Assembly: GCA_002633005.1 (NCBI GenBank)
Contig: NMRA01000131.1
Location: 493,824-557,823 of the forward strand
Direction: 5' to 3'
DNA: 64,000 nt
Source of the DNA: Phoronis australis
Taxonomy: Eukaryota > Animalia > Phoronida
Positions 1-64,000 of this stretch are shown here, one piece after another (the stretch's first letter is position 1; each line of letters opens with the position of its first letter). The translations under genes were made by a program, and so were the position numbers. Below the pieces are notes generated by a model. It saw only the letters and a program-made list of their open reading frames with translations. It searched no databases and was not told where the DNA came from.

Positions 1-1987
1 CTTCAGTATCTCTTCCGATCGTGACGGATCATAACCGATCGTTGCCTGTTACGCGTTCCACTCGGTCATCAGGCATAGATATTTCTCTGTGAATCATATT
101 CCTCAAGTCCTTGGGAATTATTCATATCTTGCCCAATCGATTATAGGATGTAATAAAAGTTTGCAACAGCGTCTATTATCAACAAGATGGCAGAAACGGG
201 AATTTTGGATAACCTTACCCTCTCCGGATGCAGACAATAATTCCGTAGTTAGTGACACGACTGGTGCGGTGTGGGTTTGCCGCTTTTTCGATCTTGCCTA
301 TAATCTGGGAATCATAACACTCGCCATTCTCTCCTAATCTGCTAACAAAGCGAATCAGTTTCGATATGAGAAGGAAATGTAAGATTTTAAAACGGGAAGC
401 TGCTATCTAAAACTTGTTTTAGGCAATGAACAAGGTTGATATTGTCTTGTAAATTTTCAGTGTATAGTCAGCCACCAGGTGGCGAGACATGCTCGACCTC
501 GAGTCGGCTCACCCATAAAGTGTCAAGGAAGACGGTATTTCGCGAGAGTCCGCTTCAAAAGCAGTTTGGCAAAGAACAGTTTTAAAACTAGATGAAGCTT
601 CCGACTTTAGGTAGAATGTCTAGTGGTGATTGTGACATAAACACATGTTGAGAAAGTTTCACTTAGGTGGATGCAACGAAGATAGTCAAAATAATTCACT
701 ATAAGAAGGTTTCTATACTGGCAAGTGAAACCGAAATCTGATTTTGAAAAGCCATCGTCACCTAAAGGTGTTAGGACAAGTTATGAACAGTTGCAGTTGC
801 ATAACCTATTTTCTCACATGGCCTGGAATGTATTAAGACACGACTGGTTAATAATAAGCATGGTTTGTATGTCATGCTTCTGTTTTTTACATATGCGTAT
901 GCGTATTTACTGAATTTTATTATTGCGTTTGATATGAAAGTACTGTGGGCCGATGGCCTCGAGTATTAATAAACGTATTTAACACCGAGTATGTAACTTT
1001 TTGATATTACATGGGCAAATCACAAAGTAGAAATCCATGCGCTTTACGGTTTATGGTCTTCAAAACACTAATACCTACAACCAAACGCGCGCCAACCAAA
1101 CAATGCTAGAATCCCGTGAAGGTGACAAGGTTATGATCGGCAAATCGGGTGTCGCAACTGTACGTACTCCCAGGACATGCAAACAACTTCTTAAACGGAC
1201 TTATCTTCGGCGGCGAATTCAAACGGAGACTACCCCCAACTCAAGAAACGCAGCGGGACTGTGTGCTGTCTCAAGGTCAATTCGGTGCTCACGCGCGGGG
1301 AACCCCTCACTGTTATTTATAAACATTTGTTAAGTTTTAGTATTACAACTTCAAAGACTATTGATTAGATTCTGACTTGAACATTTGTTACCAAAGCTGA
1401 AAGCAATTTACAATTGTTAGGTCTAAAATAAAAGTACTAATTAAAAGGACTTGAGTTTGCTTTACATTGCGCAAGCGTGTTTTTACAAAAGTTGCGTCAT
1501 ATAGTTAAAAGTTTTAGACACGTCTATTTTTTCGGCAAAAATATAGTTTTTACAGTTCATGTGAGAGAAACAAAATCAAATTTCGTCAAAATTTTTCGGC
1601 AAGCCTCGGGATTTTGACGAAATTTCCAAGAGGATTTGCCCAAGTCATAAACCTGACACAAGTATAGGATTCTCTATATTACAAATCAACATTTTTGCTC
1701 CCATAAATGTTCAGGTTTTCACTTTCTATATATTGAATTTCGTGGTTATTTGCTCTACCTAAAATCAGTTTATCATAGTCGAGTAGGCCAATCACTGCAT
1801 CACAGGAAAACCTCGCGAAAATTTCGGCTTCGTTAGCCCTGGAGTAAGGAAAGCAGAAATGAAGCCTTAATCATGAAAAGAAAGAAGGTTACTTTTAGTA
1901 TTCAATATGACAAGACAATGTCATGCTGTTTATACGAAAATACCCGTATATGGTAACTATATGAGCATAACTCTCAGTAACCAGCTT

Positions 1988-2456
1988 GGCCCGGCAGGGG
2001 TTTAATTTCTGTACTCGAAATCGAACTCGAAATTCAATTGACATTTTTTATTCTAATTTTGTGCGAACTCAAGATATCGTGTATTAGTTTGTGCTTCAGC
2101 ACAATATGATTTATGCGAACTCAAGATATCGTCTATTAGTTTGTGCTTCAGCACAATATCATTTATGCATATGAGCTTCTGGTCCAAGTTAGCATTGATG
2201 TCTCCTAGATTTCAATAAAATCTTTAGATTTCGAGTGAAAATTCGAATTTTCGATAACAGACTCGGACTTTTAGGCTTAATGCTGGGGTCATCAAGTAGG
2301 ATTCGACAATGGCTGTTATTCACGGAAGCCACTATGTCCAGAAGCATAGGATAATAGACGCTTATCTTGATTTCGCACAAAAGTAGAATGGAAAAGGCCA
2401 AACATAATTTCAAGTTCTGTTTCGAGTAAAAAGATTACTGAGACCCCTGCCGGGCC
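1988..2456. mobile_element. MITE-like non-autonomous DNA transposon remnant with ~50-bp imperfect terminal inverted repeats
   Basis: Left end GGCCCGGCAGGGGtttaatttctgTACTCGAAAtcGAACTcGAAATT matches the reverse complement of 2406-2456 (GGCCCGGCAGGGGtctcagtaatcttTTACTCGAAAcaGAACTtGAAATT). Internal 52-bp tandem duplication at ~2062-2168. No clear TSD. Confidence 0.6.
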
Positions 2457-3083
2457 TCAATATCAGTAGCAATGTAGAACACGATAGGATTAGCTTACAA
2501 ATTAATTGTATCTGCAGAGCATCGCTTCGCAGTTTTAAGTTTAATTTGTACGAAAACAAGCTGTTGTTACTCAAATTAGGGGGACTGTATAGCAATTGAA
2601 ATTTCGGTTTATGTTTTTATCCAAGCCGGCACTAACACTGGCCGCGGCAAAGCACAATTCGTTAGCGAAGGTATGCACTAAATCCCCAGCGTTTATTTGT
2701 TCCCGGTGAGCAGCAGGTAGATCAGTTATATGTTCACTGAGTCAGTTGAATGCAGTGGAACAATTTCGGCAAAACGATGACCCACAGAACACCACATCGA
2801 GCCTTGTTTCCCACCCTTTACCTTCATGAGAAAGACCAAATCGCAAACCACACTGCAGAGACCTCTGGCGTTAAACAAATTATATGCGCCCGAAGGAAGG
2901 GTAACATGCCAGACGGCGGACAAAGAAATTGATTTTGCTGTAACCGAACAGCAGTGATAAATGCATTATAATAACACATCGACTTATTATTTTGTAGATA
3001 GCTATATCGTAATTTCTGTGGGAAATTTTTATTCGGATGTAAAACGATCATTTTAAGATTAAATTGGGAAATCTCTTCAGGAC

Positions 3084-3285
3084 CACCATCATCTTCTTCA
3101 TCGTCACCATCCATCATCATTGTCATCATGACCATCAACATCATCTTCTCATCACCATCATCATCACCACCATCACCATCATCATCATCACCATCATCAC
3201 TACCACCATCACCATCACCATCATCACCATCATCACCACACCATCACCATCACCGTTTTCGTCATGGCCATCCCTATCATCATCA
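3084..3285. repeat. (CAT/CAC)n trinucleotide microsatellite
   Basis: Directly visible; explains the His/Ile/Thr/Ser-rich spurious ORFs at 2824-3424. Confidence 0.95.
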
Positions 3286-4335
3286 TGTGTGTACAAGCCT
3301 TAGATCTCCAAACACAAATGCCTTTTCATTGGAAACCGACATACATGTATGTACAGTTAAAAAAGACACAATAGGAAATGTGAAGAAAATAGTGTACAGT
3401 ATTCATACATTACGCATTCATTGATGAACTGATATATTAGACTCCATTATATCATCGTGACCGCGACCATTATCACCACCAACGCCATCGTTACATCCAC
3501 GTCTACCTCCACCGGAACCAACATGACTGCTTGCTATCAATGCATCAGGAATATATAATGTATTTAACATCACAACTCTACTCCCTTGCTCATTGCTGAC
3601 ATATTGTATAATATCACAACATTTTATAGTGTATCTAATATCAAATTAATATGTTGAAACACTGCATTCACATTTTCATATATTACGACAGTCTTGACAC
3701 GTTCGACCAGGTGTCGGAATCTAACGACAGTTGATTGATTGTGGAGTACCCAAGACTGTGTCTAAATACAGACTGGTTGTCGGCCAACGACGAACGACAT
3801 TGCATCTTCTCAATCTTATATAAGTAAGGGTTGAACATATCTAATCTCTGGTCGAAGAGTTTGGATGGAACATAAGCGCAAAGGCAGGGCCTTCTCTAAA
3901 CCATTCTGTTTATAATTGTTGGAGAACGTTGTTCATAGGATGTCGCTAAAGATTGCTGAATTATCCTTGACAGAAATGTTGCCATAGACACGCCATCACC
4001 TATTCCCCAAAACAGTTTAAAAGTTACGTTGGACTAGACTGTTCACCTCAAAGAGGTAGTTCCGATTATATGAACCAGTTGTGGATTGGTTTATTCATGA
4101 CCAATCCTCACTAAGACTACGTCGTGTGACAACCAATAAACCTTAAAATTTTGGGATCTCAGTAGCCAATCTACCAAAAGTTGTGAAAATGTAAATTTCG
4201 TGGCACAATCACAAGTATTTGTGTTGGCTTTTAATTATGATTACATCACGCGGAAACATGACATAATTTACGAATTATGAAACCGATTCCAAACAGTTCC
4301 GCCGTTGTTAGAGGGACATCCGGCCATGGAACTAT

Positions 4336-4760
4336 TACAGGGTGTACCAAAAACTTGCTACCCAATCTGATTGTACACTACTTTATTTCTTAACACGTTC
4401 AAATTTTCAACAATTTGAAACAGAAAGAAAAGGTTTTTGTTTAACACTGATAATTTCCTGTTTTGTCTCCATTTCTGATAACATTTTCACCGACCTCGTC
4501 CTTGAATCACAATTGTATCGTTGGCCATTCGTGTTTTACGGGCGGCACTTTTCAGCCAGTGGTTGGAAAGTGCCGCCCGTAAAACATGTTCGCAAAATAC
4601 TGGCGTAAAGAAACTTTTCAAGTCCATATTTAACGAGTGTGAATTAAAAGCGTACACCAGGAGCCTGAAATACGACCGTAAATTACTAGATAAGCGTGAA
4701 TTATCAGCGTAATTCACGAGCGTACATCGACGAGCGTTATGGTTATGTAGAGCCCTGGAA
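4336..4760. mobile_element. Probable DNA-transposon/MITE fragments (Tc1/mariner-type end plus internal palindromes)
   Basis: TA-CAGGGTGTACCAAAA at 4336 resembles Tc1/mariner termini. Near-perfect 27-bp-arm palindrome at 4532-4586 and a second hairpin near 4695-4718. Partner terminus not found. Confidence 0.4.
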
Positions 4761-7700
4761 AAATGATGAAATTTGGCTACCTGTTGTGGAACAACTATTA
4801 TTTCAGAAATGGCTCATTGGATTCACTGATATGGAACTTTCAGATACTATGCTTTGTGCACTGTTCTTCAAAATTTTGTTAGGAATTGATATTAAAATGA
4901 TCCTGGGTTTCGCATGAGAGGCGGGATTTGGTCATCTTATTGATGTTGTTTGGCTACGAACGTAGCTTTCTTTTTGCTAGATTTCATTAAAGGCATGGTC
5001 ATAAATACCCAAATGGTTGTAGTTTAGTATACCATCAAAATTTAATTTTTACTGCGTTTCTTCTTTTAGACATTATATCCTTCCACTAAGTTAGTATTTT
5101 GAAGTTTTGTACATATTTGGCTGAATGTGCAAACTTGTCGATAAGGTCTTGCGTAATCTTGACGCTCACAATATTTAGGCTACTCGTTTTACCTCATCGT
5201 TTTACCAGCGTGATATCCGAGCGCAATTTGGAGGCGTAATGTTACTGGCGTACAACTTTTTCAAAGCTCAAATGACTTGCAACCTAATCTCTCATTATAC
5301 ATAACGATTACTCTCGTAAAACACGGGTGTGAAAAGTGTATTTACGCCCGTAATTTGCGAGCGTAATTTACGTGCGACAGTTGCCCTCCATCAACCAACG
5401 ATAAAGTTCCTACGCGTATACAGAATTTTGTAATAACACCGTAACACATATCCTGTGGAATCCCTCAGGTTTCTCGACAGAGTCTCTATTGTTTGCGGAT
5501 TGACAGAGCGCCAAAGGATAAAATAGTAAGCAGGGGCTACACCAGGAGGTGAATTGTGCTTCTGACAGTTGATAGCCAGAGAAATGTTGTTGTTGGATGC
5601 AACCCAGTGTTTATACAATCGAGCAATGTTAAGTTGCACCATTCCGTTGATAAATTACAGTAGTCATGTCTACCCTCACTTTCTCCTCATAGTGTGGCTT
5701 ATCGTCATTAAACAAGACAGTGTTAATGTAGGTGACCTTCGCGTTGCACTGACAATCCAATACCTGTACACTCCCCTGCTGAATAATTTCCTTTGAGGTT
5801 GTCTAAAAGAGAATGATCTACAGAAACAACCCGCAAACAATAGGAGATCTGAAGGTAAACACTTGTAGGAAAATCTGAAAAATTCTCCCGGATATGTGTG
5901 ACCGCGTTACCACAGATTTCATTGTTTGAGTAATAATTGTGACTCGAAGAAGAGAAGCGCAAACAGAATACGTCATTGATTATTTTAGTGCTAGGAATAG
6001 TGACAAAAAGTGTGAATATCAAGATGAAACAAAAATACTTAATTTTGTGACATATTTTGAAGAGAAAATTAAAAGTATATAAACACAAAACATTTTGATA
6101 CCAGCTGTATTTCGACAAATGGTCAAGGTATGCGTTCCACTACCCATGAACTTCGCCAAAAAGCCAAAAAGCAGGATTACGCAACACCTCGCAAAATCTG
6201 GCAGGTGAAAGGTATAGGCGACTATGCTAGAGACATTAATAGCGCAACCTAGTGAAGTGGCGGCCGAAGTGATTTATCGGTGTATTTGAAATGTTGAATT
6301 ATGTTTCCGTTCCATGAGCGAAGATATCTGGCTGCACGTCCAAAGCTAATGTTTTGTGGACTGATTTGTGTTTGGTTGGGCAATATGTTTTGCATTCGTT
6401 GTTCTTGTAGGAGAAGAATGACAGGTCACTCAATATTCCCCAATGTTCACGACAAGAAACCTGATTTTTCATATTTCTATATAAATTCTAAAATGTTTCG
6501 AGGCATTTGTATTTCATCTAACTTCGAATTAGGAATTATTATGTCTCTGACATATTTTCATCATTCAATGGTCGACTGACCACTACATTTTTGTAAATGC
6601 GAGGTCACGTGATTTGCATCTTAATTAATTGACCTTGAATAAAATTTTGTGAGACTATAGATACAGATTAAAATAACGTTATAAACCCTCAAACATACCG
6701 GGGTGTACGCATATTTTTTTCTCATTGTCGAATTTTTATATTAACAAGAATAGGATGAAACGTGGAAAATATCATGACGCGTTTTCACCTTTTTATTGAC
6801 TGTGAAACGTTAACAAAACGATTACTAAAATACTAGTCACAAAACTTACCTGTGTTTCTTGTAATACTCCAACAAAGTTTGTAGTTTAGGAATAGTTTAC
6901 GTTTGTTCCAATTATGTATTAGTACTGTCAGGCAAACCACCATGTAAATGTACAGCCCGGTAAGAACAGGGATAAACTGTTACAGCAACATCGCAGACCA
7001 GATTAATAATATCCCTCAGAGTACAGCACAAGACTAGTACACGAACATACAGTAAAGTGTCGGGTCAACTAATATTATTTTTAGTCAGCAAGGGGAAGGG
7101 TTTTTACCTTGCTTTGACCTTGTCTAGGGAAATTTCTCCAAGCATATTCCACGATGCGGGGTTTCAGTTTGAAGAAGGTTTAGAAGTAAGATGAGGTTAG
7201 TTTGAAGCCGTGCGCACGAGTTACAAACAGAGAGTTTGAAGACAGAGTTGAGACTGCCGACAGGTTTAGGGTTACGGTTAGCACAACCAATTTAATTTCA
7301 CTCAAAACTGATCGAATGTCAAAAGAAACGTTGCTTGAGTTCACCTGGTGTATGCAAACGCTGGGTCGACTGCACGAAAACAGGTTGCATAATTAGAACA
7401 GTGTAACATGTCAGTGAACTTCAAAGAATAAAAGGCTTTTCGTCTTTTGTTTGTTTTTTTATGTAAAAATAAGCGTTCTAATTAAATGTGATAAAAGAAC
7501 GGACCGCACACATTTCATAACTTGTTTGAAAGTGAATTTTCACTGCGGGTAACTTGATTTATTCCAGTCTGAAATTTGCTATCGGGTTTGATCTAATAAG
7601 CGTGCGTGGATCTTTAGATGTTTGTGTGTTTGTATTTTTGTCCACTTTTTGTGCTTTTCTTTTGAATAGTTGTTGTAGTGTCGTAGAAAGCGGGGGTAGA

Positions 7701-9129
7701 GCGAACGACACGTGGTCCCAATAATTTTCAGGGGCCAAATTTTAATGACGACATCGGCGTCTTAGACGAGAGTACTAGAGAAGCACCCAGATTGAGGCAA
7801 AATGAGCACAGAAAAATATAGCGAAACTGGCATACCAGAAGAGAGATGGACTGAGATTAACGTTTTAACTGGGAAATAGACATAATTGGAATCACTTTCT
7901 AATGAACAACCAAAATTGTAAGACTGTTTTGATTCGCTGAGTGGTTGCAAAAATGATTGGTTGGTTGATTGATTGGTCGTTGTTTGGTTGATTATATCCG
8001 GTTATACACTCATATAAATAAATCGCGGTAAAGATGAAACATGATAACAACTAAATAAGACAGAAATGGTAAGACATAAAAAAGTAAGTTGCGTGCTACC
8101 ACGACAGCACTAGAAAGTGAGACACTTATTTCCGTGCTGATCCCTTACAAATAAGATACAGAGTGAAAAGGTTCGAAGGTGGACAAAAGTATACAAAGCA
8201 CTGATATTAAAATGAAAATGTGCCCTGACATAAACAGAAAGATTGAACAGAATCGAAAATTTAGCAAACTTTAGTACTTTTTCAGTTGCACAAAGACAGA
8301 ATACCCGAAGATGTTACTATGTCCAAGATGTCGACATCTTCATTCTAAGAGTTATGCGAATGTTTTTGAAGATCGTTAATTGGAAAGTATTGTTTATGAA
8401 TAAGTTGATTCTTGCCATGCAGGCGACAATGTCGTGAATTTCTATGTCCTCACAGTATTGACAATCGTAAACAAAAATCTTCGATTTTTAAAGATTATTT
8501 CACAAGCGTAGCCGACTTTCAATAAAATGCACCAGACTTCACAATAACATGCATAAACTCTGATAGGGAGGGCCCTAAACACCTCGTGAAATACTCCTTC
8601 TCACCTGCTCCTGTGTTTGTTATGTATCTGGTTGTGCACCTGTCTTCTGAACTCAGCTATAACCGGCAAAAAAGATAAAAAGCGCGTTGTATGTGCCGCT
8701 AGTTTTTATATTAGGTTACTTTGTTTGCGACGACTATTTAGTTTTTATATCCTAGGACGGTTCGTTTGTTTGTGACTAACTTGTTTGTATATCTACATAG
8801 TTGGACAGCAATTCTAATTCGAATATGATTCTTCGTAAGAAATTGGAGTTCCAGTGAATTTTGATTCGGGGTGAAATTTTAAAAAAATGTTGATCGCTCG
8901 ACTTCGGGAGATATGGGTGGCAAATGATTTGCCATCCCCATCTCCCGCGGTTACTCGATTATACATCGACGGGAGTGCAGCTGGTAAACAAGGATATGCG
9001 TCCATTTAGAGATTGGAGCCCAAAAAGAGACTAATCTGTAGGAAATCTTCCGTGAAAAAAGAGATCATTTCGTAGAGTTCTGTTCCAGAAATATCATCGT
9101 TTGAGTTTTGTAAAGCTAATCCTTTCGTT

Positions 9130-10260
9130 GGGATTAGGTAGCTGAATTTTTAAACTTGAAAAAGTACAAAAGCCGAGGCTATGTTCTCAAAAATGCGTGC
9201 ATCCTTGGCAACTTTTCAAGATATGGATAGTATCAGGAAGAGATAGTATCAAAGAAATCTTCTGTAGATTTGTGCAGTTGGAGAAAAGAATATTTTTTAT
9301 GGTTTCAAACTCCCAAAGTTAATCCTTTGGGAGGGAATTAAATCGGAAAAGCAACCTTTCGTAAGGAAACTGGATGTGAAAAAGTCGCTTTTCCGTGCAG
9401 CACGTCTCGTATACCTCTTCTCTGGGAGGAACATTCCAGATGCGCCTATGGTGAACGCAGACGGGGTGAGAAATTGGCGACGATAGCGGAAGAGTTTCAC
9501 AAAGGCATACTATATATTAATGAAAATATTTTAAGTTACAGATTATCAGAGATGTTTTAGGTACCAAAATTACCTCTATGGAGTACAATAATCTTGTTTC
9601 AGTAGTTGTTAAGTGTCAGTGGTATTGTAAAAGTTGTAAACGTTGATGCTTATTGTTCTGTGATGCTAACTTTTTTAATGAAATTGAGAAGTGGTGGGAG
9701 GGGTGTCGACATATCTGGGCCCAACTTAATTACTGTTTTGAAGTTTCAAAGGCGGAGTCAAAATGGTCCAAAGAACTGAACGTAAATATAGATACTTGTG
9801 GTGATATTTACTACGCCTTATACAACACAACAAGAGACACTAGACTTATGTGGTTCCAGTTTAAGCTGTTAAATAGAATTCTAGCTACGAATTCCTTTTT
9901 AAAAGTAATTCCAAGTTACAAATGACGATTCTTGCTTGTTTTGTGGACAGTCTACAGAAACTTTGAAGCACTTATTTTGGGACTGTGAAACAGTGGACTT
10001 TTAGACAAAGGCAAATAATGAATTTTTAAACAAAGTAAATCCTTCGACACACTCTCCTACAACGCTATTATCATAGGGTTTTGTGACAAAAAAAAACTTT
10101 TAAGAACATTGTACTATTGAGTAAACAGTTCATTATTGTCAGAAGTTTGCTTCGAGAAGACTGCTTATGAGCGCCTTTGTCAAGTCCACCGAACAATAAT
10201 ATTTAAGTGAAAATATAGTGTAAAAATATTTAAAAAATAAAAAGCGTAATGGGAGAACAA
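9130..10260 (+). mobile_element. Decayed L1/Tx1-clade LINE, 3' part of ORF2 (zf-RVT/CCHC region)
   Basis: ORF 9653-9925 reads KWSKELNV...IYYALYNTTRDTRLMWFQFKLLNRILATNSFL. After a frameshift it continues DDSCLFCGQSTETLKHLFWDC (Cx2C...H...C), typical of L1/Tx1 ORF2 C-termini. Upstream part is interrupted by stops and frameshifts, so the left boundary is approximate. Confidence 0.85.
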
Positions 10261-11298
10261 TAAAACAGATGGTGATGCACTGTTCAAGTGTGAGGGTTCT
10301 CGTGAAGTTGAAAATAAGCATACATAGGGTGGATCAACAATTATATAACAATACACACGCGTGGAATAACCCAAGAAGCTTTTCAAGCATACTGTGGTAC
10401 AACTTACTCAGTTTTCTGTCAAAAACGCTCGAGTTAGATAACTAACCTTTTTAAAATGGTTTGGGATCTTAGATTTCTTTCTCAGTTTAGAAATCTATTG
10501 CTTCAGACCAAGTTCAATAAATTTCAGGTCACGGCGTGAACGTTTCAGCTCTAAGATCGAAAGTTTGGATTACTGACTGACACGCTGGGTGAGTTGCAAT
10601 CAATTTCACTTGTGACTAAGGCGGCAAGAATGCAATAATGTCGTTTTGGTGGTATTGGTTGTAAATGAACTGACAGGAGAACAAAAGATAACAAACAATT
10701 ACTTTTAATCTTCAGCAGAGTTTTCTTGGCCTTAAGGTTGACAACGAAGAAGGATCAAGCAAATATCGTCCAATAAATTATCAGACACAAATAATATCCA
10801 AACCATTTGAATCTCTAATGCCACAGAATCCCAAAGGGAATGATTGGTCAGTAAAGTAGATTTGAAACGTAAATAGGCGCGTAGATTTAATTCCAGGTAT
10901 CCATACACTTCAAATATAGGTGCATGAGCCTGGATATACCCATATGTGTTAATTATTTCGCATATCACTGCCAAAAAAATGGTCAGGGTCCTCAGAAGGT
11001 GAACGGTTCGGCTCAGCAGATAAACAGATGCCCGCTAGGTGGAGACATGTTACTTACTCTTCAGCATATGAAAACCATTTATGCGAAACAATAATGGAGT
11101 CTTCATGTTCCATAAACAAAGAAGTTGTGGAAAACTCTTCAAGTTCTGAAATCGAAAAGGTAGTTGCCATCTGTTTTGCGTTGATATGGAATAATTACAG
11201 TACGCCACGCATTTTATTTGTCTAAGTTCCTCAGATTTACTGTACTTTCATTGGAATCTGACGCGTAGGTTTCTCTTCCGGCATCTGCCATTCACCGA

Positions 11299-13349
11299 CA
11301 CTAGACTAGCGAGGACAGCATTCTTCAGCGAATCGCTTCGCGTATCTGTCACCGTGTTAAATTCGCTCACTACAATCGGCAAAAAATAACTCAAAAATGT
11401 AATAAATGTGAATAAAAATTATTGCAAACTATGAAAGAATATATTGTTTTACTTATCTGATAATCTTTTTTTGTCGCAAAATTCGTTTAATAATACTTTG
11501 CACGAGTTTTCTGCAGGGACGTGACCGATTTTTCAGACCAAAATGGATGCCGGTAAAAATGAGTGCTATTTGGTTTTCAACCCAGGAGAAGACTAAACTC
11601 GCGAATTTTTACGTGAAACTTCGTGAAAGAACAAAAGGGAGTCTTGCGAACACGATTATGTAAGTAGTTTTCACTTTCCTGCACTTAAAAGTTGAAAAAG
11701 TCGCCTGTTCCCGCGACCTTCAACTTCGAGCTGAATTTATTGGTATATAGAATAATTTGCGAATGTAATGAACTGTATTCCGCCCTAAAGGGTTCATTAG
11801 TGAACTATTTCAAACACTTGTTCTAAACGAACATTTCGTCAATTTCTGACAATCGGGCGAATTTCTGACTCACTTCGTAGTTCCGGGTACTGCCGCTAGG
11901 GGTGGTCCTGTGAATCGCGTTGAATGTTTGGTTTTTTTACTGAAGCACTTCAACTTTTGCTGATGAAAACTCAATGTAAAAGAGAACTAAACAGTCATTT
12001 CTCGTAGTGAGAACAATGATTCTTATATTTAAGTTTTTTTTTTACTATTTTGCTTCACATTTTTGTTGGTCAAGCCACTGATAGACTTGGGTTGGCTTGC
12101 TGCCAGAGAGGTCCACACCCATCTTGCCTTGTTGGTCTTGACATTTTATTCAGAATATGTCAAGATAGAAAATGAAAATGTTTTAATTTTAGATTAAACA
12201 AATATTACAAATGTACAGTTCTACTGCAGTCCTGTGTTTCCAAGACTTTTTGGTCCACTACTTTGAAACATACATGCTTTCGATAAACTTTTTTTCTGAC
12301 CACGGGCCAGTATATATAGTTTTTAACGGAACAATTGAGGTTTGCCTAGACTGTTCATAAATCTCACCCTGATCTTTATCCTCCAGGTAAGCTTTGTTGG
12401 AATTTNNNNNNNNNNNNNNNNNNNNNNNNNNNNNNNNNNNNNNNNNNNNNNNNNNNNNNNNNNNNNNNNNNNNNNNNNNNNNNNNNNNNNNNNNNNNNNN
12501 NNTGCCTTGAGAACTTTATTTATCTGTCCATCATAAATTCTTTTTTGTGTTCATATCACTTGAGACAATTTTAGGATTATGAATATTCCAGTTGTTGGTT
12601 TTATAGCATGAACATTCCTGGATGGCTCATGACAGGGTCTTCATTTTATTACATTGTTGTGGAAAGTTTATGTAAAAGTTTTATTTATTATATGTCTTTC
12701 AGAAGCTTGTATTAAAATGTTCTATATATCATACTTGTCATCAATACATTTTTGAAATGATGTTTGTTTATCTTTGATTTTTACTTAATGTAATTGAGTG
12801 ACAAAGTTAAGCCGGTTGCAAACAGCATGATTGTTAAAAACAATATCACAAATAATATTAATAATTTGCTCAACCAATTATCAAGTTTCAACTTTCCTGA
12901 TGAAAAATCTTTAAAATGATACCTTATTTGTTTTTTTTTCCTGGAGTAATTGTTATTTTATGAAAATTCGAAATCGCAAAATTGTACGTAGTGACTTCTC
13001 TTTGTCGGCTGTGTTGACTTTAAGGTCAATATCTTCGCACAGGAACGTCTAATCGAAATGTTTTTTTTTGGCAAATTATTCATCATAAAAAGTTCTTTAA
13101 AATGATGTATTACATGTCTATTTACGTTTCTTAGTTTTGAAATAATAATATTTTGAACTCGCAGATTCGATTTGACAGAATTTTTACAAAAAATTTTGAC
13201 ACGAAAATGACATTTTCTCCGGAACCATAAGTCCAATTTAAAAAATTTTACTATCGTTATTTTAGTCTCGAAAAGAGCTTTCTAATGATGTATGTTACAT
13301 GCACATTTTCTGAAATTTTTGAAAAATGCTGTTCTCCCTAACTAGACTG
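11299..13349. mobile_element. Putative non-autonomous TIR transposon (CACTA/EnSpm-like start) spanning the assembly gap
   Basis: Left end CACTAGAC-TAGCGAGGACAGCATTCTTCA. Reverse complement of 13320-13340 is TAGGGAGAACAGCATTTTTCA (18/21 identical). Right half has repeated AAATGATGT/AAATGATAC subterminal motifs. No clean TSD. Confidence 0.45.
12406..12502. other. Assembly gap (N run)
   Basis: Run of N bases. Confidence 1.
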
Positions 13350-13799
13350 ACTAGAGTCTAGATTCACTGATCAGTCAATAAATCACTCACGAGGGTTCAG
13401 ATGTCGCCGCGACTTGGTGTTGCACCTCACCATTGATACTATGAAAAAAGGATTAGTAAATGTACATAATTCTCATCTTGTTGTTGTAAAGGCGGCCTGT
13501 GCCTGTGGTAATCATTGCTGTGCATCAAACTTCGAAGTGACTGTGGTGTAGATGGTAAATGTGCCAGTTCCAGATTACTACTAGTGCCGCTAGTAATGAG
13601 CGATTACTGTGTCTCACCTTTCTCTATAAGTATAGTAACAATGCTTTCTAGGCAAATTCTATACTTTCCTCGTGACGTTATTTATGCAACAGTGTTGCAC
13701 AAATCCCCTGAACTCGATTCTCTTGAGTAGTGACGTCAAATTTGAAGGTAAGAGAATGCACGCCATGTACATGTCCAAGCTGCTGACGGAAACGGTGTT

Positions 13800-14060
13800 T
13801 GTATGGATGACAATTATCCGTCTAGACCACGCGTTCTCTGAGTAATTTAAAGCGCGTGATCATATGGATGAAAATTGTCTGCCCAACCATAAGCGTTCTG
13901 TGACTCGAGCAATATCAGGTGGGGTCAGTACGGATGAAAATCAACAGCCCCGACCATCCTCTCTAAGTCATTTAAAGCACCTGGTCGTAGGGAGAAAAAT
14001 AATCCACCTGGACCATGCGTTCTCTAAGTCATTTAAAGGCCTAATATGGTGCCAAAATGA
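13800..14060. repeat. Degenerate ~60-bp minisatellite (4-5 units) upstream of PHF10, with a further copy at ~14310-14390
   Basis: Recurring GGATGAAAAT...ACCAT..GCGTTCTCT.AGT.ATTTAAAG units; ATAAGCGTTCTGTGACTC occurs at ~13889 and ~14349. Confidence 0.65.
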
Positions 14061-14389
14061 ACATCTGTTACGTGATGTGGCTTCCGAGTAATTTCGTGAC
14101 CACGATGATGTCATATAAACTTCTTTAAGCTGATTGTTTGAGAATTTTTTTTAGGGCGCTCAAAGGGGCTACGAATTATGAGCGGTGTAATTTGCGTTGC
14201 AATTAATTACTTTCTGTGGTATGTAAGAAGCAAAAGGGCAATATTTTTATGAACAATACTTGCATTTCTGGTGTCAAAAAGGTGTTTTAGCCGCTGAATT
14301 CTGTCTTTAAAGCGGGTGGTTGCGTGGACGAAAATTGTTGCTCGACTATAAGCGTTCTGTGACTCAAGCAAAATAGCTTCGGGTCGGTA

Positions 14390-14443
14390 GTTGTAATCCA
14401 CTGGTGGCGCAACAATACAACCACATTCAAACATGGCAACTGC
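14390..14443 (+). promoter_or_regulatory. Probable PHF10 promoter-proximal first exon ending in a strong donor
   Basis: CpG-containing stretch, aacATGg in good context at 14433, then GC|gtaagt donor at 14444. The TSS itself cannot be fixed from sequence. Confidence 0.5.
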
Positions 14444-15215
14444 GTAAGTTAATCGAGTTCGGAAATTTTGTTGGTATTTCTACTGCATATTGAAAGTTAG
14501 GAGAATTTTTGACACCACAAGATAGAAAAACACAGCCATATTTTATCTGCTAATTGAAACCGACCCACATATGTTAGTTTATATGAGGAAAAATCCAGGA
14601 CTTCGGGACCCATGTTAGTCACTCATATCCTAAAGTGTACTGGCCTGGTAGAAAATCTTTTCTTCCAGTTCCATATCCTGCAATAAAACAGCTGAATAAC
14701 CTTGTGCTTGTGGTTCCTTTTGACTGCAGTGCTCTTGGCGGTGTTGAAAAACTCACCACTAGATTCTCTTAGTCCAGCCAGGAATCCAGCTGGTGTTGGC
14801 ATCTTATGGATCTCCACTTCTCAAAATTTAAAGAGGGTAAAAACCATGGTAGGCTGAGTTGGGTACTCATGCACTAACATCCAAACACTATCAAAAGGGA
14901 TTGTCTCTTTATATTGGGGGTTTTAGGCGGGCCATCGAAAGATTTTTTCAGTAAAATTTAGAGCTTGTTTCCTGCATTTTAGAAAATCATTTTGTTCAAA
15001 TAATTCATTGCACGAATGAGCACTTGAAATCTGCTCAGTAAAAACATGATTCCTTTTAATCTAAACTGTTGCCATTAATCTTGGCACTGTAAAGTAAAGA
15101 ATTTTTCGTTCTGATTTACTATACTTACCATTATCAACTTGGTCTGCTGTTTCTTAGTCAAAATGATCTTCAAAACAACTGACAGTTTGTTGTTTTTTCA
15201 GACTAAGCTCATAAA

Positions 15216-18200
15216 ATGTCAGGTAACAGAAATTTGTGAACTTTGTCTAAAGAAATAAGCCATCAGTTCTTTCCAAGCCAAAAGGTCATTTCTAAATTGA
15301 GTAAAGAACAAGAGTCTCTTGCTATTCTATTGGAAGGACTGATTTTCAATCATGAAAAACCCATCTTTGGTGCTCAGCTATGTCTGGTTCCTATAACCTC
15401 TTCGTTGGATATTGCCAGAAATTGGGAAAATAACTTTATATTCTGTTTTAGAGTTTGCCAGATCCTGAACAACTTAAGATGGTCGAAGAGGTTAGAGACG
15501 TTGATACAGCTCAACAATACGTTAGTGATGATGGCTCTGTTAAAGTGAATGAGATTGTTTATGGTGATCTGATGGACAACATCCAGTGTAAAAAATCTGA
15601 TGCTGGGAGTTGCACTGCAGATGGAGATAATAATGATATGGGCGTTTTAGATACACAAACTGTTCATACAGAACTTAGTACAGCTACGGTGTCTAGTCTT
15701 AGTTCTGGCGTGGAACCAATCACATGTAGTGAGAAACCTTCAATTCCTGAATGTAATGTGTCAGACACCCCAGGAATTACACCGTCCGCAGCTGATAACA
15801 GTTCAAAGAGCCAAGAATCTGATGTCGAAATGACTGAACATTTTTCAAAAGATGACCACAGTTCTATTTTGAGCTGTCATGCTGCAGATCACGAAAGTAT
15901 TGGTGAGTGCACGCAGGAATCCATCCCTTCTGAAAATATGTCAAAAGAAAGTGTCATATCCGAAGTTATCAGAACAGTGTCGGAACTCGAGCCGTGTTTG
16001 GATCCAGAGTCCAGTGAGCTCAGGGAATCAAATACTGAAATCAGTGAGTCTAGTGTAGATGAGTCAGTGAGTGAAAACGCCAGTGACGTCTTAGAAAATG
16101 CCAGTGATGTCTTGGAAACTGCCAGTGATGTCTTAGAAAATGCAAGTGATGTCTTGGAAACTGCCAGTGATGTCTTAGAAAATGCCAGTGATGTCTTAGA
16201 AAACACCAGTGATGTCATTGAAACTGGTCAGTCAGAAGTGATGAGTGTAGATTCAGCAGACCAAGGGAGCATGGCAGAAAGTGAAAGTCGAAATATTGAT
16301 GAAACCACTGAGAAAGTAGTGGAAGAAAAGAACGAAGAAGATGATAAAGAGGAGGATATACCACTTGAATTGTATGTGATGGGATGTGATGCAGGGTACA
16401 TCTGTGCATGTGGCGTGATATGACACAGGGTACATCTGTGCATGTGGAGTGATGTGACGTAGGGTATATCTGTATGTGTGGAGTGATATGAGAGAGGGTA
16501 TATATGTCTGTGTGGAGTGATATGAGAGAGGGTATATATGTCTATGTGGAGTGATATGAGAGAGGGTATATATGTCTGTGTGGAGTGATATGAGAGAGGG
16601 TATATATGTCTGTGTGGAGTGATATGAGAGAGGGTATATATGTCTGTGTGGAGTGATATGAGAGAGGGTATATATGTCTGTGTGGAGTGATATGAGAGAG
16701 GGTATATCTGTATGTACGCATGTGGAAATTAGCTTAGTGTGTCCAGAATTTGATTCACTTTCTTTACCAGCATTCTGTTAGGTTCATGCCTGCCTTAAGT
16801 ACATTCATTTGTTTTCTACTGAACTTTCCAAAATAGCCCAGAACCCATTCCTGATAAATAGGCCTGGGAATCTGTTTATTAAATTGAGTAAAAAAATCAT
16901 GTTTTACCCCTACTTTTAATCGGTGTGAATGTATTTTATAAATTTATGTATTTGATAAATTTAACGTTTTACAAATACAGAACTAAATCTTACTGAATGT
17001 ACTGTTTGACTACTTCAGACAAGAGTTCCCAGCGGAGAGACTGTTTGAATACCAGTGGCCGCAAGATAAGTCAGGAGAGTTGTACATGATTCAGGAGCAA
17101 GTCAGTGAATACCTTAATGTGCTCTCATTCAAGAGGAAGTACCCAGGTTAGTAAAGTGGGTGTGGCCAATACATGTCCTTCATTTCTATGGGTTGTGAGG
17201 GCACAAAAATATCCTTCACTTGAACCAGTTTTAAATTCTGGTGTGCAAAACGGATCTAGTTGACAAACGTGAAATACAATTTCTTTCATTCACAGACATT
17301 TTACGGCATTAAAGCTCCGTGCAGTGTCGTATTTGAAAATCGCTGATATGGGGTGGAACCCTTTGTTTTCGTTTTGTTGTTTTTTACGGCAAGTTAGCAT
17401 TCCTAAATACGATAAATCCAAATAAAGAATGGAGTTCAAAGGAACGATTCACTGCCTCTGATGAGTTGATCTATTCCAGTTTAAAGTTTTCAGCTTGATC
17501 TCATCAATGCTGCATGGGACATTTCGATAAAGTTATCTGAATTACCTATCAGCTCTGCCTCTGTAATTTGATGACATGAAGGATTCGATGAAGAATGTAT
17601 TAAATTCTAATGCATTATCTCCTTCGACAAACACGTGAACTGTTGGCATTTGCCTACACTTTCTAACGCAGGGGTCCGATAGACCCACCTTACAAAATGT
17701 TTGAGGTCCATTTCAATTTTTTTGAGGTCTGTGTAAACAGTCCAGGAGTGTTTACAGCAACACAGAATGATGAGTTGAATATTTTGTAACTTTTATCATT
17801 GGAACATATGAGAAGAAACCTAAGAAATGAAACTGGTAGTTTTTATTCAGTCTTTAGTTTTATTGGTTACAACTTATCAAGACGCACTTATTATCTCAAC
17901 ATGCCTCTTTGACATCATTGTATCAAATGCGCACATAAATGCAACTGTAGGCGACAACTGCGCCATCTAGCTACAGAATGCATTTCATTATGCCACGACT
18001 ATATTCCCGTAAAATAGCTTGAGTTGTTATTTCACTTGAAAAAAGTAGCTTTTGTTTAATATTCTTTAGATCTCCAACGGCGCCCTCTAGAGTATGCTGA
18101 GCGCAACTTCCTGCGTGATCGTGGTATCGTCTCAGAAATGCAATGTGATTTGGGTCTGAATGCACTGAAAAGTGAAGAGGTTCATGAGCTCCTGTCTAAG

Positions 18201-21200
18201 GATTATCCTGTCAAGTACAAGGTGGGCACAGATTGGATGCATTTCTTGGTTTCTGCTTCCACCTGGAAATTGAAGTCTGTGAAGAAGACTTTCAATTATT
18301 GCCTTGACTATCTTTGCACAGCTTGGTGCATATTTGAAATTTACCATTAACGAACTAAGTTAAATACTAGCCTGCCTCAAACAGATTTTTTTTTAATTTT
18401 CCATATAAATATATTTCACTATCCTGATAGCTGTAGCAATGCTTTAGTAACACAAAAAAACATGATTTAAACATTAAAAGACAGACCTGTCAAATAGTAG
18501 CTTTTCGCGCCATATTGCATCACCTCAAGGAAACGGAGAACAAGAGAACACACGATTAGTTTCGATCATTTGTCGTTTACTTACCAGTGTGAGCGGGTGC
18601 TGTACTAAACCTAACCATTCAATACACCTGACAATTTATGACTGTAGTGTGGTCGGAGTGGTGCTTTTAACTTAATGTTTGAACTGATTTTACAGGTAAA
18701 CTTCGAAGCTGCTATAAATCCATCTTAGTTCACTCATAGAAACCAACATTTGATTTAGACCACTCATCTCTATAACCATTTCAGCATGTTCCTTACTCAG
18801 ATGTGAAGGGATTTGGCTTGGAAAGACCTGACAGTTCCTTATTGCTTGCCTTCATGCTAGGAACATAAAAAGATCCATTTGGACAATCTTTCTTCTTGAG
18901 CCTAGTCTCAAAGATTAATAAACTTTCAGTTCTTGCCCAGGCCAGAAGTAACCTCTGATCAGAGTAAGAAACAAATTGGAACATGTTTTACACTGCTAAG
19001 CGTCACCTAGTGGCTATTTTTACTGTTTCAAGTCTGTTTTTTTTTGTTTTTTGGCATTTCCTTTGTAAGATCTTTATGAACTTAATAAGCAGATGTGATT
19101 GTTTGGAGATGGCAACATGACGACAAGTTTCAGTTTGAGAGATGATACCTTCTCATTTGTGGTTGGGTTCATTGTATTCTGTGCTATCTAATGGTAATTT
19201 TTTATGATACAAATAAACACCACTAGAAGCAGCACCGTTTGTAGTGCAGTCGTGAGTGCATTTCAACACTCGGAGTTGGTCTTGTTATGCTTTATTAATG
19301 TATAGTTAATACCAAGCTGAGGAGCTAGAGATCTTACTCAAGGGTCTAGCAGTGTTCCCCAGTGGGACTCGACTCCATGACCTTGAATAAAGGAAGTGAT
19401 CACTTGTCCCATTGGGCCATATTGCCTGCTCCAAGTAAGTGACCTAAATCAAATTTAAGTGTTCTGAGGGAAGGCTGGTCTATAGCAGCTTTAAATTTCT
19501 CATTAATTCAAATTCCACAGTCACCTTTTGTTCATGAATTTGAGCACATTTGTTAACATTTGTTTACCAATTGTCTAATTGTCTTGTTACTGTCATCTTT
19601 CAGGAGTACGCCCATGTTCTTCACGAGAGAGAAAAAGAAAGAATTAAAGAAAAGTACAAAGAGTATGAAGCAGTAAGTTGTGTTCAATAACAACTGGAAA
19701 TTCACTAGATGGTGTTAGTAAATCAAAGCTTTTACCTGTAAAAATGCAGGCAATCAGGTGGGAATCTTGCAAACTAGCAAAACTATGCTCTTAGTGCTCC
19801 AGTGTGTTAAGATGGCAAAAGGAGGTAGTTTTATTCATTTGTGAAACCTTGGGAATATCGAGTTGCCCATTTTATAGCAGTGCTTGTATGTGTGATGTAT
19901 GTTTGTGTATTTATACACCTCCTATCTTTAGGCTGTATTGTGTTAGTGTCTCCAGCATCTCTCAGTTATTCTTGTATTTGTTCTACTTTCTGTATTAGCT
20001 TTTTGTATTTCTTTCTTCATTGTTTTTTAATAATTAGTTATGATTATTTAAATTAGCCTTCTAAATTTCCCGTGACAAATCAATATCAATACTATTTGGG
20101 ACTGACAGTCATTTGGCAGGGCTCACCTCAGGCTGTTAGTGTGACTTCTTTAGTTTTTAACACTTTCTACTGCTATGCTTTAATGCTCCCGCCTCCCTTT
20201 TTCACCGTTTACATTTGGATTAGATAACTTTGTAATCTCCTGTGAAATGTTGATGAATTCCCTTTACAGAGCTTTTCAGAATAGTCAGATACGTCCTTTG
20301 AAATTCATTTTATTAAGACTAATAAAATCATTTCTCTCTTCAAAACATTGTCCTCGTCACTATGACAGCAGTATGTAGACAAGTTAACTTTCAAGTGCAG
20401 GGGTGATTGCACACTGTTAAGCAATAGAATTGATTCTCGCTATAACAAAAGTATGAAACCACCCTTTAAAATTGTGGACTCATCTGTGCACTGAAGTCCA
20501 GTGAACCAGTCTAAGTGTAATCAGTGTTAAATATATCAATCCATATAATAGCTTAGCAGTGTGAACTTTGCCTCAGGTCAACGCTTGTGTTAATTTGCTC
20601 TGATTGATTTTATGGAATGTACGCTTGGTTTGTGGAAACTAAAATGTTTAGCCAACATCATTCATTACCTCCGACTCTTTATTGACTGATACATTTTTGC
20701 ATGCTGCTACGGAAAGCCCTTCGGTGCATTACATTTCGAAAACATGACATAATTTATCATCAATATTTGGCAAAATTCAACTAATATGCAACAAATTTCA
20801 CAATGTCTTTGAAACTATTATTTTAATTGTTATATCTAAGATGCACCTTTTGACTTCACAACAGCTCATAATTACCTAGTAAGCATATTACGCAGGATCA
20901 AAATATGATTACTGCCAATATACTGCCAATATACTGCCAATATACTGCCAATATACTGCCAATATACTGCCAATATACTGCCAATATACTGCCAATATAC
21001 TGCCAATATTGTGTGTGGAATGTCATTTTAACATTAATTCCTAATTTCGTATAGGCCTCTTTGTGTGTGTAGAAAATGAACATGATAATTGCTACAATTA
21101 TTACAGTTATTATTGTTTATTATAATTGTTATTGATATTATTATTATTAGGGTTATCTTCTGCAATGCTCATATTTTGTTTCAAATTCTTTTACGACAAT

Positions 21201-24200
21201 ATCTACTTTTTACCACCATGTGTATATTGACACTGGATGTAGTCTGTGGTATTATGTAGAAATACTAATATATGCTCGCATTTTGTACATTTCTAACTGA
21301 AGTGTCATAACTGGCACTTTAAGTATGCATAACAAACGGCGCAGGTCTCACTCTTCTTTTTTGAAGTTGTCTCATGAATATATTCAGGTAAGACAACAAG
21401 CAGAGCATCTTTTCAGCAGAGGTAGACTATTGTTGACTGTACTGGGCCTGAACATGTTATTATTTAGTGCATTTGAGACCACTGTGTCACAGGTATTTCT
21501 GGTTTCAGCCTGTCATTGAGAAAAGCAAGTTAGAAGCGTTCAGAAAGAAAGCCATCAAAAGTGCCTCAGATTACAACCGATTCTTCACAAGAGAAAGACT
21601 TGACCAGAGAATGGCTTACTTTGACCTGCAGACAATGGTGATTCCCAACACTTAAACTTGGCAGTCAAGTTATTGTTACTCAGTGAAAAACTTCAGTAGT
21701 AAATTGATTGTTGTCGGGGATTTACTGCCCTATTATGACGCGAGAGAATAGTAATTAGTTATGTGTTCTTCACAGGACTGGAATTAAACTTGTAAATATT
21801 GAACAAATCAAAACAAGTGTGTAAAAAATCTTAGTAAAGGCTGACTTGATTTCAACTACCAACAAGAACATCAAAGCCATCAGTGGTTCAAGAAATTGCT
21901 TCATAGTTTGTTGAGGTTTGCTAACCCTTAAATTGGTACATGCATGGAGTGCCTGTGACTTAATTTGTCAATTCAATGAGAAACAATTGAGAGTCAAATA
22001 AATGTAGTATTGTTTATAAACTTCAAAGCTCCTCAGTGAAGAATTCCAGATTGGCTGCTGAAGCGCACCGGCGTGCAGCTTTATGGGTAGTTGTTTGAAT
22101 GTTACACAGAATAATGTTTTTCTGAAGACTGCCTATGAGAATTGTGCTAACAGGGTTACAAATTTATTCACATAGCTTTGGTCTCTTGTAGACGGTCCAG
22201 TTTCCTCGTGGGAAATACAAGGTGTTGAGCAAGGAAGAGACGGCAGTGAGTCGATACCCTGTGGCTCTGATACCAGGACAGTACCAGGACTATACTAAGA
22301 AGTATGCTTCACTTTGTTAAGATCAGTTAAAGTAACGCTAGTTCTGCTCTTTTATGAAAATTGCTTGAAATTTGCTGGGATTCTGAATTTCAACAAATTT
22401 TGCAGGATCAGCTGTGGGAAGTTTGTGAGCAGACCTTTGTTTACTCAATTAAAAATCCAAGCCAGATTGCTCTCGCCCAATGTCAGTGTTACAGCCTATG
22501 CTCTGACACTTAATTTATTGATATTATCAATCACAAAAATTTTAGATGTCTTCAAGGCTTGTCGTTGGAGGCTCCTGAACTTGCTGGGATTCTCTGTTTC
22601 CTGAGGACACAACATATTAGTTCAAATAAGAGTAAAAATATTCCGGCAAGATTTCTGAGATTCTGAAATACATGGTATCAATACTAATGGTTCTTACAGC
22701 TTATATAGTTTGTTAATAGTTTATAAATTCTAGTCTCTAGAATGAATTTAAAGTTTATCTTTGATGTAGCCGGGCTAAACAGACTTTGCATATTTTGTCA
22801 CCTTGGGAACAAATGCCACCGCTAAATAACTCTCAATTCACACAATATAGCTTGTAGATCTCTCTATACATTGATCTGTGTCACTGGCATGTAATAGCAA
22901 TGCACTTTACCCTAATTTTCTTTTAGGCATACAGCTGAAGAACTAAAATACTTCCCTATTAACTCTGCCGTCTACTGTCCACCCAAGCTGGTCGGGTCAG
23001 TTTATGCCAACCCTGATGAACCCGTAGTGGAGTCAGACCATGATGAGCCAGCCAATGTGCAGGTGATTTATACCGCTGACTGTACACATATTGTTATTGC
23101 ATCTTCAGCTTGCTCTACATGACTCCTTAAATTTAGCAATTTGTGTTTAATAATACACATATATTTACTAGGTTGTCATGGCTGATTCGATATCTGCTAG
23201 TTGGCCAAAGGGCTCTCCACGTCTGAATAGACTAAGAACAAAACTGTTCACCTGTTTGGGGACATACATAAGATAAGAGTTCCACACGACATGAATGCAT
23301 GCATTTGTATTGATAAAACAATTTTCCCTTGTGCTGATTGATGCATTTATGCTAATAATCAATGCCAAGCGTGTATTATCAATGCCAGTCTCTTGGTTTT
23401 AGCCAGTTTCAAGTTATTTGCAACTTGTTGTGTGTATCTTAATGTGTTGAATATTACTAATAATTATATATTTATTCATGCAATGTACATAGAACACGTA
23501 CACGTTGAAGTGCAGACATGTTTGGAACTCTACGGAGGCTAGTTGACTTGTGTTTAACTTGAACGTGCTTTCTCATTTGACTTTGTCACCTTTAGGACCA
23601 AGATGAAAGTGATGACTTATCTAAATGACTGAAGGAAAGATAAGAACTTATTTTAACTTATGAGTCAGCCAATGAAGAGGGACCACTGAATATATGAACA
23701 GTAAATAAATAACACATGATAGTAAGCAGAACTGGGAAGCAGTATTCATTAGGGGCCTTCTAGCATCGTACCCACCTCTGTGACACTCTGTGAGGCCTCT
23801 GTTATTAATGTGCCTTTTTCCATTTCAGGAGAAGACCGACTCTGACACAAGTAGCAGTCATAGTTCAGTGAGTGGTGATTCAGAATCTGAGTCAGCTGAA
23901 GAGGAACAGGTGTGTTGTGTTGTGTAACAAGGGTTCAGATCTTGTTGTGTCATAGAAAATGAAGAGACTTGAAGTGCTTTGTATCTTATATGAATCTGGG
24001 TGGACGAATGAAAAAAACTTTTATTCAATATATTACTAAATAGTATTAGGGTGGAATTCATGATATGCAAGTTTAAATGATTATGTGCCACTCACAATCC
24101 AAAGAAAGTTGTCTTCTCAATTTCGAAACTTTGTGCTCTAGCATAAAGAGAAACTTGGTGTGGTCTGTTTACTTCTTCTTTTTCCACATGATAAGACCAC

Positions 24201-27200
24201 AAGAATCTGGCTTCATGACAGGTTTGTTGTATATCCTTTTGTAAAAGTTGTTGGTGGAACACGTTTTCTGGTTCTTGTGACAAGTTGTGTAAGTCTTAAC
24301 AACACGGAAATAAAACTTATGTAGCAGAAATGTGCAATTTCTGTTCATTATGTGTTTCAGGCGGTGCCCAAGGTGTGTCACTATTGTCAGGGTAAAGACA
24401 AGAACAAAGACGGCAAGCGTGAAGATCTGGTGGAGTGCGCTGAGTGCGCCAGACATGGTAGGGCCTTGTGAACAGCACAGCCTGCTTGCAAACCACTCTG
24501 TGCTTGTTTCTGTTCAGTTTCTGAGTCCATTTGCAGCAGCCATGTTCACATGACATAGCTGAGACTCCTAGATAAAGGCATAAAGCAACATGTGTATCAG
24601 AAATAACATGTTAATGATAAGTTCACAAGCCTATTTACTTATTCAACCCTCAACACCATATGGTGTATATAGCTTTATCTCCTGGGTCAAGGCTGAGGAA
24701 TGTCTACCCCTTGTAGTGAGGAAATTTCAGGCAAAACTAAGTCCGTAGTGCTGCTGTTAATTAAAACATTGCTCACTCATTATGAAACTTTTATTTAACA
24801 AAATTTCAGGAATATGTGATAAATTTCCTTGATTCTATTGCATTTTTTATCCAAATTTGCTGTTGACAAAGGATAGAATGACTATATTTAATTTCCAGAA
24901 AATGTCTGTGAAGTTTTCGTTAAAACATTTAACTCACAGTGGTTAACTTGTTCCAGCTTTGGGTTCACAGCATACTCCGTTTCTGACCAAATGTGTATTT
25001 TTTGCCCAAATCTACAGGTCAGTGAACAAGTTGATTGAGTTGGAGAATATCTTTTAATTCCTCCTTTTCCCCAAATATGTTCCAATTAATTGGTCAGAAT
25101 ATCCATGCAGGATCAAGCTGGCGTTAGCAACTGAGTATATTTATAGTTGAGAAATCGAAAACTAGTGACGGTGAATAATATTTCCAATAATAGGACATGT
25201 TCTTCTCCAAATCTAATCAGTTCTAAGAAAGAAACAGGAGCCTCTAAGGAGAGGATTTTGTCATGAAAGCAGTGTTATGTAATACCACTCACTTAGGCTT
25301 TGATTCAGTGCAAGTTGAAATATAATGAATATGTTAATGAAATCTTTGCAACATTAACAGTCACTGCAATGTTATGCTCTTCCTAGTTTTACCATGAAGT
25401 GGTTTTGAAGTCCAGAAATAGCAACCAATAGGCATTGAGTTGACAAATTATGCCTTAATACACAAAACTGGGAATAGCCTGGACAAAGTAGTCTTATAGA
25501 TTGTTGCCTTCTGTCTCCCATCAATGCAGCATGCGACTGAGGTGCAAAGTTTAAATAACACAGCCTGCGGTAGCTGACTCTGAATGCAAAAATAAATAAC
25601 CATACCAGCTGTGAGCATTGGGGTCAAATGAGTTGAACGACACCCGTGGGCATTAGGGTCAATTGAGTTAAAGAATTGGTGTACAGCATTTAAGTTGATA
25701 ATTAAAGCGTGGAACAAGTTGATCTGGAACATTTTGCACTGCCTTATTTAGTGATGCAAAGCACTGATTTTGCACGTTTCAGGTTAGAAACATATTTTGG
25801 TCATTTCATCTCCCATTCAAACACAGCAGTGTTGTGTGGCAAATATGACATACCAAGGGTTTAAGTAGTATTTTGTCTCCATTCTACAATATTAACAAAT
25901 ATTGGTTAAAATGGAAAGTTAAAGCAACTGACCACCTTCATTGCTATGGATAAAATTTCTGAAATAACATTTTACAATTAATAGTAAAAAGTCATAATTG
26001 TGGAGTCGTGAAACTGTTAAAAAATACTTGATAATCACTGGCACTTTCAAGGAAGTCTCGATCATATAAATTGGGGGTGGGCGTTTAGCCGAGCATGGGC
26101 ATTTGACCATGAAAATTAAGTAATTTTTCATGAAGATGTTAAGTCAAAAATGGTTTTTAGTGAGGACGAGTTCTTAATGAGTTGATGATAGTACTTGAAA
26201 AGTTAATTTAAACTTGATCACTGGTAATGAAAGTGATCAGTTACTTTAATGATCAACAGATGATGAAAGCATTGGTTCTTCACTTTGTTGATAACACCAT
26301 AATCATGCTGACATATTCAACACAGTGTCAGCATATCATAAACCTCTTCGATTTACTCCAGTTCTCAACATTGCATTTTCTTTCTGCAGGTCACCCCACC
26401 TGCTTTGAGCTTACTCAGGAGATGATACCTATGATCAAGACTTACCCGTGGCAATGTATGGATTGTAAGACATGTGTTGAGTGTACTGACCCTCATGACG
26501 AGGTAAGACTTGCCCCGGCAATGTATGGATTTTAAGACATGTGTTGAGTGTACTGACCCTCATGACGAGGTAAGACTTGCCCCGGCAATGTATGGATTGT
26601 AAGACATGTGTTGAGTGTACTGACCCTCATGACGAGGTAAGACTTGCCCTAGCAATGTATGGATTGAAAAACATTTTGTTGAGATCAGTGTACCGGCCCT
26701 CATGGTGTGGTGAGGTATACCTGTGGCAATGTATGGATTGTAAGGCATACATTGAGTGTCTTGACCCTCATGGTGTGGTAAGATATGTTATGCACTTAAT
26801 ATCATAATATAATACACCTCTGTATGTATATGAGTATGCATATATACATACACGTACATACAGATATGGTCAACGTGTATATATGTTCATTTTGCATTCT
26901 AAGGAAGAAGAGATCATATTGCTGATAGTGTTTGACACTTACCTGTATAGTATTTGATGATTTGATTATAACAAGGACCAGAGGCCTAGCTACTGAATAA
27001 ATATATGAAAGCGATCCGAGGAGCGAAAATTAACCAAAAAACCACGTTAGAGATGACCAGAAAAGACGATGACAGAGATGATGACGAAGATGACAGCTAT
27101 GATGACGAAGATGACAGCTATGATGACGATGGTGGCGATGATGGACAATGCAAGTTATGATATCATTCATATGACGAACGTAAAGGTCAGAAGTCACTGA

Positions 27201-29582
27201 GAAATAGGCTACAGTCTTGAGCAACACTTGGCGAAATTAACTGAAGAAAAGACGACGTCGGAGATGATGACGAAGATGACGGATATGATGATGGTGGTGG
27301 CGATGATGAACAATATCATAACATTCATATGACGAACTTAAATGTCATAAATCAATAATTAGAAATAGGCTACAGTCTAGTTCAATAGAAGCTAAACCAA
27401 CATCAATGCAGCAAGAGCGCTCAACAAAGGAACAGCGTTATCAGAAAATCTCAAATAACTCGAAAAGTAGACGTCCTAGCGAAAAATGGAAAACATCTTC
27501 TGAAAGCCCATTCAAAATTCTATCTAAATTCAATTTGATAGTATCACACAATTCTGTAAATTTTTAGAAAAAAATGAAATTTTGCATTTTTTTTTAAGAA
27601 ATTCGAAGTCAAATAACTCGAAAACGGTAAGTCTGAGAAAAAAATTGTTACAGTTCATTTGATAAAATATACTTTAGAGAATCCACATGCAAAATTTCAC
27701 GTCATTTCCTCTTCCCGTTAAAATAGCACCCCATCACAACTGAAAAAAGGTCAACATGCGCCGGATCCGCCCTCTTGAGAGCAACTTCCGGTTTTTTGGA
27801 TTTGTATAAAAGCATGTCATAAGAAACTAATATCTGCAAAAATTCGAAGGAATTGGCCAATAATGCGCCCTCTACAGGAGAAAACGTTTTTTTCCTGAAA
27901 TCGAGGTGCGCATGCGCGAGTACCAATATTTCCGCCATCTTTAAACGGAAGTGAACAATTTCTGGTATACATGTAGTGCACATCTGGTCTAATAATTGTG
28001 CTGATTGTCAGCCCTGTACGTAAAAAAATTGTAGCCTCCAGAGGCTTTTGAATCTTAAAATGAAAACAAAATGGCCGCCACAGCCGCCATCTTGGATCCG
28101 ATTATGATGAAAAACAATAGGCTTCCAGTACTTCCGAAAGTACGTGCTGTGTGTAAATTTCGTGATGATCCGACGAAAATTGTGACCTGTATCGTGCGAA
28201 CAAACAAAAAAAACTTGATAGATGAGCAACATACTTGGCGAAATTTATTTCCAGCATCTTTTTGAATGAGCTAGTTGTTCTACATATGCGTAGTCATACT
28301 ATTTTTTTATTAAACCCACCTGTAGCGCAGAGTTTAAAAAACATTTTACCTTGAATATTATCTTAATATCAAATTGATAGTTAATGTTCCTAATTTTGTA
28401 CATTCCAAGTGCAATTCATTGATTGCCTTTGTGACTAGATTTGGTTCTGCACATTTGATTTACACAGCGTATGGAATGTACATTTAAATGACAGTATTCA
28501 ATGTCTTGTTGCCATAAGTTCCATTTCTCGTTGCATTGCTGTTATGATTTTCGTTACAGGACAAGATGATGTTCTGTGATCACTGTGACCGTGGTTACCA
28601 CACATTCTGTGTAGGTCTACGCTCCATCCCCACCGGCCGCTGGGAATGTCCCAGCTGTAGGCCAGCCGCCCCACCTGCCAAGTAAGTATGTCGGTCAAGT
28701 GATGTCCAGTATGAATGGTCCATACATGCGGTCAGTTTCTGCATGTCCTCATGAGATTGATGTAAATTCATCTACTTAAACTGAATAATACTGTCTCATA
28801 ACTTATACGATAATTATTAAATATTTTTGTAAAAGTTCATATTTTCTGATATCAATAACACAATCAAATTTTATTTTATGTAAGAGTTCAAGATGAGATC
28901 TCAAAACGCTGTTACAGTTTTCTAAAATATTTTGTTTTAGTCCTATTTCTGATAGCCCCTCATGCAAAAGTGTAACAGCGTTTTAGGTGTGTAACTACCG
29001 CAGAATAGACTGCAGTATTTACATATTCGTTTCTGTTTAGACCCTTCCTCTCATCACGTGTATCCCCACTGTTAGTTGTCGCGACCCATATTGTTCTTAT
29101 TGCCTGATGTGTATCACTATGCAGTCATCTGTGCTACTCTATACGTCTATGTGTCATGCCCTTGATAAAGAGCGCACCGCTCGAAACTTGGGGAATATTT
29201 TAATATATTTTAGTACCGACGCTCGTCGTTTCACTTGATAGTTACTATTATTTTACTCTTCTTAATCGCCAGTAACTGCACGGCATTCCAGCACCTTTTT
29301 TATTGATCATTGCAAGAAATGGAATGCATTGATGACCTTAAGTTTGAAAGACATGTTTGCATGGAACCAATGACTGGTGCTGCCACCTGGTAGTGTCTGG
29401 AACCTGGGCATGATGGTTTTCTCCTGTTCAGAGCGACTGTAATGGTTCACTATTGCAATGAAAGCCCTATTCAAAATCATTGCTCTTGTTTATTACTCCT
29501 TCAGATAGCAAACTAGATTTCTTAATGGTTTATTTATGGTAGTTGTATTCATATTATTTTCAGAAAATCAAGAAAGAAATGA
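15216..29582 (+). CDS. PHF10: PHD finger protein 10 (BAF45a / SAYP-like PBAF subunit), ~690 aa, 13 coding exons
   Basis: Phase-consistent GT-AG exons: 15216-15222, 15462-16371, 17019-17146, 18070-18221, 19604-19672, 21509-21637, 22192-22301, 22927-23062, 23829-23909, 24361-24457, 26390-26502, 28560-28681, 29564-29582 (TGA). Translation includes [86 protein letters not shown] and [13 protein letters not shown] (PHF10 SAY region), plus a complete double PHD ([54 protein letters not shown]). The 5'-most junction is the least certain. Confidence 0.95.
16073..16227 (+). repeat. Coding 21-bp tandem repeat, (E[NT][AT]SDV[LI]) x7, in the PHF10 acidic exon
   Basis: GAAAATGCCAGTGATGTCTTA-type units in frame within ORF 15455-16423. 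Confidence 0.95.
16376..16716. repeat. 34-bp minisatellite (~10 copies) starting just after the exon donor
   Basis: Unit GTGGAGTGATATGAGAGAGGGTATATATGTCTGT; period 34 (16481, 16515, 16549...). Confidence 0.95.
19357..19425 (-). mobile_element. Degenerate tRNA-derived SINE head
   Basis: Minus strand reads TGGCCCAATGG (A-box-like) ... GGAGTCGAGTCCC (B-box-like) at tRNA-like spacing; no intact cloverleaf. Confidence 0.45.
20911..21008. repeat. 11-bp tandem repeat (ACTGCCAATAT) x ~9
   Basis: Directly visible. Confidence 0.97.
23596..23709 (+). CDS. PHF10: Candidate alternative terminal exon of PHF10 ([10 protein letters not shown]), giving a PHD-less isoform
   Basis: Acceptor ctttgtcacctttag| in phase 0, matching the donor at 23063. 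Acidic codons continue the flanking composition; TGA at 23626-23628; AATAAA at 23704-23709. Confidence 0.5.
26437..26785 (+). repeat. 67-bp tandem duplication of the PHF10 PHD exon 3' end including its donor (5 units, last two diverged)
   Basis: AAGACTT...GCAATGTATGGATTGTAAGACATGTGTTGAGTGTACTGACCCTCATGACGAG|GT repeated; identical GAG|gtaaga donors at 26503, 26570 and 26637. Confidence 0.95.
26968..28250 (+). mobile_element. Helentron/DINE-like non-autonomous element in a PHF10 intron
   Basis: Starts AACAAG..; internal (GAT/GAC)-rich direct repeats at 27050-27380. 3' block TGTGTAAATTTCGTGATGATCCGACG...GTGCGAACAAAC...CATACTTGGCGAAA resembles the typical end of these elements. Family assigned by resemblance only. 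Confidence 0.55.
29030..29300 (+). mobile_element. Possible Penelope-like terminal-repeat fragment with a hammerhead-like fold
   Basis: CTTGATAAA-GAGCG(CAC)CGCTC-GAAAC at 29161-29187; boundaries approximate. Confidence 0.35.
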
Positions 29583-29656
29583 GATGCAACGAGTAAGGAC
29601 GGGGAAATATATTTTTTATATTTTCAATGTTGTGTATTTTTTCATTTAGATATTGT

Positions 29657-29662
29657 AATAAA
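29657..29662 (+). terminator. Candidate polyadenylation signal of PHF10
   Basis: AATAAA 75 nt after the TGA, following a U-rich tract. Confidence 0.55.
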
Positions 29663-30769
29663 CAACCTTGGTGAAAATACATGCTAATCTCCTGTATTTT
29701 TAACGAAACAGTGGCTGAACACAGCAGTCATTCAGCAACGCACGCTAGCAGTAGAGCCGTGCAGATAATCTTATAAACAGGTGATAACACTAGTCTTGCC
29801 ATTTTTACTATTCTCGGACAATAGAAACTTGCAGGGGTCCTTTTTTGAGAATCGCTTGAATGCCAAAATCCAATTTTCTGTAGTCAATAGAACAGTCACT
29901 TAATATACACATGGACATGTTTGCATGAAGATGAAAGTTTGCATGGGGTGTGAAACCTCTTGTTAACTAGGCACTAGTTAAGAACTGCAGGCAATAGCCA
30001 CAGGGGTCGTGGATTTTGAGTCATTTTGTTGCCCATTATTCGGTGGCTGGTATTCAAAATAAAAGATTACTAATGAAAGATGTACAATCATGATGCTTGA
30101 TTTTGCTAACTTTTTGTCATGTTTTGCAGTATATGGAAACAAAAATTATATAGATGTTAGAAAGGACAAGAATCGAAAATAATTTGTCATCATTGAGACA
30201 GTGTTCTCCCATGTTATTGAGTGGTTCTTTGAAATGACCTATTCCTTGATTATAAACAAGAGCAACAAGGAGTGTTACCAGTCGTGTATGACACAGCAGT
30301 TGGACCTGTGCGAAAAATAATCGCTTATAGTGCTTTTTGCAGTAGGAACACACATCAATTTTCATACCAATTCTAGAGTGGTTTGACCAAGTGAGAGGCA
30401 GGTGTCAAAAAACAGTCCCAAAAACTCTAAAAAGGGCCCCTAAATGGGAAGGTGGCATGGTCTCCTACATAGACAACTATTTGTCAAATTTCTTGAAAAT
30501 ACATTAAAAGGAACTCCGAAGATGCAAAGGCAAACATAGAAAAATAAAATTGTCTCTAGGACCATGGCGGCGCTTAGATCCATAACAATTCACTCTCGCT
30601 GTCACATCCAAAACGGAAACATATCTGATAAATGTGAAAATCCATCGGACGCGGGATGGACAGAGAGTAATGACAACACAATGCATCCACATATATGGGA
30701 GCCCATAAAAATGTGCATCAGTCTCTGTAAGTGGCATAGAAACCTTCAATTTTAGTAAGAAATGCGTAT

Positions 30770-30775
30770 TTTATT
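30770..30775 (-). terminator. Candidate polyadenylation signal of the TPC-like gene
   Basis: TTTATT on + (AATAAA on -) at the end of a UG/U-rich 3'UTR-like stretch (30780-31700). Confidence 0.45.
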
Positions 30776-31424
30776 AAAACAATGAAAACATTTAATATCA
30801 CATCTTGAGCAAGTTATCCGCAATACATTGCTATACAAACAATGCAATAGAATAGTACAAATATAACAGTGCAATGCTATTATATTATTAGGAATGCATG
30901 ACGGTGCACTTAAACAGTAAAATGGAGAACAAATAATTAATACTGGCCGGTAATCACGGTTGATAATCAGCTCAGAATGTTTTGCATAAAAATTCCGGTC
31001 ATTAATTCCATGACAGGAATCTTTAAAATCAAACACCGGGATATCTTGTTCGAAATCAAACCTCAACAGTTCACATTTCCTGTGCAAGATCGGTCTCATT
31101 AAAATAAATACAACTGACTGACAACAAACTCATGATTGCATACTGAGATTGTACTTTGCATAAACACTAAATCAGTAATCACTGGTACAAGTAAAGAATA
31201 GGTCACAATCTGATGAATGTCATTGAATGATCTAGCTTTAATGTCTTCACAATCATTCCGTTGTCTTAGGTACAATGCATAGATAATTTAAAATAGTTAA
31301 AGTGAAATGTAAAATACTCTTGGCACAATATTTACAAAAGTTTTAAGAGCATGTTGATATTAACAACTGTAAGAAAATGAAAGACTTTCTAGTGTATAAT
31401 ATGAAACCTTGGTGGACGGGTAAC

Positions 31425-31605
31425 ACATCTCTGGCTTGCATCCAGGCTTATCTCCTTAATTTGTCTATCATGGCTGTACAGTTCACACTTGGGCTTGCAT
31501 CCAGGCTAATCTCCTTAATTTCGCCACCATAGCTGCACAGTTAACACATAGACTTGCATCCAGGCTTATCTTCTTAATTTGGCCATCATGGCTGCACGGT
31601 TGCTC
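31425..31605. repeat. 59-bp tandem repeat x3 in the putative 3'UTR
   Basis: G(G/A)CTTGCATCCAGGCT.ATCT.CTTAATTT at 31433, 31492 and 31551. Confidence 0.9.
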
Positions 31606-32265
31606 CTATAAAGCAGACAATAAATGACACACTACAGGAAAACGGTAGAAAACAATATTTGTCAGCGTCTGTACAAAAAGTGCAAATTTAACAGTAAACA
31701 GCCATAACCAAATTGGACATCTGGGATTCATATTAATTGTCTCCTGCTGAGGGATCCAGCTCAAAACCAGAAGAGCTGATGCCTGCCAAGGCCGTACTGA
31801 GAAAAACTCAGGTCACTTGTCTCGGAAGAAGCTCATATGCATTCTGATGCGAGATATGCCATTTGTTCTCGTTTTACCTACAATTTGTTGACAGATTTAA
31901 TAGGAACCAGTGCAACTTTTTGAGTGTTTCCTTTTACTGAAACATTTGGTCAGAGCTTTAAAAACAGAAAGTACGGGGGAGACTTTCTTAAGAGATTCCT
32001 GGTAGCTCTGTACATTTGACAGTTTTAAGGATCTGTTGAGCATAATGTGCATTTCTGTGAAAAACTAATTGTTTTTACCTTGGCCTAAAGGAGACGTGCA
32101 CCAACAACTTTGAATGAAAAAAAATCAAAAAAAATCATCCAACTACGAGAGGAGTTAAATTAATTTGAACTAGCACAATGCGTTCTCCTTGTAATCTGCT
32201 TTCTGGAGAAACTGGACACCCCAGATGTTGACTTTGAGTAACTGAACTAGGCACAACACTTTGAT

Positions 32266-35200
32266 CTAGACAGAAATTGTGTAACTCAAAGCAGTTCTTT
32301 TGGCCTCATGAGAAATCTTGGCTGTGCAAAGTATGGATTCACTAAATGAGAGAGATAGAATCTCCTTCTAACATTTTTTTGTATTGTTTCATAGCCTCTG
32401 CTGTATGTGTATCCTTATGAATGTAACCAATATTGCATTTGCATGCAGCTTATGTGCTGTGTTTTTGTTCACACTTGAAAATGGTGGAGTAAATATGGAA
32501 ACGAGCAATATTTTTTTAAAATGTGTTATTCTAATTTAAGCACAATTGACTTTGACGGCTTGTCAACAATTTTTTTAAAAACATAAAGCATATTCCACTT
32601 GTGGTCACACTATACATTACTGCAACTGACTGAAAGTTAAAACTGTGCATACCGTCTGCTCTTAGAACTGGCAGCGCCCTCTACTGAGGTCTCTGGTGCT
32701 TGATCTTTCTGGACCTGACCAAGAGATGAACTGCGGCTACGACCAGATGATGAGCGGCTGAATCAAAAAAGAGGAATTCTGGGTGTGACAAAAAGAAAAA
32801 ATATTTGACATGTACCATTAAGGTGACAGTGGACATTATCAAATGAAACTTTCACATATCCCTGCGAAAGCCAAAACAACCAAACATGCACAGAATTTGA
32901 TTAGCATATTGCCAACAACACAAACATCACTTAATATTTGAGAGTGCTGCATACAAACAATATTCAAAAGCACACGAGTATCACAAATAAAACGGTCAAA
33001 AATAAAACTATACAAAAGTCATGTAAGTATTCTAATGTAATGAATATTAAGGACAAGTTGTTGCCACTACAACCATCACATTTACTTGACCCTCGACCCG
33101 TAAGTAGTTTCCAGAGAACACTTGCACCGCATTCAATAACGATGAGAGCGTGGCATTAATGTGCACCCACTGTGAACGTCACTAACAGCAAAGATAGGAA
33201 GCCAGTGATCATCAGTGGACATTTGTCACTCATTTTAAACATCATACAAAAAGCCCTGTAAGGGGTCTCTGGGCAAAAAGGATCATGGAACATTCCAAAC
33301 ATGATAGAGCCACAGGCGTAATGGAACACAGCCACAACATTGGACACAACATCGACAAGTGTGATGCCAGAGAAACACTGGTACTCAAGGAAGGTTAAGG
33401 AGGCTGTCTATGTTAAAACCAGACACCCCAATTTGAACAGAGATCAAGGCTTAGAGCTCCCAGCAGTGTATGACCTAATTCTAAAACCAGGTCTACCTGA
33501 TGCGGAAAATCCAGTCAGTGGACAAGGCGCTTAGAGAGCGGGTGGAAACGACCAACTCACCAGACTCCCAGTGCTTTTCAGTAAGTGATTTACCTATTGC
33601 TCAATATTAATTTCATTTTATCTTCACAGTAAACCCTTCAAATGACTGTTGCTTTGTCTCTTATTAATGTAACCAAATTAACAGAAGCTCATTACCTTTC
33701 TATTTTCTCCGCCTCATCCATTGTATGCCTTATATCATCTATTGCCTTGTCAGTAGATTCATTATTGTCTATCCCCCACTCTGGATCCATCTTTGCTTTA
33801 TCAGAAGCTGACTCCTGTTTATCCGGCTGTTCTGCACCATCAGAGTGTGAGGCTGACTTTGCCGAGGATGTAGAGCGGGCTGTGTTAACAGAGTGTTCTG
33901 ACTTTTTGGATTTAGCTGAGTCAGCCCTACCAGTAGCTGTTGAGCCAGGTCTGTACATAATACAAATATAGTCACAGTATTGAGAGATGATAAAATATAT
34001 TAAAGTTTTTCAATCCTCACAAGTCACAAACAGGCAACACTTAAAATGTCAAAGCAACTTAAACACGAGAACCAAGAAAATCAAAATATAGAATTATTAA
34101 CAAGTCAGTAGACTAGTGCATTATTCCTCTTTATGAATGAATAAAACATACAATTTCTGTTATTTAATTACAATATAATAGCATGAAATTCAACTGGTAT
34201 TGCCAGCTTAACAGGACTACCTAACTAGGTGTGAACCATTACTGATAATAACAGTTACAAAATGTGCGACTTTTTTCATGAAGTGAGCTAGGTGCCATAT
34301 GCAACACTAACTGACCCTTACAATTACAGTGAAACTCGCATGAGCCAGACACACATCAGTGGGACCTTTGCTTATATACAGCAAGAAAGCTTCGCAGCAT
34401 AGTTGTTGTATTCCATGAACTCCGCCCTTCCGATAAGTTGGCTTTTACATCACTCGAATAAAAATCTCACTGTAGCTCAAGCAAGTTACACTATTGTAAG
34501 AATTTTTGAACAAACCGTAATACTTAAATATTCAACTTCAACTGAAACCCACCTGACAGGAGATTCAACAAAAGAGACTTGTTTAGGGCGTGAAGCTGTT
34601 TTACTAAGGGAAGATCGTCTAGGCAACAGATTTCTAGAAAGAATTTGTTAGTAAAGCTAAATGAATAAGAATGAGCAGGCTAGTATAAAGACCTCTCTAC
34701 AGAGACATGATGGTTACATGCATAATCAACAGTAATGATGTGAAAGGCTGTTAGTTAAACTTGAAAGATTAAATTAACTCCTGTTTGTTAATCACAAAAT
34801 GTTACCATTGCAAACTCAAAAGGAGCAATAGCTGTGCAATGTGAAGCCTAAATAAAAAAACAATGTTACCATTGGAAGAGACAATAGACATGCTGCTAAT
34901 AAATAACTGCATTACATAAGCTCAGACAATTTCAAAAGAATCCTCACAGCAGTTAGAAGTCTCGTTACTTGCATGTAGATTGCAGAACAGTCAAGTGACC
35001 TTTTCACAGACAGATGCAGATGTCACATGCATTGTGGGAAACAGACCGGCCCACTCCCACAGCAGATGAATCACGTTACATGTACAGCACACCAGGTGGT
35101 GAGAAGGGGATATCCTATAATTCTCTACTCAGGGATTAGTATGCATCAGTTTTCGTTAATCCGTAAAAAATCCAAATCTAAGAAAGTCGAGTCGTAAGAA

Positions 35201-38200
35201 TAGATGGACATCATACACATTAATGGTCTCAGTACAGAATGGATTTAACGGCCACATACCTGGATGAGTTACTCTGCGAGTCTTCAAGAGGCTTCAAATT
35301 TTCATCTATTTTGATGTCCTCAGTCACCTCAATACTGTGAGCTTGCACAAACTTCTTGGCCCACTCAGGCATCTCTCCACCAGGAAGTTTTTCTTTCTTG
35401 GGATTTTTGGGAGGTTTGGGTTTTTCAACTTGTAACTTGCCTTCTGTGAAATGGAGAAAGTTTCAAACTAGAGTAAAGATTTGCTGAAATATATTCAGGC
35501 CAGGAAGAAGGTTGCATGTATTTTGCATTAAATGCATGTTACCAATATGCCACCATAAGAACATACCAAGCGCAACTTTGAAAAAATAGTTCTGCCTTCG
35601 AAAAACTACTATCTAGGTATTGAAAAACCTTAACACATTAATTCGCACATTTTGAATGAAGTTAGTGGCAGAAAATCATTGCACTGAAACAATGAATTCC
35701 ACATAGTCCACAGTTTTGCCCTGTATATAATTAGAAGTGCTAATTCATAATATTAATAAACAAAACGGATGGTTCCATTTCAAAATATAGATGAAAACAA
35801 TTATAGTTTTTAAAGGTGGTACTACATAGGGCTTTTTAAAGACCTTTCGCTATAAATCTAGAATCATGACTGACTAGAAAGTCACTTAAGTCAACCAGAA
35901 ACAGGAAAAGGGTTTCAACAACTGTAAGTGCACCATTGAATGAACATATGCATCCCATTAGGGTGTTCACACGTTCAGTGACTTCACCAGAGATAGAGGG
36001 TTGTGAGCATGTGATAACATCTAGCTCCTTTGTTAACTGTTGAGTGCAGTCTTTTGTCTGATATGACAACATGCAGGTCAATTATCTACCAAGCTTATTA
36101 CCCACCACATGTGAACACTATCAAACCCAGTGCAAATTGGTACATTAGGAAAGAATAGATTGTCATAACTTCAGTTGTAGTAGGGCGATTTTGGCAATTC
36201 AAAAACTAAACATGATCAGCAATTGACGAGGAATTCAGAAATGCTATTGGTTTGTGTTCAAATATGTTATAACTTAACTTTTATTTTTAACAGCACAGCC
36301 CATTCAGGTTATAGATATGATCTTATCAGAGATTAGAGCAATTACCTAACAAAAGAGATCTGGCCCTCCAACCATAAATGCCAGAATGGAGTTAATCATT
36401 CGTGTAATATACTGGTTTCAGCAGTCATCCTCCCAAATTGTTGTTGGGCTACGCAATCGAACAAGTGAGAATTGATCAAACAGACAACTAAAAAAACATT
36501 GGCAATTGGCAAGTGATCAATCCAAACTGCAATACTTTGTAGCTCATTTTCACTAAAGCCTAACTCCTCCAGATGAGTAGCAAGTCTACGAACCTTCTTC
36601 TTCATTCTCTTCCTCAATAACTTCTGGTAAAGTAGGAGGAGGGTCAATATTAATCTGCAATCAAATCACAGCCAGTCATGACAACGGTAACACACAATAT
36701 CGCAATCATTACAGGCAGTCATGATATTGGTAACACAAAATATTGCAATCAAATCACAGCCAGTCATGATAACGGTAACACACAATATCGCAATCATTAC
36801 AGGCAGTCATGATATTGGTAACACAAAATATTGCAATCAAATCACAGCCAGTCATAATAACGGTAACATACAATATCATAATCAAACCACAGCCAGTCAG
36901 AACGAAGACACACAATATCACTAGCTAACGATATTGGCTCTACCAGTTTCAATTAAACAGTAAGTCAGATCAGTTTTACACTAAGCACATTTCTAAATGG
37001 TATACGCATGAAGAATTTGCATTGAATGAACCTTAAAGGTGTACATTATTTTTACTAAAAGAACAAAAAATTAGGCTGGGTAGTTTAACTTCTGAAGTTC
37101 AAAGGTCTAAAAATATACACAATGTTATGTGACAAACTATATGTAAGTGTTTCCAAATAGTATTTTAGAATGTCTAATTCTAGAGCACCTAACTATACAA
37201 CACTTCACATCTAGCTTTACAGACTATCACTACAGTAAAGATGGTAGGACACACTCATATAACACTTTAAGAAGCCTTGCCTATCCATTTTGGTGAAAAT
37301 GTTTACTCACTACAGAAATAGGAACTGATTTTGTAGTTTACAAAGCCAATTTTGTCATTTGCTATTCAACTATTACTCCAGCATTGATAAGGCACCATCT
37401 CTTTTTTAGACAAGATATATCACATGTCACACTGAGTGGTAACATAGGCAGGACATTTTGTGATTTGGATTTGGTACCTTAGTTAATGATCTCGTATGAC
37501 GTTAAAGTGAAGAAAACATAAAAATACATTCCAAGGTTTCTTCAAGAGTCAACATAGGATTAAGACACCTCCACCAATAGTATGGTTACCATGGATACCA
37601 TAGTAACAAGGACCAATCAACTAAGGGAAGACAAGCGGGATGTGAACATGAATGTGCTGTGAGCACACTATGTAGCATGTGAACACACTATGTAGCATGT
37701 GAACACACTATGTAGCATGTGAACACACTATGTAGCATGTGAACACACTATGTAGCATGTGAGCACTATATGTCATACTTTGGTGTATCTTGCAACATCT
37801 GCTACTTGGATCTGAAACCAGCAGTAACTATGACAACAATGATTGAAACAGCAAATTGGGAAACATACAGTCACAGGATGGGTTAGAGCTTAGTATAACT
37901 CATGCACAAATTGGAACCCTGCATGTTCAACAATTTATAAAGGTTATGGATACAGTTACAGCTATTCAGTTTCTTCACACAAAAATAACAATGGTTACTT
38001 TCTGACTTTCAAGAGGTTGACAACAGTGCTCGTATCATTTCCCAGGTGTAGTGTCATGACAGAAGTAAAGTTCAATGTTAAGATTATCCACACGTATCAC
38101 AGTAACATACACGGCTTATCTGCCAGATTTGTACAGTTCTTTAACATAAAATTTTCCATTTGTGACAATGGAGAGGCACAATAGAAAACAGTTTTGAAAG

Positions 38201-41200
38201 AAATAATCAAACAATAAAATATACACTAAAGTGTACATTGTGGCTTAATTTCTGTATGCTGTCTCTGGACAAATGTGCCCAGTTCTTATGCAGAGACTGT
38301 TTCTGTTAAGTCTGCTAGTCCAAATAGGTTGAACAACATATTACATAAATAGGATCATGTTTGGAAAACAGTACATATTCATTGAGTAGTGTTAGACGTA
38401 ACAAAAATGACTTGGAATGAAATACAACAAACGAGTCACATTTGTAAAGAAAGTGGAAACAGGAAAATCAATCACAACTTCACACTGACAAAGCACCATC
38501 TATTGAGCAGTGTAACTTTATGAATTTACCCACAGCCAAATGAATGATGAAAGGTAACTGATAAGCATTCATAGGTAACATAAACATCTTATTACAAAAT
38601 ATGTTAATTTGAGTAGGTGAGTTGTTAGCCCTGATTGCTGCGGGGGTAATTAGCCATTGTGAAAATCTAATTGTGAAGGCCAGGCTATGTTCTGGAGTCA
38701 AAAACATTAAAGTTCTTCAAAGACTAGTTACTTTAATTTTTCTAAAACAGTGTCATCAAGCTTCTATTCTCTGTTTCAATTGGTTACAGTTAATTTCTTG
38801 AAATTCCCCCAGTTGGCAGCTGAATCAAGTAACCTCTGTGCCCTCAATCCCTCTATTTTGGGGCCAAATATCGGCCCCATTCCCCTCTAAAAATATTGAA
38901 ATATCGTGCGAAATTCCCCTCATGATGGCCAAAAATCCCCCTCAGGTGATTGAGAACGTCCCCTCGAGGTTTGAATCACTTGTAACTCACACAGGTGACA
39001 ATTTGAAAGAGCACAAAATGTTAGTTTTGGCTACTTGAGGCAGAGCTTATGAGAGTTGGCAACAGGGGGGAGCTACTGATGGTGCAATCTACCTCACCCC
39101 GAAATGTTCCTCTCCCAGAAGGCACAAGCAGTTTTCCCATTGAATAAACAAGGGCCCTGAACCTGCCCGACAAGATAGCCTAATGTGAAGCAAAAATGGC
39201 CATTAAGTTCTTCTCAAGCCAAGAAATTATTTCCAAACTAAGTAAAGAAGAAAACAAATTTACAACAGTATATGGCCTAAATAAAAACTTTGTTTCTTGG
39301 TCATGGGTTCATTACTCCTGTAACACAATACACAAGATCTGTGAAATAACTCAGAAGTCATTCTTAATGATGGCTTAGGGAATTGAAGTGAAATGTTGAA
39401 ATAAATACTTTGTCATGTTGATTTTCCTGTTGGCACTTAGGCCAGAAATAGACCTATAGAAGAACATGAAACAAGTTAAGATTGGAGTCAGACATGTTAC
39501 AAGATTTACAATTGGATTAATATGATTGTAAATGTCAATTATAAGACAACAGACCATATCTAACATCACACTGATTTTACCTGTCCTTTTTTATTAGAAC
39601 GAGTGTCCTACGAAACAAAATACTGTTCACTAACTACATCAAGAGACACATTTAAAGAATCATCATCATCGCCCAGGGTTACCAAGTTAACCTTGAATGG
39701 GTAACAGTTGTAGTCTTACTCTACTTTGCAAGACCAAAAGGCATGAAGTCAAACAGGAGAATTTTTGTAATCATACTTGCTTAGTTGTCTCGCTCATTCA
39801 CACATGCCTAATCACGTTATATCAAAATTTCAGAAAAGCAGCCAAGTCCTCAATACCACAAGATCAGTAGCCATGGTTTTGTAGAAGTCTTCGATCACAA
39901 GATTTAAAAATTCTACAACAGATCTTCCTGAAAACCCTGTTAATTGATAATGGCATATAACTGAGAAGCAAGTGAACACACTAAAGAAGTGATAATGACT
40001 CTTACCTGAGGCACAACTATGTTGTCTGGAAGATTACCTGGGGCCTCACTGGCGACCTCTGGTGTTTCTCTAGAACACAATAAGATCAAACACTGCGAGA
40101 GACTAGCAGAGCAATTACAGAACTTAAATCAGTCTATTTGCAAAACTGACAGAAGCAAGTTATTGACGGAACTTCAGCACATTTTGTCTGGGATGGTCAC
40201 TAAATGACAAATAGTTGTGAAAATGTTTTTGTTATGACTGAAACCAACACTGAAAGTTTCCACTTAAAGACCCATTACTTGGTAATGCACTGCACTAAAG
40301 GATATTTTGATGCTCTTATTTTTACTTGACTAAAACTGTAAGTAGAGCGCGATTAGCCAAATCACCAAAAGTGTTATTTCAACTTACGTGAGTGTGTTCT
40401 CCCTGAGTGAGCTAGTGCTAATACGTGACTGTACGCTGGCCCGACTTTGAGACCTGTTGCTTCTTAGGTCTGCCTTCACTAGTCTGTTGAGCTCCAACAT
40501 CTGAAAACGGCAAACACAAATGAGTCGACCATATAATTCTGTAATTCAAAAAACAAATTTGGCATTCAATTTATGTGGATGTTAAAGCTACATAGTGATG
40601 GGATTCAATTCATGAGGGAGAGGTAAAATTTACCCAAATTTTTTCTTCCAGTGCAACTCGTGGCAAAATTTAGGTACTAATTTAATTCTGCTCATCAAAT
40701 CAAAAGGTAAACAAATTTATCATCATATCAAAAGGTAAACAAATTAATCATCATATCACAAGGTAAACAAATTAATCATCATATCACAAGGTAAACAAAT
40801 CAATCATCATATCCCAAGGTAAACAAATTAATCATCATATCGCTAACTCCTCTGCAGATGGGTGTTCACAACAAAGGACTTTTTGAGGTTATGTAGGACC
40901 CAAAAATGTCCAAATTTGACTGACTTCAGACCATCAGATTTTAGAAATGGCTGACTGGATTCACATGAAACGCTCAGATTGTAAGCTTGACGCAATGTTC
41001 TCAATAACGCTGTTAGGAATTATTTTTGAAATGACCCACTTTTGCACGAGTGGCTATAAAAATAGTACTTTCATGATTTTCATTTAAAATTTTTAAAAAT
41101 GCATAAAACAAAAACGAGATATTTTACAAAACTGTAATAGCTTTTTTGATATCCTACCCAAGACATTAACATCAAACAACATTTGATCATGGCATTGATA

Positions 41201-44200
41201 CAGTTGTTTTGCTATCAAATACTTTACTTTTTTGATAGATTTTACTAAAACAATGGCATGGACAGGTGACGTAGATTGGTAAAAAGTCAATAATCAAATT
41301 CTACAATCTTTCTACTTTCAGAAAATAACTACCTCAAGTTTATGGAGTTAAAATGTGTACTTTTCTAAAATATTTTGCTAAACGTACAGACTTCTTGATA
41401 AGGTCCTACATAATTTTAAGGAATAGAAAGTTCCTACTGTACACAGGAGGGTGGATAATATAAGAGTTTCTTTAAAGTGACTTGTTTCTGAACCTTATAA
41501 TCCTACCTCTTCATGGTTCATCACTGTCATATCACCGTGAATCCTACGCCTCCAATCACCACCCTGCTTTTTCATCTGCCACAATAACAAAAGATTCATT
41601 TACAGGTAAAATACAAGCTGACGGATAATCCTAATTTAGACAATCTGCATTCAAACACCCAGAATAAATGTGCCACTTCATTCATGAAGCACAATTGACT
41701 GTAAATTTATAAACAATCTAGTCTACCAGCTTACACAATAGCATTTTCAAATCTACCACAAAGAAAACATTATTATGAGCACGTTTCAAGTACTCAATTA
41801 ATAAGCACTCTGCAAGGTAGTGTTCAGCCTTGGGAGTTAAACACGATAATTTACAGCAAATTTTCATATTATTAGCAAAGCTAAATTTTAAAAGGTAAAA
41901 GCTTTGGCATATACAATAAATTTTCATAACACAAAAAAAATTGTTCTAATCTACCATAATGGGAAAAGGAACTGTTTTGATGTCAAGCTTAGTAGGAATG
42001 TATTTTTGACATTAATTACTGTTCCCTGGCGTGCATTTACTATTCAAGTAACAACACAAAGTCACATGAACAGCCCAGAAAATTGCCCACATCTCAAATC
42101 AGCAAACATATATATGTCCTACTCACCATATTTGCTCAATAAAAGTGAATGCAGAACAGGAAAAGTGCGTCTTTTTACTGAGCCGTTTACACCATCTTCC
42201 ATTGTTTCATGAAAAGTAACACACACCAAGGAAACAACAATGAACACTAAAAAATGCAACTCCAAGATAACCAAGGATCTTTATTTTTAAAGGTTAACAT
42301 CAAAAATGGATGATTGGCTTCCCTTCAAGATGACATCAGTGGATACTACAGCTAAGAGCAAGGCTCATTTAATATTTCACAGGGAAAACAAAAACAAAAA
42401 AAGCAAGCATATTTACCCGACTTTTCATTCTGCAAAGAAAGAAACATGTAAAGTCATTAAAACCATTGTTGAAGTGAAAAAAATTGGTTGCAAGAACGGA
42501 ACAGCAACACTAAGAAAAACATCAGTGCATTGCTTTAATGTCAATGAAGCCATTAACAATTAGCTGGTTTAATGAATACATGTCATGTGAAAGCTGCTAT
42601 AAGTTATACTCGTTGCCTGAACAATAATCAAAATGTACATTCTGTACATTGACACTAAGATGATACATACAATGACGAAGCGACATCATCAATCTTTGTG
42701 TTCGCTGCCATTGCTGGTTTGATATCTTCCGGCCGGTTGATGAGTGGACTAGGGGAAAGGTTCTGATTTGCATCGAACTCAGGTTCCTGCACCACAGGGG
42801 GCTCTGGTGACACTGTGCCTCCTCGAGCTCGGTTCTTTTTCACAGTCTCCATGACATACTTGGCTACAAGGCAAGAAAGAATAAAATGTAAACCAGTCTA
42901 GTATGTGCCTCCCATGCACGTAACTTCACACAAGTATGGAAGATAAACATGGTGAACACCAAGACATTTGTGGATATTTTGTTTTTTAACTAATGGTGAT
43001 GGGCAGATGAATGTCACCTCTATATGCATTTTCAGTGATGTAAACTTGTGTTGAAAAATCACAAAAACTCAACCAGTGGGCATGTGTGAATGTGTAAGAG
43101 GCCATGAAAAGTACGCAGTGTCAACATTTTAAACATTATGGTTGCAACAAGCATGTGTTCAGTAAGGTCACGAGTCAACTTACAGCAAAACTGGCAGTAA
43201 AAGCATGAGTTAAAGAATGCACAATTATTGCAAGCATCTTTCTTTTGATAGCTGTAAATGTGTTGCAAAGGATTAGAAAATCCTCACAAAATAAAAATAC
43301 AATTGCAAAAAAACAGCAATACAAGCAAGAGCAATGCGAAGCATTGAAATACGCCCACGAATGCATCCCAAATGGTGTGCTCTTAGAGTTGCTTATTTGT
43401 GTCATAAAAATGGCCACTAGATGGTGCAAAAACATAACAATCCATCCGAACACAGGAACATCTCATTGCTTTTTTAATAGGAAGCTAAACACCAAATTTC
43501 ATAGAAATCAGTCATGGAACTTCAGAGAAAAAAAGGAAACAGAATAAAATGAAATTGACACTAGGGGGCACAGTGTTCATTGGATCCGCCTGAAAGTCGT
43601 CATTGTCTGTTGTTAGCTTCATATAAATAAACTTACAAAATTTAATAAAGATCCTGCAGTGAGTTTAGGAGAGGCAGCTATGGGTGCAACACAAAACAAA
43701 ACTACCCCTAGGAAGCGCCAGAGTAGTCAAAGTCATCATCATCAACCATCCTCTTCACACTGAGAACATATACGCCAATTTTCAAAACCATCCTTAGAAT
43801 GATTTGATTTAAGAGAGGTAGACGCCAAAAAACAGACTCGAAAAGAGCAAAAATGGCCACTAGGTGGTGCAAAGTACCTTGATTCCATCCGAAAACAGGA
43901 GGATAGCGTCATTTCACCAATAGATGCCTATATTCAAAATTTTATGAAAATCTGTTGAGGACCTTTGAAGATACAGAGGTAAACATAAAACTAAATTGCC
44001 AACAAGGGGCATACAAGTAGTCAGACCCATCCCAAAATCGTCGTCGTCCCTTGTCAACATCATATAAACACACTTCTTAAATTTAGTAAAGATCCTGCGT
44101 ACGATTTAGGAGATACAGCCATGGGCGCAAAAAACAAACTGCCACCAGGAGGTGCCACAGTAGTCGAAATCATCGGAAAATCATCATCAGCGATCCACTT

Positions 44201-47200
44201 CATAGTAAAAACATACATTTTAATTTTCACAATTATCCTGAAAGCAGTTTGGTCGATAGTGGGAAAACAATAAAAATGGCCAATAGGTGGCGCAAACTAG
44301 GTCGAATCCATTTGAAAACAGAAAGATAGTGTCACCTCACTAACAGAAGTTCGCTCATGCCGTCCCATCAATGAAAGGAATATATGTGCAAAATTTCATG
44401 AACATACGTCAAACGGTTTTGGAGATAGAGCAGTGGACGCCGGATGCCGCCCGGACGCAGATGACAGCATAATGCGTCCACATACAAATAAGTGGGCACA
44501 TAAAAATCAAAAATTAAGCTGTAATAGACAAAACTAAACTATAAGAAACAGTCCAAGTGATGCCACTAACCCGGGAACCAGCCCGTCCTTCCACGAGACA
44601 CGCCCCTCATCCACTCCCCCTTGGTCTCCAACACCTTCACCTCATCTCCCACATGAAGGTCAATCTGATCCTCATTACTCTTCCTGAACGCCATCATCAC
44701 TTTGATCTTACTCAAGGTACGCTTGCGCTTCTGGCGACGTTTCTTAATCAACTTCTCTCGCTTCTGTTGAAATGTCAAGCCACTCATGTCTTCCAGTTCC
44801 TGGTAAACAGATTGAAATGTTGGGTGAAAAGAAATCTTAAGAAGTTGTACCGAGGGAAACGTGTGAAGTGAAAGTTATATAAACTAAAGGTTCTTGGCAC
44901 ATCAACAGAAAAATACAAGAAATAACTTTACGTCTATTACACCAACACTTGTTTGATTCCTGTTTAAAATCGTAAAGCAATTTCCTCTTTTTCCAGCGAC
45001 TTATTGAAAGACAAGAGGCAAGAAATAGGAGAGACTGGGTTAAGTTGTTTCATTCTTCAGTTAAATTTGAAATCTTCCAAACTATAAAGGCATTTAACTT
45101 GATATTTAGCATGATGGTAATAAAACCGTCTCTCCCACGCAGTGAATACATGGAATCTCACAGATCAAAGTCTGTTAGAGTTACAAAAACGTCTTTAAGA
45201 GTGCTCAATCATGTCTTACAAGTGGGTCACATTGTAACACAAGGCGTTGTATGTTCCAACACCATGTGGCTCACTGTAACAGGTTTTACTTTTTGACACA
45301 GCCCTGTTCATGACAACACTACCATTATGAAAGATGGGCACCACACTCAAAATATACAAGGGGATTCTGAGGACACGTGCTTTAATAATTCTTCAGGCAC
45401 TGAAACTCCGACATCCCAAAAGTTCCATAGTTACATTTTTTTAACATTGCCTTCAATAAACATGAAACAAGTTGCTCAAGATGAACTTTTTCCCCAAGTA
45501 GTCAAAACAATGTTTATAATAGTCAGGTTGTGCTGGATCAACTCACGTGGCACGAAGCCGGTATTGCCATCTATTGCCCACTGACAGCTTAACACTATTT
45601 CTCAGAATTTACTACGTATATGCACCCATGAGTGGCATGTACACTTTATTTAGACTTCAGCATATAATCGCTGGCAGGCAATCCATGGGTGAATACTCAC
45701 ACTTTCAGAAGACGACTGTGGGTGTGTTACCGTGGGAACAGTCAGGTGATCTTCATCCACCCTATCAGTGTTCAGGTTAGAGTGACTAGCAACACTCTGA
45801 AAATCACACAGATTTCACAACATTTCAGACATGATTTTTAAAATATCAAGAAAATAAATCTCTTAAAAATCACAAAACTCATTAAAATCTTGAATATGTA
45901 ACTATTAATATCTCACATCTGGTAAACTCCTGGGAAAATTGAGCATGAAAATAATAAACTGGCAAAGAAAAAATTCACACATAAACCGTGTTTGGCATGA
46001 AAACTGCAAAAAATACAACAAGAAAAAGATTTCAAACTGTACGAAAATTATAAGATCACTTGATCAACCAATAGAAATTCCAGTGATTAATACAATGGCA
46101 AACATCTGTACAGGTGAGTGGGGGTTTTCCACCCAAATCAAATTTATATGAAGCACATTTACCTTCAGTCAGAAGTAGTTTTTTAATCTCTTGGCAGGTT
46201 TTGGTACTTAATTTCAATGATTAAATTTCCATTAATATTAACATTAAATACTTTTGTAAAACTGAGAGTTACACTTTACCTGGGTGACACAACGAACTCA
46301 AGCTACCAGACACCCCAGGTAGGATGTAAGCAAAAATCAAATTACATATTCAAAGTTTTAATGAGAAATAACATCTTTAAGGAATAATTAAATCTAACTC
46401 GTGAAAAAATACAAAGCGCAAAATATCCAATATTTATCCGACTCAAAGGCAGATCTAGGGAAATGGGTGCTTGCCTGTTCAAGCATCCTCCTGACCAAGC
46501 AAAGTTCAAAGGTCATGCATGTAAGTGTGTCCAAAGTTCGCTCCATTCTCCATTCATAACCATGTTTCATGAAAAGCTTACTCCATTATTGCAGCTTGTT
46601 TTACAAACACTCAATGACAAAGTCATCCTCCCCAAAATATACAAACACCATTAGCTGCACAAACCATACTGATACAAGTTGTGACGACACTGACTACAAC
46701 CCAAACTACCTGTACCAATTGTCTACGACTACGTGCATCAAACTAGAGTGCATATGATTGGCTACACCAAGTGGCTACGACAAGTGTGCCTAAGCTACAC
46801 ATTATAACTAAGCATTTTCTACAGACAATATGACTGTGTGCATCGCTCATCACTATCACAAAACAAATGTGATTTAAAGTTATAAACCAAACAAATATTA
46901 AATAAACACTACAGATCAGCTAAATTATGAAACAGCAAATAATAATACATTGCTAACCAACACTCACGAGAGGCCTACCACACAATCTATGTTGGTTAGG
47001 ATCTATACAGGAATGTTAGTACACCACTTTCGTGAACCAAATCCGGCCCAATTTGCCAGAATCTTTGCTAGCATAAAAATTAGTTACTGTCTTCAAACAA
47101 AAAGTCCACCCAGTTTTCTTAATATATGTGACAAGTTCAGCGTTACTTCAGGAAACTATTCAAGTAGGTCAATCTTGTTTTAGTATACTTTCTCAGATGT

Positions 47201-50200
47201 TGCAAAGCATGATTTGTGTTGTTTATCTAACAAAAACAAAAGCAACGAGAAAATTTCTAAGAACATCGATAATCGTTTTAATTGCCATGCTCTACCATTT
47301 CAAATGATAACTTATTAACTTAATGAATGCAGGTTGATTTTCCATACTGGATTAAGTATGATAATTGCAAAGAGATAAATTCAACCCCATATTTCAGATT
47401 TCACTCTCGGGAGCAACCGTGATTATGAATTTTATACCAAAAAATTAAGCATTCATAAAACCAGTTATGAATTAGTATAAGCACTATAATATACAATGCA
47501 CCAAATTCCATTCCCAAACAATTATGTAACAGAAATTCAAAGCTGAAATGTAAATTAATTCACACTAATAAAGGACAGACTGAGTGCATGCCGAGAGAGA
47601 TCTGTCAACATGACAGTAAGAGAGACATTACCAGTTCATCAGGAGTATTATTCCGACTTAGCCGCGAGCGTATAGATAAGCGTTCGTGCTTATCATCAAT
47701 CTGTTCAGTCTACAAAGAGTTAACATTCACAATACAATCGTACATCGGACACATAACACAAAAACATACCACACCCTTAGATGCACACATCACATGGCCT
47801 GACATCACATACATGCAATACGGTAAGATGCTGGAAAAGTAAAAACCAAAAAGCAAATTTCTGACGCCAAAACAGAACACTCACTTATAACCATTTACAT
47901 GGACATGTTTGTATGAAGGTGCAAGTTTGCATGGAGTGTAAATCATCATGTAAACCAGGTACTATAGACAACAACTGCAGGCAGTAGACACTTGCATGGG
48001 TCCTCAGTTTTGAGAACCAGTTTGATGACCATTATTCAGTGGAGAAAACTGGTTCTCTGCAAGTGACTTTAACTAAACTGCATATTTAAGTGATAAAAAC
48101 GGGAGCTCACAAAAAGTATGCTTGTGGTTATTACCTTGCGACATAGTCTATACAACATTCGTGATGACACCAAATAGACAATTATAACAAAAAACAGTCA
48201 TGCAGAAAACAATGAACAATATTTGTAACACATTAATTACAGACTGGTCATGCAAAGATAACAACAGACATGCCTGTATAATTGATATCATGCGCTAGAG
48301 AGAAGACAACATCAAGAATAGTTCACATGCTGGTCCTTCCCGATAAGCAACAGAGCATATAGGCAGCAGCTACAGAATGTGTAAAGAGAGTAGTACATGA
48401 GGTAGACTGTAGAGGGGGCTACCTGCAAGAACGCCAGCTGGCTTGCAGTGATCGCTGGAACCACTGACATTGATCGACGACGTTCTTCATTGATAACAGC
48501 CAAAGATGGCCGCCTGTGTTGGTGGCGTTTGTCCTACAATGTGACTAACAGTGATTCCCTGTGCTTTCTAAGTGCGCCATAGTAACCAACTTGGGATGAC
48601 ATATGCTGAGCGGGACCATTTATATATAATTATATACCACACTTTAAATTACAGAATGGCACCAAAATAGATTGTTATAAAGAAAACACAGCATGAAACA
48701 GGCATCTAGTGCTACGTGACAAGGTGAAGTAAAAGCATATAATCGAAGTCTGAAATGTCTGTAACATTTAAAGCCGCTAACTGGCAATAGAAATTCCATT
48801 AAATTGTTGAAATTGGACAGAAAGCCCCACTGTATAAACAAGAAACTTATCCAGATCTTTTATGTTATGCAGTTTTACTGGCTGCAAATTGTGAACTGCT
48901 TTCAGCACAAATAATTAAATCCATGCAATGGCATAGAAAGCAGCTTTAAACTCTTTCTAAATTACCAAATTTCAAAATGAAGTACACAGCAGGAGTTGAG
49001 TGAACTAGGAAATGTGAGCTACGAAATGTCAGTGCATAACACAATGCGTGGTGCATTCACACACAAAGATAATCTTCCAATAACCAATGAGAAAGTGAAA
49101 TCCTAAATGATTCAGGACTCATCTACAAACAGACCAATGAAATAGAAGAGTTGCATGTCATGTGATGTGCGACTCACCCGTGAGCTGGCCAATACATTGC
49201 TGAAAAACTTCTTGGCAGACTCGACAAATGTACGCTTATCCTTCTGCAAACAAAAACGAACAAAGGTTCAGAGGCTTAATTTCTTTCAAGAAAAAGTGAA
49301 GTTGGTTTCAGATGACCTGCATACCAACACTAACAACTAAAAGGGCAGACAAGAGAAACATAATCAGCTGTAGATGGGTAGCTTGTTTTTCTTCTAAAAT
49401 TTGTATCAATACTTAAATACATGCAGACACTGTGAGTGATCTACAGAACCAGGAAGTTTTAGGTGTAAAATATATTAAACATTATTTCATATAAGCAAAC
49501 ATTGACTTTCTAAGAGTTACCTCCCCCTGCAGAGTATCTGTCAGTGTGTTGTTGAGCTCATCTCCAGTAGCTGCCAGCTTATTAAATGCCTCAATCGCTA
49601 TGGCAACAAACAGGCTGAAAAACAATATGTTGGACAGTAACTTTCTACTCAGCATGATACTGATGTTATCAACTTAAAAAACAAATTATATGTGAACATA
49701 AAAAAATGGTATTTCACTTGTTAATTATATTTATGTGAGCATATGGACCCATCTTCTCATGTTAAACATATCACAAAATACAAAACATTATCCAATTAAA
49801 ACCAAGTGCCATGTCGTGAACACATCCACTAAAACAAGAAACTGTAGGAACACCGCATTTATCCACCTTCACTCTTATCAGGCTTCTATTGTGAGTCAGC
49901 ATGCGTGAATAATTGGCTGATAAGCCACCTCTGGAACTACTTTTGGCTGAATGGATGACCAGGCCATAAAATGATAATATTAGCCAAGACCAGTTACTAA
50001 TGCAACAAAGAATAGTGTCGTAGTATCACCTAGCCTTGGTGGAAAGCTGTATACTGTATTGGCTCTAATAAACGCTTAGAAAAAATCATTTCACGGGGAG
50101 GGGATTCTTATTGTAGCCTACGGCAGTTGAAAGCCGGTTTCCCAAACGGGTAAAATCGGAAGCTAGGATTCATAAAATTTACGCTTTGTGACGAATTTTT

Positions 50201-53200
50201 AGCCTATGACAGTCTTTCTACAAAATTGTGGTGCATTGCTATGAACTTCCGTTGTTAAATTACGATAATTTTTCAAAAAATTGTGCTCATCACAGGGCGA
50301 AAACTTGCCGACTGATGCGTCGCCGCTGAATCGCCATCGTCAATAGGAAAACTTGTACTCTTGAATAAAAATATAGTTTCGACTCAACAAATTACCTGAA
50401 ATCTTCCTGATGTTTTACAATTTTTAAAGTTCATGTGGAGTCCAGATTAATTGCGATTAAGTCCAAATGTGCGCTACATCGTACTCCACAACAAGAGAAA
50501 AATCTCTGGATGAACACACATGTTGTTGTCACGTGACGTTTGTTTTGAAGGTCGTCTGTGTATGAGAGTGAGTGAGCGTGCGTGTGCGGGTCATCGACGA
50601 TAGACTTTTTTGTTACAAAAGGCGGAGGATTATGCAAGAAAATGGCGTTTACTAGATTGTTTTTCACTTAAACGGCTGTAACGTGCAAGGTGAGTGCTGG
50701 TTAACTCACAGATTTTGTGTGCACAGGCCGACTGTCGTTAGCTCTGCCGTGGAGTATTAATAGTCCAAGGCTCGATCTACATGTTGGGGACGAAATGAAC
50801 TACCCGGGCTGTGTGAAATTTCTGGGTCTAACGGAGACACTGACGCAGTGGTCAGTCAGATCGCTGTATCAAGACTATAGTCAAAATCCAAATTCGTTTT
50901 ATCGTGTCCCTGTCAATAATAACGGCATGTTAAAGCCTTCTTAATTTTCGTACTTCAGGAACATAACAATCACGTGTTTTGTACACATACGCGCACGCCG
51001 CAGATCACATCTCGGAAATTGCCGATTTGACGGATGACAATGAATGAACACAATGAAATTAACAACGTCGTTTTACAGCTTGTAAGATTCATAATAAAAG
51101 TATTTTGAATATTGCAATGCATGTGTTCCAAAATCTAAATAACTTGGGTCCTATATTTTTGTATTAGTGCGCGCCGAATGAAAGTAATCGTGAGTGTTGC
51201 TGTGTTGCAAAATCTCTTATCCTGGGCCGATTTGAAAAATTCAAAGTTGTACTCATATTTGTTTTCGCTCCTCTTTTCAAATATTACAGTAAAAACTACG
51301 TAAAACTCTCTCCATAAAAAGTACAGTCTGCTAGCTAGATTGTAATCAGCTGATCATATCCGCATGAGCGAAGCCAATTATCCTCGCTCGTGACTCGATG
51401 ACTAGAGCAGCCTGGCGGCATCCCTTTGATCGTGAGCCGAGTGCGACTCAGCCAAGGTGGATAAATACGGTCTAGTTCAATTTTCCATACCCCGCCGTTT
51501 ACCTTAACCACTGGGGTTAGAACCAATTTTATTTAGTGGGAATGTTCATAGCATGGCGAGATCAATACGTCAAAAGGAACACACAATCACTGTTGACATG
51601 TATCGCCAATATGACACTAATCATCGATATCGGCATACATTTCCGAGTTTTTTCCAGTTCCTGAAATAATCTCTCCTCTAATTAGGGGGAAGAACACATT
51701 GTCTAGTTGACCTAGTTTTTGAAAGGTGGCGCCACTGACACACTTCAATGAAGAGCCACACAAGTGAAGACCCGTTATTACACCTAACTCAGTTTAAACT
51801 TTTAATTCACATTTGAAAGACAAATGGCCAAACAATTTTGAAGTAAAATAGTGATTAGTATGGCAGCAATGGAATGACGTCCCTAAAGTGGTGAAGCATT
51901 GTGGGTAAATATCACAAGATCAGAAGACTTTTTAGAAAATGGCAAAGAAATGAACATCGCAAATTCACCGAAACGTATCAGTTAATGAAGAATAGTCAGG
52001 TGTTAGCATGAAGTATTCTCATTAATTTTATGTTCTCTTGGCCCAAAATGACAAGTCATCTACTTACTTGAGGAAGACCATATTGAGAATGAGATAACAC
52101 GTGGTGAAGTAGAGCCAGGTCCACGGAGATACTGATATCATGGTGGCATTCAGTATCTCATGCCAGTTACTGGTAGACAGAATCTGGAACACCACTAGCA
52201 GGGAACAGCTGTAAAAGAATCAGAATGATACTGATGTCATAGTTGTGCTCAAGATCTCAAAATGGCTGACTTAACATTAATAACTCAAAGTAAAAACATA
52301 AATATTCACAACGTAAAAGATGAAAAGAGAATTTTTTGTTACATTTGAGACTCTTAGATTTAAAATTAAAAACTTTTAATGCTTTATTCTTGAAGGTTCT
52401 AATTAAAAGAAATTAATTCACCTGAAGGTATGAAAGCCAAGTTCACACTTGTAGTCATAGTGACCTGAGGTATAGACAGGTGAAGGGGTGAAGCTAGAGA
52501 AGCTCTCCATACCCAGCACTGCATAGAAGTACCTGAAATGAGAGTATGGGGTTATGGAACAGGTGTCGTGTGAATTCAGTACTGAGTAACATATCTAGCA
52601 TCAGAGTCAATGGGGTCATGGCTGGAACAGGTTGGTCATGAGAATGCAGAAGTACCTGGAATACATGAGGACCTAGTACAGGTGAAAATTCAAGCCAAAA
52701 CCCATTAAATTTGTGGCCTGAAGAGTAAGTGTCAATTATCCCACCCCCTGCCAACACAGCAGAGTCAGGACCTGTGATTTTTATGACATAATGAAGAGGC
52801 ATTAAATAATTACATGGGTGACCAACCAGGCAAAGCAGCTAGACTGAGTTCAATGGGCAAGTTTGCTCACATTAGCATAATTCCAACGATGTTGGATCAT
52901 GATCGCATCCAAAAGTCAATTTTTACCTGTGCTGGGTTCCTCATGGAAAGTAAGAGGGCCAATTTTCACTTACGGTGAACAGCATCCATTCTTCATTATT
53001 ATTTTGTGATCTAATCCAATCACATCAAATCACATCAAATCAAATCATTACCAAGGTTGTTTGTGACCAAAAAAATGTGTTCAAAACATTCAATGAGTGC
53101 CAAATGAAAATGTAATTCAAAAGAAGAAAATAGTATGTAACAGGAAAACCCGAGTGATTGGCTGCAAACTGTTTATAATATTACTTACACAATAATGGTG

Positions 53201-56200
53201 ATTAAGATGGTAAGATCAAACATGACTGGGAAGATCTGAAGAAATGTTAACACCATACTCTTGGTCTGCTTGGAGTTGAAGCCCATACGAGCCAGGACAG
53301 CAAAGGATGAAACTACAGTGATGCCGCCTAAGGCTAGCTCTTGGTTGGACAGGTACTTAACCGGATACCAGGAAAGGTTGGTCACTATGGCAATGAATGT
53401 GATGATAATGTCGGCGACCTCTAGTGGCTGGTCTCGCAAGTGATGGCCCATACCGATGATACGCAGAATGGTTTCAATCTGCAAAATTAACAGTATCAAC
53501 ATTATGATCAATGAAAATGAGAGAAACTGAAACTGTGATAAACGACAGCCATCTCCCAAGATTTATAAACTGAAATTAATCAAAAGTATAAATATTACAT
53601 CTCTACAGACAAAAATTAACCGTTTTTAAATAATCTGAAGTCATTTCTTCAAAATCCCTGCTCTAGTTAATCACAACAGTTACTGTAATAGTCTAAGGTC
53701 TTCGGAAATGTAATTGCAGAAATTTTGAAACAAATCTTATTAAATCATTATTATTGCATAACACATAACCTCAATTATGCTATTTTTCAAATAGCCAGCA
53801 AGGCCAGACATAAAGGCTTAAATTTTCACTTGTATACAAGTTGAATCGCAAACAATTTTGTATCTTTACCAGAAAGATAACAATGATGGCCGTCTTCATT
53901 CCTTGGACTATGAAGGCAGCCTCGTCTGACATCTTGTACCATTTGATAAAGAACAAAATACTGAAAGAAGAACATGATAGTATTGGTAACATACATGAGA
54001 AAGCACGGATTTTCATCAGAGCACCACGGAACTCGTCTATACAGAATTACTTCCAACGTTTTGCTTATGTTTGTTAACAAAATTGACAATGAGGACTAAG
54101 GTCAGGGTATAAAAATATAGTTAAGCTTTTTTATCAGAGCGCTACGGAACATGTCAACATGGAACTAAAACAATTGCATAACAAATTAAATTTAACTTGT
54201 TAAATAGATTTATTTGTTGCTCTAGTTGTCATTTCTATCTTATATCCAGAATTTCGGTTCATTTTGCGGTACTCATTACTACTTTTCTATTCATACACCT
54301 CCTTGCTCAATATGTCACTCATCACTTATTTCTCCTTAGTGTCAGTACAGTGTCGCCAAACACATTCTTGCGTTTTACTCTGCAACATAGCTCGTCGCAT
54401 TCTCCAGGCAAAATATATTTGAATAAAATTTAAGACAATATATTCATTCACTACACCATAATAGTGCAGAGTATGCCTAGTGTAGGTATAAATAGGTCAC
54501 AGGCAAAAAAAGTTGATATTTTCTTGCACACTGTTCACTATGTAATGACAGGTCACAAGAGAGTGGTGACCCTATCCACTTTTAACAGCCACATAATTAA
54601 TACTTACGTATGAATGATAATCAGCACCAGTATACTCCTAGTGAGAGCTACAGACTGTACAAAATGACGGATGGATTCACTGAGACCGAGGGCACACGTG
54701 GGACAGCAAGACTGGAACGGAGAAGTGGAGAGGATGAATACAATGAATACAATGATTAGCACTAGACAGTATAGTGCTAGTGAGCACTACATGCTGTGCA
54801 AAGTGAAGTTGTTCAAAGTGGCAGCTGGACAAAATTAAAAATCACCTCTGTCCAAAGATGTGCTAATATTCTGAAGTTGCAGTAATCTCGCTTCAACATG
54901 GCAAAAGTACTAATACGTCATTAAAATGATAAAAATTTTACTCGCATGTTTATTTTACGGCACAATACAAACTACACTAAATTGAAATAAAAAATTCTAA
55001 TTTTCTTTTTTTGTAACCAAATTCAACAAAATTCTTCTTGTTCCCTTTTTCAGAGTTGTCATTGAGAAATTCAACAAAATAAAACTAAACAATGAGATGC
55101 CACCCATGTGAACAAGTCCATTATTTCCAGGGGAAAGTAAGAAGACATGCCAGTGCTTAGTCACCTTAGTGTAGAGCACAGGCTCCTTTTCAAACTCATA
55201 GTTGAGGGCGTCAGTAAGACGGGTTGTCCACTCGAATGTATCAATGACACCATCCCCATCATCATCAACATAGTCTATCAGTTCTTTAATTTCATCCTCT
55301 GAGTTCTGAAATGTACCAACAACAAGTCACAAACATTACAAAGATATAGCAATAAGAGTACCAACAGAATTAGTAAATAATAATAGTTATGTAACAGCAA
55401 CAGTGACAGCAATTATACTAAAATTAATAATTGATTTTGGCTAGAATGCTATACTAGCAGTTAAGGATAAGGAAAATTAACAAGAAAGGGGTGGATTATA
55501 AGGTCTGTTACAGTAGCTAACTTAAGGGTGTTAACCTTTACGCTGGTAATACTGGCATGCACGCTACGAGTTTGTGACTTTGTTGTGACCTGGTATAAAT
55601 CTATTAAACCTTATTTCATTTTATTTCTGCCTTAAGATGAGGCATGACCAGTCTCGAGATGACATTTCACATATCTGATTTGTTAGGTCTCTTTGGAGAA
55701 TCAACAAATGTATGGTGAGTTTAAGTGAGTGTTTATTAAAGTTGTTACCAAACAATATTGTGATGTGTTGAACCAACTCTACATACAATAGAGAGGTAGT
55801 GGTCACACTGTTCTGGTAACACAATGTAAGAAACTGTAACATGTGAATAGAAGAGACACTAAGATTAAGGGTCTGCTGTACGAGGCATCCTATTCCCCTT
55901 CTGAGATCATTACTTAAAAAGATGTAAAAAAAGCTAAAATACTGTGTGGTGACATTCATATCAACTATTGATCAATGAAACACTTTGCTATATTACACTT
56001 AAATGGGCAGCTCCATAATACGGTACAAAAATGAGAAGCAGTAACATTGTGCTTTAAATGACTTTTTCCACAAATAAAAAATTTTGACAAATGTGAACCT
56101 CTTGATTCACAGAAATTTGTGTCACCAGTGAACAATAAGACAATATCTCATGCACTGTGGACATGTTTTTTACCTGAGGCCTTAACCGCTTGAATAAGAG

Positions 56201-59200
56201 GACCAACTTCTCGTCACCAACACTGAGAGATCCATCACCTAATGGGTCTAGAATGTTCCATGCCTTGATGATCTCTGCTCGCTCTCGTTTGCGCTCCATC
56301 TTGACATTCTTCTTGGAGAAAGCCCTGAAAACATCAACATCTTAGCGTCAAGTCTACACACTTAGCACAATATCTACAAAAATAACTCAGCAAAAGTACG
56401 TTTTCTGAAAGTAGAAATTCTGTAGAATTTGAATTTTGACTACCAATCTGTCGATCACACAACCATGTTTTTTGGGAAACTTTAGCAAAAAGAAAGGTAC
56501 ATTCATAGCAAAACAACAACATCAATAACATGACCTAATTCCATATTATATAAATGTTTTATAAATCTCCAAAACACTGTTACAGTTTTCTTAATTATAG
56601 TTTCATTTTTGATTTATGCAACTGTTTCATAAGAATCACGGAAGTCCTGTTTTTCGATAGCCACTCATGAAAAAGTGGAACATTTCAAAAAAAAATCCCT
56701 GACAGCATTTTGTAGAACAGTGTATAAAGCATGGTATTTCAAAGTTTCGTGTTAATCCGATTGGCCGTTACTGAGACATGATGTTTCAAAGTTGGACAAA
56801 ATCTGACATTTTTCTAGGGTCCTACATGGCCTTAACAACTGTGCAATATGCAGGCAAAGTATGACTTACAGACATTGGAAATATTCATCTGTAGTTACAA
56901 TCACAAGGGTACAATTCAAAAGCATCTTTGACACTAATTGGTCAAGCATGACCATTACTGTGAGTTAGCTACATAAAAATTTCAAAGGAGACTAAACATT
57001 GACCAAGTGGTAGTCATGACGAACTGGTACTATTTTGGTCACATAGAGAAGAGAAAGCGAGTTGCAATTATGAGAGCATTCATCAGCTAACAGTCTCAAG
57101 TTACTACACTTGAAAGGTGTCACTGGCGCCACCTGGTGACTTCTTGTGACTCTCTTGTGAGTTTGACAGGAGTGTTAGACATTTAGTGTAGAATACTTAC
57201 CAGTAATTATCCACAATGATGGCCAATAGGATTGCAGTGAGAAAGAACACACCCACGTAGAGGAACAGGCCAAAGTAAATGAACGAGTAGGATGCCACAT
57301 CAAACGCAGGCATCATGAACTCCTGAATATAAAAAGAGGCAATTTTCTACTTTGTCCACAGTTTGTTGAAAAGTAATAAATACCCAGGGGTGTAGCTTCC
57401 AAGGTAGGATGTAAAGGTAATAAATACCCAGGGGTGTAGCTTCCAAGGTAGGATGTAAAGGTAATAAATACCCAGGGGTGTAGCTTCCAAGGTAGGATGT
57501 AAAGGTAATAAATACCCAGGGGTGTAGCTTCCAAGGTAGGATGTAAAGGTAATAAATAACATGGGGTGTAGCTTCCAAGGTAGAATGGAAAGTTAATAAA
57601 TACCCTGGGGTGTAACTTCCAAGATAGAATGTAAAGCCAAGCTGTCAAACATTTACATGAACATGACAATTCAAGGGACATCCTACAGTTTAAGACCACA
57701 CTCAACACATACAAGTAAACTCCACTCACAGAGCTGTGTGAGCTCTCACTTACTAATCACTAGTCCACATATAATTCACAAATCATTCTAACTTCAATTA
57801 AACAAGATGAGACAAAATTATTATGATAGTATGTAGTCTAAATTAAAACTTAATTTTCAATAGAAATCAGGTTCATAGTAGTTTTAGTTATTTCAGATGG
57901 TTTTAGATTTAGTAATGTCTAATGCCTCAAATCATTGGCTCGTTACGATGGCCAACAATACATGTTATCAAAGATAAAACTAATTGGCTGCAAGCACATG
58001 ACGTGCTTTGTAAATCAACAAGGTATTATCAGCTACATGATGACGCAAGTTTCATCATCACACTCAAAACTACATGTACTAATATCTGGGTGGTAAACCT
58101 TCATTACGCAGCAATGCTAATGTAGACACAAAAGAAAAATCAACCACCTGCAATTAACACAGCAGACTTCTCCAAGAAGGTCAATCTGAACAGCTGTTCA
58201 GATGGACACAGAGATCAATCTGAACAGCTGTTCTGGGGTCAAATTCAAACATAAAGGGAGACTTGTATGAAGCAAATATTCCTTAGTTCAAAAACATTTG
58301 TCAAGACCACTTTCTTTTAAAATGAAATGTCTGGCAAATGTAAGAAATCAAAAAGCCATATTATAACACATGCAGTTAAGATTGGTAATAAAAGTAAAGA
58401 TTACATTCCATTTTTGTTCAGCACAAAAGCTTTAAGAAATGAAACTTACAGGAAAATTTTCTGTAGTAAGCAGCACAAATAGTTGAAGTGATGCGTTGAA
58501 AAAATGATCGAAAGCCCTGAAATATAAAGGAGTGTCCAGACAACTGTTCATAAACATGTATATTTTAATAGATCAACAGAAAAATTACATTTACACCAAC
58601 AATTATCCAACACACAACAGTGTATTTATAGACTTCTCTCGTAAGTCCATTTATTTAGTGATTCCAGTTTAACATACGGGTGTTGAATTTTACAGCACAT
58701 TGGCATACAGCCATTTCCATTCCCCATAAATCAAAACAGCACATCCACGCAATAGAGTGATACAAATTTAGAACAGGATTTTTTAAGAAGGCATTGCTTT
58801 CCAAAGTAAAAAAGAGCTAATTGTTCAACTGTGGCCTTACCCTGTGTACACGTCATTGAAGTTTTCAGTACAGTTTGGCCCAGTTCTGTTGGCACAGCCA
58901 ATGAAGTGATAATCTGGTCCAAACAGGTGAACACCAGTTCCAGCGAACACCATGATGAATAATGAGATGACAAAGAACACCTGCAAAATGACACCCTTTT
59001 AAATCCTTGTTTCATGTCTCAAAGTCTAGTACTACTTTCAATTACTATTTGTTTGAACATAATTCACTAATCAAGCATTTTCTCACAAACTTAAAAGAGT
59101 AAAAAATAGCAATGCGAAGGAGCTGTGAATTGTGTAGAGTAACTGTTTTGCATACTTTTTCTGCAATCAAAGTATTAATGCAAAAATGTTAAAGCATCAC

Positions 59201-62200
59201 TACAACCTACTGTGAAACAAAACAAATTTCAGACAAAAATAACTGCTGACAAAATTATCATTTTTTATTTACAAGGTGAATGTCCACAATTTTTCAAAAT
59301 ACAGTCTGATGGTAGCTATGGTAGAGCACTTAAAACATTGTTAGACATTAATTTAATGTTATGTACCTTTTATGAAAAAAATGAGAAAATAAAATTTTAC
59401 TTGTGTCCTAAACAGTGAGAACTTACCACACTGTATGATGTAACCACTCTTAATAACAAGCTGCCCAGACTAACGAGACTGATGAGAACAATGTGAACGC
59501 ATGGCAGTTTGAAATGTTGGGTTTTAATGATAGATAGACAAACACCTTAAACTATTATACATTTATACGATAACACATATTAAAATACTTCACGATGCAG
59601 TTTCATTTTCCGCCTTGGCGGCAAGAACATTTTGTGAACTGCTCAACTGAAATCTGCAATTCTACAAAGGCAAGGTATGCTGTGCTTACCTTTCCCAGCT
59701 TGAATACAATAGAGACACAGACGTCGAAGATATGTGCGACGTTCTTTGTTTTGCACATGAAGGTGGCAGCACGCAGACACCGAAATGGTATGATAATACG
59801 AACTGGAGAACTGCCCACCTGAAAGTTATGGATTACCGTGTTTACATCACGTGACATACAAGGTGTGGTATTAATAACGAGTTTAGAAGTTTTATGGCAA
59901 TTAACACATATATGCACCAAGTAACAGTAATAAAAATAACCCTCCATAACCTGCAATGTATACAGGCAGGCCTGCATCATAAAAGTGCTCTCTAGCTCAG
60001 GCCACCATCCTGCACCAATTGTTCTGGAACCAACCCGCCCATGAATACACGTTATGTTGGATATACGTCTAGCACATTGTCTAGAAGACAATTTCTAATG
60101 TAATGAAAAATACCAAAGCCGAGATCGTTGAGCACACATTTGTCGAGAGTAATGCTGTTTGTCTTAGGTTGCTAGAAGCATTGACTGACAAGATACAGGA
60201 CAAGAATGCATCATCAAATAGTGTGTTTAGTCTCGTGTGTCTGTACTTTGCACAGTATCCAACAGGGGTCGCGGCAAGTTGGTAGCTTTTTACACCTTTC
60301 TATGCATGTTCAAAGCAGCTGCTTCAGATTTTTCTCCTCTGATAATGACAGGCGAGTTTGATCGAAGAACCAGGAATAAATGTAAATCGTGTATTCATGT
60401 AGTCTTTATTTTTGCAACGAATATTGGGCAGCTGATGCATTGTGTATTTATTTATATAAGAGCGTGTGTCAATATGAGCTTGTGAGAAGACTGTGAGGAA
60501 GCTAAAATTGCCAAAACCCAGTGCTTTGCTCACCAGCCCTTGCATTAAAGAAAATTTGCTGCCAACATACACAAATTTCACAGTAAGTTATCAACCTATG
60601 ACCATAGTCTGTGAAAGGTATGTCAACTCTCACTTTGAGGAGACTACAGCGAGATCAGTTTGACAGCAGTTTAATCTAATTAAGGATTCCAAAGTTAGTT
60701 GTGAGTAGAATCTGAATAAGGAACAGAGCTTTTTAATAAATAACCAACAGGATAGCAGCTATCGTCGTACAACATAAAAATGTATCACTTCAACTAAATG
60801 TACAGTGTAGTACCAATTGTAGCTTCTTTGTGACATTTTCTTCTTGAGTTTACAGAAGTAGGAGTAAAAAGAAGTCTTACCTTTGGAAGAAGCTCTTGAA
60901 TACACAACAGGATGAGGTCAATGGTGAACAAACAGGTGAAAACGAATTCCACTCTGAAATGAACACGTCAAGCTTACAGTCACACGGTTCCACAGCAAGA
61001 TAGAGTTAAGAGGTAATCAAATGAGCAAAGAGTGGAATGGCATGTCAACGAATGAACAAAGAGTGGAATGGCAGGTCAACGTATGAACAAAATAACATGA
61101 ATGGGAAATCATTAAGTGTTGGACGTTATGTTCACATGAATGGATTATATGAGTTAGTTAAAGCTGCATTTCACTAATATTTAGCAGTTAATGCTAATTT
61201 CTCAACCAAAGCGCTTTGGGGTTCAAAATATTAGTGCATAAATCTTAACCATAATTTGTAAGTTGTATCTGCCTAAATGATCTACATAGAGGGCGGACAA
61301 CACCCTTTATATGTCATGAGCCCGGCTTTCATGGTTCCTCTAACATATCCCTAGAATAATAAATTACAGGGAATCAACCTCAACCTTGCCCTGCATTTGG
61401 AGCATAAATTCCAATAATTCATCCTACTCATCTATAATATAACCACAGAAAGGTCCCACAGTCAGATCACAAGATGCTTTGGGCAGCAATGCCAATCTAA
61501 TGCCAGTGGCTGTAGCCAGCTAGCTTGGAAGCACAGCCAGTGGCAGTTGCCCGATGAAATAATCCGATATAACATGACCACGTTTTGAGAAACAGGTTTA
61601 TGCCTGTTATTCATTGGAGAAAGCTGGTTCTCAAAATGCGAGCATGTTATGTCCAATTATTACCACAGTCGCCAGCCGGCTGGAAACTAAGATACTATTT
61701 AAGCATGGTATGGACAGGCAGATTATTAGATTATCAACTGTGACAAATACTTTGGTGAGGCTGAAGTCTGGAGGATAAATAAGGATAGCCAGCACCTCAA
61801 TACAGCAGATCACGTTTCAGCCATCCAAAGCATCCCCTAACCACCCGGCGCGTCCTTTAGCCATCCCATAAGCATCCGGGCATTCAGCATTCGACAAACA
61901 TGAACTAATCTTTAGTATTTTCAGAAATATACTGTCTCCTAGGCCTAAGTAGTCCTACCTCAGCCATTTGGTTTCAGGTAATGTCCAGAACCGACGGCAG
62001 GTGTAAAACAAGAGACTCAATACTAGATCAACTATGAGTATTAATATGCAGACAACTTCTAAGACTATCACCCAGACTTCAATCCTGGAAAATAAGAAAT
62101 GAAAGTCCATTAATCACATCAGTGTGATCTAGCCAGACACAGAGATTATATATAAACAAGGCAAAATTAGACTTATATGAAGGGTGAGTGCAAAAACAAG

Positions 62201-63590
62201 AACAACAGCACCATGGAACTTTGTCCGAGTTAAAAGAATTATGCACGTCGGACATGGGCAAGTTTTACTGTGTTGTTATCATATACAGATGTACATGTAA
62301 ATCAACAATAACTGTTAGAAAACTATCCTCTTATTTCTGGCTTTAATTACTAACGGTAAGGAAGAGTTGGTCTTCAATACCTAACAAGAATTACACCGGC
62401 TCCACTTGGACAACAGGGTTAAGTTGACACAGAGATGACAGCAATATGCACCCATAGTGAAAATTTGCAGATTATTAGTAAGGACTGTTTATGATAAGTC
62501 TGGAAGTTGCAGACGGAGGTGCCCCTAAGATCCATTGTTGCGGGTCAGTGGGCCCTCCTCCCATGAGCAGAACTAATAATTACCATCAGCAAATACCAAT
62601 GTGGCAAAATATATCTTTGGCAACCTAACACAGTTCAATCAAGGTCTGCAGCATCATATGTATTTCAACTACAATGTCACTTCAACTAATACAAATTGAA
62701 TTCAAGTTTAACTTTGAACACTCAATTTTTTAAATTTTTGATGATTAAAACCAAAAATAAAACTAGAACCCTGTTAATTCTCTTCATTTTATTATTTCGG
62801 AGTCTAAATCATAATATCAGAAAACAGAAATTTTTAGTTTAAGCTGAAATTTTAGGATACTGAGTCTGATACTGTGCCTAAATCTGTGTGAACATTTATT
62901 TACATAACAGGCATTGTACCACATTTGTGTGTGTGCAAACGGACCTTGTTGTACCATTTGTCTACTCTCAAAAATACAACGGACTGCACCAGTTAAGGCT
63001 AAATGTCCAATGTGCCATTTGCAGAAAGAGATAGAGAAATAACAACCACTTTTTGACAATGACAGAGTATCAGACATGATATTGTGATGTCATGGCCGTG
63101 ATGAAGCTTATTAAATGTGGTATCATGATATCGTGGCCATGGTAAAGCATATCACATGTGATATTTTGATAATATCATTGTGGTAAAACATATCAGACAT
63201 GATATGGTGATATAATGGCCGTGGTGAAGCATACCACCGTGATGTGATATCATGGCTGCTATGAAGCATATCAAGACGCGATACTGTGATATCGTGGTCG
63301 TGGTGAAGCATATAAGACATGATACTGTGGCCATGGTGAATCATATCAAGATATGATATTTTGAAATCACTGATGGCCATGGTGAAGCATATCAATACAT
63401 TAAATTGTGAAGAATATCACTGCGGTACAACTACATGAAAATCAGTTCTACAAATAGAATAACTATCTTCGCTTACTGGCCTGGCTTAATAGCTACATTA
63501 GGAGATTCCCAGAGAGGCAGAACACTGAACAGGACAATAAATAAGGCCACGAGGCGACGCCACCATTTGTTATCTATGATATGGAAGCAC
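32266..63590 (-). CDS. Two-pore channel (TPC)-like 2x6TM cation channel with EF-hand linker and C-terminal SH3 domain; 5'-partial, ~1190 aa in window
   Basis: Phase-consistent GT-AG exons (minus): 63590-63477 (IS1 WWRRLVALFIVLFSVLPLWESP), 62084-61959 (IS2), 60953-60881 (IS3), 59818-59690 (IS4 RIIIPFRCLR), 58980-58841 (IS5), 58516-58450 (pore LFVLLTTENFP), 57322-57201 (MMPAF..IS6 LLAIIVDNY), 56324-56174 and 55305-55165 (EF-hands), 54711-54608, 53960-53870, 53478-53189 (IIS1-S5), 52532-52422, 52208-52068 (pore FQILSTSNWHEI, IIS6), 49614-49521 (LFVAIAIEAF), 49243-49178, 48533-48423, 47709-47632, 44799-44571 plus 42863-42671 (SH3), 42429-42417, 41575-41507, 40500-40388, 40069-40006, 36654-36594, 35443-35260, 34618-34553, 33950-33696, 32757-32653, then a last exon 32341-32266 (or 31796-31733). 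The channel core is secure; the terminal exon and small tail exons are less so. Confidence 0.88.
33300..33600 (+). mobile_element. Penelope-like retroelement fragment (GIY-YIG endonuclease C-terminus), antisense within a channel intron
   Basis: EHSHNIGHNID, then (frameshifted) EKHWYSRKVKEAVYVKTRHPNLNRDQGLELPAVYDLIL; the R..KEA.YI/V....LNRD.G motif is typical of PLE endonucleases. Confidence 0.85.
36655..36921. repeat. 88-bp higher-order repeat of ~44-bp monomers abutting the acceptor of exon 36654-36594
   Basis: GCAATCAAATCACAGCCAGTCAT at 36657, 36745 and 36833, alternating with GCAATCATTACAGGCAGTCAT. Confidence 0.9.
37659..37770. repeat. 20-bp tandem repeat (GTGAACACACTATGTAGCAT) x ~5.5
   Basis: Directly visible. 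Confidence 0.95.
40701..40821. repeat. ~28-bp tandem repeat (AAGGTAAACAAATTAATCATCATATCAC) x ~4
   Basis: Directly visible. Confidence 0.92.
42850..44710 (-). other. SH3 domain of the TPC-like channel, split by a phase-1 intron
   Basis: KIKVMMAFRKSNEDQIDLHVGDEVKVLETKGEWMRGVSRGRTGWFP|AKYV; splicing 44571 to 42863 completes the GxFPxxYV signature. Confidence 0.9.
43320..44506 (+). mobile_element. Helentron/DINE-like element with an internal ~145-bp tandem array (3-mer higher-order unit of ~430 bp)
   Basis: 5' ACAAG plus small hairpin CAATGCGAAGCATTG. Repeated units each end in CAAATTTCAT-like blocks. 3' block CAAAATTTCATGAAC...GGACGCCGGA..GGACG, then a stem-loop and ATAAAAA. Confidence 0.7.
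49857..51467. mobile_element. CpG-rich ~1.6-kb insertion, probably nested non-autonomous DNA transposon(s)
   Basis: ATTTATCCACCTT...ATAATTGGCT at 49857-49918 is inverted relative to AGCCAATTAT...AAGGTGGATAAAT at 51372-51465. The interior is much richer in CpG than the flanking intron; no transposase ORF. Confidence 0.45.
57373..57636. repeat. 44-bp minisatellite x6, ~50 nt upstream of the IS6 exon acceptor
   Basis: GTAATAAATACCCAGGGGTGTAGCTTCCAAGGTAGGATGTAAAG, period 44. Confidence 0.97.
63070..63400. repeat. Degenerate ~42-bp minisatellite (~8 units) near the IS1 exon donor
   Basis: Recurring GATAT..TGATAT..TGGCC.TGGTGAAGCATATCA. Confidence 0.85.
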
Positions 63591-64000
63591 CTAGAATAAG
63601 AATAGCATAACGAATAATTAGAAAAGATCACACAGGTAGATAATTGGAACAGATTACACAGGTAGATAATTATCAGCCTATGGTAATTGTCACGATGCAC
63701 TTTAGAAGTAATAGTGATTACAAAGGATAAACACACAAAATTACGTAAACATTGATTTTTTACAACTAGTTCTCTTGGCTCTGTGATGTATGCCGCAGAC
63801 AATGTGCTTAAATTTGATTTGCAGTCTTGTTACAAGGAACCTTCATTTTAGCCAACAATACAATTCATTAATATACAACTTACATGAAAAGGACAAAGGA
63901 ATTCAAGTTGACCTCTCCCCCCCATAAACTGTACTTTCATAATAGTTGAATTCAAATCCCAACTGATAATTTTCAATGACACGACACTTCCAAAAGCCCC

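Follow-up and report, generated by a model that had tools for sequence, protein, structure and literature searches.

A two-repeat channel gene of Phoronis australis with an SH3-bearing tail, from a family likely separate from the known animal two-pore channels

Results

Gene structure at the locus

The window analysed here is a 64,000-nucleotide stretch of Phoronis australis contig NMRA01000131.1. Its minus strand carries, from 63590 to 32266, a predicted portion of a gene with 31 exons, all introns being GT-AG (Table 1), in agreement with the about 30 phase-consistent exons of an initial annotation. The joined exons form a frame of 1228 aa with no internal stop, which encodes a 2x6TM channel, an EF-hand linker and a tail with a basic helix and an SH3 domain. 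The tail after IIS6 measured 615 aa, not about 580 aa as first estimated, and positions 44763, 41563 and 35381 of the minus strand carry the three motifs quoted in that annotation. Because the N-terminal part of the relatives was unmatched in the window, we place the 5' exons of the Phoronis gene upstream of it, past 64000.

Table 1. Exons, exon groups and motifs of the predicted gene (positions in the window)
Feature	Position	Strand	Remark
Exon 1	63590-63477	-	
Exon 2	62084-61959	-	
Exon 3	60953-60881	-	
Exon 4	59818-59690	-	
Exon 5	58980-58841	-	
Exon 6	58516-58450	-	
Exon 7	57322-57201	-	
Exon 8	56324-56174	-	
Exon 9	55305-55165	-	
Exon 10	54711-54608	-	
Exon 11	53960-53870	-	
Exon 12	53478-53189	-	
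Exon 13	52532-52422	-	
Exon 14	52208-52068	-	
Exon 15	49614-49521	-	
Exon 16	49243-49178	-	short conserved helix after IIS6
Exon 17	48533-48423	-	
Exon 18	47709-47632	-	
Exon 19	45796-45701	-	
Exon 20	44799-44571	-	basic helix (44763-44719) and most of SH3 domain
Exon 21	42863-42671	-	final SH3 strand and Pro-rich linker
Exon 22	42429-42417	-	13-nt micro-exon; basic strand preceding WRR motif
Exon 23	41575-41507	-	
Exon 24	40500-40388	-	
Exon 25	40069-40006	-	
Exon 26	36654-36594	-	weak match to one relative only
Exon 27	35443-35260	-	conserved P-x-W-x-x-x-F motif (35375-35349)
Exon 28	34633-34553	-	
Exon 29	33950-33696	-	
Exon 30	32757-32653	-	
Exon 31	32341-32266	-	
Exons 1-7	57201..63590	-	channel repeat I
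Exons 8-9	55165..56324	-	end of IS6 and EF-hand pair
Exons 10-15	49521..54711	-	channel repeat II
Exons 17-19	45701..48533	-	unconserved Ser/Arg-rich linker; no family-profile match; splice signals and phase
Exons 23-24	40388..41575	-	WRR motif and next helix; predicted counterpart of TPC C-terminal domain
Exons 25-26	36594..40069	-	Pro/Glu-rich linker
Exons 28-31	32266..34633	-	unconserved tail end and stop codon; least certain portion
S4-I, two conserved Arg	59782-59771	-	
Filter I, TTEN	58467-58456	-	
EF1 loop	56248-56213	-	degenerate
EF2 loop	55266-55231	-	canonical
S4-II, one Arg	near 53289	-	
Filter II, STSN	52177-52166	-	

To gauge chance matches, the window's 2923 six-frame fragments were all scored with a family profile from which the window protein had been left out. 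The 20 best-scoring fragments (7.8-95.5 bits) each corresponded to an exon of the model, which counted 30 exons at that stage, and they followed the model's order; the best of the remaining fragments scored 5.5 bits. The window exons matched both channel repeats. Exons 17-19, 25 and 28-31 were placed by splice signals and phase only, and the acceptor scores were weak for exon 29 (0.4) and exon 31 (-1.1). The micro-exon was needed in the model, where it took the place of a weak in-phase donor at 42667, which was dropped; its addition lifted the family-profile score from 1198.0 to 1205.4, and its acceptor (14.2) and donor (9.8) scores both exceeded the 99th percentile. Exons 10 and 11 join in phase, so a candidate exon near 54496-54329 was discarded; further candidates in the 40006-36654 interval had low scores and were not included. 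An Rfam scan of the window found no RNA families.

Seventeen single exons were also searched with Pfam. The SH3 domain expected from the initial annotation was found on one exon (E 2.5e-9), and Ion_trans on four, one of them above the cut-off; the expected EF-hand appeared on one exon, below the cut-off. Ion_trans occurred twice in all eight long database matches.

An SH3-tailed channel family in animals

The family comprised 41 database proteins from sponges, cnidarians, spiralians, echinoderms, amphioxus and tunicates; members from sponges through to chordates shared 40-57% identity with the query. The family profile was scored against 58 proteins: the 41 members gave 152-1571 bits, one SH3-less relative 233 bits, and the other 16 (TPC2, Cav, Nav and other four-repeat channels) at most 109 bits. 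A word-index protein search with exon 12 gave no match among 118 candidates, and the full HMMER scan gave 13. The ESM Atlas held a 70-member cluster with Ion_trans in 100% and SH3_2 in 96%. In databases, some members go by names such as TPCN1, sodium channel type 11 or P/Q-type calcium channel, and the family is unnamed. Six accession terms matched no papers, and no description of an SH3-bearing TPC was found among the matches listed in the literature searched, which lay largely outside subscription papers. Against the PDB, the family profile reached 252 bits at most, compared with 1198 for the window protein, and no structure of a member was found.

Channel and SH3 domain lay in a single chain in 39 of the 41 proteins; of the remaining two, one was a model labelled partial and one ended inside IIS6. 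One sponge member was a complete transcript ORF, and another member had its frame of 1026 aa on a contig of 3176 bases, which leaves no room for introns. It is therefore extremely improbable that the SH3 exons are a separate gene and the fusion a modelling artefact, although exons 17-19 lack homology support.

Phylogeny

A gene tree of 37 rows was built in which TPC2, on a long branch, was the sole TPC, with TPC1, TPC3, plant TPC1 and the named TPCRs left out. The family formed one clade (100/99), and the family plus a choanoflagellate-type pair formed another (100/97), with TPC2 outside. The grouping of the family with TPC2 was rejected by the AU test (p-AU 0.012, with TPC2 on its long branch), and a repeat test gave the same value. 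The sister of the family was Salpingoeca rosetta protein PTSG_01632 (XP_004997612.1), which has no SH3; within the family the tree followed the animal tree. Because the sister protein is from Salpingoeca and lacks SH3, the sequences indicate a TPC-related lineage older than animals. The family lay outside TPC2, the only TPC included, and together with the one-chain members the tree supports the suggestion of the initial annotation that a TPC-related lineage of its own carries an SH3 in its channel.

A family member scored 51-68 bits against TPC1/2/3, whereas TPC2 scored 156-169 bits against TPC1 and TPC3. The sequence comparisons suggest that the family is likely distinct from TPC1, TPC2 and TPC3. 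If one of these three had instead evolved fast and acquired an SH3, the copy would also have the TPC fold; some members are labelled TPCN1, and the rows of the tree included neither TPC1 nor TPC3. However, the identity kept between sponges and chordates, the agreement with the animal tree and the low scores against TPC1/2/3 make such a copy highly improbable.

A repeat tree of 38 rows, again with TPC2 as the only TPC, grouped both repeats with the TPC2 repeats (100/99 and 100/98), and placed repeat I with repeats I/III and repeat II with repeats II/IV of four-repeat channels (97/97).

Channel body

Residues were counted in the 33 family rows of the alignment. Filter I had Glu in 31 rows, and this Glu aligned with the Cav filter Glu in an alignment made via the Salpingoeca protein. 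Filter II had Ser in 27 rows, Asn in five and Ala in one, and the animal TPC filters TTANN and VVNNW were absent. In 32 of 33 rows a single basic residue lay within the last 14 positions of S4-II, compared with three in TPC2; this count omits one further basic residue at the outer end, present in many members. Neither the three gating S4-II arginines of plant TPC1 nor the four charged-S4 repeats of Cav/Nav were matched; full-length relatives have two repeats. Between sponges and tunicates, conservation was highest in the pore helices, both filters and S6. The absence of a charged S4 from both repeats and the long signalling tail would suit a non-conducting accessory subunit or membrane scaffold, but the conservation of the pore makes such a role very unlikely.

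In EF2, the first Asp was kept in 31 and the third-ligand Asp in 30 of 33 rows. The last-ligand Glu was present in only 19 of 33, and EF2 was degenerate in the tunicate members; gating by Ca2+ may therefore not extend to the whole family.

The IS4-S5 linker and the IS6 extension held conserved basic residues. At the three IS4-S5 linker lysines of TPC2 that we take to be PI(3,5)P2 ligands, the window protein had Ala, His and Asp, with other basic residues one turn earlier, and the third position was Asp in 17 of 33 rows. These residues bear on a TPC2-like channel, voltage-independent, endolysosomal and phosphoinositide-gated, in which the EF-hands would be structural and the SH3 would serve sorting only. 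The grouping of both repeats with those of TPC2, the near-uncharged S4-II and the basic residues of linker and extension are consistent with it; the residues aligned to those lysines, and acidic EF2 ligands that mammalian TPCs lack, speak against it, and we regard it as somewhat unlikely.

Tail

The SH3 fold was supported by the Pfam match to one exon, as the initial annotation had claimed, and by pLDDT of about 90 in the models of both relatives described below. The basic stretch noted just before it corresponds to the basic helix, and two tail islands described as ordered-looking proved to be the WRR and P-x-W-x-x-x-F motifs, both conserved in the family. At the positions presumed to form the aromatic ligand groove of the SH3, the first aromatic was lost in 32 of 33 rows and His stood in place of the last Tyr in 26 of 33, the window protein having Tyr there; the second aromatic and the final Trp-Pro were kept. 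By its residues, the ligand pocket appears atypical. The nearest solved SH3s were those of beta-PIX, Shank3 and CIN85, and no Cav-beta or STAC SH3 was among the 24 structure matches.

SH3, basic helix and P-x-W-x-x-x-F occurred together in animals and were absent from two SH3-less relatives. Such a set might belong to a plasma-membrane or ciliary/flagellar Ca2+ channel that is targeted by the basic helix and SH3 and gated by a partner, not by Ca2+. The named matches were from a choanoflagellate and marine invertebrates, which would suggest a link to cilia; however, these taxa also retain many ancestral genes for unrelated reasons, and we consider this role unlikely.

Predicted structures

AlphaFold models of two relatives (P0052 and P0029), not of the window protein, were compared with known structures. 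The best 15 Foldseek matches were all TPCs, at 16-18% identity, and VIA Z scores for the two models were 24-28 and 29-31.5 for TPCs compared with at most 20 for four-repeat channels, from a network that has seen TPC structures. Against mouse TPC1 (6c96), the 983-residue model aligned up to residue 795 (model range to 886 of 983, rmsd 4.2, 646 aligned) and the 1184-residue model also up to residue 795 (model range to 1077 of 1184, rmsd 4.2, 650 aligned), as read from VIA output that gives first and last aligned residues only; in both, the aligned model range ended past the WRR helix. For the 1184-residue model, an alignment with plant TPC1 (6e1k) reached residue 701. The two relatives are thus predicted to fold like TPCs, with TPC structures ranking first.

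The WRR region had pLDDT of 62-86 in one model and 56-74 in the other. A profile of the WRR region did not match TPC2 and reached only 3.2 bits on the Salpingoeca protein. In these models the tail would be more than a scaffold, its WRR island being the predicted TPC C-terminal domain. Because the WRR motif is predicted to fold where the TPC1 C-terminal domain sits, the basic helix and SH3 would have been inserted after the IIS6 gate helix and ahead of this domain.

Discussion

Proposed mechanism

From the sequences, the predicted folds and the analogy with plant TPC1, we give an even chance to a two-repeat channel of TPC fold, of a family likely distinct from TPC1-3, that would act as a Ca2+-permeable dimer likely opened by cytosolic Ca2+ and not by voltage, with an SH3 likely tying its gating or location to a partner. 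The dimer would form a Glu-Ser-Glu-Ser filter ring, which we infer to be Ca2+-permeable and not Na+-selective. PMC11844439 reports that the filter II Asn sets the Na+ selectivity of TPC2, that mammalian TPC EF-hands are without acidic ligands, and that changes in TPC2 filter I have only a subtle effect, so less weight falls on the Glu of the family's filter I. According to 10.1101/373860, plant TPC1 depends on Ca2+ at the second of its EF-hands, and this EF-hand touches a C-terminal domain that the channel cannot do without; by analogy, Ca2+ at EF2 might move a unit of EF-hands and C-terminal domain and open the gate. The WRR motif would fold back to the position of the TPC1 C-terminal domain, as modelled for the two relatives, and the SH3 may bind a non-PxxP ligand, possibly the P-x-W-x-x-x-F of its own tail.

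A more specific version, possible but doubtful, makes the family an animal branch of the TPCR clade, Ca2+-selective and non-voltage-gated, with a switch of EF-hands and C-terminal domain and the SH3 inserted between gate helix and switch, where a partner or its own P-x-W-x-x-x-F would control opening.

The family would add a fourth two-repeat channel to those of animals, with members in the laboratory models sea urchin, Nematostella, Ciona and amphioxus. In sea urchin eggs it could add to the Ca2+ signals credited to TPC1-3. A two-repeat channel with a Cav-like filter Glu and no charged S4 would let expression experiments address how Ca2+ selectivity and gating worked in two-repeat channels.

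Comparison with known systems

Unicellular eukaryotes have a clade of TPC-related channels (TPCR; Rahman et al. 2014) with 2x6TM, an acidic Cav-like filter residue and doubtful voltage sensors, according to PMC4278181, PMC12839299, PMC8490419 and PMC6259924. A 2026 review states that TPCRs are absent from animals, which have three TPC paralogues (PMC12839299), and Salpingoeca rosetta appears in a TPC/TPCR tree legend of PMC8490419. By these descriptions, the family resembles TPCRs in 2x6TM, the acidic filter residue and the doubtful voltage sensors; its Glu is in filter I only, filter II having Ser. No mention of an SH3 in TPCRs was found in these papers.

With plant TPC1 the family shares the TPC fold, an acidic EF-hand pair, a predicted C-terminal domain on the EF-hands and a first site of filter II without Asn, and plant TPC1 was the best-scoring TPC by sequence (95 bits). 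In contrast, plant TPC1 has the gating arginines R537/R540/R543 in S4-II against one here, lacks the filter Glu, is about 730 aa long and without SH3, and is 16-20% identical.

The family resembles animal TPC1/2/3 in its 2x6TM, S4-I pattern, pairing of repeat I with I/III and II with II/IV, and predicted TPC1-like C-terminal domain. It differs in having TTEN/TSNW where PMC11844439 gives TTANN/VVNNW, in its acidic EF2, in the residues aligned to the linker lysines, in its 615-aa tail with SH3, and in an identity of 16-18%. As a putative carrier of its own adaptor, it is like Cav channels with Cav-beta or STAC SH3 adaptors in the Glu at the filter I high-field site and in an SH3 near the channel's cytosolic face, but it has two repeats instead of four, no charged S4, and its SH3 in cis.

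Gene model of the channel

The three motifs quoted in the initial annotation were located on the minus strand at the expected places. The first exon-by-exon reading of this strand gave 30 exons encoding 1225 aa without stops. This model had one weak donor, and a splice-site scan revealed a 13-nt micro-exon with strong splice sites. The final model, with 31 exons and 1228 aa, bears out the annotated open frame of about 30 exons, and the long tail after IIS6, the last helix of channel repeat II, was also present, although its length was 615 aa instead of the ~580 aa proposed. Because exons 1-16 served to train the splice matrix, their own splice scores are circular. An independent check scored all 2923 six-frame fragments of the window against a profile of 34 relatives: the 20 highest-scoring fragments were model exons in their proper order, and no other fragment exceeded 5.5 bits. 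Eight exons of the tail lacked homology support. Nothing in the window matched the N-terminal part of the relatives, which places the gene start beyond 64000. We are highly confident that the gene and its family are real.

The last exon was weakly supported and the end of the protein was not conserved; the predicted C-terminus resembles a PDZ ligand. The intronic tandem repeats create spurious open frames. The neighbouring gene, judged from its upstream exons, is one that we take to be PHF10-like.

Features of the window
Feature	Positions	Strand	Remarks
Channel gene	63590-32266 (part within the window)	-
Micro-exon	42429-42417	-	13 nt
Predicted C-terminus	32280-32266	-	hydrophobic T-I-S-V
Intronic tandem repeats	57369-57636, 63068-63358, 36656-36899, 37640-37773, 40692-40841		20-88 bp units
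PHD-finger gene	15452-28682	+	adjoins channel gene and converges on it
PHD-gene exon	28560-28682	+	matches PHD fingers of MLL3, PHF10, DPF
Acidic 322-aa frame	15452-16420	+	21-bp repeat; may be an exon of the PHD gene
PHD-exon repeat	26437-26683	+	last 67 bases of exon plus splice donor, repeated 3.7 times into intron; later copies broken by stops
Assembly gap of N	12406-12502		97 bases; outside channel gene

Members and distribution of the family

HMMER, run with exon 12 against 1.84 billion proteins, returned 13 matches. Eleven proteins were scanned for domains, and all eight matches longer than 1000 aa carried Ion_trans twice and SH3. With the channel part of one match as query, 58 proteins were retrieved: 41 family members, the SH3-less relative P0058 and 16 distant channels (109 bits or less). 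Named members came from homoscleromorph sponges, anthozoans and jellyfish; from the spiralians Lingula (two paralogues), Owenia and Tubulanus; and from Ptychodera, genera of five echinoderm classes, Branchiostoma and three tunicates. Vertebrate, arthropod, nematode and mollusc names were absent among the family-level matches, and since the search was word-limited this is not proof of loss. The proteins nearest to the window protein were those of Owenia, amphioxus and Lingula (about 41% over some 1030 residues).

Public databases contain the family proteins, but their names there are wrong or empty. In the ESM Atlas the family forms one 70-member cluster, auto-named TPCN1, with SH3_2 in 96%. 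SH3 was found in 39 of the 41 proteins, and the WRR motif (exons 23-24) and the P-x-W-x-x-x-F motif (exon 27) in 35 each, by profiles to which many of these sequences had themselves contributed; precomputed Pfam annotation gave SH3 in 37/41. That the channel-SH3 fusion is false has next to no probability. The second-ranked ESM Atlas cluster (score 0.90) held 64 Ion_trans-only proteins of about 1049 aa, possibly protist relatives of the family; Endomyxa was the commonest phylum among the few members with a phylum given.

Place among two-pore channels

An IQ-TREE tree of both repeats was built with 37 rows, including 7 four-repeat channels and, directly or through cluster mates, 19 of the 41 search-level members. 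Two-pore channels (TPCs) were represented by the long-branched TPC2 alone, and not by TPC1, TPC3, plant TPC1 or any named member of TPCR, the TPC-related clade of unicellular eukaryotes. The 20 SH3 proteins formed one clade (100/99), two SH3-less proteins were its sister (100/97), and TPC2, as sole TPC, fell outside both. The separate SH3-bearing lineage first proposed is thus upheld against TPC2. Sponges, cnidarians and bilaterians separated inside the family, with the window protein among spiralians (98/94). Grouping the family with this single, long-branched TPC2 was rejected (p-AU 0.012). Pairwise scores agreed with the tree: against TPC1/2/3 one family member reached 51-68 bits, and against plant TPC1 95 bits, while TPC2 reached 156-169 bits against TPC1 and TPC3. 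That the family is a divergent TPC1-3 is very improbable. In a repeat-level tree each family repeat grouped with the corresponding TPC2 repeat, repeat I with I/III and repeat II with II/IV, so the family stands no nearer to Cav than TPC2 does.

With P0058 as query, Salpingoeca rosetta PTSG_01632 scored 461 bits (10 matches). It has the TTEN/TTSN filters, EF-hands and one-Arg S4-II of the family, and a WRR-like end, whose 3.2 bits were matched by none of 200 shuffles; SH3 was not found in it. Its channel follows about 590 residues of low complexity, and the stretch between IIS6 and the WRR-like end is about 290 residues long. TPCR has been treated in PMC4278181, PMC8490419 and PMC6259924. PMC12839299 gives animals three TPCs and no TPCR, and PMC7312350 gives three to lophotrochozoans and sea urchin and six homologues to one sponge. 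No SH3-bearing TPC was described in the literature searched, which covers few subscription papers. The family is apparently an ancient, undescribed subfamily of two-pore channels, and its being the animal branch of TPCR is only slightly more likely than not.

Predicted structure and tail

Two relatives, not the window protein itself, were folded: P0052, the second Lingula paralogue (pLDDT 75.9), and P0029 (65.0). The best structural matches of both were TPCs. Against mouse TPC1 (6c96) both aligned to residue 795, skipping SH3 and ending just past the WRR helix, and the second also reached residue 701 of plant TPC1 (6e1k); these alignments report range ends only, and the pLDDT of the WRR region was moderate (56-86). 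The WRR motif had no sequence match in TPC2. In plant TPC1 the C-terminal domain is indispensable and touches the activating EF-hand via R700, according to 10.1101/373860. The models suggest that the WRR motif corresponds to the TPC C-terminal domain, ahead of which the basic helix and SH3 would have been inserted in animals.

The nearest solved SH3 structures were beta-PIX, Shank3 and CIN85. At the positions of the ligand groove, the first aromatic was lost in 32 of 33 aligned rows and the last Tyr was replaced by His in 26. The P-x-W-x-x-x-F motif, which occurred only together with SH3, could serve as its internal ligand. That the protein is a channel of cilia or the cell surface whose gating depends on a partner is a rather doubtful reading.

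Gating and selectivity

In the 33-row family alignment two Arg were kept in S4-I, and S4-II had one invariant Arg. The last 14 positions of S4-II held a single basic residue in 32 rows, and in many rows its outer end carried one more. EF1 was degenerate, and EF2 was canonical in most members, the window protein among them, and degenerate in tunicates. Lipid gating as in TPC2 seems unlikely, and a non-conducting subunit improbable. The most probable reading, to which we give an even chance, is a dimer forming a Ca2+-permeable channel without voltage gating, in which cytosolic Ca2+ would act on EF2 and the WRR domain to cause opening and SH3 would connect gating or location with a partner.

The filter I Glu, present in 31/33 rows, aligned with the Cav filter Glu position. 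Filter II was TTND in tunicates and TSNN in Oscarella. P0052 has TTSN in filter I, without the Glu, which it has lost, and TAGW in filter II, nearer to the plant pattern. These filters offer natural variants for selectivity tests. In 27/33 family rows filter II has Ser at the site of the TPC2 Asn that determines Na+ selectivity (PMC11844439).
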